Assembly: GCA_913020445.1 (NCBI GenBank)
Contig: CAJWAR010000013.1
Coordinates: 13,226 to 77,225, forward strand
From: an uncultured Rhodospirillaceae bacterium
Lineage (GTDB): Bacteria > Pseudomonadota > Alphaproteobacteria > Rhodospirillales > UBA2165
Length of the DNA stretch: 64,000 nt
Direction: 5' to 3'
A program made the position numbers and the translations under genes. Shown piece after piece: positions 1 through 64,000 of this stretch. How positions within the stretch are numbered: the stretch's first letter is position 1; every line of letters starts with the position of its first letter. The notes beneath the pieces are model-generated. The model was not told the origin of the DNA, searched no databases, and worked only from the letters and a program-made list of their open reading frames with translations.

Positions 1-980
1 CCATTAAATGATGTAGTTCCAGCGGAAGCACCACCGGCCCTCACTTTAAAAGTTGTAGACGAAGTTGTGCCCGCAGCCATGAAATGATTAAAACTTACGC
101 ATTCGGCATGGTTGGCAGTTTCCTGCTTAAATCCAGCCGCCAAGGCATTTGACGTGCTGTCTTGGAATAAAGCGACGGTATAGTTTAAAGAGGTGTTGTT
201 TGCGAAGAAGAAAACTACTTCGACTTTTAGTTTGTTAGCGGTATTGGTTGGAGTAATTGAGAGCGACATAAATTCATCACCCTCGGTGTTTTGCGGGATC
301 GTATTATCAAACGGAATGGTACCTGTACCGGTCGTAAATGTGCCAGTCTGCGTATTCACAACCTGGACAATTTTGCCGCCACCACTTGACGCATCTGTCC
401 AGGATGGGTTGGCGCTGGCACCGTTGGTTTTAAGCACCTGGCCGGACGTACCGGCCGCCAAACGGACATAATCGGTGCCGTTGTAATAGAGAACGTCACC
501 CTGCGCATCCGAACCCATGGCAATCTTGGTGCCATCGACCGCATTACTTGCGATCTTGGCTGTGGTGACACCGGCGTCATCAATCGAGATGGTGCCGGTG
601 CTGGTAATCGGGCCGCCGGTCAAGCCGGTACCGGTGGCAACAGAAGTAACTGCGCCATCGGCATATTGATCCATCGATTGCCATTCGGTGCCGTTACCCC
701 GCAACCAGACAACTTCGTCTTTTTCAAGGGTAGTTACTCCGTCAATGGTATCCGAGCCACTGGTTGCAAGTGTGACCGTATCAGAGCCGGTCGTGTTGTT
801 GCGGATGAAAATATTAAAACCATCGCCAATTTGATTATTTGATATCTCTGGCAATGTTGCGGTCGCATTGGCAGTGATTTCAAATTTTATTTCTTCACCA
901 CCGTCTTGCCGGTCAATCGTGTAGCTTGATGTCTTGATATTAACCGGAATTGTCGTTGAATTGTTTCCTAAAACGGGCAT
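1..980 (-). CDS. Partial CDS (5' part, runs off the window start): Gly/Thr/Asn-rich hypothetical protein with phage tail-fibre-like repeats
   Basis: Absent from the ORF track because there is no in-window stop. I checked every minus-strand codon from ATG 980..978 down to base 3 and found no stop in 326 codons. AAGGAG lies 9 nt upstream of the ATG. Translation: MPVLGNNSTTIPVNIKTSSYTIDRQDGGEE...GAVTSVATGTGLTGGPITSTGTISIDDAGVTTAKIASNAVDGTKIAMGSDAQGDVLYYNG... The function is a guess from the repeat style. Confidence 0.7.
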   Translation of the reverse strand, partial: MPVLGNNSTTIPVNIKTSSYTIDRQDGGEEIKFEITANATATLPEISNNQIGDGFNIFIRNNTTGSDTVTLATSGSDTIDGVTTLEKDEVVWLRGNGTEWQSMDQYADGAVTSVATGTGLTGGPITSTGTISIDDAGVTTAKIASNAVDGTKIAMGSDAQGDVLYYNGTDYVRLAAGTSGQVLKTNGASANPSWTDASSGGGKIVQVVNTQTGTFTTGTGTIPFDNTIPQNTEGDEFMSLSITPTNTANKLKVEVVFFFANNTSLNYTVALFQDSTSNALAAGFKQETANHAECVSFNHFMAAGTTSSTTFKVRAGGASAGTTSFN

Positions 981-1110
981 TTCTATTTTCTCCTTGGTTG
1001 ATTTAAATATGAGTTATTAATCCATTAACTTGGATTTTTATTCCATATCATAAGAACAAGTCGTGAACCTAGAAAAAAATTTATTTATTTGGATTACCGA
1101 TTGACTCTAG

Positions 1111-1173
1111 ACCCTGGATCAAGTCCAGGGTGACAGGTTAAATCCACCTCGTCATTCTGGCGAACGCCAGAAT
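1111..1173. repeat. Two adjacent REP-like extragenic stem-loops
   Basis: ACCCTGGA-tcaag-TCCAGGGT (1111..1131, perfect 8-bp stem) and ATTCTGGCG-aa-CGCCAGAAT (1154..1173, perfect 9-bp stem), both in the non-coding gap upstream of hisG. Confidence 0.6.
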
Positions 1174-1306
1174 CCAGTCTAAATTCATATTGAAATCTTA
1201 AATTTACCGGGACGGTTTACCTAATCGATAACATAAACAGTCGTCATACGCGGGCCCATTCTATCGTGCTGGCTGCGAATCCAGCTTGCATCTGCTTTTA
1301 ATATGG

Positions 1307-1329
1307 ATGCGCGGATCAAGCCCGCGCAT
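1307..1329. repeat. Third REP-like stem-loop, same family as 1111..1131
   Basis: ATGCGCGG-atcaagc-CCGCGCAT. It shares the GGATCAAG(T/C)CC core with the first hairpin, while the outer stem bases differ but stay complementary. Confidence 0.55.
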
Positions 1330-1443
1330 AACGGCAGTGCTTTTGATTAAGGTGGGGGTGTAACCCCAATAAAATTGTAGCCAACGCCTTGAAAACCCTC
1401 TAATAATGCGCGCGCCCAGCTAAATACTTGGGGAGATAGACCC

Positions 1444-2112
1444 GTGTTATCGAACGATAAACTCGTTCTTGCGTTACCGAAGGGCCGGATTTTGGAAGAA
1501 GTCATGCCCCTGGTGAGCCGTGCCGGCATCGAACCGGAAGCGGCGTTTGCCGACGAGGAGTCGCGCAAATTGCGCTTTGCGACGAACTATCCGGACCTCG
1601 ATATCGTGCGCGTGCGAAGCTTCGATGTCGCCACCTTCATTGCGTTCGGCGCTGCCCATTTTGGCGTCTCCGGCCAGGATGTGTTGATGGAGTTTGATAG
1701 TACAGAGATTTATGCGCCAATCGATCTCAATATCGGCCACTGCCGCATCATGGTCGCTGAACCCGCTGACATGGCGCCGGAAGACAACCCGCAGCGCTGG
1801 AGCCACATCCGGGTCGCGACTAAATATCCGGAGATTACCCGGCGTCACTTTGCCGCCCGGGGTGTGCAGGCCGAATGTATCAAGCTCAATGGCGCGATGG
1901 AAATCGCCCCCTCGATGGGCCTCTGTTCGCGTATTGTCGATCTGGTGTCGACAGGTTCTACCTTGAAAGCCAATGGCTTGGTCGAGGTCGAGGAGATTGC
2001 CAAGATTACTTCACGTCTGGCGGTCAACCGGACAGCGCTTAAAACCCGCTCGGAAGAAATGACCCATTGGATCGAGCGTTTCCGTGAGGCCGTCGATGCC
2101 GTGGCGGCTTAA
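1444..2112 (+). CDS. hisG: ATP phosphoribosyltransferase, short form
   Basis: GTG start preceded by GGGGAG. N-terminus [18 protein letters not shown]... and the ~220-aa length are typical of short HisG. It is followed by hisD. Confidence 0.93.
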
Positions 2113-3412
2113 ATCAACAGACGCCAGCTTCGCCACAGATTTTCAGAATTTTCTAAATATCAAACGCGAAGCTCAGACCGACGTCGAGGCAGTGGTGGCC
2201 GAGATCGTCGAGGATATCCGTGCGCGTGGTGATCAGGCATTATTTGAGTATACCAGCCGCTTTGACCGCTTTGATCTGACGGCAGAGACCATTCGAATTA
2301 CAGCCGATGAGATCGCGGCAGCTTATAAAACCTGTAGTCACGACCAGCTTGATGCGCTGCACCTGGCGGCCACACGTATCCGCAGCTTTCATGAAAAGCA
2401 GCTGCCGGAAAATATCAGCTATGAGGATCAAGACGGCGTTAAGCTCGGGCTCAAATGGGGGGCCGTAGACGCCGTCGGTATGTATGTGCCGGGCGGTCTT
2501 GCATCCTATCCATCATCAGTCCTGATGAACGCAATCCCGGCAAAAGTCGCCGGGGTTAAACGGCTGGTGATGGTTGTGCCGACACCGGAGGGTGAGATCA
2601 ATCCACTGGTTCTGGCGGCGGCCAATATCGCCGACGTTGATGAGATTTACCGTATTGGCGGCGCCCAGGCGGTCGCGGCACTTGCCTTTGGTACTGAAAG
2701 CATCAAGCCCGTCGATAAAATCGTCGGTCCCGGCAATGCCTATGTCGCTACCGCCAAGCGCCAAGTGTTTGGTACCGTCGGCATCGATATGATCGCCGGA
2801 CCGTCTGAGATATTGGTCGTCGCCGATAGCCAGAACGATCCAAGCTGGATCGCTGCGGACCTGTTGTCACAAGCCGAGCATGACACCGCGGCGCAGGCTA
2901 TTCTCATCACCGATAATGCGGATTTTGCCGAGGCGGTCGTTCAGGCAGTTGATGTTCATTTACAGAAACTGCCGCGGACCGAAATTGCCGGCAAAAGCTG
3001 GCAGGATTTTGGTGCGGTTATCACGGTTGATGATTTGACTGAGGCGATTGCATTGATTGACGTCATCGCGCCGGAGCATTTGGAACTCGCCATTGAAGCG
3101 CCGGAAGAGATGGCCGCAAAACTCTCTCATGCCGGGGCGATTTTCTTAGGCCGTCACACGCCGGAAGCACTCGGTGACTATATCGGCGGGCCAAATCATG
3201 TCCTGCCGACCGGTCGCTCGGCGCGTTTTTCCTCCGGCCTTGGTGTTTTGGACTTTATGAAACGGACGACGCTGCTAGGTGTTACTGAACAATCAATCGG
3301 TGCGATTGGACCGGCAGCGGTAACCTTGGCAGAGGCCGAAGGTCTGGATGCGCACGCCTTATCTGTGGCGATCCGATTAGCAGATACAAAAAATAAACCG
3401 GATGGCGGGTAA
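2096..3412 (+). CDS. hisD: Histidinol dehydrogenase
   Basis: Motifs: [52 protein letters not shown]. The ORF opens at GTG 2084, but ATG 2096 gives the usual N-terminus. It overlaps the hisG end. Confidence 0.93.
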
Positions 3413-3417
3413 GTGAC

Positions 3418-3888
3418 ATGGATGAACGCCGCCGTATCGTTAACGTCTTCCTGGACGAAGGAACAGTTGGCCGCCGCAGCCCGGAAATCGAACATGACCG
3501 AGCGGTGGCGATTTTTGATCTGCTTGAAGAGAATTATTTTGCCCCTGCCAATGGTGAACTTGGCCCGTTTTCCCTGCATTTGAGTTTGGCAGAAAATCGC
3601 CTGCAGGTTGATGTCCGTGATGAAGCCGAAATTGAAATATTTAAATTCAATTTACCACTGTCGAGTTTTCGATCGGTTATCAAGGATTACTTTTTAATCT
3701 GCGAAAGCTATTACGATGCCATCAAGGCGGCGAGCCCGTCTAAGATCGAAGCTATCGATATGGCGCGACGCGGTCTTCACAATGAAGGTTCAGAAATCTT
3801 GAAAGAACGCCTCATTGAACATGTTGAAGTGGATTTTGATACCGCGCGGCAGCTCTTCACTCTCATTTGTGTATTGCATATCCGGTGA
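3418..3888 (+). CDS. UPF0262 family protein
   Basis: SPEIEHDRAVAIFDLLEENYF matches my memory of the alphaproteobacterial UPF0262 family, which sits after hisD. Confidence 0.75.
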   Translation: MDERRRIVNVFLDEGTVGRRSPEIEHDRAVAIFDLLEENYFAPANGELGPFSLHLSLAENRLQVDVRDEAEIEIFKFNLPLSSFRSVIKDYFLICESYYDAIKAASPSKIEAIDMARRGLHNEGSEILKERLIEHVEVDFDTARQLFTLICVLHIR

Positions 3889-3895
3889 GTAGGCG

Positions 3896-4327
3896 ATGAA
3901 TGACCTGCCTTCCGCCGTCCTCTTCGCCTGTACCATGAATTCGGTGCGCTCAGCGATGGCGGAAGGAATTTTAAAAAGTCTCCACGGTGATCTCATATAT
4001 GTCGATTCAGCCGGTGTCAGGGCAGGCGAACCCAATGGTTTCATGATTGAAGTGATGGCGGAAATCGACATCGATCTTTCCAGTCATGTGTCGAAAACCA
4101 TAAAAACGCTTGATGATATGTCGTTTGATCTCATTGTCTCCTTGTCACCAGAAGCGCAGCATGCCGCGGTGGAATTGACGCGCTGGATGTCTTGCGATGT
4201 TGAATACTGGCCAACCCACGATCCTGATGCCATCCGCGGACGCCGGGAGTCCCGGCTCGACGGCTATCGCCAAATTCGTGACCAGATATATGGCAAAATT
4301 GAGCAGCGATTTCCGCCGCAAAACTAA
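3896..4327 (+). CDS. Low-molecular-weight protein-tyrosine phosphatase / ArsC-like
   Basis: N-terminal P-loop VLFACTMNSVRSAMAEG (C-x5-R-S). Confidence 0.8.
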   Translation: MNDLPSAVLFACTMNSVRSAMAEGILKSLHGDLIYVDSAGVRAGEPNGFMIEVMAEIDIDLSSHVSKTIKTLDDMSFDLIVSLSPEAQHAAVELTRWMSCDVEYWPTHDPDAIRGRRESRLDGYRQIRDQIYGKIEQRFPPQN

Positions 4328-4438
4328 CTGCAATCAAATAAGGAAGTGGCGGAATTTTGCGATTTATTAGAAAAAGTCTTGACCTCAAGGGGCTCTAACC
4401 CTTATTTCATTGCGCCAAGTCACAAACAAAGGTGAAAA

Positions 4439-4657
4439 ATGGCTAAAGAAGAACTATTGGAGTTTGAAGGTACGGTTACCGAATTGCTGCCCAATGCGAT
4501 GTTCCGGGTGGTGCTGGACAATGATCACGAAATTCTCGCTCACACTGCGGGTAAAATGCGGAAACACCGCATTCGGGTTCTGGCCGGCGATCGGGTCAAC
4601 GTCGAAATGACTCCTTATGATTTGAGCAAAGGGCGAATTACCTTTCGCTTTAAATAA
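4439..4657 (+). CDS. infA: Translation initiation factor IF-1
   Basis: 72 aa, [24 protein letters not shown]...RITFRFK. Confidence 0.97.
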
Positions 4658-4663
4658 GATGAG

Positions 4664-4694
4664 GGCGCTTAATTTATTGAGCGCCGTTTTTTTT
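4664..4694 (+). terminator. Rho-independent terminator after infA
   Basis: GGCGCT-taatttattg-AGCGCC followed by T8. Confidence 0.8.
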
Positions 4695-4719
4695 CGTAAA
4701 CTGGCAAAGGGCTTCACCG

Positions 4720-5310
4720 ATGCTGGATAAATCCTCTCCGGAATTCATTTTAGCTTCAGCCTCGCCCCGGCGGGTGGATTTGTTGCGCCAGATAGGCATT
4801 GCGCCAGATCACATACTGCCGGCCGAAATCGATGAAACCTGCCTTAAAAATGAGCAGCCGCGCGAGCTGGTTGCCCGGTTGGCGGCGGCCAAGGCGGCCG
4901 CAATAGCTAAAGATCACCCGGATGCATTTATTTTGGCTGCCGATACCGTGGTCGCCTGCGGCCGGCGCGTCATGCCGAAAGCCGAAACCGTGGCTGATGC
5001 ACGCGCCTTCCTGAAACTGCTTTCCGGCCGCCGCCACCGGGTGATCGGTGGACTTTCAATTATTGCGCCGGATGGAGCATCGAGCGCGCGGGTGGTTGAA
5101 ACGGCAGTAACGTTTAAACGCTTATCTGAAGCTGAACTGGATTTCTATTTGGCCTCTGGTGAGTGGCAGGACAAAGCCGGCGCCTATGCCATTCAAGGTT
5201 TGGCGGCGCGCTTTGTGCGATCACTCAATGGTTCCTACAGCAACGTGGTGGGATTGCCGTTGTTTGAGACCAGCCAAATGCTCAGCGGACTTGGTTTTGA
5301 TTTTAAATAG
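4720..5310 (+). CDS. maf: Maf-like nucleoside triphosphate pyrophosphatase
   Basis: ILASASPRRVDLLRQIGI... and KAGAYAIQG motifs. Confidence 0.9.
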   Translation: MLDKSSPEFILASASPRRVDLLRQIGIAPDHILPAEIDETCLKNEQPRELVARLAAAKAAAIAKDHPDAFILAADTVVACGRRVMPKAETVADARAFLKLLSGRRHRVIGGLSIIAPDGASSARVVETAVTFKRLSEAELDFYLASGEWQDKAGAYAIQGLAARFVRSLNGSYSNVVGLPLFETSQMLSGLGFDFK

Positions 5311-5318
5311 AGCGGCGG

Positions 5319-6749
5319 ATGAACCTGGAAGTCTTCATCAATCACATACCCGGCGAGACGAGGCTGGTAGTTGCGCAAGACGGCCGGCTTATTGATCTGG
5401 TCATCGCCCGCGATCATGAAAACACCATCCTTGGCAATATCTATCTGGGCCGGATTGAAAAAGTCGTTGCCGGCTTGAACGCTGCCTTTGTCGATATCGG
5501 TCAAAACGTATCGGGATTCTTGGCTGCCGCCGATGGGCAAATTTTTGATCGAAACGCTGAAAAACCTAAACCGATCTCAGCGATTTTTAATGAAGGCGAT
5601 AAAGTCTTGGTTCAAGTTACACGGGAAGCCTCGCCGGGCAAGGGCGCCAAGCTGACAACTCGCCTCAGTTTAACCGGCCGCACCATTGTACTGACGCCTG
5701 GAAGGACCGGCGTATCCGTTTCAAAAAGCATCACGGATGAGAATGAGCAGCAGAGATTGCGGGAGGCGCTAGCCGGCTATGCACAATCTGAGGCGGGCTT
5801 GATCGTGCGAACGCGGGCACAAGGTGTTGCCGATGAATTTTTAAAAAGCGAAGCCGAAGCTTTAACCGACATTTGGCTGGATATTGAGGCGACGCATCAG
5901 ACCATGAAACCACCTGCCTGCGTGCACCAAGAATCTAACGCCGTTGCAAAATATTTGAGGGATCGAGGTGATCCAGCTTGGCAACGGATTGTCGTTGATG
6001 ATCGCACGGCTTTGGCTCGGTTTACGGATTCTTGCGCTGATGCTGTACCCGAACTGGTACCCTTATTCGAATTGGCGGAAGATCCGGTTGCACTGTTGGA
6101 AACCCACGATTTGGATCAGCAAATTGATGATCTGCTGCAACCGCATGTGAGCCTTCCTTCGGGTGGGCAATTGATCATTGAGGAAACCGCGGCTCTGGTG
6201 GCGATCGACGTTGATAGCGGCACCCATACGCGTGACCGTGATCCAGAAGCGTTTGCCCTCGCTGTCAATAAAGAAGCGGCCCATGAAATTGCCCGGCAGG
6301 TGGTTTTGAGAAATTTATCCGGCCAGATCGTGATTGATATGCTGCCTCTGAAACGCCGGGAAAACAGAGATAAAATACAAAACACCTTGGCCGAAGCTTT
6401 GGCGGGAGATGCTGCAAACTGCAATATTTTTGGCTTTAGCCGGTTGGGCAATTTGGAAATGACCCGGCGGCGGATGGGTGAAAGTTTAACCCGGCGGTTT
6501 TTGGTTAAATCGGCGGCGGCTCGATCACCCGAAAGCGCTGCGTTGGATGCGTTCCGGGCCATATTGAGAGAGCTTGAACGCAATCCCGGTAAGTCTCTTA
6601 CCGTTCAATGCGGTGCTGAATTACACGCATTGTTGACGGGTGAAATGCAGCGAATTTGGCAGAGCCTGCTTGAACGCACCGGCCCGGTTGTCGTATTAGA
6701 GAAATCGCCTGAATTATTGGTGGCACAATTTGATATTCGGATTAATTGA
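5319..6749 (+). CDS. rng: Ribonuclease E/G family protein
   Basis: S1-like N-terminus (GNIYLGRIEKVVAGLNAAFVDIG) and the core AIDVDSG motif. Its position after maf fits. Confidence 0.85.
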   Translation: MNLEVFINHIPGETRLVVAQDGRLIDLVIARDHENTILGNIYLGRIEKVVAGLNAAFVDIGQNVSGFLAAADGQIFDRNAEKPKPISAIFNEGDKVLVQVTREASPGKGAKLTTRLSLTGRTIVLTPGRTGVSVSKSITDENEQQRLREALAGYAQSEAGLIVRTRAQGVADEFLKSEAEALTDIWLDIEATHQTMKPPACVHQESNAVAKYLRDRGDPAWQRIVVDDRTALARFTDSCADAVPELVPLFELAEDPVALLETHDLDQQIDDLLQPHVSLPSGGQLIIEETAALVAIDVDSGTHTRDRDPEAFALAVNKEAAHEIARQVVLRNLSGQIVIDMLPLKRRENRDKIQNTLAEALAGDAANCNIFGFSRLGNLEMTRRRMGESLTRRFLVKSAAARSPESAALDAFRAILRELERNPGKSLTVQCGAELHALLTGEMQRIWQSLLERTGPVVVLEKSPELLVAQFDIRIN

Positions 6750-6763
6750 TTTAGAGACGAGAA

Positions 6764-6973
6764 ATGGCGACCAGCAAGCCACCCAAGAATAACGGCAAAC
6801 GCAAATGCCCTAATTGTGGTCAGCCGACCATGCCGAAATTCCGTCCATTTTGTTCGGCCCGATGCTCTCAGCTTGATCTTTCTAATTGGCTCAATGAAGA
6901 CTACCGCGTACCGGTCGTCGAAACCGATGATTTTGACGAAGATGATTTTCCTGATGAAGAGATTGAGAATTAG
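6764..6973 (+). CDS. yacG: DNA gyrase inhibitor YacG (zinc finger)
   Basis: CPNCGQP...FCSARCSQLDLSNWL..YRVP. Confidence 0.9.
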   Translation: MATSKPPKNNGKRKCPNCGQPTMPKFRPFCSARCSQLDLSNWLNEDYRVPVVETDDFDEDDFPDEEIEN

Positions 6974-7077
6974 GTAACCGGTCACGCGTTATTGATGTGT
7001 ACTGCGCCTGCCCACAATTGTTCTAAATTCCAAAATAGCGTAAGGCTGCACCTCGATTCGAATATCAAAAGGGGTGG

Positions 7078-7836
7078 GTGTTGGATTCCATACTGGCCAA
7101 AGAAGCGGCTGATCAATGGTCGATTGAGCATGATATCGATTGGGATTTGCCGATCCGCTATCCGTTTTGGTTCCGCCGCTCGACCTATATCAGAACGATC
7201 AGCCAGATTTATCATGGCGAGCGGTTAACCCAGCGCGCCTGCCAGCGCTTGCTGACGGAAGTCGACGATCCGTTGGTTAGCCAGTTTTTGGCCTGCCAAT
7301 TGGCCGACGAGCAAAAACACGAAGCGGTGTTCGCCAGATATATTAATCTTATGGGCGACATTGCGCCGATCGAACCGGCGATCAAGGACCCATTAGAAGG
7401 GAGTCTCGCCTGGCAAGGCTCGAAATTGGGTTCGCCCTTGGGAGTGATGATTTCCTTTCATATTGTTTTTGAGGGAGGTGCCGTGACAGTGCTTGATCGC
7501 CTTGGCCGAAGTTTACCCTGTCCGCTGTTTCGCGCCATCAATACCAAAGTGATGGCGGATGAAGCGCGCCACAATGCCTTCGGTACGAAATATGTGCGTG
7601 ATCAATTGCCGAACCTTTCTAATGAAGAACGTCTAGAGATTTTTGCGCATGTTGCCAGGCTTTGGCTCGATTGTGCGAAGGCCACGGAAAACCGTTATTC
7701 AATTCCGATTGCCTTGGTGACGCGCTTAAAATCGAATTATCTCGCCGAGAACTGGGAGCGTCAAAAACTGCAGCTCATTAAAATCGGTCTTGTGACCGCA
7801 GATGAGGCAATGAAGACAGAGGCAAGCCTAAGATGA
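7078..7836 (+). CDS. Ferritin-like diiron-carboxylate protein (oxygenase-like), function unknown
   Basis: Two E-x-x-H motifs (LADEQKHEAVF and MADEARHNAFG). GTG start after AGGGG. The stop overlaps the next start (ATGA). Confidence 0.6.
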   Translation: MLDSILAKEAADQWSIEHDIDWDLPIRYPFWFRRSTYIRTISQIYHGERLTQRACQRLLTEVDDPLVSQFLACQLADEQKHEAVFARYINLMGDIAPIEPAIKDPLEGSLAWQGSKLGSPLGVMISFHIVFEGGAVTVLDRLGRSLPCPLFRAINTKVMADEARHNAFGTKYVRDQLPNLSNEERLEIFAHVARLWLDCAKATENRYSIPIALVTRLKSNYLAENWERQKLQLIKIGLVTADEAMKTEASLR

Positions 7837-8507
7837 TCACCGTCATTATTCCGACGCTCAATGAGGCTGATTACCTGACGCCTTTACTTGGCGATTTGTC
7901 ACCTCAAATTGATGGTCATGAAATCATTGTTGCCGATGGCGGCAGTGTTGATGATAGTTTGGTGATTGCCGAGAAATTTGGCGCCAAAATCATTCGATCT
8001 GACCAAGGACGTGGCCAGCAGCTCAAAGCCGGAGCTGATCACGCCTGTGGCAAAGTATTGCTTTTCCTTCATGCCGATAGCCGCTTTCCGCGAGATGGCT
8101 TGGCGGCAATCGAACGCCAACTGATTGACCAGCCCGCCTGTGTCGGGGGCAATTTTAGGCTGGTCTTTGATGGTGATACCAGATTTAGCCGGTGGCTGAT
8201 CAAATTCTATGCCTGGATTAGAAAACTCGGTGTCTATTATGGTGATTCAGGCATTTTCGCCAGACGTGAAATTTATATCCAGATTGGCGGTATTCAACCT
8301 TTCGCCTTGATGGAAGACTATGATTTTAGCCGCCGTTTGGAAAAAGCCGGGCCGACATGTTGCATTGCAGAACCAGCGCTCATTACATCTTCACGCAAGT
8401 TCGAGGGCCGGCATGCGCCAGCAATAATCTGGGGCTGGTTTAAGATTCATGCGCTCTACCATTTCGGTGTTTCACCTGAAAAATTAGCAAAACTTTATTA
8501 CGGTTGA
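7833..8507 (+). CDS. Family 2 glycosyltransferase
   Basis: ITVIIPTLNEA...ADGGSVDDS...LFLHADS, typical of a GT-A/GT2 N-terminus. Confidence 0.8.
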   Translation: MITVIIPTLNEADYLTPLLGDLSPQIDGHEIIVADGGSVDDSLVIAEKFGAKIIRSDQGRGQQLKAGADHACGKVLLFLHADSRFPRDGLAAIERQLIDQPACVGGNFRLVFDGDTRFSRWLIKFYAWIRKLGVYYGDSGIFARREIYIQIGGIQPFALMEDYDFSRRLEKAGPTCCIAEPALITSSRKFEGRHAPAIIWGWFKIHALYHFGVSPEKLAKLYYG

Positions 8508-8619
8508 GTAAGTTTCGAACACGGAGTTTTGATCCAAGGTGAGTTTCGGAAGGCTTGGCGGCGTGCGTCAAGCCGTCTTTAATATGAATATCACCGGCTC
8601 ATAAGAAAGAAACTCAACG

Positions 8620-9468
8620 ATGACTTCTCAAACTAATCAAGCTCGTAAGAAATCTCCCGGCTTCGAAAAGCATCCGGGATACATGGTCCATATCGAGAAT
8701 TCGCCGCGCCGCGTCCGGGTTGAGTTGGGTGGCGAGACGATAGCTGACAGCGCTAATATGTTGCTGCTGCGCGAAAGCGATCATGTACCGGTCTATTATT
8801 TTCCGCGCGATGACGTGCGGATGGATCACTTGTCCAGGACGGAGCAAAGCACTTTCTGCCCGTTCAAAGGAGAAGCGTCATATTGGTCAGTTTCAATAGG
8901 TGACAAAGCAGTTGAAGATGCAGTGTGGAGCTATGAGACGCCGTTCGAAGAGGCGTCTGGCATCAAGGATTATCTCGCTTTTTATTGGAACAAAATGGAG
9001 CGCTGGTTTGAGGAGGATGAAGAAATTTTTGTCCACCCTCGCGACCCCTACAAGCGCGTTGATGCGATTAAAAGCAGCCGTAGCGTGAAAATTGTGCTCG
9101 GCGGCGAAACCGTTGCCGAGAGCTCAAACGCAACCTTTGTCTTCGAGACCGGCATGCTGACCCGATATTACCTGCCAGTGGATGATATCAAGATGGCAGT
9201 ATTGACACGATCTGAAACGACGACACGATGTCCTTATAAAGGCATCGCCAGCTATTGGTCGGTTGAGGCCGGTGGACAGGTTTATGATGATATTGTCTGG
9301 AGCTACCCCGAGCCACTTCCCGAAGCACCAAAGCTCAAGAATTTACTTTGCTTTTTCAATGAAAATGTCGATGCCATTTTGATCGATGGTGAAGAACAGG
9401 TAAAAGCCCAAACCAAGTGGTCCAAATTTTTAGCTGAAACTTTGGATGGCCCAGAACATATTGTCTGA
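8620..9468 (+). CDS. DUF427 domain protein with two tandem DUF427 copies
   Basis: The pattern R(V)..LGGE.(I/V)A.S......E......YY(F/L)P..D......L.....T.CP(F/Y)KG.ASYWSV occurs twice. Confidence 0.75.
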   Translation: MTSQTNQARKKSPGFEKHPGYMVHIENSPRRVRVELGGETIADSANMLLLRESDHVPVYYFPRDDVRMDHLSRTEQSTFCPFKGEASYWSVSIGDKAVEDAVWSYETPFEEASGIKDYLAFYWNKMERWFEEDEEIFVHPRDPYKRVDAIKSSRSVKIVLGGETVAESSNATFVFETGMLTRYYLPVDDIKMAVLTRSETTTRCPYKGIASYWSVEAGGQVYDDIVWSYPEPLPEAPKLKNLLCFFNENVDAILIDGEEQVKAQTKWSKFLAETLDGPEHIV

Positions 9469-9504
9469 TTATTATAGCGGCCTTTGCTGAATTGAGGGGG
9501 TGTT

Positions 9505-10461
9505 ATGTATCGGGCTGCTATCTTAGACGACTATCAGAGCGCTGCGCCGGGATTGGCGGATTGGGACGAGCTTAAAGATCAGGTCGAGTTTGTTTTCTTC
9601 GATGATCATCTTGATGACGAAGATGACGTCGCTGTGCGGCTCAATGAATTTGACATTGTCCTGATGAACCGCGAGCGCACGCCGTTTTTAAAATCACAGC
9701 TTGATAAATTGCCCAACCTCAAACTATTGCTAACCAGCGGCAGGCGAAATTTCTCAATTGACGTGGCGGCGGCAATGGCAAATGGGGTGACCGTCTGTGG
9801 CACCGAAATGCTCGGCCACCCGACACCTGAATTGGCCTGGGGGCTCATTATCAGCCTGGCCCGTCAAATCCCGTTGGAAGACCGGTTGCTGCGTGAAGGC
9901 GGCTACTGGCAAACCACGGTCGGCATGGGTTTGCGGGAACGGACATTGGGGATCGTCGGGCTTGGCCGGCTGGGCACGCCGGTAGCCAAAATTGGTTTGG
10001 CTTTTGGTATGAAAGTGGTGGCCTGGAGTCCTAATTTGACCGCTGATCGGGCAGCCGAAGCCGGTGTCCAACGGGTGTCAAAAGAAGAGCTGTTTTCAAA
10101 TGCTGATTTTATTACGCTGCATATGCCGTTGAGTGACCGGTCACGGGGAATTGTCGGTGCGGTGGATCTCGCCAATATGAAATCAACCGCCTATCTCGTC
10201 AATACGTCGCGCGGACCGCTGGTCGATGAGGCCGCGCTCATTAGCGCACTGGAGACAAATGCGATTGCCGGGGCGGGGTTGGATGTTTTCGACATTGAGC
10301 CGTTACCGTTGGATCACGCCTTTCGCCGCCTGCCGAACACGATTTTAACCCCCCATTTGGGTTACGTCGTTGAAGATAATTATCGGCTTAGTTTTGCCCA
10401 GATGATCGAAAATATCGACGCCTGGATAAACGGCTCTCCGATCCGCGTGATGACGCCTTAA
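9505..10461 (+). CDS. D-isomer-specific 2-hydroxyacid dehydrogenase family protein
   Basis: GIVGLGRLG NAD fold, then ...NTSRGPLVDE...AGLDVF..EP... Confidence 0.85.
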   Translation: MYRAAILDDYQSAAPGLADWDELKDQVEFVFFDDHLDDEDDVAVRLNEFDIVLMNRERTPFLKSQLDKLPNLKLLLTSGRRNFSIDVAAAMANGVTVCGTEMLGHPTPELAWGLIISLARQIPLEDRLLREGGYWQTTVGMGLRERTLGIVGLGRLGTPVAKIGLAFGMKVVAWSPNLTADRAAEAGVQRVSKEELFSNADFITLHMPLSDRSRGIVGAVDLANMKSTAYLVNTSRGPLVDEAALISALETNAIAGAGLDVFDIEPLPLDHAFRRLPNTILTPHLGYVVEDNYRLSFAQMIENIDAWINGSPIRVMTP

Positions 10462-10470
10462 ACGGCGGAG

Positions 10471-11160
10471 CTAAAGTTCTGGCGGGGCTAATGTTTGCCA
10501 ATTCTCAGCCAAGTTCAGCGGAGCGTCGGTTTTTTCTTGCAGTTCTTCAAAGGTTATACCGGCAGCAATTTCCCGTGTCACGAAACCTGTCTCGGTTATG
10601 TCAATGACGGCCATATCAGTAAACACGGTGCGGACTACACCGAAGCCAGTGAGGGGGTAGGTACATTCGCGCATAAGTTTCGGCTCGCCAGTTTTGGTGC
10701 AGTGATCCATCATTACGAAAATACGCTTGGCGCCGACCGCCAAATCCATCGCGCCGCCAACGCCTGGTGGTTTTGACGTATCGAGGGTCGCCCAATTGGC
10801 GAGATCGCCGTTTTCAGCTACCTGATAAGCGCCGAGAACACAGATATCGATGTGACCGCCGCGAATCATAACAAATGAATCTGTATGACTAAAATAACTG
10901 CCACCCGGCAGCAGCGTCACCGGTTTTTTTCCGGCATTAATCAGATTGCCGTCTTCTTGTCCGGCTGCTGGGGCCTCACCCATACCCAAGATGCCGTTTT
11001 CGCTGTGGAACACAATCTCCCGGTCTGAAGGGACGAAATTGGCCACCATCTCAGGGCTGCCGATGCCAAGATTAACATAACTGCCGTCGCCAATTTCCTG
11101 GGCAATGCGCCAGGCAACTTGCGGACGGGTTAGACCAACTTTTTCGAGTACCGCTGTCAT
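10471..11160 (-). CDS. 3-oxoacid CoA-transferase subunit B
   Basis: YVNLGIGSPEMVANFVP...HSENGILGMG motif, directly downstream of subunit A. Confidence 0.88.
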   Translation of the reverse strand: MTAVLEKVGLTRPQVAWRIAQEIGDGSYVNLGIGSPEMVANFVPSDREIVFHSENGILGMGEAPAAGQEDGNLINAGKKPVTLLPGGSYFSHTDSFVMIRGGHIDICVLGAYQVAENGDLANWATLDTSKPPGVGGAMDLAVGAKRIFVMMDHCTKTGEPKLMRECTYPLTGFGVVRTVFTDMAVIDITETGFVTREIAAGITFEELQEKTDAPLNLAENWQTLAPPEL

Positions 11161-11187
11161 ATCAATTTTTCCAATTTATCGCTTTGT

Positions 11188-11853
11188 TTAACCATTATGC
11201 ACAAACACCCGGTTAACAAAAATACCTGGTGTGATAATAAGTTCCGGATCGAGTTCGCCGAGGTCTACGATTTCGTCCACTTGAACGATTGTCAATGTTG
11301 CCGCCATCGCCATTACCGGGCCAAAATTACGGGCTGATTTATCGTAAACAATGTTACCCCAACGGTCGGCTTGGCTGGCGCGAATGAGCGCGACATCGCC
11401 TTTAAGCGGATATTCAAGAACATGTTCAACGCTGTTAATTTTCCGGCTTTCTTTGCTTTTGCTAAGGTCGGTGCACGCCGAGGTTGGCGTAAAAAAGCCG
11501 CCAATTCCAGCGCCGGCAGCGCGCATTCGTTCGCTCAATGTACCTTGCGGGACAATCTCGAGCGCAACCTCGCCAGCCTGATAGCGATCTTGAAACACCA
11601 CTGATCCGGCACTGATCGGATAAGAGCAAATGATGCGTGATACCTTACCTGCGGCGATCAAAGCAGCCAAACCGCAATTTCCCTCTCCGGCATTGTTCGA
11701 GACAATGGTGAGATTTTTGGCTTCGGTTTCAATCAGCGCTTCCAGCAGATCGACCGGCGCACCGGCATCGCCAAAGCCACTGCTCAGAATTATTGCGCCG
11801 TTTTGGATATTCGCGACGGCGGCGGCAATATTGTCCACGCGTTTATCAATCAT
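11188..11853 (-). CDS. 3-oxoacid CoA-transferase subunit A
   Basis: MIDKRVDNIAAAVANIQNGAIILSSGFG... The ORF-track start at 11931 is a TTG that overlaps the Sel1 gene, so I prefer the ATG at 11853. Confidence 0.85.
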   Translation of the reverse strand: MIDKRVDNIAAAVANIQNGAIILSSGFGDAGAPVDLLEALIETEAKNLTIVSNNAGEGNCGLAALIAAGKVSRIICSYPISAGSVVFQDRYQAGEVALEIVPQGTLSERMRAAGAGIGGFFTPTSACTDLSKSKESRKINSVEHVLEYPLKGDVALIRASQADRWGNIVYDKSARNFGPVMAMAATLTIVQVDEIVDLGELDPELIITPGIFVNRVFVHNG

Positions 11854-11927
11854 GGGTGTTGAATAAGTGGCTAGGCGGGACTGGTCAATCGGATAGATCG
11901 GAGAAACAGAATTTGTCCGCTGTTTGG

Positions 11928-12938
11928 TCAACTGTTAGTTTTTGACTTCTTTGACGTTAATTTGTTTAGGCGGGCGGCAGCTCGGGCGTAATTTCGTTTC
12001 GCCGAAAGCTGGTACCATTTGATAGCCTCGGCTCGATTTTTTGGCACTCCTGTGCCGGTTTCATGCAATTGCCCCAGCATATAGGGCGCGATACGGTGGC
12101 CTTTTTTCGAACTTTCGGTGTAAAGCCGGATCGCCTCTTTAATATTTTTGGTCGTTCCCAATCCCAATTGATTCAATATACCAGCGCCGTAAAATGCGGA
12201 GGCGTATTTTTGATCCATCGCAAAACTATACCACCGCATCGCTTTTTCGTAGTCACGTTTAACCCCTTTGCCTTTATGATACAGCAGACCAAGTGTGTAT
12301 TGAGCACGGCCATATCGTTTCAATGCTGCGCGGCGATATAATTTAAATGCCTCATTTATATCTTTTTTGACGCCGCGGCCTTTTTCATAAAGCCGGCCAA
12401 GATCATAGAGCGATTTGGCATGACCCGATTCTTCGCCGGCCTTGCGCAACAGCCGGGCAGCTTCCTTATTGCTTTTTTTAACTCCAAGGCCGTAGCGATG
12501 CAGTAAGGCGAGACTGTTCATGGCAAGCGCATGCTTGGCAGATGCTTTGCGAAACCAAAAGGCTGCTTTGACGTAGTCTTGTCTGGTGCCTAGGCCGTCC
12601 CGGTACATTGTAGCAAGGTTGTTTTGCGCGCCAGCATGATCTTGTTTGGCTGCTTTTTCGTACCAGCTGCGGGCGAGACGAAAACTTACCGGCCGCCCCC
12701 GGCCACGATGAAAGAGCAGTGCCAAGGCATACTGAGATGCTGGATGGCCTTTTCTGGCATCGGCTGAGAATTCGCTAAAGGCTTTTTTGTAATCCTTATT
12801 TTTGACTGCTTCTAGGCCGGCCTTGTAGTCCGCATGAGCTGTATGAGCGACCAGCCACAAGGATACAAAAGCTGCAAAAAATCCCATAATTTTAAGAGAT
12901 TTAATCACAATTTGCCCCTTCTTGGGTGCTGAAATCAT
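11928..12938 (-). CDS. Secreted Sel1-like repeat (SLR) protein
   Basis: N-terminal signal-like FFAAFVSLWLVAHTAHA, followed by about 8 repeats of the form A..WY.KAA.QG...AQ..LG.(L/M)Y..G.GV..D...A. It is divergent from the giant adhesin gene. Confidence 0.85.
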   Translation of the reverse strand: MISAPKKGQIVIKSLKIMGFFAAFVSLWLVAHTAHADYKAGLEAVKNKDYKKAFSEFSADARKGHPASQYALALLFHRGRGRPVSFRLARSWYEKAAKQDHAGAQNNLATMYRDGLGTRQDYVKAAFWFRKASAKHALAMNSLALLHRYGLGVKKSNKEAARLLRKAGEESGHAKSLYDLGRLYEKGRGVKKDINEAFKLYRRAALKRYGRAQYTLGLLYHKGKGVKRDYEKAMRWYSFAMDQKYASAFYGAGILNQLGLGTTKNIKEAIRLYTESSKKGHRIAPYMLGQLHETGTGVPKNRAEAIKWYQLSAKRNYARAAARLNKLTSKKSKTNS

Positions 12939-13137
12939 AATAGCAAAATAGTTTAGTATGATGGCTAATCAAGTTATTGGTTTTGTTTTCCTACCGTTTA
13001 TTGGGGTAATTATACCATACGTAGTAACCTCTATAAATATGTCTACTCGTGCCGTTCAGTCGATCTAATTACCCCTAAAAACTAAGAATAATCGGCCGGG
13101 AAATATAGCGGAAAACCGAAATAAAATAGATGGTTAG

Positions 13138-13155
13138 CTGTGATGGCCATCACAG
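13138..13155. promoter_or_regulatory. Perfect 18-bp palindrome upstream of the adhesin gene (candidate operator)
   Basis: CTGTGATGG|CCATCACAG, about 170 bp upstream of ATG 13322. A second palindrome, CCTGAAA-T-TTTCAGG, lies at 13263..13277. Confidence 0.4.
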
Positions 13156-13321
13156 AACTCTTTACCGCGCCTGCCTAGTATGACAACCGGTTGTTAATGC
13201 CTATTGCCCAACGACACACGATAAATTGTTCATCGTTTAGAAGTTTTCTGGTGGAGCTTAATCCTGAAATTTTCAGGAGAATCTTTGAAGTTGGGTCAGG
13301 TTTATTTAGAGGGGGCCGATT

Positions 13322-16300
13322 ATGGCTGATGAAACACTCACTGGTGCAGGTGGTCGCGACAATTTGAATATTGGAGCAGACGGCGAAGATAATGCACCTG
13401 AATCTTTTCTTGTTGAGGCCAATTCGAGCGATGCGGTAACGCTGCCGGATGGTTTTAACTTTGGTGATGCAAAATTTGAGCCTTCCGGACCAGACCTCGT
13501 TCTGACATCGCCGGATGGCAAACAAGTTGTTATCCAGGACTACTACGAACAAGATCCTCCCCCCGATCTGCATACCCCCGTAGGCGGCGAATTGGCTGGC
13601 TCCACTGCCGTTCGTCTGGCCCAGACAAATGCTCCGACGCAAGGTCAATTTGCGCAGGCTGCCCCCTCAGCCGATGCCCAGCCTATTGGCCAGGTCGAAA
13701 GTGTTTCCGGCACGGTGACTGCCATCCGTGCCGATGGTACGCGTGTTGAACTGCAGGTTGGTGATCCGGTTTTCCAAGGTGATGTTATGGAATCGGGAGC
13801 CAATGGCGCCGTAGGTGTCGTGCTGGCTGATGAAACCACTTTCTCGATGGCTGAAAACGGCCGCATGGTACTGGACGAAATGGTCTACGATCCGGGTACC
13901 CAGGAAGGCAACATTTCGATGTCGGTTCTCAAAGGCGTGTTTACCTTTGTGTCCGGTCAGGTTGCCAAGGTTGACCCCGACGCCATGGTTCTTAAAACAC
14001 CGGTGGCGACGATCGGTATTCGTGGTACGCAGGTTGGTATTGATCTAAGTGGTGAAGATCCCAACGGTATGAAAGTCGTTTTGATGGAAGAATCAGACGG
14101 CTTTGTCGGCGAAGTTGTGATTGCCAATAACGCTGGCATTCAGATTCTGAACCTGCCGGATCAAGGCGCCAGCGTTGCTAGTTCTAACACTGCGCCTTCA
14201 GAACCGCGTGTTTATAATCGCGCAGAAATTTCCGAATCTTTCCGTAGCGCGTTGGAATCACTGCCGACCACAGTTGGCACTGGTAACAATTATGGTGCCG
14301 ATGATCAGGAAAAAGAAGAGGAAGAACAGGAAGAACAGGAAGAACAGGAAGAGGAAGAAGGCGGAGAAGAGCAGGCTGAAGGCGAAGAATCTGGAGAAGA
14401 TGAGTTAGCCGAAGGCGAAGAAGGTGAGGGCGAAGGCGAAGAAGATTTAGATGACTTTGAAACCGCTGCCGGCGAAGGAGAAGAAGAGATAACCGACGAA
14501 GAAGCCGCTGCTGCCGCTGCAGCTGCACAGGCTGCTGCCGAAGCCGCTGCTGCCGAAGCTGCCGCCGCCGAAGCTGCTGCCGAAGCTGCCGCCGCCGCCG
14601 AGGCTGCCGCCGAAGCCGCTGCTCAAGCTGCCGCCGATGCCGCTGCCCAAGCTGCCGCCGAAGCTGCCGCCAGGGCCGCCGCCGCCGCCGCTGCTGCCGA
14701 AGCAGCCCGGTTAAAGGCCATTCAGGATGCTATTGATGCGGAAAATGCCGTGGCGGATACAGCTACGGTCTCGATTGAAGCTGCTGCCGGTGATGAAGAT
14801 GGAGAAATTGCGCTCGCCATCAGCGCCGGTATATCCGGATCTTCAACTGATGAAGTTCAAAGCATCAATATCACTAATATTCCGGATGGTTCGACACTGA
14901 CCTATCAAGATGCAAGTGGTGCCGATCAAACAATCTCAATTAGCGACGGTAGGGCCACACTTTCGCCAGCTCAATTGAGCGGCTTATCGATTACCCCGCC
15001 CTTGGATGAAAGTGCTGACTTTGCGCTATCGGTAAGCGCAACAAGTGTTGATCCGGACTCCGGCGTAACTGCGACAAGTGGTTCGGTTGGATTGGGAGTT
15101 ACCGTTGATGCGACAGTTGAGCCACCGGTTGTTGCTACAAATATTTCCATCGGCGACGAAGATACGGCAATTCCGGTCGATATCTCAATCGCCAATGTTG
15201 AAGCAGATGGCACCGTCACCAGCGTCACAATCAGCGGCATTCCGGAAGGCTCCGTCCTGATGAGCGGCGGTGAAGCGCATTCCTTAACTGGTCCTGATGC
15301 GAACGGATTTTATACTGCTGAAATCAGGCCTGACCAAGTCGATGGCCTGACCATTACGCCGCCGCAAGATGATGCGCACGATTTCTCGCTAAGCATTACC
15401 GCAACAGCAACGGATATTGATCCTGATATTATTGCCGAACATGCAGCGCTGGAAGTGGCCGCGACTGATGCAAGGGACGCCGCCGATGCAGCAAGAACGG
15501 CTGCTACTGAAGCACAAACCGCTGCCGATGATGCAGCAACCGTTTCAGAAGATGCTGCCACTGCATTGCAAGAAGCGATCGATAATGATGCACCTCAAGA
15601 AGAAATTGACGACTTGCAAGCAGCGGCGGACGCTGCTGCCGAAACGGCTACTGATTTGCAAACCGCGGCCGATACTGCAGATGAGCAGGCGACGGCGCTG
15701 GAAACGGCTGCCGACGAAGCCGAATCAGATGCTGCTGCATTGGCGCCAGCTGCCGCGGCCGCTACTGTGGTCGCCGCCGCTGAAGCTGCTCAAGTTGCTG
15801 CCGATGAAGCTGCTCAGGCAGCAGAGACGGCCGCCAGCGAACTTACCGTTGCCATCCAAGACGCCACTGATGCCTCTATTGCGGCTTCAGATGCTGCCTT
15901 AGCTTCAGCTGCAGCCGACGTTGCCTTGGCTGAAGCAATAGAAAATGAGGCTGACGAAGAAGAAATTGCCGAATTGCAATTGGCCGCTGATGCTGCAGCT
16001 GAGGCGGCTTTGGAAGCAGCCGCTACTGCCCAGGCGGCGGCCGATGCGGTTATTGATGCTCAAGCCAACAGTGAAAGCACCGCAACAGCTGCGACCAATG
16101 CGCAAGCTGTGGCCGATCTGGCCGCTGCCGATGCGGTCATCGCTGTCATCGAAGCCGATGAAGCGGAAGTTGACGGTTTGGTTACCAACACCAGTAAACC
16201 GATGGCGTTGGCTGTAACGGTCGATGCCACTGTTGATGCACCGGTTGTTACTCCGACCGCGGCGTCAGGCGATGAAGATACGGCAATCGATATCGATTTC

Positions 16301-19300
16301 ACGGCAACTGTTGATACCGAAGGTATTGCCGATGGCGAGTTAACGTCGGTAGAAATTAGTGGCATTCCAGTGGGTTCCGTTTTAACTGCTGATGGTACGT
16401 CGATGACGATTACCAACGGCAGTGTAACCTTGAACCCGGATCAGCTGGCTAATGTTCAGATTACCCCGCCCGAAGATGATGCCAATGATTTCACTGTACA
16501 GGTGAGAGCCACTGCAACGGATATCGATCCCGATTTGCTTATCGCCTCCGAAGATGCCGATGCGGCGCTGGCAGCTGCTATCACCGCTGAAGCAGACGCA
16601 ACAACTGCAGCCACTGCCGCCGCAGATGCCGCGACTGCTGCTGCTGATGCTGCCACTGCCGCCGCTGACGCCGCCGCCGAAGCCGCGACGATTGCCGCCG
16701 ACGCCGCGACGGCGCTCCAAGAAGCGATCGATAATGATGCGCCGCAGGAAGAAATTGATGCCTTGCAAATAGCCGCTGATGACGCCGAGGCAACTGCTGC
16801 TGAATTGCAAACCACTGCTGAAACTGCGGCACAGGCGAGTACCGATGCGGCGGATGCCGAAACTGCTGCTAATCAGGCATTGACTGATGCTCAAACAACT
16901 CTCAGTGAGGCTACCACCGCCGCCGCCGATGCTGCCGACGCGGTTACCAACGGCTATATTACCAACACCAGTGATCCGGTCGATCTCGACGTGACAGTAA
17001 GTGCGGTTGCCGATGTGCCGGACGTCACGGTGACTGCCGCTACAGGCGATGAAGATGCGGCGATCCCGTTGGATATTTCGGCCACCGGCGATTTCCCGGA
17101 TGATACGCTCGAGAGTTTTACCATCAGCGATATTCCGGCAGGTTCCGTGCTGATGAGCGGCGATACAGAAATAACCTTGACTGGTCCGGATTCAGAGACT
17201 GGTTTTTACAGTGCTGTGCTGTCGCCTGATCAAGTAACGGGTCTGACTATTACGCCACCTGCCGATGATGCCAATGATTTTGCCCTGCAGGTGAGTGCGA
17301 CGACATCTGACACTGATCCCGATACCAAAGATCAGGTTTTTGCCACCAGTGCACCAATTGCGTTAGCCGTTAGTGTTGCGGCCACGGTTGATGCGCCGGA
17401 TGTAGGTGTGACAGCGGCTGTCGGTGATGAAGATACCGCCATTGATATTGATTTCACGGCCTCCGTCGAAGCAACGGATGGTGACTTGCTGTCGGTTGCA
17501 ATCAGCGACATTCCAGTTGGCTCCGTTGTGACCGTTGATGGTACAGAGATGACGATTACAAACGGCACGGTTACCTTGACTCCAGATCAATTGGCGAATG
17601 TGCAAGTTACACCACCGCTAGATGACGCGGATGAATTTACATTGCAAGTTAGTGCGACGGCGACAGATACCGATCCCGATACCAGGATTGTGGTAACCAA
17701 CACCAGTGATCCGATTAATCTTGACGTCACGGTGAATGCCACGGGCGATGTTTCCGTTGATGTAAGAGATAATATAATTGACGAGGATTCGGGGCCGATG
17801 GTGCTGGATCTGACGGCGACAATCTCCGATATGGATGGTTCCGAGACACTTGCAGAAGTTGTCATTACTTTTGATGAAGTGCCGGAAGGTTTGGTCGTTA
17901 CTGGTGGCACCTTGGTCGGTAACGTTTTGACCATCCCAGCTGCCAATGTTGATTCGGTAACAATCGAAACACCTGAAAATTGGTATGGTGTTCTGGTCGG
18001 CTCAGCAATTGCCTACTCAAATGAAGGTGAAAGCTTATCCGACGGATTTACGATCACCATCAATGCGGTTGATGATGCACCAGAGGTAACGATCAATACC
18101 GGCGCGTCTATTGGCGAAGGCGAATTGGCAACAGTAACAGCCCAGATGCTGGATACCACCGATGTCGACACTTCTGATGACAATTTGACCTATACGGTAA
18201 GCGACAGTGGCACCGGCACGGTGCTGGTCGATGGCGTTGTGGCCACGACTTTCACCCAAGCTCAGTTGAATGCCGGCCTGGTGTCATATCAACATGATGG
18301 CACGGAAAATGAAGCAACCTCCTTCACCTTCACCGTAACCGATGGCACGACGATAGTTGGCCCGGAAACCTTCAACTTTGTCGTCAGCGACGGCAATATC
18401 GCACCGGTCGCTACCGACGATGTCGACACGGTTGGTGACGATATTGGTGATATTACCTCCGGCGACGTGTTGACCAACGATTTTGATCTTGATGGTGATG
18501 TCTTGAGCGTCACCCAGGTCGAATTTGAAGGCACGGTCTATACCTTCCCGGAAGGCGAAACCTCGCTCACCATCGAAGGAGATATCGGTACGCTGACCAT
18601 GAATAGCGACGGTACCTATGATTTCGTCAATAACGAAGGCATTAATGAAGGCACTGGTGAATTTGAATGGGCTGAAGGAACGCCGGATTGGGTTGATCCC
18701 TCAGAACAGCAGGAGCTTGATCCTGTTCAAGTCAACCAGGAAAATCTGACCATGCCGGAAGGTGGCGAATCCGTCACTGTGACTTTCCAAGGTGAAGCGG
18801 CCGGTTACCACAATGTGGTTGGTTTCTACAAAATTGATGCCGACGGCAATCCCTATGAACCACAGATTGCCTGGGACGACGCGTCACAGCAGGGCAGCGG
18901 CGGCGACTTAATTCCAGGCGAGTCTCAATTTACCATTGATGATTTGGGACCCGGCGAAAGTTTTGGTTTCTTTATCATTAAAAATGGCGCTAACGAATAC
19001 CCGTGGATCGACGACGTTCCCGATAACCATTACTTCGAGTTTAGTGCCGACGGTGAGTTGATCGAATACAACGAGGCAGGAAATCCGGTTGGTCAATCCG
19101 AAGGCGATGGCGACGATGATGACAACGAAGGCCATAATATCGACGTCGACGATATCTTTCATGCCGTTGACAACAATCTGACTGACAGTCTTTTAAATAC
19201 CGATAACATCACTCATACCAATTCCGGTATTGATCCCGAAACTGGTGATTTGATGATCGGTTTCGAAGACCTCTATGGCGGTGGCGACGAAGATTATAAC

Positions 19301-22300
19301 GATCTGATGTTCTCCGTTGAATATGAAGGAACACCGATCCCTGCTGAGGATGTCTTTACCTACACGGTGAGCGATGGCGAATTCACCGATACGGCTAATC
19401 TGACGCTTACGGTTGAACATGACAATGACGCGCCGGTCGCAATTAACGATTCCGGTTCGACCGATGAAGATTCCTCGGTGATTGTGGATGTCTTGGCGAA
19501 TGACACGGATGCCGATGACAATGACGTGCTGACGGTGACGGATGTCAGCCTGCCGGCTGGCGTTGACGGCACCGTGGAAATCGTTGAAATCGACGGTGTC
19601 ACGCAAGTGAAATTTACGCCAGGTGACAGTTTCGATGCTCTAAATACAGGTGACACGGATCAGGTTGAAATCACTTACACTGTTTCTGATAGCGAAGGCT
19701 TAACCGATACAGCTGTTGCGACGGTTACAATCACCGGCACCAATGATGGCCCGGTAGCAGAAGCAGTTATCGGCAGTGCCGGCGAAGATGATTTGTCTAT
19801 GACGGTCGATATTGCCGATCAGATCAGCGATCTCGATCACACTGACGCTGAATTGGCCATTTCAATCAATTTTGATGACGATGATGATAGCGATGTTGAT
19901 GTCGATTGGGATGTTAGCATCGTCGGTACAGAAGTTACTTTTACCCCGCCGGAAGACGCGTTTCAGTATTTAAATGAGGGCGAAACGGCGACCGATACCT
20001 TCACCTATACGGTTACTGATCCGGAAGGTGCTTCGGCCACCAATACCGTGACTTTGACAATTACCGGCTCTAATGACGTGCCGACAATTACCGGTGATAC
20101 CACTGGCGCAGCGACGGAAGATAGCGTTCTGACCGTGGATGGCCAGCTAAACATCGTTGATCCGGATACCGGTCAATCTCAGTTTGATGCGGTGTCTGAT
20201 GAAGTCGGGTCTTACGGTTCATTCTCAATGGATGCCAATGGCAACTGGACCTACGATTTAGATAATAACGCAGATATAGTTCAATCTTTGCCGGCTGGCG
20301 AGATCGTGACCGAGACTTTCACCGTGACCTCTGTCGATGGCACGGCTTCGGAAACAGTCACAGTGACCATTACCGGCACCAATGATGTGCCGAACATTAC
20401 CGGCGATTCCACTGGCGCAGTGACGGAAGACAGCGTTCTGTCAGTAGTTGGCCAGCTGAATATCATTGATCAAGATACTGGTGAATCTCAGTTTGATGCG
20501 GTTTCCGGTGAGGTCGGTTCATACGGATCATTCTCGATGGATGCGGCTGGCAATTGGACCTACGATTTAGACAATAATGCCGATGCGGTACAAGCTTTGC
20601 CGGCTGGCGAAGTCGTGACCGAGACATTCACCGTAACCTCTGTCGATGGCACTGCTTCGGAAACCGTTACCGTGACAATTACCGGCACCAATGACGTGCC
20701 GGTAATTACCGGTGATTCCACCGGCGCAGTGACGGAAGATAGCGTTCTGACCGTCGATGGCCAGCTGAATATTGTTGATCCGGATACCGGTGAATCTCTG
20801 TTTGATGCGGTTTCCGGTGATGCCGGTACATACGGTTCTTTCTCGATGGATGCGGCTGGCAATTGGACCTACGATTTAGACAATGATGCTGAAGCTGTCC
20901 AGGCTTTGGGTGTTGGCGACAGTGTAACCGAGACTTTTTGGGTGACCTCGGTTGATGGTACGGCGACGGAAGCTGTTTCAATTACCATCAATGGCACCAA
21001 TGACGCGCCAGAAGTATCGGGTGTTTTGGTGTACACCATGAATGAAGATGGTTCCTTGACCATCACCGAAGATCAATTGCTGTCCAATGCCAGCGATGTT
21101 GAAGGTGATAGTCTGAGCATCTCTAATCTGCAGACCGCTGCAGAAAATGGCACTATCACGGATAATGGCGATGGCACGTGGACTTATAATCCACCTGCGG
21201 ATTTCAATGGTCCGATCGCGTTTTCTTATGATATCAGTGATGGCACGGATACTGTGACTGCCGGAGCAATTGTTGATATTCATGCCGTTAATGATGCGCC
21301 GGATGCGGTTGACGATGTATTGGCGAGTGTTGCCGAAGATACATCCTTTACCTTCACGGCAGATGATTTACTCGGCAATGACACCGATGTTGATGGTGAT
21401 ACGCTCAGTATTATGGATATTGGTCAGCCTGATCATGGTTCCATTACCGACGATGGCAACGGCAATTACACTTATACACCGGAAGACAACTATAATGGCC
21501 CGGTCAGCTTTACCTATACTGCAACCGATGGCACCAGTGGTCATTCCTTTGTCAGCAATGACAGCCTCGCGACGGCCCAGGATATTGGCCGCGATAGTTT
21601 CGGCGTTGGTGAAGATGCGCTGGTTGATGATGACAGTCTGCCGCGTGTTCGGATTGAAGGGGCCGTTGACGAACCTGGCGATGTCGATTATTTCTCGTTT
21701 ACGCTACAGGACGGAGAGCAACTGCACCTCAATATAGATTCGGAAAATCAAAGTGACTCCGTTGACGCCTTAATCTTAATCTATGATGAAGCAGGCAATA
21801 TCGTCGCCTCCGTGGACGACTCTTTCGGCTCGATGGATCCATTTGGTACCTTTACGCCAACCGAAGGCGGCACCTATACGGTCGCCGTTCAGGCTTTCCC
21901 TTGGCAAAATGTTGAAGGTGCCACGGAAGAACAACTTGCTCTGGCCAGCGGCGATTATGTGCTAAATGCCAGTGTTGTGCCAACCGAGGACTCCACCGGT
22001 TTCGGTGACGCGCCGGCGACGATTTCCGATGTTGATACGGCAACTGATTCTGCATCTGTTACGTTTGATGTGGACTCAGTTAATGATGGCCCGGAAGCCG
22101 AAGCAGTTGTCGGCAGCGCTGGCGAAGATGATTTGTCTGTAACAGTGAATGTCGCTGATGAAGTAAGCGATGTTGACCATACTGATTCAGAACTTGTTAT
22201 CGCGGCAAATATGGGATCGACCGGCTGGACTGCAAACGTTGATGGCATGGATATCACGTTCACACCTCCAGAAGGCGCGTATAATCATTTAGCAGACGGC

Positions 22301-25300
22301 GAAACGGCCGTAGAAACATTTACCTATACGGTTACTGATCCCGACGGTCTGGAATCAACCAATACAGTTGTTATGACCATCAATGGCGCCAATGACGGCT
22401 TCACAGTTGACGGTAGCGTTGCGGCTGGCACCTTGGAAGATGATGGCGTTGCCTTCAATATTTTTGATGCCATTACGATCACCGATCCTGATGCTACTGA
22501 CACCCACTCAATTAACGGCTACACGCAACCGCAAAATGGTACGGTAACAGTCTCTGCTTTGGGTGCAGTTGTGTTCTCCCCAAATATCGATCCAACAACC
22601 GGCGAATCCGTTTTTAATACGATGGGTGTTGGTGATACGGCGACCGAAACCTTCACCTACACAGTGGATGACGGCAGTGGTGGAACGTCGATTGAAACCG
22701 CAACGATCACCATCACCGGCACCAACGATGCGCCGGTCGTAACAACAGCAATTCAAGACGGCACCACCAGTGAAGATCAAGCCTACAGTTATGATGCTTC
22801 GGCTAATTTCGCCGATGTTGATAATGGCGACTCGTTGATTTATTCCGCGACATTGGATGATGGTTCTGCGCTGCCGGATTGGATTTCAATTGATCCTGTA
22901 ACCGGTGAAATTTCCGGCGTGCCGGATAATGATGATGTTGGTTCGTTGAATATCAAAGTAGTTGCTACCGATGAGTCCGGTTGGGCGGCCGATGACACCT
23001 ATCAACTTGATGTCATCAACACCAATGACGGCCCAGTTGCGGTTAATGATATCGGCACCGTGGATGAAGATGCTTCAGTGACGCTGGATGTTCTGGCGAA
23101 TGACACCGATGTAGATGGTATCGCGCTGTCGGTAACAGATGTGAGCCTGCCGGAAGGCGTCGATGGCACGGTTGAAATCGTTGAAGTTGATGGTGTGACC
23201 CAGGTTAAATTTACCCCGGGTGAGACCTATAACAGCTTGGCGGTTAATGAATCCGAAGACGTTATCATTTCTTATACGATTTCCGACGGCGCTGGCGGTA
23301 GCGATTCAGCGATCGCTACTGTGACAGTTACCGGTTCCAATGATGGCTTTACTGTTATTGGCGATGCTGCCGACGATATGTTGGAAGACGAGCTGTCGAC
23401 GACGTTTAACGTTTTCGATGACATCACCGTAAGCGATGGTGATGCGTCCGATACTCACAGCATCACCACCTATTCTCAACCTGACAATGGTACGGTTGAA
23501 GTGCTGACTGACGGTACCGTGACGTATACGCCACCGGCCGGCCACTTTAATAGCCTGGCCGAAGGTGAAACGGCAATTGAGTCCTTCACCTATACGATCG
23601 TTGACGGTAATGGCGCTGAGTCCCTGGAGACCGCGACAGTTACCATCACCGGTACCAATGACGGCCCGGTTGCAATCGGTGGATCGGAATCCGACCTTTT
23701 AGAAGATATAGCATTCGCCGGTCAATTGGCGGCGACAGATGTTGATGGTGATACTTTGACCTTCTCCTTGGCCGATAATGGTGGCCCCGCCCATGGCTCC
23801 ATCACGATTGGTGAAGACGGCAGCTACTCTTACCAACCTGATCTGAATTACAGTGGCACCGACAGCTTTACTTTCGAGGTCAGCGATGGCCACGGTGGTA
23901 CAGATACCGCAACAGTTACGCTTTCTGTCACCGGTGTTGCCGATGATCCGATCGTTGTTGTCAGCAATGAAACTGGCAATGAGGATCAGTGGACCCAGCT
24001 AAATCTGGATGCGGATCTAACTGACACGGATGGTTCTGAAACTCTCAGCGTATTGATCTCAAACGTACCGGACGGTGCTTTGTTGAACCCGGGTACTAAT
24101 TTGGGTGGCGGCGAATGGACAGTTTCTCCGGAACAGCTGCATCTGGTTTGCATCCTGCCGCCGGAAAACTTTAACGGCGACATCAATCTAACCTTGGCGG
24201 CGACATCGACTGAAGCCGATGGCGACATTGCGACAGTTGAGCAAAACTTCACGGTAACAGTTGATCCGGTCAATGACGCGGCGACAATTACCGGTGATGA
24301 TACAGGTTCCGTCACCGAAGACAGTATTTTAGCAGTATCTGGTGATTTGGATGTAACCGATCCGGATACCGGCGAAAGCATCTTTGATGCCGCAAATGCA
24401 GTTGGCGATTACGGCTCCTTCACGATGGATGTGAACGGTAACTGGACCTATAACCTCGATAACGACAATGCCGATGTTCAGGCCTTGGGTGTTGGTGAAA
24501 GTATGTCTGAGACCTTTACGGTGTCGTCGGTTGACGGAACCGCGAGTGAAACGGTTACCGTTACGATCAATGGTACCAATGACGGCCCGGTTGCGGTTGA
24601 TGACAGCAATACTGTTGATGATACCGCCGATTCAGTTATTGGCTCGGTGACGGCCAATGACAGCGATGTCGATGGTGATACGTTGAATGTGACCGAAGTA
24701 GAGTTCAATGGCACGACCCATAGTTTCCCGGAAGGGGAAGACAGTCTTACCATCGTCGGTGATCACGGTACCTTGGTGATGAATTCCGATGGCAGCTATG
24801 AATATACCCGAAGCGGCGAAGGTGGTGGTACGGCCAGCGAAATTGTCGAAGCCGGCGGCTATGGTTCCAGTGAAGCTGACTGGACGAGTGCCGGGGTTTC
24901 CATTTCGGCCTTTGATTTCGGCACGTCCTATACCGATGGTAATGGCGACTTCGATGCCTCCTTGGCTGACGACAGTGTTGTCGTTACCAGTCAAGGTCTG
25001 GGCGTAGAAGGCACGCAAGGGGGTGCGCAAGCATCCACGCAAATCGAGTATGATCCGAATTCTGGTGATTCCGAAGCGCTAGCTCTGACCTTTGATACCA
25101 GTGTCTCAAGTGCGGATGTGACTGTTGCCCGCCTCTATCACGGCGAAGGCTCCGACGGTGAGCAGGGCATGTGGCAAGCCTATGATGCCGACGGTAATTT
25201 GGTCGGCAGCGGCGAAATTGATGATGAAACGGTTGCTTATGATGGCAGCAGCAATGTCGGCACCCTGAACATTGATCTTGGTGGCACGGCTTTCCAGACC

Positions 25301-26944
25301 GTGGTCTTCACGGCGACCCAAATGTCAGGCAGCCAAAGTGACTTTAAAGTCCAAGGCGTTGAATATGAAACAGTTGGAACCTTGGTCGGTGACGGCGGTG
25401 AAGACGTCTTCACTTATACGGTCGCCGATGATCAAGGAGCTACAGATACCGCTGCTTTGACCATCACCGTTGATGGTGATGATGATCCCGCTGATGCGCC
25501 TGTACTGACGATCTCGGCAACCTTGGTTGAAGCAATTCCAACCGAAACGCTATTTACCAGTACGTTTGATGACGGCGCTGCTGATGGCTTCTCCTATGTT
25601 GATGACGCTTTCCGCGACACCGATGAAGGCGATTACGCCAAAGGCCAGATTAAAGATGGTGGACATCACGATGACGATGGGCGCTTACGGGTCGAGCTTG
25701 GGGGTAAAGATGATGACGATATTACCGACATGTCTGGCGGGTTTGAGCAAAGCTTTACCGTTGATGAAGATGGTGCGGGCTCCATTACGTTCACTTATAA
25801 AATCGATATGGACAGCCATTATGAAGATGACGAATACGCCGAAGTATTGGTCAGCATTGATGGCGAACTTGTCAATATTGCCGGTAATGACTATGTCACG
25901 CGTGTCTCCGGTGGTGATGATATCGGTTGGACGACAGTAACCATCGACCTTGGAGATTTGGATGCCGGTGATCATACTGTTATGATTGGTGGCTATAACA
26001 ATAAGAAGACCTATCACAACGAGAAAACCAAAATCGATTTTGATGATGTTTCTTTGAATGTCGGATCAAGCGATCCGGGCAGCACCTTTGAAGTCGATAT
26101 TACCGCAGCATTGACGGATGATACAGAAACCTTGTCAGCGGTCACGATTGACGAGCTGCCGGAAGGTGTCGCGTTTGTCGGCATTGACCAAAATGACGAT
26201 GGCACATGGACGCTGACAGCGGATGATCTTGTTGATTTGACCATGACGGTGCCGCCGGGTACCGATGATTTTGATATTAGCGCGTCGGTTACCTCGACGG
26301 AAGACAATGGAAATTTTGCCACGACAACGACCTCTATCACTGTTGATGTCCCGGTAATTGATGCCGAGGACCATGATCGTATGGGCAGCTCATCTGACGA
26401 TACCATTGTCGGCATGGATCGCGACGACGATGCCGATGCTGATGCCGGAGGTGATGATATCCTCTACGGCGGCGCCGGTGATGATACCATCGACGGCCAA
26501 GGCGGCGATGATGTGATATTCGGCGGCTCCGGTGTTGACTATATTGATGGCGGTGATGGCGGCGACGTTATCTACGGCGGCAGCGACGACGATGTTATTA
26601 TCGGTGGTGAAGGCAACGACCAGCTTTATGGTGGCTCCGGCGATGATGAATTTATCTTCAGCCTCGGCGATGGCGAAGACACTGTCTTCGATTTTGATAA
26701 TGGCGACGTTCTGACCTTCGAAGGCATCGATCTCAATGACGGCGATGCTGTCGAGTTCGATACCGATGGCGATGATGTTGTTGTCACGGTTATCGGCAGC
26801 AACAATGAGCAGTCTAAAGTGACGTTGAAGGATGCTGCCAAAGACATGGATGATGATGAACGCCAAAATGTCGGAGATGGCTACTCTGTTACCGATACCG
26901 GTGACGGCTCCATCAATATCATTGTCGATACTCCCGGCGGCTAA
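13322..26944 (+). CDS. Giant (4540 aa) RTX-type, T1SS-secreted repetitive adhesin (LapA/BapA class)
   Basis: Single uninterrupted 13,623-nt ORF with GAGGGGG upstream of the ATG. Layout, N- to C-terminal: an N-terminal region with a FecR-like beta-rich segment (GQVESVSGTVTAIRADGT...TIGIRGTQVGI); a polyacidic linker with TAAG; poly-Ala/Glu; five 'GDEDTAI...ITPP.DD..DF.L.V.AT' domains; many VNDAP/TNDGP cadherin/VCBS-like units; a DUF4114-like segment (GFEDLYGGGDEDYNDLMFSVEY); a PPC-like segment (DVDYFSFTL...GTYTVAVQAF); a dystroglycan-type cadherin-like segment; and C-terminal GGxGxD nonapeptides with a T1SS-type tail. Confidence 0.93.
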   Translation: MADETLTGAGGRDNLNIGADGEDNAPESFLVEANSSDAVTLPDGFNFGDAKFEPSGPDLVLTSPDGKQVVIQDYYEQDPPPDLHTPVGGELAGSTAVRLAQTNAPTQGQFAQAAPSADAQPIGQVESVSGTVTAIRADGTRVELQVGDPVFQGDVMESGANGAVGVVLADETTFSMAENGRMVLDEMVYDPGTQEGNISMSVLKGVFTFVSGQVAKVDPDAMVLKTPVATIGIRGTQVGIDLSGEDPNGMKVVLMEESDGFVGEVVIANNAGIQILNLPDQGASVASSNTAPSEPRVYNRAEISESFRSALESLPTTVGTGNNYGADDQEKEEEEQEEQEEQEEEEGGEEQAEGEESGEDELAEGEEGEGEGEEDLDDFETAAGEGEEEITDEEAAAAAAAAQAAAEAAAAEAAAAEAAAEAAAAAEAAAEAAAQAAADAAAQAAAEAAARAAAAAAAAEAARLKAIQDAIDAENAVADTATVSIEAAAGDEDGEIALAISAGISGSSTDEVQSINITNIPDGSTLTYQDASGADQTISISDGRATLSPAQLSGLSITPPLDESADFALSVSATSVDPDSGVTATSGSVGLGVTVDATVEPPVVATNISIGDEDTAIPVDISIANVEADGTVTSVTISGIPEGSVLMSGGEAHSLTGPDANGFYTAEIRPDQVDGLTITPPQDDAHDFSLSITATATDIDPDIIAEHAALEVAATDARDAADAARTAATEAQTAADDAATVSEDAATALQEAIDNDAPQEEIDDLQAAADAAAETATDLQTAADTADEQATALETAADEAESDAAALAPAAAAATVVAAAEAAQVAADEAAQAAETAASELTVAIQDATDASIAASDAALASAAADVALAEAIENEADEEEIAELQLAADAAAEAALEAAATAQAAADAVIDAQANSESTATAATNAQAVADLAAADAVIAVIEADEAEVDGLVTNTSKPMALAVTVDATVDAPVVTPTAASGDEDTAIDIDFTATVDTEGIADGELTSVEISGIPVGSVLTADGTSMTITNGSVTLNPDQLANVQITPPEDDANDFTVQVRATATDIDPDLLIASEDADAALAAAITAEADATTAATAAADAATAAADAATAAADAAAEAATIAADAATALQEAIDNDAPQEEIDALQIAADDAEATAAELQTTAETAAQASTDAADAETAANQALTDAQTTLSEATTAAADAADAVTNGYITNTSDPVDLDVTVSAVADVPDVTVTAATGDEDAAIPLDISATGDFPDDTLESFTISDIPAGSVLMSGDTEITLTGPDSETGFYSAVLSPDQVTGLTITPPADDANDFALQVSATTSDTDPDTKDQVFATSAPIALAVSVAATVDAPDVGVTAAVGDEDTAIDIDFTASVEATDGDLLSVAISDIPVGSVVTVDGTEMTITNGTVTLTPDQLANVQVTPPLDDADEFTLQVSATATDTDPDTRIVVTNTSDPINLDVTVNATGDVSVDVRDNIIDEDSGPMVLDLTATISDMDGSETLAEVVITFDEVPEGLVVTGGTLVGNVLTIPAANVDSVTIETPENWYGVLVGSAIAYSNEGESLSDGFTITINAVDDAPEVTINTGASIGEGELATVTAQMLDTTDVDTSDDNLTYTVSDSGTGTVLVDGVVATTFTQAQLNAGLVSYQHDGTENEATSFTFTVTDGTTIVGPETFNFVVSDGNIAPVATDDVDTVGDDIGDITSGDVLTNDFDLDGDVLSVTQVEFEGTVYTFPEGETSLTIEGDIGTLTMNSDGTYDFVNNEGINEGTGEFEWAEGTPDWVDPSEQQELDPVQVNQENLTMPEGGESVTVTFQGEAAGYHNVVGFYKIDADGNPYEPQIAWDDASQQGSGGDLIPGESQFTIDDLGPGESFGFFIIKNGANEYPWIDDVPDNHYFEFSADGELIEYNEAGNPVGQSEGDGDDDDNEGHNIDVDDIFHAVDNNLTDSLLNTDNITHTNSGIDPETGDLMIGFEDLYGGGDEDYNDLMFSVEYEGTPIPAEDVFTYTVSDGEFTDTANLTLTVEHDNDAPVAINDSGSTDEDSSVIVDVLANDTDADDNDVLTVTDVSLPAGVDGTVEIVEIDGVTQVKFTPGDSFDALNTGDTDQVEITYTVSDSEGLTDTAVATVTITGTNDGPVAEAVIGSAGEDDLSMTVDIADQISDLDHTDAELAISINFDDDDDSDVDVDWDVSIVGTEVTFTPPEDAFQYLNEGETATDTFTYTVTDPEGASATNTVTLTITGSNDVPTITGDTTGAATEDSVLTVDGQLNIVDPDTGQSQFDAVSDEVGSYGSFSMDANGNWTYDLDNNADIVQSLPAGEIVTETFTVTSVDGTASETVTVTITGTNDVPNITGDSTGAVTEDSVLSVVGQLNIIDQDTGESQFDAVSGEVGSYGSFSMDAAGNWTYDLDNNADAVQALPAGEVVTETFTVTSVDGTASETVTVTITGTNDVPVITGDSTGAVTEDSVLTVDGQLNIVDPDTGESLFDAVSGDAGTYGSFSMDAAGNWTYDLDNDAEAVQALGVGDSVTETFWVTSVDGTATEAVSITINGTNDAPEVSGVLVYTMNEDGSLTITEDQLLSNASDVEGDSLSISNLQTAAENGTITDNGDGTWTYNPPADFNGPIAFSYDISDGTDTVTAGAIVDIHAVNDAPDAVDDVLASVAEDTSFTFTADDLLGNDTDVDGDTLSIMDIGQPDHGSITDDGNGNYTYTPEDNYNGPVSFTYTATDGTSGHSFVSNDSLATAQDIGRDSFGVGEDALVDDDSLPRVRIEGAVDEPGDVDYFSFTLQDGEQLHLNIDSENQSDSVDALILIYDEAGNIVASVDDSFGSMDPFGTFTPTEGGTYTVAVQAFPWQNVEGATEEQLALASGDYVLNASVVPTEDSTGFGDAPATISDVDTATDSASVTFDVDSVNDGPEAEAVVGSAGEDDLSVTVNVADEVSDVDHTDSELVIAANMGSTGWTANVDGMDITFTPPEGAYNHLADGETAVETFTYTVTDPDGLESTNTVVMTINGANDGFTVDGSVAAGTLEDDGVAFNIFDAITITDPDATDTHSINGYTQPQNGTVTVSALGAVVFSPNIDPTTGESVFNTMGVGDTATETFTYTVDDGSGGTSIETATITITGTNDAPVVTTAIQDGTTSEDQAYSYDASANFADVDNGDSLIYSATLDDGSALPDWISIDPVTGEISGVPDNDDVGSLNIKVVATDESGWAADDTYQLDVINTNDGPVAVNDIGTVDEDASVTLDVLANDTDVDGIALSVTDVSLPEGVDGTVEIVEVDGVTQVKFTPGETYNSLAVNESEDVIISYTISDGAGGSDSAIATVTVTGSNDGFTVIGDAADDMLEDELSTTFNVFDDITVSDGDASDTHSITTYSQPDNGTVEVLTDGTVTYTPPAGHFNSLAEGETAIESFTYTIVDGNGAESLETATVTITGTNDGPVAIGGSESDLLEDIAFAGQLAATDVDGDTLTFSLADNGGPAHGSITIGEDGSYSYQPDLNYSGTDSFTFEVSDGHGGTDTATVTLSVTGVADDPIVVVSNETGNEDQWTQLNLDADLTDTDGSETLSVLISNVPDGALLNPGTNLGGGEWTVSPEQLHLVCILPPENFNGDINLTLAATSTEADGDIATVEQNFTVTVDPVNDAATITGDDTGSVTEDSILAVSGDLDVTDPDTGESIFDAANAVGDYGSFTMDVNGNWTYNLDNDNADVQALGVGESMSETFTVSSVDGTASETVTVTINGTNDGPVAVDDSNTVDDTADSVIGSVTANDSDVDGDTLNVTEVEFNGTTHSFPEGEDSLTIVGDHGTLVMNSDGSYEYTRSGEGGGTASEIVEAGGYGSSEADWTSAGVSISAFDFGTSYTDGNGDFDASLADDSVVVTSQGLGVEGTQGGAQASTQIEYDPNSGDSEALALTFDTSVSSADVTVARLYHGEGSDGEQGMWQAYDADGNLVGSGEIDDETVAYDGSSNVGTLNIDLGGTAFQTVVFTATQMSGSQSDFKVQGVEYETVGTLVGDGGEDVFTYTVADDQGATDTAALTITVDGDDDPADAPVLTISATLVEAIPTETLFTSTFDDGAADGFSYVDDAFRDTDEGDYAKGQIKDGGHHDDDGRLRVELGGKDDDDITDMSGGFEQSFTVDEDGAGSITFTYKIDMDSHYEDDEYAEVLVSIDGELVNIAGNDYVTRVSGGDDIGWTTVTIDLGDLDAGDHTVMIGGYNNKKTYHNEKTKIDFDDVSLNVGSSDPGSTFEVDITAALTDDTETLSAVTIDELPEGVAFVGIDQNDDGTWTLTADDLVDLTMTVPPGTDDFDISASVTSTEDNGNFATTTTSITVDVPVIDAEDHDRMGSSSDDTIVGMDRDDDADADAGGDDILYGGAGDDTIDGQGGDDVIFGGSGVDYIDGGDGGDVIYGGSDDDVIIGGEGNDQLYGGSGDDEFIFSLGDGEDTVFDFDNGDVLTFEGIDLNDGDAVEFDTDGDDVVVTVIGSNNEQSKVTLKDAAKDMDDDERQNVGDGYSVTDTGDGSINIIVDTPGG
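14300..14503 (+). repeat. Polyacidic low-complexity linker containing the TAAG motif (14462..14473)
   Basis: In aa 327-394, 41 of 68 residues are D/E by my count. The stretch includes (GAAGAACAG)x3. T381-A382-A383-G384 is encoded by ACC GCT GCC GGC. Confidence 0.9.
14504..14749 (+). repeat. Poly-Ala/Glu (AAAE-type) low-complexity tract of about 80 aa
   Basis: AAAAAAAAQAAAEAAAAEAAAAEAAAE...AAARAAAAAAAAEAARLKAIQDAIDAENA, encoded by GCN/GAA-rich DNA. Confidence 0.9.
15431..16175 (+). repeat. Ala/Asp/Glu/Thr-rich helical insertion 1 in the adhesin
   Basis: About 248 aa between '...ATATDIDPD' and 'VTNTSKPMALAVTV'. Contains ALQEAIDNDAPQEEIDDLQAAADAAAE and the variant LAEAIENEADEEEIAELQLAADAAAE. 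Confidence 0.8.
16535..16950 (+). repeat. Ala-rich helical insertion 2 in the adhesin
   Basis: About 138 aa between '...ATATDIDPD' and 'ITNTSDPVDLDVTV'. Repeats ALQEAIDNDAPQEEIDALQIAADDAE, and the DNA is near-identical to 15570..15620. Confidence 0.8.
20072..20998 (+). repeat. Three tandem 309-bp (103-aa) VCBS/cadherin-like units
   Basis: The NDVP anchors at 20072, 20381, 20690 and 20999 are exactly 309 bp apart. Units 1 and 2 differ at 13 of 103 residues by my count. A diverged fourth copy lies at about 24280-24590. Confidence 0.9.
26452..26655 (+). repeat. RTX Ca2+-binding nonapeptide repeats (GGxGxDxxx)
   Basis: LYGGAGDDTIDGQGGDDVIFGGSGVDYIDGGDGGDVIYGGSDDDVIIGGEGNDQLYGGSGDDEFIF. Confidence 0.92.
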
Positions 26945-26972
26945 TCTATAGAAATTAAAATATGCGAGGTTT

Positions 26973-27005
26973 AAAAAGGGCTGCCCATAGCGGGTGGCCC
27001 TTTTT
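26973..27005. terminator. Bidirectional hairpin terminator between convergent genes
   Basis: AAAAAGGGC-15 nt-GCCCTTTTT, with A-run and T-run flanks. The right arm overlaps the TAA of the minus-strand gene. Confidence 0.6.
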
Positions 27006-28296
27006 ACTTTTTGGCGCGTGAATCGATCATGTCACGGAAGGCGTTGGTCACCCGCTCCATATATGGCCTGAGGTAGTCGAAATTATCGGCATGATCAAAA
27101 GAATGACGCATGGCCGGATTCATTTCGAAGATCAGAATTTTGCCTTCCTCGGTCACATTAAAATCGATACCAAGGAAATCGAGGCCAACCAGATCGGGCA
27201 GTTTTTCCAGCCGTTGATAAATTTCATCGCCCAAGTAAGCACGCGGGTCAGCCATGAAGGATTTTTCTTCTTCGATCATCCAATCATGCTCGGCCATTAG
27301 CGTTTTGCGGTTGGAGCCATGCACGTTCCACGTCGCATCTATATGCAACACAACGGGATAGAGCTTTCCATCAATACTGAAAAACCGCATTTTGCGATGA
27401 TATTTCTGGTGGAAGAAATTCTCGATAAACTGAATCAGATAAAGCTCTGCGCCGGAAAGTTCCTCGGCGGCGGTGACAAATTCTTCCAAACTGTCACATT
27501 TGATAAAAGTGCGTCCGGTATGCGTACCGGTTTCGCGGATCAGCACGGGAAATTCGAACTTATGTTCTTCAAGCAATTTGGTGAGGTCGTATTTATTTGA
27601 ACTTTTTGCCGGCACCCGGATGGATTTACCCATCTCAATGCCATCGATATCGAGTAAACGTTGATAGTTGTTGTCCCGGGTCGATTCCATCACACGGGTT
27701 GGATCATTGATAACGGACAGCGTTGGATTATGTTCGAGAAATTGGGCGGCGGTCTGCAATGATAGGAGTTCAACATCCGGGTCCGCAATGGTGTTAATCA
27801 CAACATCGAATTTTGGGATACGGTTGGGGTGCAGCAGATTATTGTTCAGCACCAAATAACTGATGGTCGTGTAATCCGCCGCGTCCCAGAAATAGCGGCT
27901 CGAGAAATTACCGCCGCGCAGCTTCAGCTTATGCTGGCCTTTGCGGCTTTGGCCGAGCGTGTAGTAAGCGTTTTGCACGCCCCGCAGGCGGAGAATTCGG
28001 GCACGTGGTTCGGTAACGCAGGTCGAAACAGTTATCGGATTGCGCTTAACGCCGGCGCGGAGCGTGCGGCGCGCGTTCCTTTCATTGCCACGTGATTTTT
28101 GGATGGCGGACAAATTAAAATAAGATGGCAGATGCGTTGGATCCAGCTCAATGGCGCGTTCAAATATATTAGCAGCTCGATCTAAATCGCCGGAGCGAAT
28201 GAGCGTTGAGCCAAATTGACTGTAAAGAGTTGAGCTTTCAGGCGTGAGGGCGAGGGCGCGCTGGAACATCGCAACGGCTTCCGGAAACCGGTCCAA
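27004..28296 (-). CDS. TPR repeat + ATP-grasp domain protein (N-terminus unresolved)
   Basis: TPR repeats at the N-terminus. The C-terminal half is ATP-grasp-like (...VLIRETGTHTGR...LYLIQFI...GIDFNVTEEGKILIFEMNPAMRH). The TTG at 28296 falls in the middle of a TPR repeat. The frame stays open with TPR-like sequence up to the TGA at 28501..28503, with no ATG/GTG/TTG in between. Confidence 0.75.
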   Translation of the reverse strand: MDRFPEAVAMFQRALALTPESSTLYSQFGSTLIRSGDLDRAANIFERAIELDPTHLPSYFNLSAIQKSRGNERNARRTLRAGVKRNPITVSTCVTEPRARILRLRGVQNAYYTLGQSRKGQHKLKLRGGNFSSRYFWDAADYTTISYLVLNNNLLHPNRIPKFDVVINTIADPDVELLSLQTAAQFLEHNPTLSVINDPTRVMESTRDNNYQRLLDIDGIEMGKSIRVPAKSSNKYDLTKLLEEHKFEFPVLIRETGTHTGRTFIKCDSLEEFVTAAEELSGAELYLIQFIENFFHQKYHRKMRFFSIDGKLYPVVLHIDATWNVHGSNRKTLMAEHDWMIEEEKSFMADPRAYLGDEIYQRLEKLPDLVGLDFLGIDFNVTEEGKILIFEMNPAMRHSFDHADNFDYLRPYMERVTNAFRDMIDSRAKK

Positions 28297-28500
28297 TTCC
28301 TTGAGGCAAAGCGCCAGACCACCATAAGCGCTGGCGTTATCTTTGACTTTGGCGATAAAGGCGCGGAATTTAGTGGCGGCACCCTCATGATCACCAGCGT
28401 GTCTAAGCTCATTAGCCGCTGCCAGCTCAGTGGATGACGGTTCTTGTTCCGGAGCAACAGTTGGCTGTTTATTGGGAGTGTCGGAAGACCCGCGTTCCTT

Positions 28501-30636
28501 TCACCCGTTCCTTAGAAAATGCGCCCACTTCTCGGCACCGCCGTGATTCTCCAGCAAATTAAGCAGGGCAGCGACAACCGCGCGGTCATATTGACTGCCG
28601 GATTCTTCAAGTAAAATATTTCCGGCCGCTTCGATGGAGATGCCGTCGGAGCCATCACTTGGATTACACAAGCCCAAAAAGGCATTGGCGACGGCGACAA
28701 TTTTAGCCGGCAGCAATATCTGACCGCTTTGCAAGCCTGCCGGGCCGGAACCGTCATCAGCTTCAAAGCTTTGACGGATAGCTTCAACAACCGGGCCTTC
28801 AAAATCGATTTTTTCAAGCAATTCGGCGGAGGATGAAACGATATCTTCGCCGTCAACAATGGAGCCGAGATTGAGCAGCGCGCCGGCAAACTCGGCTGTG
28901 TCGGTATCGATTTTATTGGCTTCCATATCTTCGGCGATGGCGCGGGCAACCTCACCAACATGATTGGAGCGGGCAGAGGTAGTCGGATCACGCCGGTCAA
29001 CGATAGCTGCCAAGGTGCTGACCAATTGCCGCAAACGGTTCTCGCTTTTGATCTGTTCTTGCGAGAACTCCGAGATGTCATCCATGATCATCAAAATGCC
29101 AGGCGGATGATCGCGGTCGCCTCTAAGTGGAATATGGTCGGAGCGAATAACCTGCAACGAACCATCTTCCTGCTCAAATCTTTGAATGTTACTAGCGCGA
29201 ATTTTCTGCACTGATTCCTCAACGCCTTGATCTTCAGCATCGGCAAAATCAGCCAGCATCGTTTTGTTGATCTCGGCGTAGTATTTGGCTTTGACCGGTC
29301 CCATGACGCCAGCCATGGTTTTGCCAAACATTTCCTCGGTTTGAATGCCGGCGGCTTTGGCAGCGGGTTCGTTGGAGAACGTATAGCTCGTGGTGCCGTC
29401 AACGGCGACGATGTGGGTCGATTGGCTGTTGGTGATAACGCGCATAAATTTAGAGATATTTTCGAAGCGTTCGGACGAAATCCGGAACTTTTCAGCCGCT
29501 GCGGCGGCCCTTAAAGAGGTGCCGTGACGCCAGATCGCAATCATCGCAATGGCAACGCCAACAATGATGAGGACAAAGACCACCAATATTGTCTGCAGGC
29601 GCGTCTCATTAGCGGATAACGCCTCGGCACGGGAAATTTTGCGCACCAATATCCAGGGGAGATCAGCGATCGGGCGCGACGTGACCAACACTTCTTCGCC
29701 CGAGTAATCCCGCTTGATGGCAAAGCCGCCAGGTTTATCGAGGGCAAAAGCGGCGGCCAAATCCGGCGTATCAAACGCCATTGAGCGTTCAAGTGGTTTT
29801 GCACCATCTTTGAGAGGAGTCAAATATTCCACAGCGTTGCCAGATTTGCGGACGAGATAGGTTTCGGTGGTTTTATTGGTATCACCCGGTTGTTTCATAA
29901 GATCGAACAGTTCTTCATCAATAACGCGAACGCCAAGCGCAATGCCCAATCCTTTGGCGCCGGCATCCTGTTGCACACCGTAAACCGGCAACGAAAAACC
30001 CATGGTAGGTTCGTTTGTCGCCCCTTTATACATATCAATAATTGCCGGTTCACCATCAAAGCTCTTGCCAATCGCGGAGCGTTGCTTGCCCGAAAGAGGG
30101 GGCATGGCGGGTGTCAGTACAATAGGTTTGCCATCCGAATCCAGCAGCGCAATCCCGGCCGTGCCGGCGCGCTCAACATTTGAATTCGTCTCAGCTTGAG
30201 GTGCGAGGGGAACAAATCCGTATCTATCTGCAACTGCCACTAATAAATTTCGCAGATATCCCTGTTGGGCTGTCGCGTCGGTGACGCCTGATTTGTCGTT
30301 ATTTGCTTCGGCAAGTTCAGACATATAAAGCTGCAAGGACTGATTCTCAGTCAATTCGGCAATCGATTCTAGATTGGATTCAGTCCAGTCGTTGACGTTG
30401 CTAACCTGATTATCGGCAACGATGCCGAGCTTGATCTGCCACTCATTGAGCGCCCGTTGACGTTCGCTTTCGACGAACCGGAAGGAGAAAAATACACCAG
30501 CGCCGATGACCGCGATCATGACAACAATAATTATGCCGACAATGAGATTAACGCGGCCCTTGCGGGTTTCTTCTTCGGCCTCTTTATCTTTATCAACCGC
30601 CTCTGTTTCGTCGTTCTTTTGTGGCTCTTCGGCCAT
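28501..30636 (-). CDS. Membrane sensor: TM, periplasmic Cache-like domain, TM, PAS-like domain, degenerate HD-GYP domain
   Basis: GGGAGG RBS. TM1 is LIVGIIIVVMIAVIGAGVFFSF, followed by a ~290-aa periplasmic segment (...EEVLVTSRPIADLPWILVRKISRAEAL), then TM2 ILVVFVLIIVGVAIAMIAIW. The C-terminus aligns by eye to HD-GYP, but 'HD' is NL (28867..28872) and 'HHE..DG.GYP' is SFEADDGSGPAG (28735..28770). Confidence 0.8.
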   Translation of the reverse strand: MAEEPQKNDETEAVDKDKEAEEETRKGRVNLIVGIIIVVMIAVIGAGVFFSFRFVESERQRALNEWQIKLGIVADNQVSNVNDWTESNLESIAELTENQSLQLYMSELAEANNDKSGVTDATAQQGYLRNLLVAVADRYGFVPLAPQAETNSNVERAGTAGIALLDSDGKPIVLTPAMPPLSGKQRSAIGKSFDGEPAIIDMYKGATNEPTMGFSLPVYGVQQDAGAKGLGIALGVRVIDEELFDLMKQPGDTNKTTETYLVRKSGNAVEYLTPLKDGAKPLERSMAFDTPDLAAAFALDKPGGFAIKRDYSGEEVLVTSRPIADLPWILVRKISRAEALSANETRLQTILVVFVLIIVGVAIAMIAIWRHGTSLRAAAAAEKFRISSERFENISKFMRVITNSQSTHIVAVDGTTSYTFSNEPAAKAAGIQTEEMFGKTMAGVMGPVKAKYYAEINKTMLADFADAEDQGVEESVQKIRASNIQRFEQEDGSLQVIRSDHIPLRGDRDHPPGILMIMDDISEFSQEQIKSENRLRQLVSTLAAIVDRRDPTTSARSNHVGEVARAIAEDMEANKIDTDTAEFAGALLNLGSIVDGEDIVSSSAELLEKIDFEGPVVEAIRQSFEADDGSGPAGLQSGQILLPAKIVAVANAFLGLCNPSDGSDGISIEAAGNILLEESGSQYDRAVVAALLNLLENHGGAEKWAHFLRNG

Positions 30637-30836
30637 TCAATTGCCTCCCGAATTCACTCTTTCGCTTAAGCTACTCTAAATAGAAGGTTTTTTGAAGCAC
30701 GGGATGTGAATAAATATGATATTAATCACAGACCGTTAAAGCGAAATCGCGTAATATTCAATATCGGGTGAATATTGGGGTTGTGACTATATTTCTAAGG
30801 CATCTGAGGTTAGATTAGAATAATCGGTTAATAAAT

Positions 30837-31643
30837 TTGGTTGTGATTGATTTGAAGCAAATTAAATATATTGCTGGCTTAGGTATTTTAGCCGCTGCTG
30901 CACTCGTTATTGGTGCCAGTGAAAACTCGGCTGCGCCACTAACGCCGGTGACAACAGATATTCAGCGATCGGCCAACCAAGCAGGCTATGTTGAGGTGCG
31001 TAAACGTAAGCGCCGTTCCAAAAAGCGCCGCCGCGGTAGATCGGTCGCGACCGCGAGTGCGGCGCGCGCTAAATCGGCCAAAGGTAAGTTATCGACAAAC
31101 GCATTGTTATTTGGCACCGCGGAAACTCAATCGACAAATTTCAAGCCGTTCAAGAAATGGCGCGGTGCGATGGCGAAAACCGCCAAGGAGCAAACCGATC
31201 TCGGTGCTTTTAAGAAAAAATTTGGTAAATGGGTAAAGTTTCTCGATACCTTGAAAGGCAAAGATCAGCTCACCCAGATCAAAGCCGTTAACAAGTTCAT
31301 GAACCAGGCCAAATATATCCTTGATATAAAAAACTGGGGCATCAAGGATTACTGGGAAAGCCCAGGTGAGTTTTTCGCCAAATTCGGTGATTGTGAAGAT
31401 TACTCCATCGCCAAATATATGGGGCTCAAATATCTTGGCTTTAATCCGGAAAATATGCGTGTCGTTGCGGTCAAAGATCTCAATCTCAAAGTCGGCCACG
31501 CGATCTTAGCGGTCTATTACAATAAGCGTATTCTGGTGCTCGACAATCAAATCAAAATCGTCGCTGACAGCCGTAAAATCCGCCACTACCAGCCGGTCTA
31601 TTCGATCAATGAAAAATACTGGTGGCGGCACCGGGTCGGGTAG
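30837..31643 (+). CDS. Periplasmic bacterial transglutaminase-like cysteine proteinase (BTLCP, LapG family)
   Basis: Signal-like IAGLGILAAAALVIGASENSAA. Triad contexts: GDCEDYSIAKY (C186, 31392), VGHAILAVYY (H221, 31497), LVLDNQ (D236, 31542). The start is uncertain (TTG 30837 or GTG 30843). A polybasic tract RKRKRRSKKRRRGR lies at 30999..31040. Confidence 0.82.
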   Translation: MVVIDLKQIKYIAGLGILAAAALVIGASENSAAPLTPVTTDIQRSANQAGYVEVRKRKRRSKKRRRGRSVATASAARAKSAKGKLSTNALLFGTAETQSTNFKPFKKWRGAMAKTAKEQTDLGAFKKKFGKWVKFLDTLKGKDQLTQIKAVNKFMNQAKYILDIKNWGIKDYWESPGEFFAKFGDCEDYSIAKYMGLKYLGFNPENMRVVAVKDLNLKVGHAILAVYYNKRILVLDNQIKIVADSRKIRHYQPVYSINEKYWWRHRVG

Positions 31644-31658
31644 GGTGATTGCCTATTT

Positions 31659-32450
31659 CTAACTCTGGATTTCTGCAGCGTCGAAGCCGAGTTTATTCGA
31701 TACTTCTCGTGCTGCTTCGCCGAGAAGTCTCGCCGCTACTCCGGTTGGCCTATTGTCAAATGAGCCTTCGTAGCCAAATGTGCCGATAACGGCTACTAAA
31801 TGTTTCTCATGATTGAAAACCGGCGCTGCCAGAGAGGCGATACTGGGTGAAAAATCGCCGGCTGATCGGCCAAAACCGTCTCGCAATGTTTCTGCCTGGA
31901 TCGCCTTTATTTCAGCTTTATTACGATTCCCCATACGGCGCATCTCTTGTTGCAGCAACGGCCCGGTTTGTTTTTTGTCGAGCCAGGACAGAAACACCCG
32001 GCCCGAGGCGGTAAGGAGAAGCGAAAGGTTCGAACCAACGGCTAGATTTAGTGCGATCGGCGCCAGGGGCACCTCGCGGTGGACGATGATCGGGCCATTA
32101 TCTCCCCACACGGACAGGTGAACGGTTTCGCCAATTTTATCCCGCAACCGGGCCAAAAATGGCAGCGCCGCACGTACCACGTTCAGGCGGATGATCGCCG
32201 CCAAGCCGACGCGCAGCGAAGCGGTGCCTAAATCATATTTACCGGTCATTAGATCTTGTTCGATCAAGCCTGCCCTGATCAGGCTGACCAAATACCGATG
32301 CGCCTTCGCTGACGGCAGATCCGTTGCATCTGCAATATCCTTCAACGCCAGCGGTCCACCGCCTTCGGTTACCGCCAGCAAAACACGGCCACCAATTTCC
32401 ACCGACTGGACGCCACCACTTTTAGATTTGTTGTTGGATTTTTTAGCCAT
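31659..32450 (-). CDS. IclR family transcriptional regulator
   Basis: GGVQSVEIGGRVLLAV...YLVSLIRAGLIEQD (wHTH) plus an IclR effector domain. I prefer ATG 32450 to the longer ORF start at 32504. Confidence 0.88.
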   Translation of the reverse strand: MAKKSNNKSKSGGVQSVEIGGRVLLAVTEGGGPLALKDIADATDLPSAKAHRYLVSLIRAGLIEQDLMTGKYDLGTASLRVGLAAIIRLNVVRAALPFLARLRDKIGETVHLSVWGDNGPIIVHREVPLAPIALNLAVGSNLSLLLTASGRVFLSWLDKKQTGPLLQQEMRRMGNRNKAEIKAIQAETLRDGFGRSAGDFSPSIASLAAPVFNHEKHLVAVIGTFGYEGSFDNRPTGVAARLLGEAAREVSNKLGFDAAEIQS

Positions 32451-32489
32451 CCTTATACCCGATTCCCACCCCACAGATATTGATTTTGA

Positions 32490-32535
32490 CTTTACATTAT
32501 ACAATACTTATTACATATTTTGAAATTATACAATA
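32490..32535. promoter_or_regulatory. 46-bp conserved promoter/operator, copy A
   Basis: CTTTACATTATACAATACTTATTACATATTTTGAAATTATACAATA. The minus strand reads TTCAAA-N17-TATAAT toward the IclR gene. The 10-mer ATTGTATAAT occurs twice, 31 bp apart. Confidence 0.7.
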
Positions 32536-32589
32536 TGGGCGGCAGCTTTATTCGTCCAGTAAAAAAAGTAGTGAAGCAGGACCGCAAAG

Positions 32590-33786
32590 ATGGATTTCAA
32601 TTTCAGCGATCAAGATTTGGCCTTCCGGCAAGAAGTCCGGGATTTTATGCGCCAATCAATACCGGATGATTTGCGCGAGATTGCCGAACACGGTCAGCAT
32701 TTCCGTAAAGAGCATTACGTTCGCTGGCAAAAAATCCTATTTGAGCAAGGTTGGGCGGCGCCTGGTTGGCCGGTTGAACATGGCGGCCCCGGTTGGACGC
32801 CAACTCAGAAGTATATATTCCAGGAAGAGCTCGGCCTTTCCGGCGCACCGATGCCGCCGCCTTTTGGCACGGGTATGATTGGGCCGGTTTTAATTGCCTT
32901 CGGCAATGACGATCAAAAATCTGAGTATTTGCCGCGTATTTTGAATGGTGATGATTGGTGGTGTCAGGGTTATTCCGAGCCGGGTTCGGGTTCCGATTTG
33001 GCCTCGCTGAAGACAAAGGCGGTTCTGGATGGCGATCATTATGTTGTAAACGGCCAGAAAATATGGACCTCTTATGCGCAATACGCTGACCGCATGTTCT
33101 GCCTGGTACGCACGGATGATACGGTCAAACCGCAAGCCGGCATCTCGTTTTTGCTCATCGATATGGACACGCCCGGCATCACAGTGCGGCCAATCATTTC
33201 CCAGGATAACGATCACACGCTGAACGAAGTATTTTTTGAAGACGTCCGGGTGCCGGTGGAAAACCTGGTTGGTGAAGCCGGGCAGGGGTGGACCTACGCT
33301 AAATTCTTACTTGGCCATGAGCGTAGCTCCATCGGCGATATTGCCGGCTCCAAGCGGAGCCTAGCTAGGTTGAAGAAAATCGCAACTGCTGAAATTTCAG
33401 GTGGCCGTCCGCTCAATGAAGATTCGGCCTTTAGTCGTAAATTGGCCGATCTGGATGTTAGGCTGATGATCCTGGAGGTAACCCAGTTCCGGTTGCTGGC
33501 TGATGAGGAAGCCGGCAAGGATATTGGTCCAGCGGCTTCAATCTTAAAAATTAAAGGCTCCGAATTAAGCCAATTGATCTCTGAGACGGCTGTTGAAGCG
33601 ATTGGCTATTACGGCATGCCCTACGTTCACGATGCAGTGCAGCCGGGCGGCAATGAGCATGCGATTGGCCCCAAATATGCGACCGGCATCCTGCCCGATT
33701 ACCTGTTCTTGCGCTCTCTCAGTATTCTCGGCGGCACCAATGAAATCCAGCGTAACATTCTGGCCAAAACGGCGCTCAGGTTTTAG
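32590..33786 (+). CDS. Acyl-CoA dehydrogenase (canonical C-terminal GGTNEIQRNI motif)
   Basis: ACAD motifs: WCQGYSEPGSGSDLASL, VNGQKIWTS, GGTNEIQRNILA. Confidence 0.9.
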   Translation: MDFNFSDQDLAFRQEVRDFMRQSIPDDLREIAEHGQHFRKEHYVRWQKILFEQGWAAPGWPVEHGGPGWTPTQKYIFQEELGLSGAPMPPPFGTGMIGPVLIAFGNDDQKSEYLPRILNGDDWWCQGYSEPGSGSDLASLKTKAVLDGDHYVVNGQKIWTSYAQYADRMFCLVRTDDTVKPQAGISFLLIDMDTPGITVRPIISQDNDHTLNEVFFEDVRVPVENLVGEAGQGWTYAKFLLGHERSSIGDIAGSKRSLARLKKIATAEISGGRPLNEDSAFSRKLADLDVRLMILEVTQFRLLADEEAGKDIGPAASILKIKGSELSQLISETAVEAIGYYGMPYVHDAVQPGGNEHAIGPKYATGILPDYLFLRSLSILGGTNEIQRNILAKTALRF

Positions 33787-33795
33787 GGGGCGACG

Positions 33796-34950
33796 ATGGA
33801 TTTCACTCTGAACGAGGAACAACAACTCCTTAAAAATAGCGTCGAACGCTTTGTCGAACAGGATTACGGCTTCGAGAAGCGGCGCGATATCATCAATAGC
33901 CCGGACGGGTTCGACCGCGGAATTTGGACGCAAATGGCAGATCTCGGCTGGCTTGGCCTGCCGTTTTCCGAAGAAGATGGTGGCTTTGACGGCACCCCGG
34001 TGGAGACCATGATATTGATGGAAGCCCTTGGCCGCGGGTTGATGGTTGAGCCTTATCTGGCGACGGTGGTATTGGGCGGTGGACTAATCGCGGCCTGCGG
34101 CACGGCGGATCAAAAATCAGCCATTCTGCCGAATATCGTTGCCGGTGAGATGCTGCTGGCCTTTGCCTATGCCGAGCCGCAATCCCGCTTTGATCCGGCA
34201 GACGTTATCACCAGCGCCACCAAAGACGGCAGCGGCTACCTATTGAACGGTCACAAAGCCGTTGTGTTTAATGGCGGCTCAGCTGATAAAATCATCATTA
34301 GCACTCGGACTTCCGGTGATCAACTCGACCAGGGCGGGATTAGCCTATTTATCGTCGATGCCAGCGCAGCTGGTTTAAAAATCAAGTCTTATCCCACCAT
34401 AGATGGATTTCGCGCAGCGGAGATCGAGTTAAGCGATGTCGTCGCAAACGACGTATTGGGGGAGATCGGTGAGGCTTATCCAGCCATTGAGGCGGTACTT
34501 GATGCCGGCATTGCGGCAATTGCCGCGGAAGCGGTTGGCGCCATGCAAATGCTCCACGATGACACCCTCGACTACCTCAAAACCCGTCAGCAGTTTGGTC
34601 AGGCCATCGGCTCGTTTCAGGTCTTGCAGCACCGCATGGTGGACATTTATATAGAACTTGAGCAAGCCCGCTCGGCAGCGGTCATGGCGACCCTACGTCT
34701 GACAGCAAATGATCCGGAAGCTCGCCGTCACGCACTCTCGGCGGCCAAAGTACAGATTGGCCAAGCCAGCCGGTTTGTTGGCCAGCAAGCCGTTCAGTTA
34801 CACGGTGGCATCGGCATGACCGATGAACTCAGGATCAGCCATTACTTCAAACGGTTAACGATGATCGCTACCCAATTTGGCAGTGTCGATTATCATCTCG
34901 ACCGGATGGCGAACGCGACACCTCAATTAAACCAAGAGGAAAAACAATGA
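33796..34950 (+). CDS. Acyl-CoA dehydrogenase family protein (divergent partner subunit)
   Basis: ACAD fold (YAEPQSRFD, LNGHKAVVFNG, FQVLQHRMVD). The C-terminal motif reads FGSVDYHLDRMA instead of GGTxEIxRNI. It starts 9 nt after the previous gene. Confidence 0.85.
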   Translation: MDFTLNEEQQLLKNSVERFVEQDYGFEKRRDIINSPDGFDRGIWTQMADLGWLGLPFSEEDGGFDGTPVETMILMEALGRGLMVEPYLATVVLGGGLIAACGTADQKSAILPNIVAGEMLLAFAYAEPQSRFDPADVITSATKDGSGYLLNGHKAVVFNGGSADKIIISTRTSGDQLDQGGISLFIVDASAAGLKIKSYPTIDGFRAAEIELSDVVANDVLGEIGEAYPAIEAVLDAGIAAIAAEAVGAMQMLHDDTLDYLKTRQQFGQAIGSFQVLQHRMVDIYIELEQARSAAVMATLRLTANDPEARRHALSAAKVQIGQASRFVGQQAVQLHGGIGMTDELRISHYFKRLTMIATQFGSVDYHLDRMANATPQLNQEEKQ

Positions 34951-35867
34951 CCGATAACACTTCAAGCACCGGCATGATGCAGGATAAAGTGGTGGTCGTC
35001 ACCGGCGGCGGCAGGGGCATTGGCCGGGAAATCGCTTTATTGATGGCGGTTGAAGGCGCCAAGGTCATGGTCAATGATTTGGGCGCCGACCTTGATGGCG
35101 GCGGCGCGGATCAAGGGCCGGCGCATGACGTCGCTCAAGAGATCAAAGCCACCGGCGGTGAGGCGGGTTACAACACCGAAGATGTATCAAAAGGTAGCTG
35201 TGCTGAAAATCTCATTACCGCAACAATCAGCGAATTTGGCCGCATCGATGCGGTCATCAACAATGCTGGTATTTTACGTGATACTGTTTTTCATAAAATG
35301 GACGAGGCCGCCTGGAACGCCGTCATTAATGTCAATTTGACCGGCTGTTACAATGTCGCGCGCGCAGCAGCGACCCATTTCCGTGAACAGGAATCCGGTG
35401 CCTTTGTTCATATGACGTCGGTTTCGGGCTTGATCGGAAATTTCGGCCAAGCTAATTACGCGGCGGCAAAGATGGGGGTCGCTGGACTTTCCCGCTCGAT
35501 CGCGATTGATTTGGCGCGCTATAATGTCCGCTCAAACTGCATGTCACCTTCCGGTTTTACCCGGATGATCGGCTCGATCCCAATCACCAGCGATGAGCAA
35601 GCCAAAGAGTTCGAACGCCTCAAAGAGGAAATGCGGCCGGAAATGAACGCGCCTTTGGTAGTCTTTTTGGCCAGCGATGCGGCCAAGGATATCACTGGCC
35701 AAATCTTCGCCACCAGCGGCAACCACTACTATTTGCTCGATCAGCCCCGGCCCGTGGTGTCAGAGTTCAGAGATAAATGGACGCCTGAGATGGTCGCCAA
35801 TGAGTTCTTGGGCAAAATCAGCGACAAACTGACGCCGCTGGAAACCCTCAATGACGTTTTAGATTAG
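34947..35867 (+). CDS. Short-chain dehydrogenase/reductase (MFE-2/Hsd4A-like 3-hydroxyacyl-CoA dehydrogenase type)
   Basis: VVVVTGGGRGIGREIAL...NNAGILRD...YAAAKMG. Confidence 0.8.
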   Translation: MTDNTSSTGMMQDKVVVVTGGGRGIGREIALLMAVEGAKVMVNDLGADLDGGGADQGPAHDVAQEIKATGGEAGYNTEDVSKGSCAENLITATISEFGRIDAVINNAGILRDTVFHKMDEAAWNAVINVNLTGCYNVARAAATHFREQESGAFVHMTSVSGLIGNFGQANYAAAKMGVAGLSRSIAIDLARYNVRSNCMSPSGFTRMIGSIPITSDEQAKEFERLKEEMRPEMNAPLVVFLASDAAKDITGQIFATSGNHYYLLDQPRPVVSEFRDKWTPEMVANEFLGKISDKLTPLETLNDVLD

Positions 35868-36727
35868 CGTGCCGCAAATGTCGCGGAGGCTTCCATTGCC
35901 ACATTTCCCTCGGGTGTGAGCGCCCACAAATCGCAGGCGGCTCCTTGCTCCGTTGGATTGCCCACCAAGCGAATGTCCTGATTGGCGTAGAGTGGCGCCA
36001 TCGCCCGCATCTGGAAACTGGTCATGGTTTTATCAAGCATATGATCACGCGCCAGCTCCAACAGCCAGGTTGCCGTAAGCGGACCATGCACAACCAGGCC
36101 GGGAAAGCCCTCGACGTCCGTGGTGTAGGGATAATCGTAGTGGATACGGTGCGAATTGAAGGTGCAGGCTGAATAGCGGAATAGCATAGTTTCATTGATA
36201 TTGATGGCACGATCCCATTCGATACTCTCCGGCCCTGTTTTTGGCTGCGGCGGTGTGCGGGCGCCGTTTTTATCTTCTTCCTTAAAAACCAAATCCCAGT
36301 CGTCTTCTGTGCAGAGACCGTTCGGACCAGTGATCGTGTGCGCGTAGGTTACAAACACGAGTTTACCGGACTTACCTTCCTTCGGAACCATTGAAACAAG
36401 TTTTCGCTCTTGCGTGACAACGTCGCCAATCTTAATCGGCTGATGGAAGCGGGTGTGCGAACCGGCGAACATGCGTAACGGCAGAGGATCGTCGGGACCA
36501 TTGTCGATTTCGGGGACCATGCCATCTCGACCTAAATCCTCGGTTAAAGGAAAACGGGGAAAGAGTACGTAATGCCAGCCGGGGGGCACCAGATCGCCAA
36601 TCTTCGGGATCGGATCGCGCCGATTTAAGGTTACGGTTAATTTGTGAACGCTGGATGCGGTGACCACATCTTCCATGATCATACTGCGGCCAATATATTC
36701 GCTAAATTCGTTCATCGTACCGGCCAA
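35864..36727 (-). CDS. MaoC/FAS1-like double hot-dog enoyl-CoA hydratase
   Basis: 287 aa. The C-terminal half (FRYSACTFNSHRIHYDYPY...GLVVHGPL) is typical of MaoC dehydratase. Its stop overlaps the SDR stop by 4 nt, in convergent orientation. Confidence 0.75.
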   Translation of the reverse strand: MAGTMNEFSEYIGRSMIMEDVVTASSVHKLTVTLNRRDPIPKIGDLVPPGWHYVLFPRFPLTEDLGRDGMVPEIDNGPDDPLPLRMFAGSHTRFHQPIKIGDVVTQERKLVSMVPKEGKSGKLVFVTYAHTITGPNGLCTEDDWDLVFKEEDKNGARTPPQPKTGPESIEWDRAININETMLFRYSACTFNSHRIHYDYPYTTDVEGFPGLVVHGPLTATWLLELARDHMLDKTMTSFQMRAMAPLYANQDIRLVGNPTEQGAACDLWALTPEGNVAMEASATFAAR

Positions 36728-36776
36728 CCTTTTATCCTTTCAAGTTCGCGCAATATTGCTTATAGCGCGTTTTAGA

Positions 36777-37922
36777 TTAAACCGTCGCGGCGCTACCCAG
36801 TAGTGCCGTCACCTCGCTTGAAAAAGTGCCGCCATTGCCTTGCACCAAAGCCACCTCGGCGCTGTCGATTTGACGCTTACCGGCTTGGCCGCGAAGTTGT
36901 TCGATCGCCTCAATCATCAGGAAGATGCCATACATCCCCGGATGAACGCAGGATAACCCGCCGCCATTAGTATTAACCGGCAATTTGCCGCCTGGTGCAA
37001 TCGCACCGTTCTCAACAAAGGCACCGCCTTCGCCTTTGACGCAGTAGCCGAGATCTTCCAGGAACATAATGGTGTTAATGGTAAAGGCGTCATAGAGCTC
37101 CAGCACATCAACATCACTGGGTTTAAGCCCCGCCATTTCAAACGCCCTGGGGCCGGAACGCGCCGCCGCCGTGACCGTCAAATCATCCATCTGGGCGATA
37201 CTAGCATGAGAATGCTCGGCCGCGACACCCAGCAGATAAGCCGGTGGATGGGGAAAATCCTTGGCTCGATCCGCCCTGGTCATGATCACCGCACCGCCGC
37301 CATCGGTCACCAGACAGCAATCTAAGATACTGAGCGGATCAACCAGCATGCGGGCGTTTAAGACATCATCAATGGATAGGGGGTCTTGCATCATGGCGGC
37401 CGGGTTCATTTGCGCCCAACCCCTCGCCGCGACGGCGACTTCGGCCAATTGCTGACGGGTGGTGCCGTATTCATGCATGTGCCGCGCTGCCGCTAAGGCA
37501 TAAGATACCGGTGGATTACGGGGCTTATACATGGCTTCCCAGGGATGATCTGGAATAATCAGCTTGCCGGCGCCGCTGCGCAAATCGCTGCCGAAAAGAA
37601 TGAGCGCGTTCTCACAAAGATCGGCCTCAAGGGCCAAGGCCGCCCACTGCATAAAATTAACAAACGACGAGCCGCCCGTCATCGTACTTTCCATCACCTT
37701 CGGCTTGAGGCCGAGATACTCGCAGGTCAGCAAAATAGGAATATCCCCATGCATGGCAACGCAGAAAACACCGTCAATATCAGATTTTTTTAAACCGGCA
37801 TCGGCTAGGGCGCGATGCATTGCCTGGGCCATGTGATCATACTGGGTGTGGTCCGGCACAATACCGCAATCGGAAAGACCGATGCCAACTGCCGCCGTGG
37901 CGCCGCGTAATCTATTGGTCAT
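36777..37922 (-). CDS. Thiolase-like SCP-x/Ltp-type protein (thiolase or retro-aldolase)
   Basis: 381 aa with a thiolase fold (...NTNGGGLSCVHPGMYG...). It starts 2 nt after the DUF35 gene stop. Confidence 0.8.
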   Translation of the reverse strand: MTNRLRGATAAVGIGLSDCGIVPDHTQYDHMAQAMHRALADAGLKKSDIDGVFCVAMHGDIPILLTCEYLGLKPKVMESTMTGGSSFVNFMQWAALALEADLCENALILFGSDLRSGAGKLIIPDHPWEAMYKPRNPPVSYALAAARHMHEYGTTRQQLAEVAVAARGWAQMNPAAMMQDPLSIDDVLNARMLVDPLSILDCCLVTDGGGAVIMTRADRAKDFPHPPAYLLGVAAEHSHASIAQMDDLTVTAAARSGPRAFEMAGLKPSDVDVLELYDAFTINTIMFLEDLGYCVKGEGGAFVENGAIAPGGKLPVNTNGGGLSCVHPGMYGIFLMIEAIEQLRGQAGKRQIDSAEVALVQGNGGTFSSEVTALLGSAATV

Positions 37923-37924
37923 GC

Positions 37925-38329
37925 TCAGCCCTCCCCATCGGCAGGATCGAAGACAATATAGGGGCGATCTTCATCCGTGATGATGCGGGCCGTTACCTTC
38001 ATATCAATGGCGACCTCTTCGGGTGGTATGTTTTCGACGCGGCTAACCATGCGCGGGCCTTCGGCTAAATCAATGATAGCGTAATTGTAGTCGCCGCCGC
38101 GCTCCGGTTTCTGCCGGATGACGCTGGTGGAATAGACGGTGCCGGCGCCGGTGGCGGCGACCCAATCAAGCTCATCCGCACCGCATTCAGGACAAATTGC
38201 GCGGGGGAAAAATATGTGCGATCCGCAGCTCCGGCATTTTTGCAGGCAAAATTCGCCAGCTGTCAAACGCCGATGAAATTCCGCATCTGGGCCAAGTTTA
38301 GCTGGATCCTCTGGGGCTACATTGGTCAC
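37925..38329 (-). CDS. DUF35 OB-fold / zinc-ribbon acyl-CoA-associated protein
   Basis: CRSCGSHIFFPRAICPECG zinc ribbon plus OB fold. The ORF-track start at 38401 reads through the AT-rich operator, so I prefer GTG 38329, which follows GGTGGAG. Confidence 0.75.
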   Translation of the reverse strand: MTNVAPEDPAKLGPDAEFHRRLTAGEFCLQKCRSCGSHIFFPRAICPECGADELDWVAATGAGTVYSTSVIRQKPERGGDYNYAIIDLAEGPRMVSRVENIPPEEVAIDMKVTARIITDEDRPYIVFDPADGEG

Positions 38330-38349
38330 GCTTTTTACTCCACCATCAT

Positions 38350-38395
38350 TATTGTATAGTTTCAAAATATGTAATAAGTATTGTATAATGTAAAG
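38350..38395. promoter_or_regulatory. 46-bp conserved promoter/operator, copy B (inverted relative to A)
   Basis: Its reverse complement matches copy A at 45 of 46 positions. On the plus strand, TTCAAA (38361) - 17 nt - TATAAT (38384) reads toward the CoA-ligase gene at 38421. Confidence 0.75.
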
Positions 38396-38420
38396 ACACA
38401 TTCATTAGCCAGGGGAACCC

Positions 38421-39965
38421 ATGGGCACCATGTTTGGCACCGGCAAAGTCGTCAGCTCAGATCAAACCGTTGATAAACGGGATTTAGCGACACGTACGCT
38501 TCAAGCAGCTTCAGCACTCGACTCCCTCGGTATTGGTGAGGGCGATGCTATCGCTACCTATATGCGCAATGATTTTCCGTTATTTGAGGCGCAAGGCGCA
38601 GCAGCGCTCCTTGGTGCTTATTTCGTTACCATCAACTGGCATTTCAGGGGATCTGAGGCCGAATATATTTTAACCGATTCCGAGGCCAAGGCACTAGTTG
38701 TTCATGCCGATTTACTTGGTGAAATTCGTGATTTGATCCCGCCCGGCGTGGCCGTATTCGTTGTTCAGACACCGGGTGATATTGCTGCGGCTTACGGCAT
38801 TGATGCCGCCGCCAGCGTCGTGCCGGAAGGTGAGCAGATTTGGGGAGACTGGATCGACACGTTTGCTGAATGGTCTGCTGCGCCTCGCACGCCGCGTGGC
38901 GTGGTCTTTTACACGTCGGGCACGACTGGCTTACCTAAGGGTGTTTTCACGCATCCGACGACAGCAGAACAACAGGCAGCGGGCGCACAAGTTGGCGAGA
39001 TCGCCTATAAGCCAAGATCGGGTATGCGAATACTGCTCAATGGCCCGTGCTATCACGTCGCCGTCAATCATTCCGCGCGCATTGCCTTGGCGAATGATGC
39101 GGATTTAATTCTTCAACATCGTTTTGATGCCGAAGAGTTTTTGCAGCTGATAGAGCGCCACAAAATCACCCACGCTCATATGGTGCCGACGATGTTTGTC
39201 CGGCTGTTGAAACTGCCCGCGGAAATACGCCTGCGCTACGATATCTCCTCGTTGGAGTGGATCACTCACGGTGCGGCGCCCTGTTCACCGGACATCAAAA
39301 AAGCCATGATCGAATGGTTTGGACCCATCTTAGCTGAATATTACGGCGGTACGGAAGTTGGTATTACGCATCTCTGTTCCAGTGAAGAATGGCTGGCCAA
39401 GCCGGGCACTGTCGGCAAGCTGACACCAAATTCGAAGATCGGAATTTACGATGATGAAGGCAAGCTGGTGGGCCCGGGTGAAATTGGCGAAATCTATGTT
39501 AAATCTGTCATGGTGCCCGATTTCGATTACAAAAGTTTACCGGAAAAACGCTTAGAAGTAGAACGTGATAGCCTGGTCAGCATTGGCGATATTGGCTATC
39601 AGGATGACGACGGCTTTTTATTCCTCTGCGACCGCCGCAACGATATGGTGATCTCCGGCGGGGTTAATATTTATCCGGCAGAGATTGAGTCGGCTCTGGT
39701 GACCATGGATGGGGTGCGCGACTGCGCCGTGTTTGGTATCCCAGATGCTGAGTTCGGCGAAACGCTAATGACCATGATCGAACTTGAAGACAGCGCCGAA
39801 TTGAACGAAACGGCGATCCGTGAGTATTTGATTGAGCGCCTGGCTAAATACAAGGTACCAAAAGTAATTGAATTTCGTGATGATCTGCCGCGCGAGGATT
39901 CGGGGAAAATTATGAAGCGCCGGTTGCGCGATCCGTTCTGGCAGGATGCTGACCGCCAAATTTAA
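38421..39965 (+). CDS. AMP-dependent acyl-CoA synthetase/ligase
   Basis: YTSGTTGLPKGV, ...GDIGYQDDDGFLFLCDRRNDMVISGGVNIYP..IE, ...SGKIMKRRLR. Confidence 0.9.
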   Translation: MGTMFGTGKVVSSDQTVDKRDLATRTLQAASALDSLGIGEGDAIATYMRNDFPLFEAQGAAALLGAYFVTINWHFRGSEAEYILTDSEAKALVVHADLLGEIRDLIPPGVAVFVVQTPGDIAAAYGIDAAASVVPEGEQIWGDWIDTFAEWSAAPRTPRGVVFYTSGTTGLPKGVFTHPTTAEQQAAGAQVGEIAYKPRSGMRILLNGPCYHVAVNHSARIALANDADLILQHRFDAEEFLQLIERHKITHAHMVPTMFVRLLKLPAEIRLRYDISSLEWITHGAAPCSPDIKKAMIEWFGPILAEYYGGTEVGITHLCSSEEWLAKPGTVGKLTPNSKIGIYDDEGKLVGPGEIGEIYVKSVMVPDFDYKSLPEKRLEVERDSLVSIGDIGYQDDDGFLFLCDRRNDMVISGGVNIYPAEIESALVTMDGVRDCAVFGIPDAEFGETLMTMIELEDSAELNETAIREYLIERLAKYKVPKVIEFRDDLPREDSGKIMKRRLRDPFWQDADRQI

Positions 39966-39973
39966 ACCGGGCT

Positions 39974-41281
39974 TTATTTCATGCCGAGCAAATTCGGCAG
40001 CCACAAGGCCAGGACCGGAAACAGAATAATCAGCGTGATGCGGATCAGATCAGCGTAAAAGAACGGCAAAATACCGCGGAAAATAGTCTTTAAGGCGATG
40101 TCTTTGGCAGCGCCATAGATAACAAACACATTCATGCCAATCGGTGGTGTGATCATGCCAACCTCCATCACCATGACCAGGATCACGCCCCACCATATAG
40201 GGTTGTAGCCGAGCCCGATAACCAGTGGAAAAACAAACGGCAAGGTGATCAGCATCGCGGCGACAGTATCGAAAACACTACCCAGGATGAGGTACATAAT
40301 CATCAGGACAAAGATAATTGCCAGCGGCGGCAAATTGGCTTCGGTAATGAGATTGGTGAGCGCTGCCGGCATGCGCGTATCGGCGATAAAAAAGGAGAAT
40401 ATTGAGGCACCGGCGATGATGATATAGATCATCGCTGTGTTTAGCGCAGCATCCCGCACCACTTCGCGCAAAACGCCGAGCGATAATTTTCCGCGAAAAA
40501 CGGTGAATAGAAATGCTAATACGGCGCCGAGGGCAGCAGCTTCATTGACCGTGAACACACCGCCATAGATGCCGCCGATAACAGCCAGAAGCAGTAGCAT
40601 AACTCCCCAACTTTCCTTGACCACTTGCCAGCGTTCCGGCCAGGGCATTACCTCACCGGCCGGGCCGGCCGAGGGGTCGAGGCGGACAACGATCGCAATG
40701 GCGAGAAAGTGCAGGGCAATAGCGACGATAGCCGGAACTAAAGCAGCGATAAAAAGCGTGATGACAAACTGCTCGGTTAAGAAAGCATAGATCACCATGA
40801 TGATGGAAGGCGGTATCAGCATACCGAGCGTTCCGCCGGCGGCAATGGAACCGGTGGCCAATGAAGGCGCGTAATTGTGCTTTAGCATTTCCGGCAAGGC
40901 CACCCGGCCCATGGTGGCGGCCGTGGCGACGGAAGACCCACATACTGCACCAAAGCCGGCACAGCCGCCGATAGTAGCCAGCGCCAAACCACCTCGGCGA
41001 TGGCCAATAAAGGCATTAGCCAGCTTGTAAATATCCGCCGATAATCCAGATGCACCGGCAAAACTGCCCATCAGTAAAAATAGCGGGATGACAGCAAGGT
41101 CGAGGCTCGCGATTACACCAGCTGTTTCTGTCGCAGCTAACGTAACTGACGCGCCGAAATTGTTAAGCAAACCATAGCCGATGATGCCCGCCACACCCAT
41201 GGCAACGCCGATCGGCACGTGCAGCAGGATCAGTGCAAACATAGCAAGCAATCCGAGGACGGCCAGTAAAATTGGGTCCAT
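39974..41281 (-). CDS. dctM: TRAP transporter large permease
   Basis: 435-aa polytopic membrane protein, downstream of the small permease and the binding protein. Confidence 0.88.
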   Translation of the reverse strand: MDPILLAVLGLLAMFALILLHVPIGVAMGVAGIIGYGLLNNFGASVTLAATETAGVIASLDLAVIPLFLLMGSFAGASGLSADIYKLANAFIGHRRGGLALATIGGCAGFGAVCGSSVATAATMGRVALPEMLKHNYAPSLATGSIAAGGTLGMLIPPSIIMVIYAFLTEQFVITLFIAALVPAIVAIALHFLAIAIVVRLDPSAGPAGEVMPWPERWQVVKESWGVMLLLLAVIGGIYGGVFTVNEAAALGAVLAFLFTVFRGKLSLGVLREVVRDAALNTAMIYIIIAGASIFSFFIADTRMPAALTNLITEANLPPLAIIFVLMIMYLILGSVFDTVAAMLITLPFVFPLVIGLGYNPIWWGVILVMVMEVGMITPPIGMNVFVIYGAAKDIALKTIFRGILPFFYADLIRITLIILFPVLALWLPNLLGMK

Positions 41282-41290
41282 GATCTCTGT

Positions 41291-41797
41291 TTACTCCAAA
41301 ACTTCGGGCGCGCGTAAAATAACGCGAAGCAGGACAAGAAACTGTACAGGTATACAGAAAATGACAAAGCCGGTCACCACCCACCAATAAGGCGCAACTT
41401 TTATGCCGATGAACCAAGTGGTCTCGCCGGCTGAGGCGAGTTCTTGGGTATAGCCGATAAACTGCCAGCCCATAAGGGTAAAAAAACCGAGCGTTATGAA
41501 GGCGGCGAAAACATCAAAAATTTGATGCCAGCGGGGGCCAAACCATTTGCCTAAAAAATCGATGGAGATGTGATAGCGCTCAATAAGGGCGGCTGGCAGA
41601 AAGGTCGCCGACATTATGGCAACCCCCAACCGCGCAATTTCCGCAAAGCCATCGATTGGTGCCGAGAATAGCCAACGTAGCATCACGTCAGAAATCGTGA
41701 CCAGCGCCAGCAAAACAAAGCCCAAAATGCCAAGAAGCGAGAGCGATCGGGCAATCCGACCGCCCCACGCTTCGGTATTCGATATCGTGTCAGACAT
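41291..41797 (-). CDS. dctQ: TRAP transporter small permease
   Basis: 168 aa with 4 predicted TM segments, between dctP and dctM. Confidence 0.8.
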   Translation of the reverse strand: MSDTISNTEAWGGRIARSLSLLGILGFVLLALVTISDVMLRWLFSAPIDGFAEIARLGVAIMSATFLPAALIERYHISIDFLGKWFGPRWHQIFDVFAAFITLGFFTLMGWQFIGYTQELASAGETTWFIGIKVAPYWWVVTGFVIFCIPVQFLVLLRVILRAPEVLE

Positions 41798-41820
41798 CCT
41801 AGATCTTCGATTAGATCAGG

Positions 41821-42849
41821 CTATTTACCAGCTCGTATCGCACTGACTTCAGCGCGTACTGCTGCTAATAGTTTTTTACGGCGGTCATTTTTACCAGCCC
41901 ACTTGTTGATAACCACCGCCATTTTTGCATCAAACTTTTTTTGGTCTCCGGCAGACAGGCGGTTAATGTGCAAGGCTGGATTTTTTTCAGTAATTTTCAT
42001 TAGTTTTACATTACCCGCGTCGTGGACTTTAACGAAATTATCAGTAGTCACCTTGCCGCTATGCTTCATAATTGACTTTCGTGCATTATCCGGCAGGCCA
42101 TCAAATATCTTTTTATTCATCACAGTTGCCAAGGATGCCGTGCCAAAAAGTCCGGTACCCGTGTTGGACATCAGAGTATGGCTGGCAACGTCTTTGATAC
42201 GAAACGCGTAATAGCCGTTAAACTCCAATATTGACCCGTCCAAGATGCCCCGGCTGATATTTTCGGCAATGGTGGGTGCCGGCATGCCGACCGGTGTTGC
42301 GCCGATAGCTCTTATCGAAGCGCCGAAGACCGGACCGGGAGCTCTGATTTTGAGCCCCTTCAAATCACTTAATTTGCTGATCTTTTTCTTGGTGAAAACA
42401 TAATAAGGGTGGTTTTGAAAGAGCGAGACGACAAAAACATTTTCGAATCCCCGCAGCATACCCTTTTTATATATGCGCCAGACCGTGTTAGCTGATTCAT
42501 AAACGTTTCTGAACAAGCCAGGTAGTTCAAACACATCATTGTCCGGGAAACGTCCAGGAGTATAGGACGGAATGATCCACGACATGTCGACAACGCCATC
42601 GAGCGCTAGCTTGAGCTGAGACCGGGGGTTTTTGCCGAGCGAACCACCGGGAAAAGTATCGATCTGAATAGTGCCGCCAGAATCTTTACTCGCATCCTTG
42701 GCGAAGGGCACCATCACACCCGGGAATGTCGGCTCTTTCGCTGGTGTGAATACTGCATATTTCAATTTCTTGGGGGCGGCCACAGCATCCCAAGCGGAAC
42801 CAAGTGCGATGATCGCAGTAAGAACGCTAATTGCTATTGTCTTTAACAT
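41821..42849 (-). CDS. dctP: TRAP transporter substrate-binding protein
   Basis: Signal peptide (LTAIIALGSAWDAVAA), ~340 aa, first gene of the P-Q-M order. Confidence 0.82.
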   Translation of the reverse strand: MLKTIAISVLTAIIALGSAWDAVAAPKKLKYAVFTPAKEPTFPGVMVPFAKDASKDSGGTIQIDTFPGGSLGKNPRSQLKLALDGVVDMSWIIPSYTPGRFPDNDVFELPGLFRNVYESANTVWRIYKKGMLRGFENVFVVSLFQNHPYYVFTKKKISKLSDLKGLKIRAPGPVFGASIRAIGATPVGMPAPTIAENISRGILDGSILEFNGYYAFRIKDVASHTLMSNTGTGLFGTASLATVMNKKIFDGLPDNARKSIMKHSGKVTTDNFVKVHDAGNVKLMKITEKNPALHINRLSAGDQKKFDAKMAVVINKWAGKNDRRKKLLAAVRAEVSAIRAGK

Positions 42850-42892
42850 GATAACTCTCCCTTGTCGTTTACGTGTCTTATAAAAAAATCAA

Positions 42893-42938
42893 TTTTACAT
42901 TATATAATATTTATTACATATATTGAAATTATTCAATA
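42893..42938. promoter_or_regulatory. 46-bp conserved promoter/operator, copy C
   Basis: TTTTACATTATATAATATTTATTACATATATTGAAATTATTCAATA matches copy A at 41 of 46 positions. The minus strand reads TTCAAT-N17-TATAAT toward dctP (start 42849). Confidence 0.7.
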
Positions 42939-42961
42939 TGTATCATGACGCTGACAGTTTT

Positions 42962-45070
42962 CTAATCGGGCGTCCATTCGAGAAAACCAGTTCCATCCTT
43001 GGCCAATATTTCAAGGAGTGGAGCCGGTGTCCAATAATGGCCAAACTGGTCTTGAAAATGGCAAATAGTTTCATAAATTTCTTTGACGCCGATCAAATCG
43101 GCATAAAACATCGGCCCGCCTTTATAGCGTGGAAAGCCGTAACCATAATGCCAGATGACGTCGATATCGGCGGCGCGATAGACAATGCCCTCGGCCAGTA
43201 ATTTTGCTCCTTCATTGATCAAGGCATAGATGCAACGCTGTTGAATCTCGTCATCGTCAATTTTCCTGGGTTCAATATTGAGCTTTGCCGCTTCCTGTTT
43301 GATGATGTCATCAACCAGCGGATCATGATGCGGTCTGCGATCACCCGGCTCATATTTATAAAAACCACTGCCGGATTTTTGACCAGCCCGGCCAAGTGCC
43401 GCCAAGGCTCGGGAAACATTGAAAAAGGGCTTAGGATTAGCCGCCGTGGCGCCGGTTGATTCGAGGACACTGTTCAAAATATCAACGCCTGCCATATCGT
43501 TCATCGCCCACGGTCCCATGGGGAAACCAAATTCGTAAATGGCTTGATCAATTTGCTCGATCGACGCGCCTTCAAGCAGCATTTGATCGGCTTCGCGCAT
43601 ATATCCCATGGTCAGCATACGGTTGCCGACAAAGCCGAATTCTGAGCCAATACCCACCACGACACCCATTTTTCGGATTTGCTTGGCGAGTTTGAGCGCA
43701 GTAACCACAACTTCAGAAGAAGTTTTATCGGTGCGCACAATTTCCAGCAGTTTCATGATATTCGCCGGGCTGAAAAAATGAAGGCCGATAACCGATTCCG
43801 GTCGTTTGGTCATCGCCGCCATTTCATTAATATCGAGGGTTGACGTGTTCGAAGCCAGAATGGCGCCCGGTTTACAGACGCCATCCAATTCGGCGAAAAC
43901 CTTTTTCTTGAGATCCATATCTTCAAAAACAGCTTCGATGACAAGATCAACGTTACTGAGGCTGTCATAGCTTGCGGCACCACTGATGCGTCCAAATCTT
44001 TCACTTTTTTGCGCTTCGGAAATACGCCCTTTAGCGGTGGACTGGTTGTAGGTTTCTTCGATCAAGGCCAGCCCACGCTCGAGTGCCTCTGCCGATGGGT
44101 CAACGATCGTGACGTCTAATCCGGCGTCGGCAAAAGCGATGCTGATGCCGATCCCCATGGTGCCGGAACCAAGGATGCCAACCGTCTTTATTGGCAAAGC
44201 TTCGATTGCTTTGTCGAGGCCGGGAATTCGGCCGATTTCTCTTTCGGCAAAAAACACATGACGTAAGCCGCGCGCTTCGTCGCTGACAATGGCTTCCTCA
44301 CCGGTGAGATGTTCCTGTCGGATGCCTTCTTCAAATGGCAAATTGATTGCATCGTCGATCGCCTGCAAAAGCAAATGCGGCGCGTTTTGACCGCGCATGC
44401 GTTTTCCGGCAAGCGCTTTCATTTCGCTTATAAATGCATCGTCATAGCCTTCAGTATCAACTGTCATGTCAGAAGTTTTGCGCACGCCACTATCTGCTGC
44501 GAGCAATTCCTCAACATAAGCGAGAGCTTCGGTCTTTAGGTCGCCATCAAGGATGCGGTCAATCAAGCCGATTTCCAATGCTTTTTTGGCAGTGATCGCG
44601 GCGATACCGAAAATCATTTCCACGGCTGCTTTGGCACCGACCACGCGCGGCAATCGTTGCGTGCCTCCGGCACCCGGAATGATGCCAAGCGAAAGCTCGG
44701 GCAAGCCAAGACGTGCGTTAGCCACGGCACAGCGATAATGACAGGAAAGTGCAGCCTCTAATCCGCCACCAAGAGCGGTGCCATGCATGGCGGTGACCAC
44801 TATTTTCGAGCAGTTTTCGATTGCCGCATAAGCCTCACGGTAATTGGGTTCGCCGACGCCGGTATCAAACTCATTTAGATCAGCCCCGGCCATAAAAGTC
44901 CGGCCATCACAGATTAATAAAGCTGCCGCGACGTCATCTCGCTGGTCAATCTCCTTAAAGGCTTCCAACAAACCGGCGCGCATCTGCTGATTGATGGCAT
45001 TGACCGGTGGCTCGTTTACCGTCACGAGGGCGATATTATTGACAACTTCCAGGCTAACATTATCGGACAT
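42962..45070 (-). CDS. Bifunctional enoyl-CoA hydratase / 3-hydroxyacyl-CoA dehydrogenase (FadJ/FadB-like)
   Basis: 702 aa. N-terminal crotonase (FMAGADLNEF) plus an NAD-binding segment, VGILGSGTMGIGIS. Confidence 0.9.
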   Translation of the reverse strand: MSDNVSLEVVNNIALVTVNEPPVNAINQQMRAGLLEAFKEIDQRDDVAAALLICDGRTFMAGADLNEFDTGVGEPNYREAYAAIENCSKIVVTAMHGTALGGGLEAALSCHYRCAVANARLGLPELSLGIIPGAGGTQRLPRVVGAKAAVEMIFGIAAITAKKALEIGLIDRILDGDLKTEALAYVEELLAADSGVRKTSDMTVDTEGYDDAFISEMKALAGKRMRGQNAPHLLLQAIDDAINLPFEEGIRQEHLTGEEAIVSDEARGLRHVFFAEREIGRIPGLDKAIEALPIKTVGILGSGTMGIGISIAFADAGLDVTIVDPSAEALERGLALIEETYNQSTAKGRISEAQKSERFGRISGAASYDSLSNVDLVIEAVFEDMDLKKKVFAELDGVCKPGAILASNTSTLDINEMAAMTKRPESVIGLHFFSPANIMKLLEIVRTDKTSSEVVVTALKLAKQIRKMGVVVGIGSEFGFVGNRMLTMGYMREADQMLLEGASIEQIDQAIYEFGFPMGPWAMNDMAGVDILNSVLESTGATAANPKPFFNVSRALAALGRAGQKSGSGFYKYEPGDRRPHHDPLVDDIIKQEAAKLNIEPRKIDDDEIQQRCIYALINEGAKLLAEGIVYRAADIDVIWHYGYGFPRYKGGPMFYADLIGVKEIYETICHFQDQFGHYWTPAPLLEILAKDGTGFLEWTPD

Positions 45071-45120
45071 TATTAAACTCTTTCGTATTTAAGTGAGAAT
45101 TTACACTCACAATAATCAAT

Positions 45121-46305
45121 TTATGCGACTTCAAATAACCCGGCGGCACCCATGCCGCCACCGACGCACATGGTGACAACGACATATTTAACGCCCCGGC
45201 GTTTGCCCTCAATGAGCGCGTGTCCAACCAACCGGGCACCGGACATGCCGTAAGGATGGCCGATCGATATGCTGCCGCCATTAACATTATAATTATCCGG
45301 ATCAATACCGAGCGTATCCCGGCAATAGAGGGTCTGACAGGCGAAAGCTTCATTGAGTTCCCAAAGGCCGATATCATCGACTTTGAGGCCATGCTGGGCG
45401 AGCAATTTAGGTACGGCAAAAACCGGACCGATACCCATTTCCTCAGGGGCGACGCCGGCGACCGCCATGCCGCGATAGACGCCTAGGGGCGTTAAACCTT
45501 TTTGCTTGGCAATGCTGCTTTCCATGAGCACACAAGCTGATGCGCCATCGGAAAGTTGGCTGGCATTGCCGGCGGTTATGGAGCCGCCCTCGATCACCGG
45601 CGGCAGGCCTTGCAAACTTTCAAGCGTCGTCGCCGGACGGTTGCCTTCGTCTTGTTCCAAGGTCAAGGTATTCTCGGAAATCTCTCCGCTCTCTTTATCC
45701 TTAACCAACTGAACCGATTCCAACGGTGCAATCTCGTCATCGAATTTACCCGCCTCCTGGCCCGCCGCCGTGCGTTGCTGTGATTGCAAGGCATAGGCAT
45801 CTTGGGCATCGCGGCTGATATCATATTTATCTGCCACAAATTCAGCGGTTTCCAGCATCGGCATATAGGCGGTATCCACTGCCGCTAGCACCTTGGCATC
45901 CTGCTCTGCACCCGCCCATTCAAAATATTTCATTTGAACAGCCGAAATGTTCTCCTGCCCGCCGGCGACAACAATATCCATATCATCGACAATGATTTGC
46001 TTGGCGGCTGTGGCGATAGCGGTCAATCCGGAGGCGCATTGACGGTCGACGGTTTGCCCTGAAACCGTTGCCGGCAGACCGGCAACAAGTGCCGCAAGTC
46101 GGGCGATATTGAACGCCGCAGTGCCGCCAGCTAGCACCGCACCAACGACGACGTCATCGATTTCTCCGCCATCGACATCGGCCCGTTTTACTGCATGTTG
46201 GATGGCATGACCCATCAATGTCGGCGACTTGGTGTTATTGAAGGCACCCCGAAACGCTTTGCCGATGGGCGTGCGCGCGGTGGAAACGATGACGGCTTCT
46301 CTCAT
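45121..46305 (-). CDS. fadA: Acetyl-CoA C-acyltransferase (degradative thiolase)
   Basis: [22 protein letters not shown]..., [35 protein letters not shown]. Confidence 0.92.
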
Positions 46306-46340
46306 TTAGATCTCCCTTGGTAGTGACACTGCTAATTATG

Positions 46341-47135
46341 TTAGCGCCCGTTAAAACTTGGCTTGCGCTTCTCTAGAAAGGCCGACACACCTTCGACAAA
46401 ATCCTCGCTACTGCTCATTTCAGCGAAGCTGTCGACCTCCTCCGTCAATTGATTATCAAGGCTGTTGACGGCACTCACATTAAAGAGGCGTTTGATCTGG
46501 GCGTGGGCGAGGGGTGGTCCTTGAACCAGCCTCTCGGCGATGCGGTTTACTTCATCATCGAACGTGTCGGCTGGAAATACATCGTTTACCAAACCATACC
46601 GCTCGGCGGTTACAGCATCAAACTTGTCACCCAGTAACGCCAACTCCATCGCCCGGCGATACCCGACGATTCGGGGCAGGAACCACGTGCTGGCGCCGTC
46701 CGGACTGGTGCCGATTTGAACATAAGCCATCATGAAGTAGGCCTCACTGCTGGCGTATACCAAATCACACATCGCCGCCAAACTAACACCAAAACCGGCA
46801 GCTGGTCCGTGAACCGCGGCAATTACCGGCTGGCGGGCGGTGGCAATTGTTTTAACCAGGGGATCAATCGCCATTATGTCTTTGGCAAATTTCTCGGCGC
46901 GATCCGCCGGCGGTAAATCCAAGCTCTCCTTAAACATCTTGATGTCACCGCCAGCCATAAAGGCAGGTCCAGCGCCTTTCAAGACGATACAGCGAACGCT
47001 ATCGTCAGCTGTCAATTTGCCGAATGTTTCAATCAACCCATCTAAAAGCTCATTGCTTAACGCGTTGAAAAAATCCGGCCGGTTCATTGTTACTTCGGCA
47101 ATGCTGTTTCGGCGAACGGTTTCCAAGATGGTCAT
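46341..47135 (-). CDS. Enoyl-CoA hydratase/isomerase (crotonase family)
   Basis: 264 aa: FMAGGDIKMF, AAVHGPAAGFGVSLA. Confidence 0.88.
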   Translation of the reverse strand: MTILETVRRNSIAEVTMNRPDFFNALSNELLDGLIETFGKLTADDSVRCIVLKGAGPAFMAGGDIKMFKESLDLPPADRAEKFAKDIMAIDPLVKTIATARQPVIAAVHGPAAGFGVSLAAMCDLVYASSEAYFMMAYVQIGTSPDGASTWFLPRIVGYRRAMELALLGDKFDAVTAERYGLVNDVFPADTFDDEVNRIAERLVQGPPLAHAQIKRLFNVSAVNSLDNQLTEEVDSFAEMSSSEDFVEGVSAFLEKRKPSFNGR

Positions 47136-47146
47136 TAATCAAATCC

Positions 47147-48136
47147 TCAATGTAAATAGGCGAGACAGCCGGTGTCTGCCAATATCTGGTTAAGTGCCGA
47201 ATTATCCGCTGCTGCGGCGTAGCGATCTCTTAAGTCACCCAGCGAGCGGGCATGATATCTTTGCGATAATTGAGTATAAGCTTCGCCATCGAGCTCAACC
47301 GAGAAAGTCTCTTCTTCGGCAGCTATCGCCTCAGCGTTGGCCGTCGACCAGGGCAAGAAGTGGGTTCCGGCATCGGCAAGCAAAGGCTCCAAGGTCGGCT
47401 CCAAACTTTGCCAATCTTCGAACGGGCCATCATTGCGAGGTGCTGTCATCCGCAAAGCCCATTGTAAGATATTGGGCTTGATTGACCGGATGATGGCGCC
47501 GGCTGTTGGGTCAAGCGCCATTTCATATACTTGAGGGCCGAGACCAAAATCAGCAAAGGCCGGACGGTCGCCAAATAAGTATAGCCGGTTCTCAAGATGG
47601 GGTTCCAGAATTTCCAGCAGCCGAATAAGATAGCCTGATAACAATGGCGCTGTTTCTGCGTTGGAGCCAACTAATATTAGCCGCTCAGCCATTCTCACGA
47701 GAATTTTTTCAGCCATTTCGTCAACTTCACCATTATCCCCATAAGGCAGAATTTCGCGGGCCAAAATATGCGATCCGGCCAATTTGTCTGCTTCAGAAAC
47801 CCAGCGATGATGAAACATTAATTTCATCCCCCATTCATCACCATATTCTTCGATTAACGCCGAGAGAAAAGCGAAGGTCGGGTCGGTCGGATGGACAGAA
47901 GGCTCCGGAAATATTTGCTCCATCTCTTCGATAACCGGGGTTGTATCTTGAAGGATTTTCCCATCCGGCGCGACGACCAGCGGGATTAGCGGCAGACGAG
48001 TTAATTTCTGATATTCCTCTTCATTCTGGAAGCGCTGCAGCCACTGATGAGCAATATTCTTATAACGAAAATAAGATCGGATTTTAACCGAATAGGGCGA
48101 CATCTCAGTGCCGAATATTCTGTACTCTTTACTCAT
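47147..48136 (-). CDS. Glutathione S-transferase family protein
   Basis: Thioredoxin-like N-terminus (IFGTEMSPYSVKIRSYFRYKNI) plus a helical C-terminal domain. I prefer ATG 48136 to TTG 48154. Confidence 0.65.
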   Translation of the reverse strand: MSKEYRIFGTEMSPYSVKIRSYFRYKNIAHQWLQRFQNEEEYQKLTRLPLIPLVVAPDGKILQDTTPVIEEMEQIFPEPSVHPTDPTFAFLSALIEEYGDEWGMKLMFHHRWVSEADKLAGSHILAREILPYGDNGEVDEMAEKILVRMAERLILVGSNAETAPLLSGYLIRLLEILEPHLENRLYLFGDRPAFADFGLGPQVYEMALDPTAGAIIRSIKPNILQWALRMTAPRNDGPFEDWQSLEPTLEPLLADAGTHFLPWSTANAEAIAAEEETFSVELDGEAYTQLSQRYHARSLGDLRDRYAAAADNSALNQILADTGCLAYLH

Positions 48137-48329
48137 TGCATTTATTCCGACCAAATAGCGTTATCAATAACGGTGGCCAATTGGGGCCACATTGCAGAAT
48201 ATCAAACTTTTCTGGCAGGCTACAATCGCCGAAATTGATTGTTGAATAGTTGTCTAATTTGCAATAGATTAATTATTATGCAATATAAATATAAAGTCAA
48301 CAAAGGCGTAAGCCGGGGAACGACAATTT

Positions 48330-49871
48330 ATGACTAATAGTAATTTCCACTCACTCACCCCCGATATACTGGCCACGGGGACCACCACGGTCGGCTTGAT
48401 ATTTGCTGAGCGCGCCAGGCGCGATCAAAACCGTGACGCCATTGAAATGGGGCCGCGCAAGCTTACCTATGGAGAGTTAAACGAGCGGGTAAATCGGCTC
48501 GCCAATGTGTTGCTTGAGAAAGGGATTTCCCGCCAGGACCGGATCGCTCTGTTGTCTCACAATTCAATTGAGTATCTCGAAATTATAATGGCCGCGGCAA
48601 AAATCGGTGCCATTGTCTGTTGTCAGAATTGGCGATTGTCGCCGGCGGAACTGACCCACTGCATCAATTTGGTTGAACCCAGGATCATCATCAAACAGCC
48701 TGAACTTAACAATTTGCTCGACTCGAATAGTTTGGTGCCGCACCTGACAATTGATCTCGGTGATGAGTATGAGGCGCTTTTAGCCAAAGCTTCAACACCT
48801 GATCCGAGCCAACGGGTGGCCAGTGAAGACGGCCTGATTGTGCTCTATACCAGTGGCACAACAGGACTGCCCAAGGGCGCAGTTATCAGTCACCGGGCGA
48901 TGGTCACCCGGACCATGGTTTATGCGGCTGAGCTCAATGTGCCGTCCAACGATACTTTTTTTGCCTGGTCGCCCTTGTTTCACATGGGAGCCGCCGATCA
49001 ATCTATCGCCACGCTGCTCAGAGGCGGCAAGGTATTTGTTTCTGATGGGTTTGAACTTGAGCTGATGTTGCCGGCGCTGGAGCGCAACACAACGCAATGG
49101 TTCAGTCTGCTGCCTGGAATTATCGAAAAGCTGATTGATGCCGTGAAGACAACCAAACCTAAGTTGTCGGGTGTCGGCCTTGTTGGCGGCATGGCTGACT
49201 TAATCACGCCCGACCAGATCGGCGAAATTTCGGAGCTATTCCAGGCACCCTACTTAAATACATTTGGCTCGACGGAAACCGGGCTCCCACCAGCCTCCGG
49301 CGGCCTCATTCCCATTGGCGTCGTACCGGAAAAACTTTCTAAGCGGCAGACCGGCTATTGCGAAGTGCGGTTGCTTGATCTGGATGATCAGGACGTCGCC
49401 GATGGCGAGCCCGGCGAAGTTACTGTGCGCGGCCCGACGCTCTTTAGCGGCTACGTTAAAAATCAGGAAACCAACGAACGCGATTTCAGGGATGGCTGGT
49501 TCCACATGGGAGATGTGATGCGCCGCAATCCCGACGGCACTTTGGATTTTGTCGATCGCGTAAAATACATGATCAAGTCAGGTGGTGAGAATATTTATCC
49601 GGCAGAAATTGAAAAAGCGATTATGGCGGATTCCCGCGTCAGTGAAGCTGCCGTGATCAAAAAGAAAGATGATCAGTGGGGTGAAGTTCCGGTTGCTGTC
49701 GTTGCCCGGCGGGATGATAGTTTAAGTGAAGAAGACGTTGTCGAATTGTGTCTGCAAAAGCTCGCTCGCTATAAACGGCCGAAAGAGGTTCACTTTATCT
49801 CGGCCGATCAATTTCCCCGCAGCACGACGGGGAAAATCCAGCGCAACGTGCTAGAGAAGCGGCTAACCTAG
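48330..49871 (+). CDS. AMP-dependent acyl-CoA synthetase/ligase
   Basis: LYTSGTTGLPKGAV, ...GWFHMGDVMRRNPDGTLDFVDRVKYMIKSGGENIYPAEIE, ...TGKIQR. Confidence 0.9.
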   Translation: MTNSNFHSLTPDILATGTTTVGLIFAERARRDQNRDAIEMGPRKLTYGELNERVNRLANVLLEKGISRQDRIALLSHNSIEYLEIIMAAAKIGAIVCCQNWRLSPAELTHCINLVEPRIIIKQPELNNLLDSNSLVPHLTIDLGDEYEALLAKASTPDPSQRVASEDGLIVLYTSGTTGLPKGAVISHRAMVTRTMVYAAELNVPSNDTFFAWSPLFHMGAADQSIATLLRGGKVFVSDGFELELMLPALERNTTQWFSLLPGIIEKLIDAVKTTKPKLSGVGLVGGMADLITPDQIGEISELFQAPYLNTFGSTETGLPPASGGLIPIGVVPEKLSKRQTGYCEVRLLDLDDQDVADGEPGEVTVRGPTLFSGYVKNQETNERDFRDGWFHMGDVMRRNPDGTLDFVDRVKYMIKSGGENIYPAEIEKAIMADSRVSEAAVIKKKDDQWGEVPVAVVARRDDSLSEEDVVELCLQKLARYKRPKEVHFISADQFPRSTTGKIQRNVLEKRLT

Positions 49872-49880
49872 AGGCTTTTT

Positions 49881-51098
49881 TTACTTTCCAGGTCCCGTCG
49901 GCAAATCCCTAAATGGTACATCTTTATCGATCCGAATATCTGCGGGCAGGCCGAGGACACGTTCGGCGATGATATTACGCATGATTTCATTGGTGCCACC
50001 GGCCACTTGAGAGACCGGAGCAAAGAGGAACGAGTCCTGAAAAGCCGCCGCCATTGGTGACAGCTCTTTATCCATCACATTGCCGCCCATGCCGATTAAA
50101 TCCATACCGTATGAGGCAATTTCCTGTTGTTTCTCGGCGCCAACCAATTTCATGATAGAAGCTTCCGGCCCCGGCTGTTGGCCTTGGGATAAGGCGGTGA
50201 TCAGGCGGAAATTTGTGTATTTAACACCCTGGCAAGTGATGAACCAATCGACCAGCTTTTCCCTGACGGCGCCATTTTTGAAGGCGGGTTGGCCGTCGAT
50301 TTCGAGACTTTGCGCCAGCGCAAAGATCTCTTCAAAGTCTGGGCCGCCGGCGTGACCAACAGCCATGCGTTCGTTCATTAGCGTCGTCAGCGCCACCTTC
50401 CAGCCACCACCGATTTTGCCAAGCCGCTGATTATCGGGAATACGCACATCGTCAAAAAATACCTCGCAAAAATGAGAATCGCCGGTGATCTGCTTAATCG
50501 GTCGGCATTCTATCCCAGGAGATTTCATGTCGAGGAAGAAAAATGTTAGGCCCTTGTGTTTGGGTGCGTCAAAATCTGACCGTGCCAGCAATATGCCGAA
50601 ATCGGCCGTATCGGCAAATGAGGTCCATATTTTTTGGCCATTGATAACCCATTCATCGCCGTCCTGCTCCGCCTTGGTTCTGATCCCGGCCAAATCGGAC
50701 CCGGCTGCCGGCTCCGAAAATAGTTGGCACCAAAGTTCTTCGCCGCGTAATGCCGGCTCGACATAGCGCTCAAGCTGTTCTTCAGTCGCGTAGGCAAACA
50801 GGGTGGGCATGCACATGCCGAGACCAACCCGAAAGACGTTATAGACCAGCTCATAATGACGCTCTTCTTCGTCATAAATAACCTGTTGAATTTCAGTGCC
50901 GCCGCGTCCGCCTAACCGGGTTGGCCACGTTATCGCGGCATAGCCGGCATCGGCCTTGATCGCCTGCCATTCTTTAGCGTTCTTGCGGCTAAACGAATCC
51001 CGGGTGCGGTATTTGTCACCATGCTGCTGGAGAAACGCTCTCACTTCGGTGCGGAATTCAGCCTCTTCTGGGGTGTCGTTAAAATCCATATGCGTCAC
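49881..51098 (-). CDS. Acyl-CoA dehydrogenase (canonical GGTNEIMRNI motif)
   Basis: WCQLFSEPAAGSDLAG, INGQKIWTS, GGTNEIMRNIIA. Its start codon abuts the stop of the upstream ACAD gene. Confidence 0.9.
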   Translation of the reverse strand: MTHMDFNDTPEEAEFRTEVRAFLQQHGDKYRTRDSFSRKNAKEWQAIKADAGYAAITWPTRLGGRGGTEIQQVIYDEEERHYELVYNVFRVGLGMCMPTLFAYATEEQLERYVEPALRGEELWCQLFSEPAAGSDLAGIRTKAEQDGDEWVINGQKIWTSFADTADFGILLARSDFDAPKHKGLTFFFLDMKSPGIECRPIKQITGDSHFCEVFFDDVRIPDNQRLGKIGGGWKVALTTLMNERMAVGHAGGPDFEEIFALAQSLEIDGQPAFKNGAVREKLVDWFITCQGVKYTNFRLITALSQGQQPGPEASIMKLVGAEKQQEIASYGMDLIGMGGNVMDKELSPMAAAFQDSFLFAPVSQVAGGTNEIMRNIIAERVLGLPADIRIDKDVPFRDLPTGPGK

Positions 51099-52214
51099 TT
51101 ATCCGGTTGCTTGTTGTTCGAGCTGGCTCATCAGCCGTTCTTGCCAAAATAACGAACCGCCGATTTCCAAACCGAGTGATTTGGCGCGCCGGAAATACAT
51201 ATGACAATCGGCCTCCCAGGTGATCCCCATGCCGCCATGGGTTTGGATGTTTTCACGCGCTGCCAGTTGGAAGGCATTACAGGCGGAGAGATGGGCAGTA
51301 GCGGCGGCTTGAGCAAGTTCGGCAGAATTTTCGCCTAACGCCCAAGCGCCATAATAGGCATTGGACCGCGCTAATTCCGTGGCGATATAGACGTTGGCGA
51401 GTTTATGCTTCACCGCCTGAAAGGAACCGATGGGACGGCCAAAAGCATAGCGTTCAATGGCGTAATCCCGGGCCATTTCCAAACACGCCTGAGCGCCGCC
51501 AGTTTGTTCAAACGCGAGAATTACGGCAGCCTGGTCCAAGATATTTTGAACCGACTGCCAACCCTGCCAGGCGTCACCAAGCGGCTCGACCTCGACGTTT
51601 TCAAAACTGAGCGAGACCGTGTTGCGGGATGGATCAACCGATTCTATCGGTGTTGACGTTATGCCGGAGGCACTTAGATCACAAAAATAAAGACCGATAT
51701 CGCCAGCTGAGTCATGAGCGACAATCACCACAAAATCAGCAACAGAACCATCTGCTACGGGATATTTATTACCGTTCAATCGCCCATTCTCAACAACTGC
51801 TTCGATACGGGCGGGGCTGGGATCACCAACACCCTCTGCCAAAGCAAATGTGCCGATGATTTCTCCTGCTGCCATTTTCGGCAATAAATCGCACTTTTGC
51901 GCATCGCTGCCATGGGCGCAGATAGCACTCGTCGCCAGCGACACCGAAGTTGAAAATGGCACCGGGGCGAGCACGCGGCCAATCTCTTCGGCTAAGACAC
52001 AGAGCACTTCGCCGCCCAGTTCAAAACCGCCAAATTTTTCCGGGATGCCGGCACCGAGCCAACCGAGCTCTGCCATTGATTTCCACAATTCAGCATCATA
52101 TTGAATTTCTTCATCGAAAACGCGCCGGATGGCGGTCATCGGTGAATGCTCACGGAGGAAATCCCGCGCCGTATTGGCAACCGCCTTGGCGTCTTCTGAT
52201 ATATCGAAATTCAT
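51099..52214 (-). CDS. Acyl-CoA dehydrogenase family protein (divergent partner subunit)
   Basis: ACAD fold (FQAVKHKLANVY, HGGMGITWE), but the C-terminal motif reads GGSLFWQERLMS. Confidence 0.85.
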   Translation of the reverse strand: MNFDISEDAKAVANTARDFLREHSPMTAIRRVFDEEIQYDAELWKSMAELGWLGAGIPEKFGGFELGGEVLCVLAEEIGRVLAPVPFSTSVSLATSAICAHGSDAQKCDLLPKMAAGEIIGTFALAEGVGDPSPARIEAVVENGRLNGNKYPVADGSVADFVVIVAHDSAGDIGLYFCDLSASGITSTPIESVDPSRNTVSLSFENVEVEPLGDAWQGWQSVQNILDQAAVILAFEQTGGAQACLEMARDYAIERYAFGRPIGSFQAVKHKLANVYIATELARSNAYYGAWALGENSAELAQAAATAHLSACNAFQLAARENIQTHGGMGITWEADCHMYFRRAKSLGLEIGGSLFWQERLMSQLEQQATG

Positions 52215-52218
52215 CAGC

Positions 52219-53151
52219 TTAAGCTGTTACGCGTGCCACGGCTGCCTGATACTCCGCCTTCATTTTGGCGATAAGATCAGCCACTGGCAAAATTTCATCA
52301 ATGTCAGAAACTCCGTGACCAGCCGACCATATATCCTTCCAGGCATGCTTATCGGCATTCAGATCTTTACCGAAATCAATTTCCTTACTTGGTAAATTTT
52401 CCGGATCAAGCCCGGCATCAACGATACTCTTGCGCAAAAAATTTCCATGAACGCCCGAAAAAGCATTGGTGTAAACGATATCATTCAAAGTACTATCGAC
52501 GATCATTTCTTTGTTGGTCTGATCAGCGTAAGCTTCGTCGGTAGCGATAAAGCGCGTGCCGACATAGGCGAAATCAGCGCCGGCCGCACGAGCCGCTGCG
52601 ACATGGGCGCCGTTTGTTAGCGAGCCAGCCAAAGCGATATAGCCATCAAAGAAATTGCGGACTTCGCTCAATAGAGCAAATGGATTTGCCAGGCCGCCAT
52701 GCCCGCCCGCACCAGCAGCGACCAATACAAGACCGTCAACACCTGCCTCCACTGCCTTTTTGGCATGCCGGGCATTGATCACGTCATGAAACACTTTGCC
52801 GCCATAGCTGTGAACGCCGTCGATTACTTCTTTAGCCGCGCCCAAAGACGTCAACAGCAGCGGCACTTCGTGCTTGATGCACATTTCTAGATCAGCAGCG
52901 ACGCGGGGATTGGATTTATGAACGATCAAATTGACGCCGTAGGTTCTTTGCTGGCAGTCCAACCGGTCAAACTCAGCTTCAATTTGAACCAGCCATTCTT
53001 CGAAGGTTTCGGTCGTTCTTTGGTTTAATGCCGGGAAGGAGCCGATCGTGCCATTAGCGCAACAGGCGACGAGCAAATCTACGCCCGAGACCAAAAACAT
53101 CGGCGCAGAAATAACCGGAAATTCCACATTTTTAAAAATATCGTTTTTCAT
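52219..53151 (-). CDS. Nitronate monooxygenase / NMO-family FMN oxidoreductase
   Basis: PVISAPMFLVSG...GTIGSFPA...AGGHGG... Confidence 0.85.
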   Translation of the reverse strand: MKNDIFKNVEFPVISAPMFLVSGVDLLVACCANGTIGSFPALNQRTTETFEEWLVQIEAEFDRLDCQQRTYGVNLIVHKSNPRVAADLEMCIKHEVPLLLTSLGAAKEVIDGVHSYGGKVFHDVINARHAKKAVEAGVDGLVLVAAGAGGHGGLANPFALLSEVRNFFDGYIALAGSLTNGAHVAAARAAGADFAYVGTRFIATDEAYADQTNKEMIVDSTLNDIVYTNAFSGVHGNFLRKSIVDAGLDPENLPSKEIDFGKDLNADKHAWKDIWSAGHGVSDIDEILPVADLIAKMKAEYQAAVARVTA

Positions 53152-53321
53152 TTGAACTCTCAGTAAGTACGAATAGCATCTAGCTTGATTTGTGAATATC
53201 TGATAAGTTGCTTATATAGCAATATATTGTATATTAAGCAACATTTTACAATAAGGTGAATTACTCTATTATTACCGTTAGTTGAAGTATGTTTTCAAAA
53301 TGTGGATGAAAAAGCCAGCTG

Positions 53322-54104
53322 ATGATTAAGCAAAACAAAAATCCATCTGACAGTGTCGGCGGTGTTCAATCGGTCGAGGTCGGTACCCGTGTGCTGCACG
53401 CGGTAAAGAGCGGCGGCGGGCCGATGGGGTTGAAATCCATCGCCAATATCGCTGAACTGCCGCCCGCCAATACCCGGCGCTATCTTGTCAGTTTGATACG
53501 GTCCGGCTTGGTCGAACAGGATGCGGCAACGGGAAAGTATAATCTGGGCCCGATCGCCTTGCAGATCGGACTGGCGGCTATTATGGGCTTGAACTTGGTC
53601 CGCACCGCCGTACCCATCATGGCCGAATTGCGGGAGCTGATCGGCGAAACCGTGGTATTAACGGTCTGGGGCGATCATGGTCCGACGATTGTGCATTGGG
53701 AGGAATCCTTAGCCCCGATTACCGTCAACGCCCGAATCGGATCGATATTTCCAGTGCTTAATACGGCGACCGGTCATGTCTATTTAACCTGGCTGTCGCG
53801 GCAACAAACCAAGACTTTGGTAAAACGGGAAATGCGCCAACGGGACAAAGCCAATCCGATCGATATCGACGCCATTATCGAAACCACCAAAAAGAATGGT
53901 ATTGGCCGCTTTTTTATCGAAGATATGCGCTCGCTCAGCACTCTTGCAGCACCCATTTTCGATCACGAGAACAAGCTGATCGCCGTCATTACCACCTATG
54001 GCTATAAAGGCAAATTCGACAACTCAATTTCGGGTCCGAATGCCACCGCTCTCAAAAATTCGGCCGATGAAATTTCATTTAAAATGGGATATGCAGGAGC
54101 CTAA
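53322..54104 (+). CDS. IclR family transcriptional regulator (paralog of 31659..32450)
   Basis: GGVQSVEVGTRVLHAV...RYLVSLIRSGLVEQD...GETVVLTVWGDHGPTIVH. By eye, roughly half the positions match the first IclR. Confidence 0.88.
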   Translation: MIKQNKNPSDSVGGVQSVEVGTRVLHAVKSGGGPMGLKSIANIAELPPANTRRYLVSLIRSGLVEQDAATGKYNLGPIALQIGLAAIMGLNLVRTAVPIMAELRELIGETVVLTVWGDHGPTIVHWEESLAPITVNARIGSIFPVLNTATGHVYLTWLSRQQTKTLVKREMRQRDKANPIDIDAIIETTKKNGIGRFFIEDMRSLSTLAAPIFDHENKLIAVITTYGYKGKFDNSISGPNATALKNSADEISFKMGYAGA

Positions 54105-54121
54105 ATCATAGTTTTGCCGGG

Positions 54122-54619
54122 CTAGGTAGTGCGCGCCCACTTAATTAACTGGGATACTCTTTTGCTGCCGAATATTAAAAACAAGCCAAATAAAAACTGT
54201 AGCGCAAACTCAATTGCGTAAGAATTTATTGTAAAATCCAGAAGGCCTTCTCGTCCGTTTAAGTAAATCGCAAATCTACCGACAATTTTAGGTACGGATA
54301 ATATCGCCAATACCAAGCCAAAAACGGCGATACAAAGAGTCAGTATTTGACCGGAGTCGGTACCACTCAGGTTTTGATGACCGACTTCGCCCGGCACCAT
54401 TTTGGTGGAAAGCCAAGATGCGCCGAACCAAAATAATAGGAAGGCTAAGATCTCAAAACCAAGAGCGAAGGCATTATAAGTTGTACCAATTTGGAGCATG
54501 TTATCGCTTGCATAGGTTAAAAGAGCATGTATCGAGAACATTAACTGTCTTATTCCCGAATACAGCATATAAAGAGCTAACACTCGACACGCTAAAAAGG
54601 CCCATTTCTGCGGAGTCAT
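54122..54619 (-). CDS. Hypothetical integral membrane protein (about 4 TM)
   Basis: 165 aa with hydrophobic segments. No family recognised. Confidence 0.55.
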   Translation of the reverse strand: MTPQKWAFLACRVLALYMLYSGIRQLMFSIHALLTYASDNMLQIGTTYNAFALGFEILAFLLFWFGASWLSTKMVPGEVGHQNLSGTDSGQILTLCIAVFGLVLAILSVPKIVGRFAIYLNGREGLLDFTINSYAIEFALQFLFGLFLIFGSKRVSQLIKWARTT

Positions 54620-54705
54620 ATTTTACTGTCCTTCCTATTCTACGACAATTTCTGACACTGTATGATGGTATCACAACATTTTAATATAGGGGGAGTAGTG
54701 AAGGC

Positions 54706-55020
54706 CTAAACCGCTCGCCTATTGGCGGTTTCCATCGCCCCCGATATCTCGATCAAACCCAAATCCAGGCCGGTGACAAAATGGGCGGCGCGGCGGAGCG
54801 CCCGGTCGGCGCTGTCTTCCATGACGAAAGTATCAGCCTCGAGATAATCCGGAGCATGGATGCGCGCGCACCAAATCTCCAGGACATTGTGAAAGGTGGG
54901 GGCGTAGATAATGGCGGCCACCTCGGCCCATGACCGGTCGTCCAATTGATCATCCGGGCCCAAAAAGTGGCCGAAATACTTAACCGGCGTATTGGCCGCA
55001 GGTTTACATAGTTCATTCAT
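54706..55020 (-). CDS. Hypothetical protein (104 aa)
   Basis: ATG 55020 is preceded by GAGGAG at 7 nt. The longer ORF-track version (to 55296) overlaps the next gene and reads through low-quality sequence. Confidence 0.45.
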   Translation of the reverse strand: MNELCKPAANTPVKYFGHFLGPDDQLDDRSWAEVAAIIYAPTFHNVLEIWCARIHAPDYLEADTFVMEDSADRALRRAAHFVTGLDLGLIEISGAMETANRRAV

Positions 55021-55155
55021 AATATCTCTCCTCGACATATTGTCTATGGCGAGGCCAGAGGGCTTTTTTGGACCGAAGGTTGTTTTTTTTGAGAAAGGAG
55101 TTGCGCATTCCGGTGAAAAATCTAATTTGGCGCAATTGAAAATGGGGATACTAAA

Positions 55156-56154
55156 GTGATAAATGCTGCAATTATCGGGCTCGGCTGGTGGGGCCGTCAT
55201 ATTGTTGAGACCCTGCAGGGCAAGAGCGAGAAAATCGGTTTTTCTCGGGGGATTGATATCGCACCGGACGCCGCCCAGGATATTGCCGCGGCACAAAGCC
55301 TGACAGTTACCGCCGATTATGCCGACGCGCTAAACGATCCGGCAGTGGATGCGGTCGTACTGGCAACGCCGCACAGCTTTCACGAAGAACAAATCATCGC
55401 CGCCGCAAAGGCAGGTAAACATGTCTTTTGCGAAAAGCCACTGGCACTTGATCTCGCCAGCGCCGAGCGTTCGGTTGCGGCCTGTGAAGAGGCTGGCGTG
55501 GTCTTAGGCCTCGGCCATGAAAGACGCTTTGAGCCGGCCATGCAGGAGATCAAACGGCTGGTTGCCGATGGTGAGCTTGGCACCATCATGCATATCGAAG
55601 CGAATTTCAGTCACGACAAGCTGGCTAATATGGCTGCTGACAATTGGCGGGTGTCATCAAAAGAAAACCCGGCCGCCGCAATGACGACCACCGGTATTCA
55701 TTTAACCGACGCCTATCTCAATATAGTTGGGCCGATTGAGCAAGTCTTCGCCATGACCGCGACCCGCAATCCGGCCAACGCCAATGGCGATATTCTAAGC
55801 TTTGTCCTGCGTTTTAAATCGGGTGCAACGGGAGCTTACACATCCATCCTGGAAACGCCGCTTTATATGCGCCTCGCGGTCTATGGCTCTGATGCTTGGG
55901 TTGAAGCGCGTGACTATACGCATCCAAGTGAAATGGGCACGACCGATCTCTTTATCAGCCGCGAAGAAGGTAAGATCGAGAAATCGGCGTTTCAAGATGT
56001 TGATACGGTAAAACTCAATTTTGAGGCCTGGGCCGATGCGATCACCGGTGATGCCGACTATCCCTTTACCAAGGAACAGAAGCTGCAAAATATTGCTGTT
56101 CTTGAAGCGATCTGCCAATCGGCTGAAACCGGGGCGCTGGTTACCGTTCAGTAA
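55156..56154 (+). CDS. Gfo/Idh/MocA family oxidoreductase
   Basis: INAAIIGLGWWGRH... Rossmann N-terminus and an EKP motif (VFCEKPLA). Confidence 0.85.
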   Translation: MINAAIIGLGWWGRHIVETLQGKSEKIGFSRGIDIAPDAAQDIAAAQSLTVTADYADALNDPAVDAVVLATPHSFHEEQIIAAAKAGKHVFCEKPLALDLASAERSVAACEEAGVVLGLGHERRFEPAMQEIKRLVADGELGTIMHIEANFSHDKLANMAADNWRVSSKENPAAAMTTTGIHLTDAYLNIVGPIEQVFAMTATRNPANANGDILSFVLRFKSGATGAYTSILETPLYMRLAVYGSDAWVEARDYTHPSEMGTTDLFISREEGKIEKSAFQDVDTVKLNFEAWADAITGDADYPFTKEQKLQNIAVLEAICQSAETGALVTVQ

Positions 56155-56329
56155 CCTCAAATTAAGTCAGCACCACACTTAAATGTGATAAAACTAAACC
56201 GCCAGCCGGGGTGTATTGCTGCTTGATTCACCCCCCCGATTATCTTATGAACACGTCTTCTACAAGACTCTGTAAAGTCGATAAGAAAACACATTTAAAC
56301 AAATAATTCTGCCTAAAGAGGAGATACCT

Positions 56330-57658
56330 ATGGGGTATACGGGATACGAAATGGATACGACGTTCCTGCAAGAGGAACATCACACAAACCCACGCCGGCT
56401 TTACTCGATTACGGGTGCGGACTGGCAGCTTCGTGTTGATCACGAACGCCTGCGGGCTGAACGCCTTGAGCGCGCCCGCGCTGAAATGGCCAATGACGAT
56501 TTGGGGGCATTGGTTGTGTTCGCAGGCGCCAACATTCGCTACATCACTGGTTCCTATCAGGGTAACTGGAAATACAACATCAACATTCGCTATGCTGTTC
56601 TTTGCCGCGATGCTGAGCCGGTGCTGTTTGAAACCGCTGGTTCCGATCTGCAATGCGCGATCATCGATCTGCCGTGGATGAAAGACCGCATCCGTCCGGC
56701 CATGACCTGGCAATGGGCTGAGGGCGCGGTTGGTGAAATGGCTGACAAAATGGTTGCTTCGATCCTCGACGTGCTTAAAGAGAACGGCGTTGAGAAAGAA
56801 AAGATCGGTGTTGATAACTTCGATTTGCCGGCGCTTCACGCCTTTGAAAAAGTTGGTATCAACGTAGTTAACGGCTGGCCGGCATTCTCCCGCGCCCGTA
56901 CGGTTAAAACCCGCGACGAGATCGAACTGCTCAAACAGGCTTCCTCGCTTGGTGATGCAGCGATGTGGCACATTAAACATGAATGGCTGAAACCAGGCGT
57001 GACCGAACGTCAGATTGAAGCTGAAGTTCATAAATTCATGCTCGATCGCGGCTGTGAGATCATTTATGACATCATCGTCGCTTCCGGTGGCAACACCTCT
57101 CCGTATCGCCGTTGGGCAACCGATAAAATTATTCAGCAGGGCGATTTGATCATCATCGATATTAACGCTGTTGGTCCAGGTGGTTATTACATCGACTTTG
57201 TGCGGACGCTTAAATGTGCCGCCAAAATGACCCAGGCTGAAATTGATCTGTATCGTGAAACCTATGATTCGCTTTATGCTGGTCTGGAAAATCTGCGGCC
57301 AGGTATGACTTCGGCTGACGTTGTTTCCAAATTTCCGGAATATGACGATGACAAATACGGCACGGTGACGTTGCAGCAATTTGCTCACTCCATCGGCATC
57401 ACCTTGTATGAAGGTATGTGGATGTCACGGGCGTATTCGCTGAAATACCCGGCCGAGATCAAAGAAAACATGTACTTCGCAATTGAGACATTTGCCGGTC
57501 ATCCTGGATTGCCGCAGACCTGCCGTCTCGAAGAGAATGTACTGGTTTCCAAAGATGGTCCGGTCATTTTTACCGTCATGGAACATATGGAAGAAGCTGT
57601 CGGCGATTACCGCGTCGGTGAATTCCACCATTCAAGCGTCGACGGCAGAGACCACTAA
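56330..57658 (+). CDS. M24 family metalloenzyme (creatinase/prolidase fold)
   Basis: AAGAGGAG RBS. Candidate metal ligands in DLIIIDINAVGPGGYYIDFVRT, HSIG, FAIETF and RLEENVLV. Confidence 0.8.
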   Translation: MGYTGYEMDTTFLQEEHHTNPRRLYSITGADWQLRVDHERLRAERLERARAEMANDDLGALVVFAGANIRYITGSYQGNWKYNINIRYAVLCRDAEPVLFETAGSDLQCAIIDLPWMKDRIRPAMTWQWAEGAVGEMADKMVASILDVLKENGVEKEKIGVDNFDLPALHAFEKVGINVVNGWPAFSRARTVKTRDEIELLKQASSLGDAAMWHIKHEWLKPGVTERQIEAEVHKFMLDRGCEIIYDIIVASGGNTSPYRRWATDKIIQQGDLIIIDINAVGPGGYYIDFVRTLKCAAKMTQAEIDLYRETYDSLYAGLENLRPGMTSADVVSKFPEYDDDKYGTVTLQQFAHSIGITLYEGMWMSRAYSLKYPAEIKENMYFAIETFAGHPGLPQTCRLEENVLVSKDGPVIFTVMEHMEEAVGDYRVGEFHHSSVDGRDH

Positions 57659-57683
57659 GCCTAGCTTGAAATAAAGTTCTCGA

Positions 57684-57716
57684 AAAACCGCTGCAGGAAA
57701 CTGCGGCGGTTTTTTT
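57684..57716 (+). terminator. Rho-independent terminator after the M24 gene
   Basis: AAAAACCGCTGCAG-gaaa-CTGCGGCGG followed by T7. Confidence 0.8.
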
Positions 57717-57806
57717 GTTGAGCCTCACAAAAATCTTGGCCTTGCTGAGGGGATTCGCTAGGCTTTGCCAAATAAAAAAATAATCATTCTCAGGAAGGAC
57801 TTCTTA

Positions 57807-58925
57807 ATGACTGCAAATAAACCCCCGTATCGCGCCGAGCATGTCGGCAGCTTTATCCGTCCCGATAAATTGCTCAATGCGGCGCGGGCCAATAAAGCGG
57901 GCAATATCGACGACGCGGCCTTTGATGAAATGAAAAACCAATGCATCGCCGATATTGTTGCCTTTCAAGACAGCATCGGCATGCCGTCGGTGACCGATGG
58001 CGAATTTCGCCGCCGCGTCTGGTCGGGTGGTGTCAGTGATGCGCTTGAAGGTATGGGGATCAAAGAGGCCGGCACCTTGACTTTTAAAGGCGAGGACGGT
58101 GACGTCTTGATGCCGCCGTCGCCCTACGCTGAAAGTAAACTTAAGCGCAAGCACCGGATTGTTGCCGACGATTATGTTTATGTGAAGTCGCTGAGCCCCA
58201 AAGGTCAGCCCAAAGTCACCATGGCATCACCGCCGGTGATGCACTTTTTCTTAGGCCATGAAAGCTATAACCCGGATGTCTATGAGTCAGACGAAGCGTA
58301 TTTTGCTGATCTGACCCAGGCGTACCGCGATGAAATTGTCGAGCTGGCAGCAGAGGGGTGCACCTATATCCAGCTGGATGATACGGCGCTGCCGTGTAAT
58401 TGCGATGAAAAGGCGCGGGAAAGTATTCGGGCGCGCGGTGAAGACCCGGATGAGCTTACCGATACTTACGTTAAAGCAATCAATGCGGCGGTAGACGGTC
58501 GGCCCGATGACATGTTTGCCGGCATGCATATGTGCCGCGGCAATTTGAAAGGTCTCTGGATGGCGGCCGGCGGTTATGAGCCGATCGCCGAGAAAATATT
58601 TAATCAGCTCAACATCGATGCGTTCTTTATGGAATACGACAATGAACGCTCCGGCGATTTCCAGCCCTTGCGGTTTTTGCCCGCCGGCAAAGTGGCGGTG
58701 CTGGGCTTGATCAGCACTAAAACGCCTGAGCTCGAAGACAAAGACGCGCTCAAACGCCGCATTGATGAAGCCGCCAAAATCGTGCCGTTGGAGCAGTTGG
58801 CAATTAGCCCGCAATGTGGATTTTCTTCCGGCGGCGGCGGTGGTCAGGTGGTGACCGAGGACGATACCAAGCGTAAACTGGAACTCGTTGTCGAAGTCGC
58901 CACGGATGTTTGGGGGTCGGTCTAA
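57807..58925 (+). CDS. Cobalamin-independent methionine synthase (MetE C-terminal)-like methyltransferase family protein
   Basis: PYRAEHVGSFIRP...TDGEFRR..W...IQLDD.AL...HMCRGN... ATG 57807 follows AGGAAGGA. Confidence 0.75.
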   Translation: MTANKPPYRAEHVGSFIRPDKLLNAARANKAGNIDDAAFDEMKNQCIADIVAFQDSIGMPSVTDGEFRRRVWSGGVSDALEGMGIKEAGTLTFKGEDGDVLMPPSPYAESKLKRKHRIVADDYVYVKSLSPKGQPKVTMASPPVMHFFLGHESYNPDVYESDEAYFADLTQAYRDEIVELAAEGCTYIQLDDTALPCNCDEKARESIRARGEDPDELTDTYVKAINAAVDGRPDDMFAGMHMCRGNLKGLWMAAGGYEPIAEKIFNQLNIDAFFMEYDNERSGDFQPLRFLPAGKVAVLGLISTKTPELEDKDALKRRIDEAAKIVPLEQLAISPQCGFSSGGGGGQVVTEDDTKRKLELVVEVATDVWGSV

Positions 58926-58928
58926 ATT

Positions 58929-60236
58929 ATGGGAAGTGTGGAGGAAATACTGGATTTGCAGCTGCCGTCTTCGAAAGAAGAGATAGCCCGCATGCAATCG
59001 ACGCAAAAGAAAGTGGCGCTGGCGCAAGCTAAAAAAGCCAAGTTTTACCAGGGCAAGCTCGATCACATTGATCCTGATAATCTGGATGATCCCGAGGAAT
59101 GGGCGAAGATCCCGATCATTGATAAAGAAACCCTACGCGAATTGGGTGTCGAAAACTTCCGCGAGCTGTTTTGTATCGCCGAGCAAAAAGATATTGCTGA
59201 GTATTGGCGCTCGGGCGGTGCCACTGGGGTGCCGCTCTATTATCCCCGCACCTACACCGATATGTATTACACCTATATCCAGCTTTGCCGTTGCTGGACT
59301 GTGGCCGGGCTCAACGAGGATGACGTTTGTCACCAGTCTTTTCCGTATGGTGTTCATCCGGCCGGGCAATTGTGGTCGCGCACCGCCAATCAAGTCGGCA
59401 TCGGCGTCTTATGGGCAGGCTCGGGCGCCAACACGCCGTCCCGCGTTCAATTGGAGTTGATCGATGATCTTCAGCCGACCATCTGGATGGGTATGCCAAG
59501 CTATGGTCTGCATCTGGCTAACTTGGCAGAGGAAATGGATATCGATCTCGCCGGTGGCAATGTGCGCAAAGTTATTGTCGGCGCCGAGGCGCTATCTGCA
59601 GCCAAGCGGGAAAAGCTGGAACGCAGCTGGGGCGCCGAGGTCAATGATTTCTTCGGCATGACTGAGATTGGTATTTTAGGCGCTGACAGTAAAGTCCATG
59701 AGGGCTTCCATATCTGGACCGATCAGGCATTGTTTGAGGTCGTCGATGAAAATACAGGACTTCCAGTACCCGAAGGCGAAGAGGGCTTGATGGTTATCAC
59801 GCCGCTGTTTTGCAATACTTCAACGCCGTTTCTGCGCTGGAGTTCTGGCGATATCGTCCGGATTTCAAACGAAACCTCGCTGGAGGGGCCGTTTTCGATT
59901 TTCCCAGTGATGAAGCATGCCAACCGGACGGTCGGCTTTGCCAAGATCAGAGGCATCAACATCAATCACTCCGAGTTCGAGGATTTCATGTTCCGGGTGC
60001 CGGATATCAACGATTTTAAAGTGGAATTCACGGCAACCGATGGCTTGGATGATCTGGTCGTAAGTATCGAAGTTGACCGCAAGTCAGATGCCGATAAGGC
60101 AGCGGAAACTTTGGCGGAAAAAATTCGCGACGTCTTTGAAGTTCGTCCGGTGATCGAGATATTGGAGACCGGCACGCTGGCGAAAGAATTTGAAGCGAGC
60201 GTTAAAGCGCCACGCTTTGTTGATAAAAGAAATTAA
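58929..60236 (+). CDS. Phenylacetate-CoA ligase-like (PaaK/F390 synthetase family) adenylating enzyme
   Basis: 435 aa. ...IPIIDKETLRE...SGGATGVPLYYP... and overall family resemblance from memory. Confidence 0.7.
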   Translation: MGSVEEILDLQLPSSKEEIARMQSTQKKVALAQAKKAKFYQGKLDHIDPDNLDDPEEWAKIPIIDKETLRELGVENFRELFCIAEQKDIAEYWRSGGATGVPLYYPRTYTDMYYTYIQLCRCWTVAGLNEDDVCHQSFPYGVHPAGQLWSRTANQVGIGVLWAGSGANTPSRVQLELIDDLQPTIWMGMPSYGLHLANLAEEMDIDLAGGNVRKVIVGAEALSAAKREKLERSWGAEVNDFFGMTEIGILGADSKVHEGFHIWTDQALFEVVDENTGLPVPEGEEGLMVITPLFCNTSTPFLRWSSGDIVRISNETSLEGPFSIFPVMKHANRTVGFAKIRGININHSEFEDFMFRVPDINDFKVEFTATDGLDDLVVSIEVDRKSDADKAAETLAEKIRDVFEVRPVIEILETGTLAKEFEASVKAPRFVDKRN

Positions 60237-60255
60237 AAAAACAGGGAACCAATTT

Positions 60256-61200
60256 ATGAAACTAATGTATTTCGATGAATTTAGGCTGGGTGTCGTTGAT
60301 GGCAGTGACGTCATAGATGTGTCAGATGTGGTGCAGGATATTCCACATCGTGATCAACTGGACCTGATGGCGGGGCTAATTGCTGATTTTGGAAATTATC
60401 AAGCCAAACTTGAAAAAGCGGTATCAAATGGTGAAGCCATTCCGCTTTCATCCGTTCGCATTCGCCCGCCACTGCCGCGGCCAATTAACATTGACTGTAT
60501 GGCGGTCAATTACATGGAAGACGGCACCCGCGATGAGCCGGCGCCGATCAACGCTTTTCATAAATCACCGTCCGGTATTATCGGTCATGAAGATACGATG
60601 GTGTTGCAGGACATTCCGGCGACGGTCTTTGAAGGTGAAGCCGAAATCGCCGTGATCATCGGCAAACGCGCCTCCAATGTAAGTGAAGCGCAAGCGATGG
60701 ATTATATTTTCGGCTACACCAATTTTATTGATGGCTCGGCCCGTGGCTTGCAGCCGCCCGGCAGCAATTCTTTTTTTCAAATGAAATCGCGGGAAACCTA
60801 TGCGCCGATTGGCCCCTATCTCGTCACCAAAGATGAGATTGCCGATCCGCAAAAATTGCAGATAAAGCTCTCGGTCAATGGTGAGATCAAACAAAAATTT
60901 AATTCAGATGATATGGCGCATTCGATAACGCGCTGTATCGAATGGGCAAGCTCTACTCATACTCTGGAGCCGGGCGATATCTTGGCTACCGGCACCAATC
61001 ACCGGGGGCTGAACGCGTTTCATGATGGCGACGTGGTCGAGCTTGAATGTGAGGGGCTGGATGTCTTGCGTATTCATATCCAAGATGATCTCAAGCGAAC
61101 CTGGTCGAGGGAAACCAGGCTGGAGCGCCAGGAGCAGGGCTTCAGCAACCCGCCTCACGCGCCGCAATTATCAGGGAAGTATACGCCGGAGGCAAAATAA
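60256..61200 (+). CDS. Fumarylacetoacetate hydrolase (FAH) family protein
   Basis: FEGEAEIAVIIGKRA...IFGYTNFIDGSAR...GDILATGT. I prefer ATG 60256 to the ORF-track start at 60190. Confidence 0.82.
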   Translation: MKLMYFDEFRLGVVDGSDVIDVSDVVQDIPHRDQLDLMAGLIADFGNYQAKLEKAVSNGEAIPLSSVRIRPPLPRPINIDCMAVNYMEDGTRDEPAPINAFHKSPSGIIGHEDTMVLQDIPATVFEGEAEIAVIIGKRASNVSEAQAMDYIFGYTNFIDGSARGLQPPGSNSFFQMKSRETYAPIGPYLVTKDEIADPQKLQIKLSVNGEIKQKFNSDDMAHSITRCIEWASSTHTLEPGDILATGTNHRGLNAFHDGDVVELECEGLDVLRIHIQDDLKRTWSRETRLERQEQGFSNPPHAPQLSGKYTPEAK

Positions 61201-61228
61201 AGCTGTACCCGTGTAACTGGATAACAGG

Positions 61229-62479
61229 TTAGGCCGCTACAGCCTGCAATCCTTGATGCCGGCCGCTGCGGCGGATATGCAGGAAAAATAGCGTTAAAAT
61301 AAGAAGATTTATTACGCCGGCGATACTGCCATTAGCATAGGACCATACATAATCACCGGTCAGATCAAAGGCGATGCCGCCTTGCCAGCCACCGAGCCCC
61401 ATGCCGACCCAGCCGGTCGCGCCGACAACCGCCATGCCGCGGGCGAGAAAATTAGCTGGCACCATCATACGCACGCAGACCAGAAAGGAGGCCATGACGC
61501 CGGAGAAAGCGAGGCCGAATGTCATCGCCAGGGCATAGATTAAAATCGTATTTTCGACATGTGGAAACATGAATATGACCGCAGTTTGCAGCACCGACAT
61601 ACAAATATAGCTTTGCAAGGCGCCGATATGATCCGCCAGTTTTCCCCCCAACACCCGCCCGAAAGCGCCGGTTATCATAAGCGCAAAGAAGACCGTAACG
61701 GCTTTCTCCGGCGTCATGCCATGATCCGTCAGCAACGGCACCAAATGAACAATCGGCACCGCCATGGCGATACAGCAGAACACCACCGCTGTCCCTATCC
61801 AGGCGACAACGACCGTCGGCGCCAAGGGAAAGGGTGTGCCGTCTCGTTGTTTCGGCGCTTCATGGGATTGCGCGGATTTCAGCCGGGGTGAATCCCGGAC
61901 GAATAACGCAATCGGGATGGTCAGGATGATATATGCGATGCCCAAGGTTGAATAGGCGGTCTGCCAATCATGTTGATTAATCAGATAGCGGACGATAACG
62001 GGTACGGTGCCTTGGCCGACAGCGCCACCGGCAACCGACAAGCCGATCGCCAGACCGATATTGCGGGTAAACCACAGGCCGACATTGGCATAAAGCAGCC
62101 CGGTCACCGTGGCGTGGCCAAACGCGCCAAACAGGAAGTAATAAAAATAGAACTCAACAATACTGTCCATGGTGCTGAGCAGTAACAGCGGGAAACCTAA
62201 TATTACCGCGCCGAATAGGACGATCCATCTGGTGCCGTAACGATCAGCGAGAATGGCCCAAAAAATGCCGGTAAAAGCGGTCGCCAGGGTGATTGCCGAA
62301 TAGCCGAAAGACAGGCTGCCGCGTGACCAGCCAAACTCGGCCTCGAGTTCTTTTAAGAAAACGCCGACAGATGACAACACGCCAAAGGATATCGCGCTGA
62401 GGGTGAAGGTTATAAAAACCATAACCCAGCCATATTCTTCGCGTTCGGTAAATTTTGTGTCTGATATAATGTTTGGCAT
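61229..62479 (-). CDS. MFS transporter
   Basis: 416 aa with about 12 TM segments and an ADRYGTR loop motif. Confidence 0.85.
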   Translation of the reverse strand: MPNIISDTKFTEREEYGWVMVFITFTLSAISFGVLSSVGVFLKELEAEFGWSRGSLSFGYSAITLATAFTGIFWAILADRYGTRWIVLFGAVILGFPLLLLSTMDSIVEFYFYYFLFGAFGHATVTGLLYANVGLWFTRNIGLAIGLSVAGGAVGQGTVPVIVRYLINQHDWQTAYSTLGIAYIILTIPIALFVRDSPRLKSAQSHEAPKQRDGTPFPLAPTVVVAWIGTAVVFCCIAMAVPIVHLVPLLTDHGMTPEKAVTVFFALMITGAFGRVLGGKLADHIGALQSYICMSVLQTAVIFMFPHVENTILIYALAMTFGLAFSGVMASFLVCVRMMVPANFLARGMAVVGATGWVGMGLGGWQGGIAFDLTGDYVWSYANGSIAGVINLLILTLFFLHIRRSGRHQGLQAVAA

Positions 62480-62512
62480 GTTGGGTCTTAGTAAAACCTA
62501 AGACTGGCTTTA

Positions 62513-63052
62513 TCAAGCAGCGTTTAACGGCAGTGCTTTCAATGTCCGCATGAACAATTGCAGCCCGTAATGAAAGGCGATGAAGGCGCCGAGTTCCATG
62601 ATCTCAGGTTCAGAATAGAATGTTTTGCCGAGATCATAAAAAGCGGCATCGACTTTGGTCGGTTCGGTATACATCAGCTTGGCGTAAGTGAGGGCCCATT
62701 TTTCCGCCTTAGAAAACTGCGGGTCATTTTCGAAGCCGCCGCAGCCGGCTTCGATCCGCTCTTCGGAAAGACCACTGTCCATCGCCTTTTTGGACCTGAG
62801 CGCAGCAAAATATTCATCCTTGGCAAGGCGGGCCAGCCGCACGCGAATAATTTCTTTTAAGGCGTGATCGACATTGCCGAGCGCATGGGATTGATACATC
62901 GCATCAAACAAGGCCTCCGCGTAACCCGGCGCATGGGCCATGATCTGCAGAAAGAGGGTGTCCGGCACCATGAGTTCTTGCGCCAGCTCAAGCCGGGTTT
63001 GAAATTTTTCCGGATCGAGCTGATCTAAGGGGACGGGGTCAATAATTGCCAT
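62513..63052 (-). CDS. Carboxymuconolactone decarboxylase (CMD/AhpD-like) family protein, no Cys motif
   Basis: 179 aa. ...HALKEIIRVRLARLAKDEYFAALRS... aligns with the neighbouring gene but has DEYF where that gene has CNY[TGA]. Confidence 0.75.
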   Translation of the reverse strand: MAIIDPVPLDQLDPEKFQTRLELAQELMVPDTLFLQIMAHAPGYAEALFDAMYQSHALGNVDHALKEIIRVRLARLAKDEYFAALRSKKAMDSGLSEERIEAGCGGFENDPQFSKAEKWALTYAKLMYTEPTKVDAAFYDLGKTFYSEPEIMELGAFIAFHYGLQLFMRTLKALPLNAA

Positions 63053-63061
63053 ACCTATTTC

Positions 63062-63730
63062 CTATTCCGCCGCACTATCTTGTGTTTTTTCTGGGGCGCT
63101 ATCGAGTGCGCGCTGCAACGGCCCTTTGGTGTGTGAGATCGGCTTGTCACCATAAATACGGGCTGATTCTTCCTGGTCGACCAAGCGGCCATCAGGGGTG
63201 AACATCGGATAAAAACCGAGCGTGCCGAACCAGGTGTGGTAGCCGATATTAAAGCCGATGAAGGAGCCAAGCTCGACGATCTCTTCAATCGTGTAATGTT
63301 TTTTCAGCTCATCATAAAAAGCTTCATCGACCAAATCGGGATCGGTATCCATCAAATCGGAATATTTGAGCGCGATTTTCTCAGCCGGTGTGAAGTTATC
63401 CGAGGCCGCGTAATTGTCGATCCCGTCATCGATCATTTCTTCGGTTAATCCCTGCTGCTTCGCCGAAGCAGACCGGACATTACCTCAATAATTACAATCG
63501 GCGGTTCGCGAAAGCTGGACGCGGATAATCTCCTTCAGCTTATGATCGACGATGCCGGTATTAAACACCGTACCCCAGGCAAAATACATTGAGGCCGACA
63601 GTTCCGGATTGTGGCCGAGCATGGCGTGGAAAGCGGGGTCGGGTGCGCGGTGGCGCAGGCTTTTTTTGATAAAGCCGCCGAGCTTGGTTTTCTTAAGCTC
63701 TTCAATATCGAGCATGGTGATATTAGGCAT
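63062..63730 (-). CDS. CMD/AhpD-like protein with an in-frame TGA (candidate selenocysteine, C-N-Y-U) or a nonsense-disrupted gene
   Basis: ORFs 63485..63730 and 63062..63436 are in the same frame, separated only by TGA 63485..63487 plus 16 sense codons: ...KEIIRVQLSRTADCNY[TGA]GNVRSASAKQQGLTEEMIDDG... GAGGA RBS before ATG 63730. Only a weak RBS precedes the internal ATG 63436. Confidence 0.65.
63455..63471 (-). promoter_or_regulatory. SECIS-like hairpin 13 nt downstream of the in-frame UGA
   Basis: mRNA CUGCUUC-GGC-GAAGCAG (7-bp stem), extendable by C-G, C-G and U-G pairs across a small internal loop. Confidence 0.45.
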
Positions 63731-63920
63731 ATTTGTCCTCAGCGCGTTAATTACTTTAGACCAAATCTAAATCCGTTCTCCCGGCTTTACCAACAGAAAA
63801 TCGTCACAGTTGTGTGTGCGGGGGTTCCTTCAATAAGGGGACATGTTCTTGGCACTTCCTATCGACCTTTAATACGTTGGCCTAACGTGTCCCCGCTTAC
63901 GGTGTAGAAGTAGTTAATTC

Positions 63921-63986
63921 ACCACAAAGGTCACAAAGCACACGAAGATTATTAAACCACCGAGGTCACAGAGAACACGGAGAATT
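63921..63986. repeat. Two imperfect direct repeats of about 30 bp, close to the window end
   Basis: ACCACAAAGGTCACAAAGCACACGAAGATT versus ACCACCGAGGTCACAGAGAACACGGAGAATT, with 5 mismatches in the first 28 aligned positions. The series may continue beyond the window. Confidence 0.5.
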
Positions 63987-64000
63987 TGATTTTGGTTTGT

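Follow-up and report, generated by a model that had tools for sequence, protein, structure and literature searches.

The closest described system is the Dvh system of Desulfovibrio (Nitratidesulfovibrio) vulgaris Hildenborough, which consists of DvhA, DvhG and DvhD (DVU1012, DVU1019 and DVU1020, respectively) (Karbelkar et al., PNAS 2024, PMC10990149). DvhG cleaves DvhA at a di-alanine site and DvhD controls DvhG via c-di-GMP (PMC10990149, PMC13090378), and the system has been reconstituted in Pseudomonas fluorescens (PMC10990149). Structures of DvhD were reported as PDB entries 9RBZ, 9RC0 and 9RC2 (Font et al., Nat Commun 2026, PMC13090378). The DvhD mutants R650A, P567T and Y652A/R653A lost stabilization by c-di-GMP, and DvhD was also able to accommodate 3'3'-cGAMP. 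Supplementary Data 1 of Font et al. contains marine alphaproteobacterial DvhD-DvhG pairs from the genera Kiloniella, Sneathiella, Pelagibius, Denitrobaculum, Fodinicurvata and Oceanibacterium; the homologues were chosen by BLASTp against DvhD, with thresholds of E<1e-50 and a coverage of 85% or more, and many of the alphaproteobacterial ones have T1SS ABC genes nearby (PMC13090378). Another related system is LapA/LapG/LapD of P. fluorescens Pf0-1 (PMC3032545, PMC3032553, PMC4359373).

Organization of the locus

As shown in Table 1, a giant adhesin, a TPR-ATP-grasp protein, a receptor and a BTLCP protease are encoded in the window, that is, the whole 64-kb stretch of DNA that was analysed. On balance, we regard this locus of an uncultured marine Rhodospirillaceae bacterium as a Dvh-type (Lap-like) regulated adhesin-release module, probably working by the mechanism proposed below. 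The first-pass annotation had proposed a Lap-like logic in which the membrane partner differs, and this proposal gained support from the matches to DvhD, the DvhG-like protease, the synteny and the F-x-TAAG motif kept in orthologues. The release architecture built on a TM-dCache-TM-PAS-HD-GYP protein, which that annotation could not place, is not new, since it has already been characterized and published as DvhD/DvhG/DvhA of D. vulgaris (PMC10990149, PMC13090378). What appears peculiar to the window copy, judging from alignment, is that nearly all of DvhD's c-di-GMP-binding residues are missing from its receptor.

Table 1. Features of the adhesin-release locus, with positions in the window.
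Feature	Position	Strand	Basis
Giant T1SS-type adhesin, 4540 aa, DvhA/LapA-like	13322..26944	+	ORF, Pfam domains
Prefix-like segment resembling the DvhA retention domain, aa 38-80	13433..13561	+	Alignment with DvhA
Retention domain of LapA/MpIBP type, aa 120-310, continued as a FecR-like beta domain	13679..14251	+	NF033682, 5IX9, FecR
Acidic Glu-rich low-complexity linker, aa 328-378	14303..14455	+	Sequence reading
F-E-T-A-A-G, predicted BTLCP cleavage motif	14456..14473	+	Translation check, orthologue conservation
RTX GGxGxD nonapeptide block, aa 4383-4442, ahead of the C-terminal secretion region	26468..26647	+	Five GGxGxD, HemolysinCabind, RTX-family matches
Accessory TPR + ATP-grasp ligase, cytoplasmic, encoded downstream of the receptor by a 430-aa ORF (gene call, 421 aa)	27004..28296	-	TPR Pfam, weak RimK NCBIfam
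DvhD-like inner-membrane receptor, 711 aa	28501..30636	-	PDB sequence, family profile, Foldseek
Doubly degenerate HD-GYP-like domain, aa 546-700	28537..29001	-	Partial HD_5, motif and pocket loss
Cytoplasmic PAS domain, aa 396-525	29062..29451	-	Weak PAS/PAS_4 matches; aligned with DvhD PAS in 9RC0
Receptor TM2, aa 347-369	29530-29598	-	
Periplasmic dCache domain, aa 54-346, ~293 residues between TM1 and TM2	29599..30477	-	dCache_1, 9RC2 match
Receptor TM1, aa 31-53	30478-30546	-	
Divergent intergenic region between receptor and protease genes, 200 bp, presumed promoters	30637..30836	.	Gene coordinates only
DvhG/LapG-type BTLCP cysteine protease, 268 aa, C93 core	30837..31643	+	Peptidase_C93, LapG structures, DvhG alignment

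The receptor and its relationship to DvhD

The order of domains read in the first pass, with a Cache-like periplasmic region between two TM segments followed by a PAS domain and an HD-GYP domain that has lost its motifs, was recovered in the receptor. In HMM searches, the periplasmic region matched dCache_1 just below the cut-off (E 5e-11, 43 bits against 45), the PAS match was weak, and HD_5 matched only at profile positions 82-170, which is the C-terminal half of the profile. The only PDB sequences found with phmmer at E<=0.01 were DvhD 9RC0 and 9RBZ, the score against the DvhD cytoplasmic fragment being 68 bits. A profile of the receptor family scored 165.7 bits (E 1e-47) against DvhD, compared with 90, 64, 48 and 35 bits against the other HD-GYP proteins 5Z7C, 4MCW, 4R8Z and 3TM8, respectively. 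The AF2 model of the receptor was of moderate quality (pLDDT 70, with residues 592-613 below 50), and its top Foldseek matches were again DvhD (9RC0, 9RBZ and 9RC2); the match to the periplasmic structure 9RC2 had an E value of 9.6e-10 and a TM score of 0.76, and the next dCache match had an E value of 3.8e-6. DvhD is thus the best match in both sequence and fold for all three modules, although identity is low, the cytoplasmic part sharing about 23-28% and the dCache domain 14%.

Compared with the homologues of Font et al., the window receptor, with its score of 68 bits, is probably part of a more distant branch. The genera listed by these authors were absent among the best 80 loci of the window family, but the scan used two family-specific peptide patterns and their absence is therefore weak evidence. 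The receptor differs from LapD in its domains, as no LapD_MoxY_N, HAMP, GGDEF or EAL domain was found by domain search in its 711 aa or elsewhere in the window.

Erosion of the c-di-GMP pocket

In the window receptor, HD reads LN, HH reads SF, and GYP reads G-P, the Tyr being absent. DvhD, with SQ and MN at the HD and HH positions, has likewise lost these metal ligands, whereas the GYP Tyr (Y621 of DvhD) is missing throughout the window family. An active HD-GYP c-di-GMP phosphodiesterase was rejected because HD, HHE and GYP are all replaced and the HD_5 match is partial.

The residues with which DvhD contacts c-di-GMP at its canonical and its bridging site, namely Y523, P567, L577, K582, Y621, M646, R650, Y652 and E668, were mapped by alignment. 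Most members of the receptor family keep F/Y523, P567, L577, R582, M646, R650 and Y/W652, which makes c-di-GMP the likely input for most alphaproteobacterial members. By the same mapping, the window receptor does not carry the DvhD set of binding residues: a 19-aa deletion removes the lid loop bearing L577 and K582, P567 is missing, and the substitutions R650S, Y652G, R653S and Y523T are present. E668, an R at the K520 position and an L at the M646 position are retained. Along the lineage the pocket was eroded stepwise, Y652 being lost first and the loop and R650 afterwards. The first-pass comparison held for the Lap-like logic, but with these residues gone the analogy with a c-di-GMP receptor is not simply transferable. 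Nucleotide binding in a mode other than that of DvhD may nevertheless be compatible with the loss of contacts.

The window receptor gene is still under purifying selection. Against the orthologue with 91% identity, dN/dS was 0.047 for the whole gene and 0.052 within the HD-GYP-like domain. Against L006 and L007, which are 69-73% identical, dN was highest in the HD-GYP-like domain (0.32-0.44, compared with 0.10-0.26 in the other domains), which fits a functional shift.

These data bear on whether the receptor works by the standard Dvh mechanism throughout, binding c-di-GMP or another cyclic dinucleotide such as 3'3'-cGAMP at the bridging site or in a pocket that has been remodelled, and leaving the protease inactive at high nucleotide. 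We consider this rather unlikely, because the residues needed for c-di-GMP stabilization of DvhD (R650, Y652/R653 and P567) have all been replaced or removed, four further contacts (L577, K582, Y523 and Y621) are absent and dN peaks in the very domain concerned, even though the strong purifying selection on that domain, the residues retained at K520, M646 and E668, the contacts kept by most family receptors and the acceptance of 3'3'-cGAMP by DvhD itself all speak for it. It is very improbable that the sub-clade receptor is a decaying remnant, with the protease unregulated or controlled at transcription only: the stepwise erosion of the pocket would suit such decay, but the dN/dS values, the intact receptor ORF in several independent assemblies and the high conservation of the periplasmic domain, with many invariant columns, argue against it.

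Gene neighborhood and secretion genes

The pair of receptor and BTLCP genes was conserved in at least 160 species genomes, mostly Rhodospirillales. In a survey of gene neighborhoods, the BTLCP gene adjoined the gene of the HD-GYP-like receptor in 68 of 84 loci, in a conserved divergent arrangement, and an RTX adhesin with a convergent C-terminus was found downstream in 52 of the 84. Synteny of this trio, made up of the protease, the receptor and the RTX adhesin, extends over dozens of species. The Dvh receptor and protease genes, in contrast to the divergent genes of the window, lie in one operon.

The absence from the window of T1SS ABC/MFP/OMP and GGDEF/EAL genes, already noted in the first pass, was upheld by a domain search and, for the ABC ATPase, by a motif scan. 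No T1SS or GGDEF/EAL gene was present among the annotated ORFs of at least 150 aa in the 64 kb, and the Walker-A/LSGGQ scan revealed no ABC ATPase among window ORFs of at least 200 aa. The 10 kb that follow the 3' end yielded none either. T1SS genes were likewise absent from 83 of the 84 related loci, while in L069, the most basal relative, genes for TolC, C39-ABC and HlyD lie directly beside the receptor/protease pair. The export route proposed below is inferred because T1SS genes are missing from the window and from these 83 loci. The window differs in this from a Dvh system, in which TolC-like, ABC and MFP genes would be expected in the operon or nearby.

A further difference from Dvh is the extra TPR-ATP-grasp gene downstream of the receptor gene. 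The AF2 model of its product reached a pLDDT of 92.9, and the nearest folds were LysX/ArgX, RimK and Ddl. The gene is present in 13 of 14 loci of the clade without the base-stacking Tyr652, and its product is one candidate for a possible new input. In L003 and L004 it begins 4-7 bp past the receptor gene.

The adhesin and its predicted cleavage site

Translation, Pfam searches and motif positions agreed with the earlier reading of a 4540-aa ORF with GGxGxD repeats at the C-terminus and a TAAG motif. Its domains were Cadherin_4 (15 copies), Big_9 (15 copies), Cadherin_5, He_PIG, FecR (aa 154-244) and HemolysinCabind (aa 4409-4442). Gene calls on independent marine metagenome contigs gave an identical 4540-aa adhesin product.

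The N-terminal region, earlier described as plug-like, contains a retention-type domain. Its prefix (GPDLVLTSPDGKQVVIQDYY) was 48% identical to that of DvhA (GNDLVFTTFPEGGQVIVSDFF) over 29 aa (E 1e-5), and a weak match to the BapA prefix was also obtained (E 0.033). NF033682 (retention_LapA) matched aa 123-187 over profile positions 4-68 of 145 with 39.3 bits (cut-off 50, E 7e-10), and PDB 5IX9, the N-terminus of the Marinomonas primoryensis ice-binding adhesin MpIBP, matched aa 120-229 (E 1e-4). Unlike the MpIBP anchor domain, that of the window adhesin runs on into a longer FecR-type domain (up to about aa 310), with the DvhA-like prefix in front of it. The window adhesin shares the prefix and the [T/A/P]AAG site with Dvh, but its composite retention module has about three times the size, and the predicted cut site is close to residue 382 instead of about 105-106.

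The lone TAAG of the adhesin is located at aa 381-384, within DLDDFETAAGEGEEE. One TAAG was observed where 0.78 are expected by chance, so its significance comes from conservation in orthologues only. Of 9 orthologues that lie beside dvhD-like/BTLCP pairs and have an intact N-terminal ORF, 7 carry F-x-TAAG at the corresponding relative position. Among 56 N-terminal homologues of sufficient length the motif was present in about 24, and hence not seen in about half of them in the available sequence; the looser [FLIMWY]-x-[TAP]AAG was present in 27. The longer motif L-x-x-F-x-TAAG recurs in orthologues, although the acidic linker around it is not conserved and varies in both length and sequence. 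From these comparisons we infer that the scissile bond would lie between A382 and A383. The site F-E-TAAG, which follows an acidic linker, lacks the preceding DP motif of the Lap system.

The BTLCP protease and its substrate

The protease starts with a hydrophobic, signal-peptide-like segment followed by a basic linker. Its earlier assignment as a BTLCP/LapG-type protein was correct, as GDCEDY (C186), GHAIL (H221) and VLDN (D236) were found exactly as described and the Peptidase_C93/BTLCP profile scored 57 bits (cut-off 27). G-D-C-E-D, comprising the Cys and the flanking Ca-binding D/E, as well as the H and D-N, were invariant in 67 of 67 family members. LapG structures 4U65 and 4FGO were the PDB sequence matches at E<=0.01 (E 1e-22).

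In pairwise comparison, the protease scored 127 bits against the DvhG core (38% over 189 aa) and 93 bits against LapG (38% identity over 141 aa). By sequence it is nearer to DvhG than to LapG, and its resemblance to DvhG spans the whole core, with the LFGT..KW and YSxNExYxWxH ends included. The proposed logic is that of the Lap system, with a T1SS-type adhesin that would be held by an N-terminal retention-type module, a Ca-dependent BTLCP that would act at a di-alanine and an inner-membrane receptor as the putative gate. A canonical LapD/LapG system was rejected, as the LapD domains are absent and the protease reached 98.5 bits against the LapG equivalog NF045674, far under its cut-off of 320.

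Alphaproteobacteria have BTLCP proteins with different roles; HvyA of Caulobacter, for example, reportedly acts on capsule control. The protease could in principle have such an HvyA-like substrate and lie near the adhesin incidentally, a reading which the distance from the LapG equivalog cut-off and the chance-level frequency of TAAG would allow. We consider it highly unlikely in view of the synteny of the trio across dozens of species, the F-x-TAAG that orthologous adhesins retain in the same position, the T1SS beside the pair in L069, and the best pairwise match being DvhG, which cuts an adhesin di-alanine site (PMC13090378). No capsule genes were found beside the protease gene within the window.

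Proposed mechanism

By analogy with LapA, MpIBP and DvhA, the adhesin would be exported C-terminus first by a T1SS encoded elsewhere, and would be anchored by the composite N-terminal module (aa ~38-310), made up of the DvhA-like prefix and the LapA/MpIBP-like FecR-type beta domain. Once folded in the periplasm, this module would be unable to cross the outer-membrane channel, which would keep the adhesin anchored. The exported, Ca-dependent BTLCP is predicted to cut L-x-x-F-E-T-A|A-G at A382/A383 after the acidic linker, and the adhesin would thereby be freed. By analogy with DvhD, the periplasmic dCache domain of the receptor would serve to gate the protease.

In most alphaproteobacterial family members c-di-GMP would be the likely input to this gate. 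In the window sub-clade, the HD-GYP-like domain is most likely only a dimeric conformational module, and we hypothesize that the input comes from elsewhere, the candidates being the PAS domain, a ligand bound by the dCache domain in the periplasm and the TPR-ATP-grasp protein encoded alongside. We put forward, tentatively, the possibility that in one marine Rhodospirillaceae lineage a DvhD-type receptor gave up c-di-GMP sensing while still controlling its protease, and was rewired to another input. If such rewiring is true, this lineage would offer a natural example of an inside-out switch of the Lap/Dvh type that is not coupled to cyclic dinucleotides.

Identification of a DvhD-like receptor and a neighbouring protease

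The genes and features of the adhesin locus are listed in the table below. The receptor is a protein of 711 aa with transmembrane (TM) segments at aa 31–53 and 347–369. Its periplasmic region of about 293 aa matched dCache_1 with an E-value of 5e-11 and 43 bits, slightly below the 45-bit cut-off. The PAS match was weak, and the HD_5 match was limited to the C-terminal half of the profile. At the motif positions, HD is LN, HH is SF and GYP is G-P. TM positions, Pfam and motif reading thus bear out the first-pass annotation, which had described a TM, a Cache-like region, a second TM, a PAS-like domain and an HD-GYP-like domain without its catalytic motifs. That annotation had also taken the locus as Lap-like, with a receptor architecture that it could not place. 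The architecture is as described, but it is already characterised in DvhD of Desulfovibrio vulgaris. There, DvhD (DVU1020) is neighbour to DvhG, a BTLCP, and, responding to c-di-GMP, it controls how DvhG releases the adhesin DvhA (Karbelkar et al. 2024, PMC10990149). DvhD's HD-GYP domain is catalytically dead (HD is SQ, HH is MN) yet binds c-di-GMP (Font et al. 2026).

Features of the adhesin locus and its surroundings (window coordinates; aa positions are those of the adhesin)
Feature	Position	Strand	Remarks
Sel1-repeat protein gene	11928–12938	-	336 aa, seven Sel1 repeats; divergent from the adhesin gene
Adhesin gene	13322–26944	+	4540 aa
FecR domain	aa 154–244		Pfam
Ala/Glu/Gln-rich low-complexity tract, first	aa 393–470 (14498–14731)	+	
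Ala/Glu/Gln-rich low-complexity tract, second	aa ~720–850		
Ala/Glu/Gln-rich low-complexity tract, third	aa ~1095–1210		
Five GGxGxD motifs	aa 4383–4442		sequence
RTX HemolysinCabind block	aa 4409–4442		Pfam
TPR–ATP-grasp gene	27004–28296	-	cytoplasmic TPR + ATP-grasp ligase; immediately downstream of the receptor gene
Gap	28297–28500		204 bp, receptor stop codon to longest TPR–ATP-grasp ORF
Receptor gene	28501–30636	-	DvhD-like
Protease gene	30837–31643	+	BTLCP
Catabolic gene block	31659–63052		acyl-CoA and steroid-like catabolism

A phmmer search of the receptor against the whole PDB returned only the DvhD crystal structures 9RC0 and 9RBZ at E ≤ 0.01, and the 9RC0 match (E 4.5e-18) spanned both the PAS domain and the HD-GYP domain. 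A profile built from 23 members of the receptor family scored 165.7 bits (E 1e-47) against DvhD, compared with 90, 64, 48 and 35 bits against other HD-GYP structures. The AlphaFold2 model of the receptor had a mean pLDDT of 70, with 80–90 in the dCache domain and most of the HD-GYP part. When this model was compared with the PDB by Foldseek, the top matches were all three DvhD structures: 9RC0 (1e-11), 9RBZ (3e-10) and 9RC2 (9.6e-10, TM 0.76), and the next dCache domain was four orders of magnitude worse. The DvhD dCache structure 9RC2 was found by the fold search alone and went undetected in PDB sequence searches with either the single receptor or the family profile.

The protease (268 aa) matched Peptidase_C93/BTLCP with 57 bits (cut-off 27), and the GDCEDY (C186), GHAIL (H221) and VLDN (D236) contexts on which it had first been recognised were verified. 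Against the DvhG core (sequence from Font 2026, Supplementary Data 2), it scored 127 bits (38% over 189 aa), and the alignment reaches from LFGT..KW at the N-terminal end to YSxNExYxWxH at the C-terminal end. The scores against P. fluorescens LapG and the NCBIfam LapG equivalog were 93 bits over 141 aa and 98.5 bits, respectively, the latter far under the 320-bit cut-off. The catalytic and Ca-site residues are present, and the G-D-C-E-D, H and D-N residues were invariant in 67/67 sequences.

By analogy with experimental work on the Lap and Dvh systems, the adhesin would be exported by an unlinked type I secretion system (T1SS) and held by its N-terminal module, which would act as a periplasmic plug. 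The dCache domain of the receptor would gate the protease, and release of the adhesin would follow from cleavage at A382|A383.

Adhesin and predicted cleavage site

The adhesin gene was found where the first-pass annotation had placed it, with the C-terminal GGxGxD motifs and, nearer the N-terminus, a TAAG motif in its 4540-aa product. Pfam assigned 15 Cadherin_4, 15 Big_9 and seven Cadherin_5 stretches plus He_PIG. The N-terminus is composite, with DvhA-like, LapA-retention-like and MpIBP-like stretches. Residues 50–77 resemble the DvhA retention domain (48% over 29 aa), while residues 120–229 matched both NCBIfam's LapA retention-module model (39 bits; cut-off 50) and the MpIBP N-terminal anchor (PDB 5IX9, E 1e-4).

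The only TAAG of the adhesin is at aa 381–384, within DLDDFETAAGEGEEE. The motif was rejected as stand-alone evidence, as 0.78 occurrences are expected by composition and one was observed. Its position and context are kept across orthologous adhesins, as shown in the table below. L-x-x-F-[ED]-TAAG or a near variant occurred in about 24 of the 56 N-terminal homologues of sufficient length, and the looser pattern [FLIMWY]-x-[TAP]AAG in 27 of them. The chance probability of F-x-TAAG within a 150-aa stretch is about 7e-4. The acidic linker that precedes the motif is unconserved among the orthologues.

Context of the TAAG motif in the window adhesin and in adhesins of related loci
Adhesin	Sequence	Position
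Window	DLDDFETAAG	381
L001	DLDEFETAAG	318
L038	AAAFETAAG	361
L043	PAEFTTAAG	319
L053	FDDFATAAG	330
L056	LDDFSTAAG	348
L068	LNEFQTAAG	342

The predicted cut site of the window adhesin is preceded by a retention module some 310 aa long and a linker, whereas those of DvhA and LapA are near residue 105–110. The conserved L-x-x-F-x-TAAG site, set after so large and composite a module, widens the definition of BTLCP substrates. The three Ala/Glu/Gln-rich tracts are probably helical. The first, of about 80 residues, begins directly past the predicted cut site and would occupy the place of the segment that threads the outer-membrane channel.

Genomic surroundings and linkage to T1SS genes

Pfam annotation of large ORFs found no T1SS gene and no GGDEF/EAL gene among the annotated window ORFs of at least 150 aa, in agreement with the first reading of the sequence. 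No ABC ATPase was found in the window when its ORFs of at least 200 aa were all scanned for Walker-A/LSGGQ, and no T1SS was present in the 10 kb beyond its 3' end. When the window and 84 related loci were scanned, a single ABC ORF was found, in locus L069, and T1SS linkage was missing from the window and from 83 of the 84 loci. In L069 (3737–12085), a TolC-like OEP, an ABC protein with a C39-like domain and an HlyD protein directly adjoin the BTLCP–receptor pair. L069 is the most basal member in the neighbour-joining tree rooted with DvhD, which supports an ancestral T1SS link. Because the family is usually detached from T1SS genes, its members would escape surveys that depend on operon context or use LapD/LapG models.

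The genes around the locus are CoA, beta-oxidation, TRAP-transporter and housekeeping genes. The locus is embedded in a large catabolic block of acyl-CoA dehydrogenases, thiolases, ChsH2-like and MaoC hydratases, enoyl-CoA hydratases and AMP-ligases, which also holds a TRAP transporter and two IclR regulators. The GC content of the adhesin locus is indistinct from that of the block (0.48–0.55). The Sel1-repeat gene shares 4 bp at its 3' end with the start of a CoA-transferase subunit gene, and the Sel1-repeat gene is not conserved beside the adhesin in locus L001.

Distribution and synteny of the receptor family

At least 558 receptor relatives were found in the protein collection. The best 120 were 50–91% identical and about 690–770 aa long except for two truncated entries, and for the few with a named source, this was nearly always a MAG of Rhodospirillales or Rhodospirillaceae. 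Among species-representative genomes, a scan gave at least 160 relatives, of which the best 80 were almost all from MAGs of Rhodospirillales, Rhodospirillaceae, Thalassospiraceae or Magnetovibrio, of marine and groundwater origin. Identical copies of the window's own genes were present on marine metagenome contigs from Tara Oceans and JGI. In 68 of the 84 loci, a divergent BTLCP gene was upstream of the receptor gene, most of the other loci being truncated contigs, and the C-terminus of an RTX adhesin was convergent and downstream of the receptor in 52/84.

The supplementary list of Font 2026 already shows marine Alphaproteobacteria, among them Kiloniella, Sneathiella, Pelagibius and Fodinicurvata. 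Judged by sequence scores, the window's receptor family is probably a more distant branch than those homologues, since the window receptor reached no more than 68 bits with the cytoplasmic fragment of DvhD, whereas Font 2026 required E < 1e-50. None of the four genera was among the best 80 of the 160 loci, which is weak evidence because the scan was pattern-based.

In two long contigs, L001 (5605–12115) and L002 (4487–19151), the BTLCP and receptor genes are separated by insertions of IS66, IS91 and IS1595 transposases together with a DruA (Druantia-like) gene, and the L002 adhesin gene is interrupted by a Transposase_mut element.

Erosion of the c-di-GMP pocket in the window sub-clade

In DvhD, c-di-GMP is contacted by Y523, L577, K582, Y621, M646, R650, Y652 and E668 at the canonical site and by K520, P567 and R569 at the bridging site, and the nucleotide no longer stabilises the protein when it carries R650A, P567T or Y652A/R653A. 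In DvhD numbering, most members of the receptor family retain F/Y523, P567, L577, R582, M646, R650 and Y/W652, while Y621, the Tyr of GYP, is missing throughout. Y652 and Y523 are lost in one clade. Inside this clade, the window receptor and its 91% and 73% identical orthologues carry a 19-aa deletion that shortens the lid loop from 27 to nine residues and takes out L577 and K582; they also carry R650S and R653S. A pseudogene was rejected with a dN/dS of 0.05. In the deeper comparisons, against the related loci L006 and L007, the HD-GYP-like domain had the highest dN of all domains (0.32–0.44). The nucleotide pocket of the window sub-clade has eroded under purifying selection.

The MAG BS150m-G3 (JADHSV01) carries two separate dvhD-like/BTLCP pairs (L026 and L061) in one genome. 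One of the two receptors has a degenerate nucleotide site (N582, N650, R652), and these paralogous systems may divide labour.

The AF2 model of the TPR–ATP-grasp protein had a pLDDT of 92.9, and the nearest folds were LysX/ArgX, RimK and the D-Ala–D-Ala ligase Ddl. Its gene was found in 13 of the 14 informative loci of the Y652-less clade, compared with 1 of 44 loci with an aromatic residue there (Fisher p 3e-10 for the correlation with Tyr652 loss). This correlation was rejected as independent support: in the neighbour-joining tree, the loci with the TPR gene and without the Tyr fall essentially into one clade and thus represent one or two evolutionary events. A distant homologue occurs in Kordiimonadaceae in an unrelated gene context, so adhesin loci are not the only setting of the TPR–ATP-grasp family. 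The window's gap behind the receptor stop codon recurs in L005, the 91% orthologue. In L003 and L004, the homologue starts 4–7 bp past the stop codon of their own receptor gene and is about 69 aa longer at the N-terminus, with more TPR, so the TPR region is shortened in the window clade.

We hypothesize that c-di-GMP at the HD-GYP-like domain has ceased to be the input of the window sub-clade, and that the input would instead be a cue sensed by PAS or dCache, or the TPR–ATP-grasp partner.

Significance of the family

The type of system is known, and the Font 2026 list already places it in marine Alphaproteobacteria. Four features appear to be new: how large the Rhodospirillales family is, the lack of linkage to a T1SS, the L-x-x-F-x-TAAG site with its composite retention module, and the sub-clade whose c-di-GMP pocket is erased. 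The DvhDG type of adhesin release had been characterised only in Desulfovibrio, but uncultured Rhodospirillales from marine and groundwater sources have it widely: at least 160 genomes at species level and metagenome proteins in the hundreds. The family spans from a DvhD-like pocket to a nearly erased one that is still under purifying selection, and so offers a natural variant series. With these variants, a long-standing question becomes testable: the role of a degenerate HD-GYP domain beyond nucleotide binding, and other ways to drive such switches.

Follow-up and report, generated by a model that had tools for sequence, protein, structure and literature searches.

Release of adhesins by proteolysis is a known kind of biofilm switch. 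In Pseudomonas fluorescens Pf0-1, the LapA/LapG/LapD system relies on a periplasmic BTLCP that requires Ca2+ and cuts the adhesin at a di-alanine located after the retention module, which releases the adhesin from a TolC-like pore. Release of the Dvh type, in which a LapG-like protease is placed under an HD-GYP receptor and not under LapD, has been characterised in Desulfovibrio only (2024-2026), for DvhA, DvhG and DvhD of Desulfovibrio vulgaris Hildenborough (Karbelkar et al. 2024 PNAS, PMC10990149; Font et al. 2026 Nat Commun, PMC13090378). The validated sites are LapA 107TAAG110 and DvhA 105PAAG108; DvhG and LapG both cleave [T/A/P]AAG downstream of the retention domain, at the bond joining the two alanines, and hydrophobic residues preceding the motif dock on the protease (PMC13090378, PMC10690286). 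DvhG-type proteases differ in their N-terminal regions: the D. vulgaris protease carries a TM helix together with a long disordered linker, and most others have a signal peptide (PMC13090378). Here, we describe a locus from a marine alphaproteobacterium of the Rhodospirillales type, contained in a 64-kb stretch of DNA (64,000 nucleotides, hereafter the window). The locus represents a variant of the Lap system that follows the Dvh type. We consider it probable, at roughly 75%, that a type-1-secreted RTX adhesin of such a Dvh-type (LapG-like) release system has its periplasmic release site in the interval 14300..14503. The adhesin gene and its relevant parts are as follows:

13322..26944, + strand: RTX adhesin of the LapA/DvhA type, 4540 aa (ORF list and translation)
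13322..13681, + strand: N-terminal extension ahead of the retention module, residues 1-120 (tblastn, AF2)
13682..14221, + strand: retention module with a FecR-like fold, residues 121-300 (NCBIfam, Pfam, phmmer, Foldseek)
14300..14503, + strand: polyacidic spacer, residues 327-394 (composition and chance tests)
14441..14479, + strand: linear motif E-D-L-D-D-F-E-T-A-A-G-E-G, residues 374-386 (position-specific ortholog counts)
14462..14473, + strand: T381-A-A-G384, with the predicted scissile bond between A382 and A383 (match to [T/A/P]AA[G/V])
14495..14758, + strand: Ala/Glu-rich helix of 88 residues, 392-479 (AF2)

Against the description of LapA-like adhesins by Smith et al. (bioRxiv 10.1101/198937), the protein is longer than 1000 aa and carries C-terminal RTX motifs (GGxGxD repeats at residues 4383-4442), it possesses a retention module, which starts at residue 121 and not at the N-terminus, and a canonical [T/A/P]AA[G/V] sequence follows this module at residues 381-384, where it is presumably exposed to the periplasm. 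Its repeats belong to the Pfam families Cadherin_4, Big_9 and Cadherin_5, with HemolysinCabind towards the C-terminus, and its composition is acidic throughout (D+E 20.6%, K+R 1.3%). The N-terminal extension contains a folded beta domain (residues 28-103, AF2 pLDDT >90) and finds matches of 32-86% identity in nearly all orthologous loci by tblastn; a Pfam search returned no family for it, and Foldseek matched it weakly to CyaA RTX block V (E 0.06, prob 0.97). The retention module is recognised by NCBIfam NF033682 (retention_LapA) on residues 123-187, with 38.7 bits, under the 50-bit cut-off, and by Pfam FecR PF04773 on residues 154-244. It matches the MpIBP anchor 5IX9 both by sequence (phmmer, E 2e-4) and, for the model, by fold (Foldseek, rmsd 0.8 A over 62 aa), and the model also matches PupR/FecR 6OVK and 4M0N (Foldseek, E about 1e-5). 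Taken with PF04773, the fold match of the model indicates that the FecR-like domain is real.

Like the region I anchor of MpIBP from Marinomonas primoryensis, on which it superposes, the first retention sub-domain (residues ~121-185) lies ahead of the putative site, but it forms part of a larger FecR-like fold and has another domain in front of it, whereas in MpIBP the site (PAAG) follows at most ~40 residues after its domain. Residues ~123-285 resemble the C-terminal signalling domain of FecR/PupR (6OVK, 4M0N; 148-153 aligned columns); unlike in FecR/PupR, an anti-sigma or TonB-transducer partner is lacking here, where the domain forms the N-terminal plug of a secreted adhesin. The initial annotation had expected a larger retained plug from the distance of the site to the N-terminus, and this expectation is borne out: a plug bigger than that of LapA or MpIBP, composed of the conserved beta domain (28-103) and a full FecR-size retention module (123-285), is well supported. 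Both the plug and the cut site gain this support from the Dvh-type set that surrounds them, consisting of an RTX adhesin, an intact protease and a DvhD-like receptor. A cut site may thus lie almost 400 residues into an adhesin, behind a two-domain plug (381-384 here versus 105-108 in DvhA, and ~270 residues further from the N-terminus than in LapA), and substrate searches limited to residues ~70-150 would miss such adhesins.

The plug is followed by a spacer in which 41 of 68 residues are D or E (34 E, 7 D), exactly the span and composition quoted in the initial annotation. The best other 68-residue window of the adhesin contains 23 D/E, and 1000 shuffles reached 32 at most. The underlying DNA includes a 9-nt tandem repeat (4.4 copies, 96% matches, 14313-14352), and the stretch could be a flexible, slippage-prone spacer holding the motif out from the plug. 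Among orthologs, the distance from the FecR end to the motif ranges over 35-101 residues and the D/E fraction over 0.09-0.46. Recognition would need neither the sequence nor the length of the acidic spacer. Segment 353-387, which includes TAAG, has an AlphaFold2 pLDDT <50 and lies directly before a single continuous helix (392-479, pLDDT 87-96), which in the proposed model may be the stretch traversing the TolC-like duct; orthologs have A/E-rich or P/E-rich low-complexity stretches in the same place. In DvhA, by contrast, there is no polyacidic spacer between plug and motif, and the targeting helix packs on the retention domain.

The TAAG tetrapeptide, found at residues 381-384 (14462..14473) as previously placed, is not significant by itself in an Ala-rich adhesin, since [TAP]AA[GV] matches three times (at 381, 487 and 1364) and ~3.6 matches are expected from composition (an estimate). 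The matches at 487 and 1364 were ruled out as cut sites, since both map to the first strand of an extracellular domain of the repeated 'GDEDTAIxLDI' type. The significance of the remaining site comes from ortholog conservation: the motif, with the consensus [ED][DE]-L-x-[DEN]-F-[ED]-T-A-[A/S/G]-G, is present in 56 of 73 distinct orthologous N-termini, versus 0.47 expected from shuffles. Its hydrophobic anchors, L376 and F379 in the window adhesin, correspond to L at -5 (41 of the 56) and F at -2 (49 of the 56), while T, A and G are invariant and the second Ala position is A in 44, S in 6 and G in 6. The motif always comes after the FecR-like retention module, in linkers that vary in length and composition, and 17 orthologs carry two to three copies. 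The closest relative, L087, reads FETASGG and others read FETAGGG or FQTDAGG, so the di-alanine is not absolutely conserved. The orthologs provide a sharply delimited substrate motif suitable for searches, L-x-x-F-E-T-A-[A/S/G]-G, at times in several copies. As in DvhA, the hydrophobic anchors and [T/A/P]AAG come after an N-terminal retention domain of an RTX adhesin, although the spacing differs (-2 and -5 here versus F95 and F99 ahead of P105), and the tetrapeptide itself is identical to that of LapA. The 'DP' turn that precedes the motif in gammaproteobacterial substrates is absent from the adhesin, where E-D-L-D-D-F-E is found instead, and is also missing from DvhA (PMC10690286); the poly-Gly linker of the Lap system is absent as well.

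The genes downstream of the adhesin are as follows:

27004..28296, - strand: TPR protein with a remote ATP-grasp (RimK-like) domain (domain matches)
28501..30636, - strand: DvhD-type receptor, predicted to bind c-di-GMP, with TM, periplasmic dCache, TM, PAS and degenerate HD-GYP (Pfam, PDB, hydrophobicity)
30837..31643, + strand: BTLCP cysteine protease of the LapG/DvhG type, 268 aa (Pfam, NCBIfam, PDB matches)
30999..31040, + strand: polybasic tract RKRKRRSKKRRRGR, BTLCP residues 55-68 (12 of 14 basic)

The BTLCP starts with TTG at either 30837 or 30852 and is recognised by Pfam PF06035 (57 bits); its score for NCBIfam LapG NF045674, 98.5 bits, is far under the 320-bit equivalog cut-off, which makes it a homolog and not an equivalog of gammaproteobacterial LapG. 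It matches the LapG entries 4U65 (E 2e-22) and 4FGO (E 4e-20) in the PDB, and its triad C186, H221 and D236 is kept in both alignments and invariant in 66 homologs. The motif D185-C-E187-D (DCED), the counterpart of D316/E318 in DvhG, is also conserved, and calcium binding is predicted from it. Triad and D-x-E calcium motif are thus shared with DvhG. The N-terminus has one hydrophobic segment (residues ~8-30, mean Kyte-Doolittle up to 2.0), which may represent a cleavable signal peptide. The catalytic domain is basic, with 33 K/R versus 17 D/E.

The partner of this protease is, by its domain content, a receptor of the DvhD type and not LapD. It scores 43 bits for Pfam dCache_1, against a 45-bit cut-off, and also matches HD_5; in the PDB it matches nothing but 9RC0 and 9RBZ, both entered as 'HD domain/sensory box protein' (E 5e-18), and hydrophobicity puts TM segments near residues 31 and 350. 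A search of its sequence found neither the HD nor the GYP motif. Together this gives the DvhD architecture, a dCache between two TM segments followed by PAS and a degenerate HD-GYP, and, as in the Dvh system, the gene lies beside the protease gene, the two being divergent and 200 bp apart. A LapD with LapD_MoxY_N, HAMP and degenerate GGDEF-EAL was absent from the 64-kb window, which separates the locus from the Lap system. Control of the BTLCP by a c-di-GMP-binding receptor is predicted from the likeness to DvhD. The arrangement extends well beyond this window: of 80 genome loci, 66 have a DvhD-type receptor gene beside that of the BTLCP, no more than 1.5 kb away in 64 of these, and the order adhesin, DvhD, BTLCP is kept in every locus in which both ends are visible. 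The Dvh-type module is hence common in marine Alphaproteobacteria and is also found in some Gammaproteobacteria. In contrast to the Dvh system, the locus includes an extra TPR/ATP-grasp gene and no T1SS genes (ABC, MFP and OMF, or DvhB/C/E) were found in the 64-kb window, so the T1SS must be encoded elsewhere.

With a conserved motif, a disordered segment and a catalytically intact BTLCP in the locus, the candidate LapG site of the initial annotation holds up, and TAAG 381-384, a LapG-type scissile motif predicted from sequence, is very probably cut by the neighbouring protease. It is very unlikely that L-x-x-F-E-T-A-A-G instead serves a non-proteolytic role, such as a contact with the T1SS/TolC entrance or with a chaperone, and that its match to the LapG motif is coincidental. 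Such a role would fit the several motif copies per linker and the persistence in some orthologs of variants without a di-alanine (FQTDAGG, FNTEAGG, FETDAGG), and in a weak test, an AF2 monomer model in which the linker peptide was joined to the protease and an alignment was supplied for the protease part only, the motif stays undocked (pLDDT ~46-52). It fits poorly with the core T-A-[A/S/G]-G, which keeps small residues at the very positions required by a LapG-type protease, with the retention module that always precedes the motif, with the BTLCP encoded in 10 of 10 loci or species readable at both ends, and with the same layout in validated substrates (PMC13090378).

In the proposed model, the adhesin would be exported C-terminus first, the plug, consisting of the conserved beta domain and the FecR-size module, would remain in the periplasm and the long helix would fill the TolC-like duct. 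The order of parts, a disordered acidic spacer with L376-x-x-F379-E-T-A-A-G after the plug and then the 88-residue helix, and the neighbouring pair of an intact BTLCP and a dCache-PAS-degenerate-HD-GYP receptor of the DvhD type are the strongly supported elements of this model. At low c-di-GMP the receptor would free the protease, which would dock on the L and F anchors and make a Ca2+-dependent cut between A382 and A383, upon which the adhesin would leave the cell surface. The polybasic tract may be part of a lineage-specific N-terminal tether of the protease, outside the conserved mechanism, and might add electrostatic attraction to a very acidic substrate.

The polybasic tract RKRKRRSKKRRRGR is located between the hydrophobic segment and the catalytic domain, as noted before, within a linker of ~55 residues (35-88) that contains 17 K/R and 2 D/E; among 5000 shuffles of the protease, no more than 10 K/R fell within 14 residues, versus the 12 observed. 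Its codons are CGN and AAR, which rules out a frame-shifted copy of a GAA-rich acidic coding sequence. Of the 33 closest orthologs, 26 carry a tract with at least 8 K/R in 14 residues; among the 87 more distant ones, 2 do. The initial annotation had suggested that spacer and tract, being of opposite charge, recruit the protease by dedicated electrostatic docking or by a Ca2+-gated switch, a reading that we regard as unlikely. Both tracts are well beyond chance and, within the window's clade, both are conserved in composition and not in sequence; all the closest N-termini (FecR identity at least 80%: L087-L095 and P0001-P0003) have acidic spacers, and the sister clade L097/L167 has neither tract. 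However, equally acidic spacers also occur in distant clades (D/E fraction 0.42 in L138 and 0.38 in L120), where basic tracts do not; L148 and L155 have spacers with 27-31% D/E and no basic tract, and L182 retains a 12/14 basic tract without an adjacent adhesin. In L002, the strongly acidic spacer of ~115 residues contains two FETAAGG, while the protease begins at the catalytic domain and has 'AKKK' only. Moreover, as the adhesin is acidic over its whole length and the catalytic domain is basic, attraction between them requires no dedicated tracts.

The pairing of the two tracts could be followed in a small sample. A scan of metagenome contigs with the N-terminus alone gave 80 N-terminal loci, and 9 exact pairs and 1 species-level pair (L097/L167) could be built; pairs are so few because adhesins of the window's clade measure 4200-5600 aa and assemblies break in their repeats. 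Among the pairs built, the window is the only same-contig exact pair with both tracts, and there was no second one with a basic tract; for L001, which has a non-acidic spacer (CAMDWJ010000032.1), BTLCP and DvhD searches returned no BTLCP partner. In the nine further locus or species pairs the protease lacks the basic tract while the linkers range from non-acidic to strongly acidic, which speaks against the charge mirror as a general mechanism. Acidic linkers do go with tract-less proteases, as in L002, and the basic tract is confined to one sub-clade; the adhesin N-termini nearest to the window are all acidic. An electrostatic contribution specific to the polybasic sub-clade is possible, whereas the charge tracts are unnecessary for the basic mechanism. 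They do lend themselves to a straightforward test of whether low-complexity electrostatics tunes the encounter of a protease with its substrate.

The TPR/ATP-grasp gene, whose product has TPR matches only in the PDB, is an accessory of the same sub-clade, as judged from its co-occurrence with the polybasic protease. One may imagine that polyacidic spacer, polybasic tether and TPR/ATP-grasp protein form a charge-based control of release absent from the described Lap/Dvh systems, for example with the ligase altering the charge of some component, or with the basic tail capturing the acidic spacer in a manner dependent on Ca2+ or ionic strength. We hold this to be improbable; if true, adhesin release would answer to seawater ion conditions in addition to c-di-GMP.

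A different reading of the polybasic tract, put forward tentatively, is that it tethers the exported protease to anionic surfaces (inner-membrane phospholipids, LPS or peptidoglycan) near the receptor, and that it may replace the TM helix and 180-residue linker that anchor DvhG in D. vulgaris, in place of which the window BTLCP may have a signal peptide, with the polybasic linker. Membrane binding is hypothetical here, and the reading leaves the co-occurrence of the TPR/ATP-grasp gene with the tract unexplained. The net charge of the periplasmic dCache is the same in clades with and without the tract and is not more acidic in the basic-tract clade, which gives no sign of co-adaptation between tract and receptor and so counts against the tether. 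The persistence of the tract in L182 is in line with it, as is the N-terminal region of DvhG-type proteases, which differs among lineages (PMC13090378) and is variable and disordered here as in the Dvh system. Three N-terminal states were seen among the BTLCPs: no linker, a 45-residue Ala-rich linker and the 55-residue polybasic linker. An apparent FecR-BTLCP fusion of 449 aa on a 2.4-kb contig (P0094) looks like an assembly chimera.

Because a DvhD-like receptor and a LapG-like protease lie beside the adhesin, the locus is a Dvh-type variant of the Lap system and not a canonical LapD/LapG system. The features on which the analysis draws are listed here.

Features of the adhesin locus (window coordinates and strand)
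13322..26944, + strand: adhesin ORF, translating to 4540 residues
13322-13681, + strand: N-terminal extension of 120 residues, which precedes the retention module; conserved, with a beta domain at residues 28-103 predicted by AlphaFold2 (AF2)
14300..14503, + strand: acidic stretch, adhesin residues 327-394, with 41 D/E in 68 residues
14313-14352, + strand: 9-nt tandem repeat AAGAACAGG in the acidic spacer, 4.4 copies with 96% matches, coding for EEQEEQEEQ
14462..14473, + strand: TAAG, adhesin residues 381-384, a tetrapeptide match
14495-14758, + strand: Ala/Glu-rich helix of 88 residues (adhesin 392-479), single and continuous in the AF2 model, starting 8 residues past TAAG
27004-28296, - strand: TPR/ATP-grasp protein, 430 aa, with TPR repeats at its N-terminus and a remote RimK-like region (TIGR00768, E 2e-6)
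28501..30636, - strand: receptor, divergent from the protease, with TM, dCache, TM, PAS and HD-GYP-family domain in that order
30837..31643, + strand: BTLCP protease (Peptidase_C93), its only PDB relatives being the LapG structures 4U65 and 4FGO
30999..31040, + strand: basic tract RKRKRRSKKRRRGR, protease residues 55-68, with 12 of 14 residues basic

The HD-GYP-family domain of the receptor has neither the HD nor the GYP motif, and its sole PDB matches are 9RC0 and 9RBZ, titled 'HD domain/sensory box protein'. Going by this title, by how recent the two entries are and by the PAS/HD-GYP stretch that they cover, we infer that they are the structures of DvhD from Font et al. 2026. In Desulfovibrio vulgaris, DvhD is a dCache-PAS-inactive-HD-GYP c-di-GMP receptor that takes the place of LapD and controls the LapG-like protease DvhG, which cuts the adhesin DvhA at 105PAAG108 (Font et al. 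2026, PMC13090378; Karbelkar et al. 2024, PMC10990149). Alignments of the protease to 4U65 and 4FGO retain Cys186, His221 and Asp236 as well as the D-C-E-D calcium motif. The system probably works like DvhA/DvhG/DvhD: the locus has all sequence-level defining features of the Dvh system except co-located type I secretion (T1SS) genes. The LapD receptor of the canonical Lap system is not among its genes, and the protease scores below the NCBIfam LapG equivalog threshold. Neither LapD nor T1SS genes (ABC transporter, membrane-fusion protein, TolC-like) are found anywhere in the 64-kb window, so the exporter of the adhesin must be encoded elsewhere; the flanks hold fatty-acid/CoA metabolism, TRAP transporter and histidine-biosynthesis genes. 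A DvhD-like gene adjoins the BTLCP gene in 66/80 species-representative genome loci, Chromatiales and Desulfovibrio included, which shows that the module is widespread.

Taken by itself, the TAAG tetrapeptide is unremarkable, since [TAP]AA[GV] occurs 3 times in the whole adhesin, against an estimated ~3.6 expected from composition. The other two matches, each on the first strand of an extracellular repeat domain, were rejected as cut sites. With adhesin residues 1-326 as query, 684 relatives were found, chiefly from metagenome-assembled genomes of marine Rhodospirillales and Magnetovibrio, most of them ending early at assembly breaks in the low-complexity region, and metagenomes added 80 further N-terminal loci. 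Amid otherwise unalignable linkers, these relatives share a conserved island C-terminal to the FecR domain: Phi-x-T-A-[A/S/G]-G occurs no more than 200 residues past the domain end in 56 of 73 distinct sequences, compared with 0.47 expected from shuffles (maximum 3 over 500 shuffles). The profile is [ED][DE]-L-[ADN]-[DEN]-F-[ED]-T-A-A-G-[GE]-E, with L at -5 in 41 and F at -2 in 49 of the 56 carriers, T, A and G invariant in all of them, and A (44), S (6) or G (6) at the second Ala position; E-D-L-D-D-F-E-T-A-A-G-E of the window fits it perfectly. The initial annotation's proposal of residues 381-384 as a candidate LapG site is thereby well supported, and the motif is the conserved element of the spacer region. 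In models of DvhG with its substrate, hydrophobic residues before [T/A/P]AAG dock on the protease beta-sheet (PMC13090378); L376 and F379 would be their obvious counterparts, differently spaced. Two or three motif copies occur in 17 sequences, and 2-4 tandem copies per linker are found in the L068-type proteins P0068, P0062 and P0029 and at loci L092, L099 and L111, P0068 having four copies of L-x-E-F-E-T-A-A-G ~30-60 residues apart. The closest relative, L087 (FecR region 95% identical), reads FETASGG, and in a few orthologs FQTDAGG or FNTEAGG stands in place of the di-alanine motif. In one orthologous locus (L001; GCA_945877815.1, CAMDWJ010000032.1, 11090-11105), an in-frame stop 25 codons past FETAAGG interrupts the adhesin, leaving an N-terminal module of 363 aa and, in the same frame, a remainder of 3611 aa; sequencing error, pseudogene and readthrough are all conceivable. 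One predicted protein of 449 aa (P0094, on a 2427-bp ENA contig) runs from a FecR-type adhesin N-terminus, which contains FQTDAGG, straight into the latter half of a BTLCP domain; chimeric assembly or a large deletion is the probable cause.

Ahead of the site, the Pfam FecR match covers adhesin residues 154-244, the NCBIfam model of the LapA retention module hits residues 123-187 with a score under its cut-off, and residues 120-229 match 5IX9, the domain that anchors the Marinomonas ice-binding adhesin to the cell surface. The AlphaFold2 model of residues 1-480, built from an alignment of 38 sequences, has a mean pLDDT of 85.5 and shows the beta domain at 28-103 and a beta-rich domain at 123-285, both confident, then short helices, with pLDDT <50 across 353-387, the segment that contains TAAG. 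In Foldseek searches the 123-285 domain resembles FecR/PupR signalling domains, and the first sub-domain of the retention module superposes on 5IX9 with an rmsd of 0.8 Å. That the retained plug is larger than in LapA, as had been proposed, is supported by these two domains and by the conservation of the N-terminal extension in nearly all orthologous loci. The extension matches no Pfam family but has a weak Foldseek match to CyaA RTX block V, and its residues 5-25 resemble a degenerate RTX repeat (GAGGRDNLNIGADGEDN). Beyond the site, the 88-residue helix is coded by GCN-rich tandem repeats, has A/E-rich or P/E-rich stretches at its position in orthologs and, at ~1.5 Å per residue, would be ~130 Å long; it may be the segment that lies inside the TolC-like duct. 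The adhesin also has cadherin-like and Big_9 repeats, with RTX repeats at the C-terminus.

Both charge tracts are far above chance and lie exactly where they had been placed: the 41 D/E of the acidic stretch compare with 23 in the next-best 68-residue window of the adhesin and never more than 32 in shuffles (n=1000), and shuffles of the protease (n=5000) never exceed 10 K/R in 14, against 12 in the basic tract. At least 8 K/R in 14 are found in 26 of the 33 closest protease orthologs versus 2 of 87 more distant ones, in most of which the catalytic domain starts a few residues after the predicted signal peptide. Among the closest orthologs the tract always sits in a linker of ~55-65 residues that joins the catalytic domain to the hydrophobic N-terminus, and it keeps its composition but not its sequence; an origin as a frame-shifted acidic repeat was ruled out. 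Across the whole adhesin family the spacer varies in both length (35 to 101 residues from FecR end to motif) and acidity (D/E fraction 0.09 to 0.46), and the near-perfect 9-nt tandem repeats in its DNA suggest that it grows and shrinks by replication slippage.

The earlier idea that the two tracts mirror each other and dock can be followed in exact adhesin-protease pairs, available for the window and the orthologous loci L002, L148, L155, L008, L012, L109, L136 and L153. The tracts do occur together in the window pair, but not in L002, where a very acidic ~115-residue spacer with two motifs faces a protease without a basic tract, nor in L148 and L155, where spacers of 27-31% D/E do the same; the remaining five pairs have neither tract. 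In the sister clade L097/L167 (one species, 99% identical in nucleotides over their overlap), the spacer is non-acidic and the 45-residue protease linker is Ala-rich and not basic. The N-termini nearest to the window (FecR identity at least 80%) all have acidic spacers. From these comparisons, the acidic spacer does not depend on a basic tract. The window alone represents the basic-tract clade among the exact pairs, because the adhesins of this clade are 4200-5600 residues long and contigs break in the repeats; an electrostatic contribution restricted to the clade may exist. Since the adhesin is acidic as a whole and the catalytic domain of the protease is basic by itself, a general attraction needs no dedicated tract. 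A weak test with a fused AlphaFold2 chain (catalytic domain, spacer and motif) left the motif undocked at pLDDT ~46-52, and a comparison of the receptor's periplasmic domain across clades showed no difference in net charge.

The locus is distinct from the release systems already described in the position of its site (residue ~382), a two-domain plug followed by an acidic spacer before the motif, anchors placed at -2 and -5, relatives that often have multi-copy motifs, the polybasic protease linker and the clade-specific TPR/ATP-grasp gene. The text and consulted supplements of Font et al. 2026 (PMC13090378), a class-level figure aside, contain no mention of Alphaproteobacteria.

Directly upstream of the adhesin lies a divergent Sel1-repeat gene (7 repeats; 11928-12938, - strand), at whose position L186 and L001 have an unannotated gene of like size. 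The TPR/ATP-grasp protein lacks a signal peptide. Wherever a polybasic protease has an adhesin next to it (the window, L083/84, L177/178/181, L183-185 and a JGI 29-kb contig), an ortholog of this gene separates the adhesin from the receptor, and a tblastn search with the protein (E <1e-5) gave no hit in loci with a tract-free protease. L182 (Ga0369852_1020469, 2885-6029) retains the receptor together with a protease whose basic tract is 12-of-14. The two directly abut the CoA-transferase genes found beside the adhesin in the window, with no adhesin, Sel1 or TPR gene between them, which suggests loss or relocation of the adhesin block here.

Follow-up and report, generated by a model that had tools for sequence, protein, structure and literature searches.

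Results

The regulator and its neighbours

We analysed a 64,000-nucleotide stretch of DNA from an uncultured Rhodospirillaceae bacterium (the window). It encodes a putative membrane regulator whose gene lies among genes for a protease and a giant adhesin:

28501..30636, minus strand: DvhD-like regulator gene, 711 aa (ORF; Pfam dCache_1, PAS and HD_5; AF2; Foldseek)
30837..31643, plus strand: LapG-like BTLCP cysteine protease, divergent from the regulator (Pfam, NCBIfam and PDB matches)
13322..26944, plus strand: LapA-like giant RTX adhesin, 4540 aa, convergent with the regulator (ORF; Pfam FecR and HemolysinCabind)
14462..14473, plus strand: TAAG, adhesin residues 381-384, predicted LapG-type cleavage site inside a conserved DFETAAG
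27004..28296, minus strand: TPR + RimK-like ATP-grasp gene, between regulator and adhesin (Pfam, NCBIfam)

The protease matched Pfam Peptidase_C93 (E=2e-15) and NCBIfam CystProtLapG, the latter with 98.5 bits, under the equivalog cut-off of 320. Alignment with its PDB matches, LapG 4U65_E (1.8e-22) and 4FGO (3.9e-20), showed an intact triad of C187 (GDCEDY), H221 (GHAIL) and D236 (LDN), and the D-C-E calcium/catalytic motif is also present. A hydrophobic segment (residues 13-27) and a polybasic stretch (55-68) lie near the N-terminus; the TTG start and a signal peptide are both uncertain. In the adhesin, a FecR-like retention module (Pfam match at residues 154-244) is followed by a polyacidic linker with a charge of -40, the TAAG, long repeats and, at the C-terminus, RTX nonapeptide repeats. 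This TAAG fits the published LapG-type cleavage consensus [T/A/P]AAG, and in an N-terminal alignment adhesin homologues from 6 other loci carry a conserved [DE]F[EDQS]TAAG at the corresponding position. In the 64-kb window, a Pfam scan of 38 of the 40 listed ORFs, each 200 aa or longer, detected no T1SS genes (ABC, MFP, TolC-like), and these genes are presumably encoded elsewhere. Small opposite-strand ORFs occur inside the regulator gene; we judged them spurious because the 711-aa frame is kept in hundreds of homologues.

Domain order and structure model of the regulator

From the N-terminus, the regulator has a cytoplasmic tail, TM1, a periplasmic dCache domain, TM2, a juxtamembrane helix, a PAS domain, a stalk and a degenerate HD-GYP domain:

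30481..30549, minus strand: TM1, residues 30-52 (Kyte-Doolittle scan and motif position; inside the model's long helix 26-96)
29602..30474, minus strand: periplasmic dCache-like domain, residues ~55-345 (Pfam dCache_1; Foldseek 9RC2)
29530..29589, minus strand: TM2, residues 350-369 (hydrophobicity scan; model helix 341-375)
29062..29451, minus strand: cytoplasmic PAS, residues 396-525 (weak Pfam PAS match, E=0.0065; family profile; model)
28504..29061, minus strand: stalk helix and degenerate HD-GYP, residues 526-711 (HD_5, phmmer, family profile, Foldseek)

The AF2 model has a mean pLDDT of 83.7, and its best Foldseek matches in the PDB were 9RC0, 9RBZ and 9RC2, all of DvhD (TM 0.73-0.77). 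DvhD (DVU1020) of Desulfovibrio vulgaris Hildenborough is a dCache-PAS-degenerate-HD-GYP receptor for c-di-GMP that takes the place of LapD; it binds c-di-GMP with a Kd of ~0.1-0.3 uM, has no PDE activity and controls the LapG-like protease DvhG (PMC10990149; PMC13090378). Pfam dCache_1 aligned with residues 73-331 of the regulator at 43.1 bits, slightly below the cut-off of 45, and the dCache-fold PDB match ranked best by Foldseek was the DvhD periplasmic domain 9RC2 (TM 0.77). The N-terminal helix of the domain is interrupted at residues 97-98, and the family-invariant residues W66, Q67, W84, N98, Q102 and Y104 sit on its first helices. A family profile searched against the PDB gave no sequence match for the periplasmic domain. 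For the PAS domain, the profile aligned with the DvhD PAS in 9RC0, and the AF2 model has a PAS fold.

The regulator family

The family comprises 369 clusters at 50% identity (E<=1e-30) and 76 species-level genomes; the genome scan for related loci used an alignment of 17 closer sequences. The regulator-protease-adhesin arrangement recurs across Rhodospirillales genomes. Of the 66 species-level loci whose upstream flank is long enough, automated counting places a LapG-like gene beside the regulator in 57, a number that rises to 61 once four ORF-boundary artefacts are counted; RTX-adhesin-like ORFs lie downstream in 36/49 loci. The analogy to LapD drawn in the original prediction is much stronger than could be seen then: the protease gene is divergent and LapG-like, and the RTX adhesin downstream is LapA-like and carries TAAG. 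Public annotation calls members of the family 'c-di-GMP phosphodiesterase' or 'hypothetical', and IMG labels close relatives 'c-di-GMP phosphodiesterase class II'.

The HD-GYP domain has lost its metal site

Residues 543-701 (28536-29010, minus strand) had been read by eye as an HD-GYP-like domain with every catalytic signature replaced. Profile comparison confirmed a real HD-GYP-type domain, with sequence similarity far above chance. Pfam HD_5 (PF13487) matched with E=1e-12 and 48.6 bits against a gathering cut-off of 27.2, and a phmmer search of the PDB with the C-terminal 209 aa retrieved the DvhD PAS/HD-GYP structure 9RC0 at E=3.3e-18. The family profile, built from 40 sequences, matched 9RC0 at 5.9e-75 over chain residues 4-316, the whole PAS/HD-GYP module, and also found the active HD-GYPs V-cGAP3 (5Z7C, 7e-41), PmGH (4MCW, 8e-26) and PA4781 (4R8Z, 4e-23). 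Structure prediction agreed: the best PDB matches of the AF2 model include DvhD HD-GYP structures, and Foldseek superposed the domain on PA4781 (4R8Z) with TM 0.66.

We then mapped the metal site by residue-by-residue alignment with these three active enzymes, numbered by what we take to be the PmGH positions E185, H189, H221-D222, H250, H276-H277 and D305. The regulator residues at the catalytic positions are:

E185: T552
H189: R556
H221-D222 (HD): L588-N589
K of HDxGK: S592
H250: deleted
H276-H277-E (HHE): S623-F624-E625
GYP: G631-(Y deleted)-P632
D305: N651
RxY: S660-x-G662
28642..28695, minus strand: position of the aDxxDAL...RxY motif, residues 648-665, AVANAFLGLCNPSDGSDG (alignments)

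None of the eight metal-ligand positions is kept, and no member of the family keeps an HD or HH motif. The catalytic signatures are therefore replaced as proposed, with corrections of detail. HHE had been correctly read as SFE, but the reading of HD as NL was off by one, since aligning the conserved Gly of HDxGK gives L588-N589, and what had been taken for GYP changed to GPA is a one-residue deletion of the Tyr, so that the site reads DGSG-P. Four further losses had not been listed: those of the first His, D305, the RxY motif and the loop with H250. Nearly all of the 120 closest relatives share the Tyr deletion, and 17 of 135 more distant cluster representatives retain the Tyr. DvhD itself keeps two metal ligands, yet it showed no PDE activity with any metal tested (PMC10990149; PMC13090378). 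With 0/8 ligands, the regulator's domain cannot, as judged from its residues, be a metal-dependent phosphodiesterase or hydrolyse c-di-GMP, and the view of it as a catalytically dead HD-GYP is upheld.

The window regulator lacks most c-di-GMP contacts of DvhD

Among 73 species-level relatives, 53 keep at least seven of the eight c-di-GMP contacts of DvhD, compared with one of eight in the window regulator, where the contact positions read S592, G596, a deleted loop, L656, S660, G662 and S663. The sole equivalent is DvhD M646, present as Leu (L656); DvhD R650, Y652 and R653 correspond to S660, G662 and S663. We also compared the canonical-site set of DvhD (K563, L577, K582, M646, R650, Y652, R653, Y621, Y523 and E668). 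The window regulator matches it only at L656 (M646) and E678 (E668), the remaining positions being replaced (S592, S660, G662, S663, T552) or deleted (L577, K582, Y621). The bridging c-di-GMP site of DvhD (K520, P567, R569) is not preserved either: R549 is a conservative equivalent of K520, and the other two residues are G596 and D598. These changes coincide with the DvhD mutants R650A, Y652A/R653A and P567T, any one of which is enough to abolish the response to c-di-GMP (PMC13090378).

Part of the loss is due to a deletion:

28828..28833, minus strand: junction S602/S603 of a 19-residue in-frame deletion (alignments)

The deletion takes out the loop with the equivalents of DvhD L577 and K582 and of PmGH H250, and it is identical in independent assemblies (L004/L007, L005, L006/L008). 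The contact loss is insensitive to small alignment shifts because regulator residues 588-603 and 655-668 contain no Lys/Arg or aromatic residue. The HD-GYP core has a net charge of -19 with 5 Lys and Arg residues, compared with -3 and 16 in DvhD and -8.2 and 14.3 in typical relatives. Among the closest relatives the one-time contact positions differ freely (NPSDGS, DPENGS, SPRGGG, NPQNGQ and others). The family thus contains a graded series with 8/8, then 4-5/8, then 1/8 contacts, and the window regulator is at its extreme end. When we asked by entropy whether constraint was relaxed at the eight contact columns within the window's clade, the result was not significant (fraction 0.11), and hence the argument for contact loss rests on the residue identities, the deletion and the charge. 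The domain as a whole appears from its substitution rates to be under purifying selection (dN/dS of 0.055 versus P0001 and 0.094 versus P0002, similar to the regulator's other domains), and the blocks IDFEGPVV, ARIVAVA.AF and LENHGG..KWAHF are kept across the window's clade.

The TPR/ATP-grasp gene was found in 17 loci. In the NJ tree, all regulators on the window's branch have degraded c-di-GMP contacts, and every member of this branch whose flank is long enough carries the gene. There are exceptions in both directions: L031 and L055 carry the gene despite 8/8 contacts, and L003 and L015 are without it though their contacts are degraded. A general tie of the gene to Lap-like loci is contradicted by two distant homologues (40-44% identity) that sit in unrelated neighbourhoods. 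The link to degraded receptors amounts to essentially one NJ branch, with exceptions, and we treat it as a lead, not a finding; whether the gene belongs to the adhesin-release system is uncertain.

Discussion

A probable DvhD-type controller that may have become c-di-GMP-blind

The regulator is probably a DvhD-type inner-membrane controller of a Lap-like adhesin-release module, and one that has lost a c-di-GMP site of the DvhD type. By homology with DvhD, it would act as a dimer whose periplasmic dCache domain restrains the LapG-like protease; depending on whether the protease is restrained, the adhesin would be held on the surface or be cut at TAAG and shed. The DvhD-type class itself is already published, and a dead HD-GYP domain as a LapD-like receptor is not new. 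What is new, according to our alignments, is a regulator with one of eight contacts while most relatives keep at least seven.

The original prediction considered the dead domain a possible receptor that binds a ligand or partner. Nucleotide reception by such a domain has been demonstrated for DvhD, and the typical Rhodospirillales relatives are predicted c-di-GMP receptors because they keep the DvhD contacts; for the window regulator, with its single contact and acidic core poor in Lys and Arg, it is doubtful. The cytoplasmic domain of the window regulator and its closest relatives would not bind c-di-GMP in the manner of DvhD, because it has lost the contacts together with one contact loop and has become strongly acidic. 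Judged from these features, the most likely reading of the protein is a switch of the DvhD type that has ceased to sense c-di-GMP by the known mechanism. The HD-GYP domain would be retained, probably as a dimeric switch or scaffold, and the state of the regulator would be set otherwise, candidates being the PAS domain, which is well conserved, a partner in the cytoplasm, or a ligand that binds the dCache domain in the periplasm. We tentatively propose, as a plausible reading, that a marine Rhodospirillaceae lineage has made a DvhD-type receptor c-di-GMP-blind, keeping the switch, its protease, adhesin and receptor all still under selection, but uncoupling it, with input through PAS, a dCache ligand or a partner protein. 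One candidate for such a partner is the TPR/ATP-grasp protein of the window lineage.

Ligand sites can be rebuilt from other residues, which is a general counterpoint to calling a domain nucleotide-blind. The regulator could be an ordinary DvhD orthologue whose remodelled pocket still binds c-di-GMP or another cyclic dinucleotide such as 3'3'-cGAMP and which controls the protease inside-out just like DvhD, although we regard this as rather unlikely. Its architecture, fold and gene neighbourhood agree with DvhD, most of the family keeps the contacts, and DvhD itself tolerates cGAMP (PMC13090378); the kept R549 and E678 (equivalents of K520 and E668) and the purifying selection on the domain also fit an orthologue with a functional pocket. 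Such a pocket would have to work with one of the eight canonical contacts, with changes at the positions of R650A, Y652A/R653A and P567T, without the L577/K582 loop and at former contact positions that vary freely among the closest relatives, in a core whose charge of -19 and 5 basic residues are unfavourable to a dianionic ligand.

The opposite, outside-in direction of signalling, in which a small molecule is sensed by the periplasmic Cache domain and output passes to a dead HD-GYP domain that binds a ligand or partner in the cytoplasm, was the model of the original prediction and is improbable. DvhD signals inside-out, with the HD-GYP domain as cytoplasmic input and the dCache domain as the periplasmic output side that handles the protease (PMC10990149; PMC13090378), and a Cache sensor driving an HD-GYP output does not hold as worded. 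Sensing of extracytoplasmic ligands is the usual role of dCache domains, but here the neighbouring gene encodes the conserved partner, a periplasmic protease, and so the periplasmic domain is the likelier output side, as in DvhD and LapD. The strongest periplasmic conservation falls on the N-terminal helices, the modelled protease-docking face of DvhD, and not on an obvious ligand pocket. An acidic HD-GYP domain could offer a protein-binding surface, and the TPR/ATP-grasp gene in all members of the degraded-contact branch with enough flank might supply a partner; however, no cytoplasmic effector is known, and the distant homologues of that gene lie outside Lap-like loci. A small-molecule input through the dCache domain is possible.

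That the C-terminal domain is a functionless, decaying remnant of a receptor en route to a pseudogene is very unlikely. Contacts have been lost progressively, the lid loop has been deleted recurrently in related lineages and frameshifts split some MAG copies, but in the window the ORF is intact and the gene neighbourhood kept, and we reject the pseudogene reading on the dN/dS of 0.055-0.094, like that of the other domains, with long conserved blocks across the clade. An active c-di-GMP phosphodiesterase, as the HD_5/COG2206 match and the source annotations including IMG would have it, has a negligible chance and is rejected, since not one of the eight metal-ligand positions has escaped substitution or deletion and DvhD is already inactive with two ligands left.

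Significance

The available text of the DvhD papers presents the system mainly for Desulfovibrionales (PMC10990149; PMC13090378). Our analysis extends the reach of the DvhDG idea to a large syntenic family in marine Rhodospirillales. Within this family the window's lineage is a natural experiment, in which contacts that most relatives conserve are gone from a domain that appears still to be under selection. The c-di-GMP-blind reading, if true, means that the switch has been uncoupled from the messenger that defines every Lap/Dvh system studied so far. A true loss of binding would make it the first switch of the Lap type not driven by c-di-GMP, and a tractable case for asking what else sets an inside-out receptor. 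As far as the literature searched shows, no nucleotide-blind HD-GYP has been described in a Lap-type system. The graded contact series also provides a ready guide for mutagenesis of DvhD.

Comparison with known systems

Whichever part of the window regulator is compared, DvhD is its best match in both sequence and fold, and it shares the order of TM, dCache, TM, PAS, stalk and degenerate HD-GYP. The HD and HH metal motifs are gone from both proteins, and both adjoin a LapG-like protease and a LapA-like adhesin with [T/A/P]AAG (DvhG and DvhA for DvhD). Yet identity in the cytoplasmic module is only ~23-28%, the periplasmic domains are similar by fold only (14% identity), and the host is a marine Rhodospirillaceae species, not one of the Desulfovibrionales. 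The window regulator differs from DvhD at 7 of 8 canonical contacts and 2 of 3 bridging-site residues, its GYP tyrosine and L577/K582 loop are deleted, and its domain is very acidic. The window locus is without nearby T1SS genes and has the inserted TPR/ATP-grasp gene.

The typical Rhodospirillales members of the DvhD-like family (P0114, L030, L053) are full-length homologues with 50-56% identity and an identical neighbourhood. They too have lost the metal ligands, with M-N replacing HD, but unlike the window regulator they keep K563, P567, L577, R582, M646, R650, Y/W652 and R653.

LapD of Pseudomonas fluorescens resembles the regulator in its role, which for the regulator is predicted to be that of an inner-membrane receptor restraining LapG and controlling retention of a giant RTX adhesin, and both use a degenerate c-di-GMP-turnover domain. 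However, LapD is made of LapD_MoxY_N, HAMP and degenerate GGDEF and EAL domains and has no domain in common with the regulator, in which Pfam gave no match to any of these at E<=1. We therefore reject homology to LapD and consider the regulator an analogue only.

The active HD-GYPs PmGH (4MCW), PA4781 (4R8Z), V-cGAP3 (5Z7C) and RpfG have a homologous domain with the same helical core and DG.G..L motif, from which the regulator differs by the lack of the 8 metal ligands, the GYP tyrosine, RxY and the lid loop. Some degenerate c-di-GMP-turnover domains no longer bind nucleotide, for example those of E. coli BluF/YcgF and CsrD. These are EAL or GGDEF domains of unrelated pathways, but they resemble the end state that we propose for the window regulator, in which a signalling domain that has lost catalysis and binding would be kept for protein-protein or conformational roles.

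The regulator is homologous to DvhD over its whole length

The degenerate HD-GYP region forms the C-terminal part of a 711-aa regulator, which lies in the following gene neighborhood.

13322-26944, convergent with the regulator gene: giant adhesin, 4540 aa
27004-28296 (-): TPR and RimK-like ATP-grasp protein, between regulator and adhesin
28501-30636 (-): regulator, 711 aa
28536-29010: HD-GYP-derived region, residues 543-701 of the regulator ORF
30837-31643, divergent from the regulator gene: LapG-like Peptidase_C93/BTLCP protein (Pfam)

Searches against Pfam identified dCache_1 at residues 73-331 of the regulator (43.1 bits, slightly below the cut-off of 45), a weak PAS match at residues 397-521, and the HD-GYP model HD_5 (E = 1e-12, 48.6 bits versus a cut-off of 27.2). 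Hence, the HD-GYP resemblance that the original prediction had seen by eye is real and far beyond chance. The Cache region is bracketed by two hydrophobic segments (residues 30-52 and 350-369), which places it in the periplasm and the PAS/HD-GYP part in the cytoplasm.

In the PDB, the C-terminal 209 aa matched 9RC0 best (E = 3.3e-18), an entry with the title 'HD domain/sensory box protein' that was identified through the literature as DvhD (DVU1020) from Desulfovibrio vulgaris. In its Lap-like system, DvhD takes the place of LapD; its HD-GYP domain is predicted to be inactive, it binds c-di-GMP with a Kd of 322 nM, and its restraint of the LapG-like protease DvhG depends on c-di-GMP (Karbelkar et al. 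2024, PMC10990149). It has no PDE activity; its canonical c-di-GMP site consists of Y523, L577, K582, Y621, M646, R650, Y652, and E668 and its bridging site of K520, P567, and R569, and its c-di-GMP response is disrupted by R650A, Y652A/R653A, and P567T (Font et al. 2026, PMC13090378). A 40-sequence family profile matched 9RC0 across PAS and HD-GYP (E = 5.9e-75). The three DvhD structures were the top Foldseek PDB matches of an AF2 model of the regulator (92-sequence alignment, mean pLDDT 83.7), namely 9RC0 (TM 0.73), 9RBZ (TM 0.75-0.77), and the DvhD periplasmic domain 9RC2 (TM 0.77), with other dCache structures all below 9RC2 (TM 0.50-0.66). Homology to DvhD thus covers the whole protein. 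In the model, the first periplasmic helix has a break at residues 97-98, a feature shared with DvhD. Of the periplasmic residues invariant in the family (W66, Q67, W84, N98, Q102, and Y104), several are on these first helices, which by analogy would correspond to the surface where the protease docks in the published AF3 model of DvhD.

The juxtamembrane segment WRHGTSLRAAAAAEKFRISSERFEN (residues 367-392; window 29461-29538, minus strand) is almost invariant across the family, in members with intact c-di-GMP contacts as well as in degenerate ones, and may be a key transmission element or binding site. Residues 372-386 have a pLDDT below 50 in the AF2 model despite this near-invariance.

All metal-ligand positions are lost

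We aligned the domain and 140 relatives to the aligned segments of the active enzymes PmGH (4MCW), V-cGAP3 (5Z7C), and PA4781 (4R8Z) and to DvhD. All eight metal-ligand positions (E185, H189, H221-D222, H250, H276-H277, and D305 in PmGH numbering) are substituted or deleted in the window protein, bearing out the claim that every catalytic signature has been replaced. HHE had been read correctly as SFE. The reading of HD as NL was one residue out of register, and what had been taken for GPA in place of GYP is a deletion of the tyrosine. HD or HH is kept in no family member among the species-level loci and cluster representatives.

Table. Catalytic positions of active enzymes and their equivalents in the window protein
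E185: T552
H189: R556
H221-D222: L588-N589
H250: deleted
H276-H277: S623-F624
D305: N651
Lys of HDxGK: S592
Tyr of GYP: deleted (G631-P632)
RxY motif: S660-D-G662

Proteins that share more than 90% identity with the window protein go by 'HD-GYP domain-containing protein (c-di-GMP phosphodiesterase class II)' in IMG and by 'cache domain-containing', 'PAS domain-containing', or 'hypothetical' at NCBI. Throughout the family, the enzyme name used by IMG is almost certainly a misnomer.

The c-di-GMP contacts degenerate in steps

Eight residues (DvhD numbering) were scored, comprising the published contacts L577, K582, M646, R650, Y652, and P567 together with K563 and R653, the latter as part of the Y652A/R653A double mutant. 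At least seven are kept in 53 of 73 scorable species-level relatives, usually in the pattern M-N-x-G-K, P, L, R, M, R-x-Y/W-R. The window protein keeps one, L656 for M646; contact residues are replaced by S592, G596, S660, G662, and S663, and a 19-residue in-frame deletion takes out the loop bearing L577 and K582. Basic and aromatic residues are absent from 588-603 and 655-668, so this conclusion is robust to small alignment shifts, and the same contact-poor state in independently assembled close relatives (loci L004/L007, L005, and L006/L008) rules out an assembly artefact. The domain core is also more acidic than its counterparts.

Table. Charge of the domain core aligned to DvhD 540-686
Window protein: net charge -19; Lys+Arg 5
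DvhD: net charge -3; Lys+Arg 16
Active enzymes: net charge -3 to -5; Lys+Arg 17-22
55 intact-contact relatives: net charge -8.2 +/- 2.5; Lys+Arg 14.3

One branch of an NJ tree unites the window's clade with a second group (L016, L018, L019, L021, L028, and L032), and all its members keep 1-5 of the eight contacts, versus 8/8 in the sister lineage. Degeneration is graded: the K563, Y652, and R653 equivalents are lost first, R650 is variable next, and the loop is deleted last. Loop deletion occurred separately in the homologous proteins P0007, P0010, and P0011.

Could the domain be a decaying remnant? For residues 561-711, Nei-Gojobori dN/dS was 0.055 versus P0001, whose domain is 94% identical in amino acids, and 0.094 versus P0002, resembling that of the dCache and PAS domains, and the blocks IDFEGPVV, ARIVAVA.AF, and LENHGG..KWAHF are conserved clade-wide. 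Such low values and long conserved blocks make decay unlikely.

The TPR/ATP-grasp gene was found in 17 related loci, including every member of the degraded-contact branch with enough flank. L031 and L055 have intact contacts yet carry it, and L003 and L015, outside the NJ tree, have degraded contacts and lack it. Distant homologues (40-44% identity) have unrelated neighborhoods.

The family is widespread and linked to a Lap-like module

A homologous-protein search with the window protein gave 558 matches, and an exhaustive representative search gave 369 clusters at 50% identity (E<=1e-30), the best 150 of which are nearly all full-length (about 700 aa). Scanning species-level genomes yielded 76 loci, mostly from MAGs of Rhodospirillales and other Alphaproteobacteria, including Rhodospirillaceae, Thalassospiraceae, Magnetovibrio, and Magnetospira, with a few labelled Hyphomicrobiales, Verrucomicrobia, or generic Proteobacteria. 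The nearest locus (91% identity) is from an uncultured Rhodospirillaceae MAG, and the window protein is identical to a recorded sequence from a Tara Oceans mesopelagic sample. L029, labelled Verrucomicrobia, has 52% identity and is apparently a Rhodospirillales contig placed in the wrong bin. Two other loci, L077 and L079, bear the label Verrucomicrobia subdivision 6; they form a deep branch (36-37% identity), keep the GYP tyrosine and 2/8 contacts, and have an adjacent LapG-like gene. The DvhD-like gene is apparently frameshifted into two ORFs in L006 (7136-9252), L015, L049, L063, and L070; these could be assembly errors or real pseudogenes.

Among the 66 loci with 1 kb or more of flank, 57 have a divergent LapG-like ORF directly upstream, and four further loci were missed solely through ORF-boundary artefacts. 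Of the 49 loci with 3 kb or more, 36 have an RTX-adhesin-like ORF downstream. In the window, the neighbors of the regulator make up a Lap-like module. The window's LapG-like protein, whose TTG start at 30837 is uncertain, matches LapG from P. fluorescens (4U65_E, 1.8e-22) and Legionella (4FGO) and contains the motifs GDCEDY, GHAIL, and LDN. The adhesin has a FecR-like beta module at its N-terminus and RTX repeats at its C-terminus. Alignment with the N-termini of adhesins from six related loci revealed [DE]F[EDQS]TAAG directly after the FecR-like module (DFETAAG in the window; TAAG at residues 381-384, nt 14462-14473), a placement that agrees with the published LapG/DvhG cleavage consensus, [T/A/P]AAG following the retention module.

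The protease has a net charge of +31 (pI 10.2) and, after an N-terminal hydrophobic segment, a polybasic stretch RKRKRRSKKRRRGR (residues 55-68; window 30999-31040, plus strand), which is kept in the window's clade (L004-L014) and absent in L003, L015, and more distant relatives. Such a stretch is odd for an exported protein, given the positive-inside rule. The adhesin linker before and around TAAG (residues 321-395; window 14282-14506, plus strand) has a net charge of -40 over 75 residues, with runs of EEEEQEEQEE, and leads into a long low-complexity stretch rich in Ala and Glu (about residues 395-460); the regulator's dCache domain is acidic (net -13). These opposite charges lead us to speculate about charge-based docking or competition between protease, linker, and dCache domain.

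A Sel1-repeat protein gene (11928-12938, minus strand; 5 repeats, E = 1e-58) adjoins the adhesin gene on its upstream side, in divergent orientation. Surrounding genes mostly encode fatty-acid beta-oxidation enzymes, CoA ligases, TRAP transporter components, and IclR regulators.

Comparison with known Lap systems

The window protein combines a DvhD-type architecture with a dead catalytic site, and the genes around it are Lap-like, the protease having an intact triad and the adhesin a consensus cleavage site. By analogy with DvhD, the regulator would be a dimer that restrains the protease through its periplasmic dCache domain, and the HD-GYP-derived domain has probably been retained as a dimeric switch or scaffold. 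Candidate inputs are the PAS domain, which is strongly conserved, a ligand in the periplasm, and a partner protein.

Pfam scans of 38 of the 40 listed window ORFs (at least 200 aa) turned up no genes for type I secretion (ABC transporter, membrane fusion protein, TolC-like), which are adjacent in the lap locus of P. fluorescens and the dvh locus of D. vulgaris. The original receptor reading is partly borne out, and its core is already published as DvhD. The signaling direction that it implies, from Cache sensor to HD-GYP output, is the reverse of that shown for DvhD. Both the wide extent of the family in Alphaproteobacteria and the stepwise natural loss of the nucleotide site are useful and can be tested directly. 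Overall, the class of the window protein is already known, and the protein is best filed as a DvhD-type Lap regulator of marine Rhodospirillaceae whose c-di-GMP contacts fall short of those of its family.

Follow-up and report, generated by a model that had tools for sequence, protein, structure and literature searches.

The closest described relatives of the gene reported here are marine selenoproteins predicted from metagenomic data. Zhang, Fomenko and Gladyshev (2005) described, among the selenoprotein families of the Sargasso Sea, a 'CMD domain-containing protein' with the sequence …CNYuGNVRSASAKQQGL… (PMC1088965), and the supplement of that paper lists AACY01716242 and AACY01688758, which read VDHKLKE[VI]IRVQLSRAADCNYuGNVRSASAKQQGLTEE… (PMC1088965). 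Near-full-length members appear in the supplement of the GOS study by Zhang and Gladyshev (2008) under 'AhpD-like 1', which that study places among its most abundant marine selenoprotein families; one of them, JCVI_READ_1558542, spans MPNISMIDI… to …FYPMFTP (PMC2398784). The family is entered in a 2026 review as 'CMD-like protein, PF02627, CxxU', with the 2005 paper as its source (PMC13188914). The family sequences given in the 2005 and 2008 papers and supplements were derived from short reads (PMC1088965, PMC2398784). In the published work searched, we found no report of selenium incorporation for any member of the family.

Insertion of selenocysteine (Sec) in bacteria depends on a SECIS element, of which that of E. 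coli fdhF, studied by the Böck laboratory, is an example: it is a stem-loop that lies inside the gene, immediately 3' of the UGA, and its small apical loop contains a G. Proteins of the AhpD type carry a CxxC redox motif, and in AhpD of Mycobacterium tuberculosis the His that follows this motif serves as a proton relay. The best sequence match of our protein among solved structures is Bmp8 (E = 2.7e-11, at an identity of only 24-25%), a thiol-dependent tetrabromopyrrole debrominase that has been proposed to dehalogenate its substrate by oxidising its own cysteines to a disulfide (PMC5577590).

Here we describe a gene on the minus strand of a 64-kb stretch of DNA from an uncultured Rhodospirillaceae bacterium, the whole of which is referred to below as the window. 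We put the probability that this gene encodes Sec, and specifies a single 222-residue selenoprotein of the CMD/AhpD fold, at roughly 93%. An earlier note, written from the letters of this DNA, had interpreted the gene as that of a selenoprotein, and this interpretation is supported by an alignment column occupied by TGA or Cys, by a hairpin under RNA-level selection and by SelB or tRNA-Sec beside the orthologue in five genomes. The gene is a further orthologue of the already-predicted family; the reading is correct, and the family has been known since 2005. The window protein is 76-79% identical to AACY01716242, JCVI_READ_1558542 and JCVI_READ_1510389 over 89-179 residues, shares with the marine sequences the identical CNYuGNVRSASAKQQGLTEE, the C-N-Y-U motif and PF02627, and differs from them in nothing essential. 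The statement in the same note that AhpD/CMD selenoproteins had been reported from the sea was right, down to the exact family, which appears in the supplements of both the Sargasso Sea (2005) and the GOS (2008) studies. The published passages and supplements searched yielded no mention of the paralogue, the gene fusion or the selB/selC linkage that are described below, nor of the family's broad occurrence among Burkholderiales of soil and groundwater.

A reading frame divided by a single TGA

Read through, the gene yields a product of 81 residues, Sec and a further 140 residues, and the TGA is the sole interruption of the frame (Table 1). It lies three codons past Cys79, giving the motif C-N-Y-U. 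The N-terminus MPNITMLDIE is common to the window protein and to the homologues P0004 and P0005, and Pfam finds the CMD domain PF02627 in the read-through protein with a score of 36.4 bits (cut-off 23; E = 5e-9). The internal ATG that follows the TGA has no Shine-Dalgarno sequence. The earlier note had described one minus-strand frame split by the TGA alone, a read-through protein of about 222 residues, a good ribosome-binding site at the first ORF with none at the internal ATG, and an adjacent, colinear 179-residue paralogue; every one of these statements stood, with all coordinates exact. Fifty-two ORF pairs in the window are joined by a single TGA and, judged by eye, a redox-type motif lies at the TGA in the studied gene only.

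Table 1. Features of the selenoprotein locus in the window and of Sec-machinery genes at orthologous loci (L numbers; positions are those of the locus named)
Feature	Position	Strand	Description	Basis
Predicted selenoprotein CDS	63062..63730	-	222 residues, Sec at 82, CMD/AhpD fold	Translation, Pfam, orthologues
Shine-Dalgarno-like GAGGA	63736..63740	-	5-nt spacer before ATG 63730..63728	Read from sequence
Cys79 codon TGT	63494..63496	-	First residue of C-x-x-U redox motif	Invariant in 81/81 sequences
In-frame UGA, predicted Sec82	63485..63487	-		TGA in 81/81; Cys in distant full-length homologues
Arg86 codon	63473..63475	-	Four residues past Sec	Invariant
Candidate SECIS, upper stem-loop	63455..63471	-	7 bp CUGCUUC/GAAGCAG, apical loop GGC, starts 13 nt after UGA	
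Candidate SECIS, extended	63448..63478	-	Adds 4-bp lower stem and 3x3 internal loop; weaker, lineage-dependent	MFE fold
Final stop TAG	63062..63064	-	End of selenoprotein gene	
Cys-less paralogue	62513..63052	-	179 aa, D-E-Y-F for C-N-Y-U; start 9 nt past selenoprotein stop	
MFS transporter	61229..62479	-	33 nt downstream of paralogue	Pfam MFS_1
tRNA-Sec, L053	3602..3696	-		
tRNA-Sec, L056	4819..4914	-		
tRNA-Sec, L063	4436..4530	-		
tRNA-Sec, L083	4176..4270	-		
SelB ORF, L056	4945..6582	-		
SelB ORF, L063	4545..6170	-		
SelB ORF, L036	29..1114	-		

When one genome per species was scanned for orthologues, 80 orthologous loci (L005-L084) were obtained, and hence 81 sequences if the window gene is counted. 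The loci come from MAGs of Rhodospirillales, Hyphomicrobiales, Burkholderiales, Nitrospinaceae, Chloroflexota and Acidobacteriota. All 80 keep C-x-Y-TGA-G-N-V-R and are colinear with the window gene on both sides of the TGA, and the Cys79 position is as invariant as the TGA itself (81/81 for each). Dozens of more distant full-length homologues read C-x-[Y/F]-C-G-N-x-R-S, with the second Cys aligned with the TGA, so that the column holds either TGA or Cys. No Cys-form orthologue was present among the 80 species, and from these alignments the orthologous group appears to depend on Sec.

The alternative that survives best, although we regard it as very improbable, is that the TGA is a true stop and that the products of two small genes, of 81 and 124 residues, combine into a split CMD protein. 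Gene callers do annotate the locus in this way, and most database entries are either C-terminal fragments of about 124 residues or N-terminal fragments of 81. In our protein search, the matches were mostly such C-terminal fragments, along with a few 'full-length' proteins with W at the TGA column; when 1.8 billion representative proteins were searched with a profile, the orthologues were broken at profile position 81/82. The fragments of about 124 residues exist because gene callers stop at the TGA. However, the amino acids encoded by the 16 codons that lie between the TGA and the internal ATG (GNVRSASAKQQGLTEE) are conserved, whereas the third positions of these codons vary freely, with H3 of 1.1-1.9 bits at Gly+1, Val+3, Arg+4, Gly+12, Leu+13 and Thr+14, and therefore these codons are translated. 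Moreover, the internal start is not conserved, the fragments beginning at MRSASAK, MIDEG or other points, and in the window it lacks a Shine-Dalgarno sequence. A split gene would also leave unexplained both the Cys that aligns with the TGA in homologues and the RNA-level constraint on the hairpin described below.

A second alternative, raised in the earlier note, is that the gene once encoded a CxxC CMD protein and became a pseudogene through a TGY-to-TGA nonsense mutation. Taken alone, the window could be read in this way, with its in-frame stop and no sel genes. Yet the identical TGA recurs in all 81 sequences, from several phyla, the 140 codons past it are intact and under purifying selection across the orthologues, and no close orthologue carries TGY; with the TGA and the frame beyond it conserved across phyla, a pseudogene is excluded for practical purposes.

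The notion that UGA is decoded otherwise, through an alternative code (UGA as Trp or Gly) or through near-cognate readthrough stimulated by the hairpin, takes its support from the W that some pipelines place at this codon in public metagenome proteins (P0001-P0005, P0007), but we give it hardly any credence, since the DNA of one such protein (L087 161..775) reads TGA, homologues have Cys rather than Trp in the column, selB and selC adjoin orthologues, and a reassigned code is excluded because TGA serves as the ordinary stop of 9 of the 39 long ORFs of the window and as the terminator of this same gene in 37 of 79 orthologues. The W fits a gene call with translation table 4 on a short contig.

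The downstream hairpin and the selenocysteine machinery

The hairpin that had been noticed 13 nt past the TGA (CTGCTTC-GGC-GAAGCAG) is present exactly there, and comparison across the orthologues shows it to be conserved under RNA-level selection, with invariant synonymous sites and a covarying pair. Its folding energy is unremarkable: the z-score is -1.08, 30 of 200 shuffled sequences fold as well, and the equivalent segment of the paralogue folds about as well on average (-14.0 vs -15.3 kcal/mol), and similarly in GC-rich genomes. We therefore rejected hairpin stability as evidence for a SECIS. The significance of the hairpin comes instead from comparison, and here the alignments argue strongly for a functional element: the TGA precedes it in every sequence, the invariant synonymous sites are confined to it, and one pair of its stem covaries.

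In the alignment of the 81 sequences, 49 conserved codons are four-fold or six-fold degenerate, and the 45 of them that lie outside the hairpin all vary, with H3 of at least 1.1 bits and a mean of 1.53. Within the stem and loop, the third positions of Ala+6 (GCT), Ser+7 (TCG) and Ala+8 (GCG) have zero entropy in 81/81 sequences, and that of Ser+5 is T or C, changing in step with its pairing partner. Across 71 distinct sequences, 98.4% of the cells of the 7-bp stem are paired, and pair 18:32 is C-G in 38, U-A in 31 and U-G in 2. Both the U-A and the C-G states are found within Nitrospinaceae, and therefore the switch was not a single ancient event; covariation is limited to this one stem pair and to few independent events. 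In the extended structure, RNAfold pairs 63478..63475 with 63451..63448; this 4-bp lower stem is weaker (77.8% paired across orthologues, with zero double changes), and we make no claim for its conservation. RNAalifold, run on the 81-sequence alignment, chose another structure, a 3-bp hairpin with a UUCG tetraloop, which we set aside; it reaches -1.6 vs -8.1 kcal/mol and leaves the 18:32 covariation unexplained. Rfam yielded neither a SECIS nor any other credible match.

Like the SECIS of the E. coli fdhF type, the stem-loop in the window lies within the coding sequence just 3' of the UGA and has a G in a small loop. It differs in that its sequence is unrelated, its 7-bp stem carries a 3-nt loop, GGC, and it shows no evident bulged U. 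A small apical loop with a guanosine is a common feature of bacterial SECIS elements as described in the 2005 study (PMC1088965), and both the spacing and the small loop, in which GGC supplies the apical G, fit that description. By the established bacterial mechanism, we suggest that the hairpin would act as a SECIS during translation and would recruit SelB-GTP with Sec-tRNA(Sec), so that Sec would be inserted at UGA82 and termination would not occur there.

The genes for this machinery were found beside orthologues. Either selB or tRNA-Sec, or both, lies within 3 kb of the orthologue in five loci, tRNA-Sec adjoining it in 4/80 loci and SelB in 5/80. In four Burkholderiales MAGs (L053, L056, L063 and L083), tRNA-Sec and selB stand immediately downstream of the gene pair formed by the selenoprotein gene and its paralogue, with tRNA-Sec 0.6-1.3 kb from the orthologue; in one alphaproteobacterial MAG (L036), selB lies just upstream of the pair. 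SelB was recognised in L056 and L063 by Pfam (Beta-barrel_SelB at 1e-30, and the SelB winged-helix domains), and in L053, L083 and L036 by tblastn. In the 64-kb window itself, ARAGORN found no tRNA gene, and tblastn with the SelB of L056 as query found no match. The precomputed Pfam annotation, which covers the window from about 17,400 to 64,000 and about 10 kb past its end, holds no selenium-related gene; it is made up mainly of beta-oxidation, transporter and regulator genes, with a few others. The organism of the window presumably has the Sec trait.

Other features of the window may be recorded here. The MFS transporter that follows the paralogue is present in only 10/80 orthologous loci, and we therefore regard its association with the pair as lineage-specific and not as part of a conserved module. 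An ORF of 4540 residues at 13322..26944 on the plus strand contains 12 bacterial cadherin-like and 13 Big_9 stretches, He_PIG and C-terminal RTX repeats, and looks like a giant secreted adhesin. From about 32600 to 53150, there is a dense array of genes for acyl-CoA dehydrogenases, enoyl-CoA hydratases, thiolases, AMP-ligases, ChsH2-like proteins and TRAP transporters, together with IclR regulators, which looks like a catabolic island for an acid. No link between this cluster and the selenoprotein gene is evident.

Fold, family assignment and public annotation

For the orthologue P0001 (82% identity), AlphaFold (AF2) gives a confident, all-helical model with a pLDDT of 87.7. Its best PDB matches are Bmp8, which is the top Foldseek hit, the AhpD-core 'peroxidase-related' proteins, and PA0269/AhpD of Pseudomonas aeruginosa. 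The AhpD-core structures (2PRR, 7XW1 and PA0269 as 2IJC/2O4D) share with the model the all-helical CMD/AhpD fold at TM 0.55-0.67, whereas AhpD of M. tuberculosis (1KNC) is a poor structural match, at a TM of about 0.4. The TGA sits at CxxC spacing, as the earlier note had claimed: in the column of C-N-Y-U, PA0269 has C-A-Y-C, placed likewise where the helix begins, and Bmp8 (PDB 6OHI/6OHJ) has C-M-Y-C, and the residue mutated in the C82A structure of Bmp8 aligns with Cys79. Hence, compared with the AhpD-type CxxC, the window protein would have Sec in place of the second Cys.

Cys79 and Sec82 would thus form a C-x-x-U centre at the CxxC position of AhpD-type proteins. This centre would be expected to cycle between the selenol/thiol and the selenenylsulfide states, and the protein is probably a thiol/selenol-dependent oxidoreductase, with peroxide reduction, disulfide reduction and reductive chemistry of the Bmp8 kind as candidate activities.

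Several features set the protein apart from AhpD. The His that in PA0269 lies four residues past the second Cys aligns here with the invariant Arg86, and the protein has an additional conserved stretch of about 55 residues at its C-terminus (…FYPMFxPDGRLVxQEESxRIYG…). The CxxC relatives and the paralogue likewise have Arg at the position of Arg86. Within about 10 kb on either side of the selenoprotein gene, there is no AhpC or peroxiredoxin gene. With Arg in place of His, no AhpC partner, and scores below cut-off for the AhpD models (TIGR00778, the AhpD core domain, 15.6 vs 27.8 bits; TIGR01926, 25.4 vs 81.8 bits), we do not assign the protein to the AhpD alkylhydroperoxidases that act as AhpC reductase.

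The other NCBIfam models fare no better. The best match, NF053654, a 'YciW-related (seleno)protein', scores 63.6 bits against a cut-off of 310, and NF041047 (the GSU3128 family) scores 20.6 against 110. Membership of NF053654, NF041047, TIGR01926, NF041537 or NF045649 was rejected, all scores being below the cut-offs, although the window protein belongs to the same superfamily as the first three and shares the CxxU theme with them. These scores fit the split annotation in public records, and NCBI records carry the gene as two 'hypothetical proteins'. The practical value of the present finding lies in annotation: the gene is split, or its UGA is read as Trp, and no NCBIfam model that we scanned reaches its cut-off.

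The Cys-less paralogue and the possible function of the pair

The paralogue encoded directly downstream is 36% identical to the selenoprotein and has a weak CMD match in Pfam; it does not have the conserved C-terminal extension of the selenoprotein. It follows the selenoprotein gene directly in 78/78 loci that extend far enough, across several phyla, and a MAFFT alignment shows D-x-Y-F in 76/79 paralogues. The two genes are probably co-transcribed, and the paralogue is likely to be a partner subunit of the selenoprotein, which probably works together with it.

In one SAR324 MAG (GCA_015231825.1, contig JADGAV010000003.1; L089 2749..4029), the selenoprotein and the paralogue are fused in an ORF of 426 codons, in which the in-frame TGA is retained as codon 82. 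Some 17 database matches of 276-371 residues, with partial coverage of the query, may be fusions of the same kind; the five long matches that we examined (P0006, P0008, P0009, P0010 and P0014) each consist of the C-terminal fragment and the paralogue, and a fusion is apparently present in several betaproteobacterial database entries. The pairing and the fusion suggest that the two proteins act as a single enzyme.

One could go further and propose an obligate two-subunit enzyme, in which the selenoprotein would be the catalytic subunit and the redox-dead paralogue the other, the pair possibly doing reductive chemistry on a small electrophile. We offer this tentatively, and consider it rather unlikely in this full form; it is suggested by the adjacency in all 78 loci, by the SAR324 fusion and by the lack of a Cys-form orthologue in 80 species. 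The pair could carry out reductive chemistry, given that the debrominase Bmp8 is the nearest relative of known structure. By analogy with the deiodinases, Sec could attack a halogen or a similar group, rather than serve in the detoxification of peroxide. Reductive chemistry of the Bmp8 kind is thus no more than a possibility, and a dehalogenase activity of the window selenoprotein is speculation; no bmp-type halogenase genes lie near the window gene, whose neighbours are beta-oxidation, cupin and transporter genes.

For biology, there is little in the gene itself that is new, since the 2005 work had already predicted the family together with its CxxU motif and its SECIS. The pairing with the paralogue and the fusion of the two are possibly unreported, and the pairing adds modest value. 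The invariable presence of a Cys-less paralogue beside the selenoprotein, together with their occasional fusion, provides a concrete handle on the function of the family.
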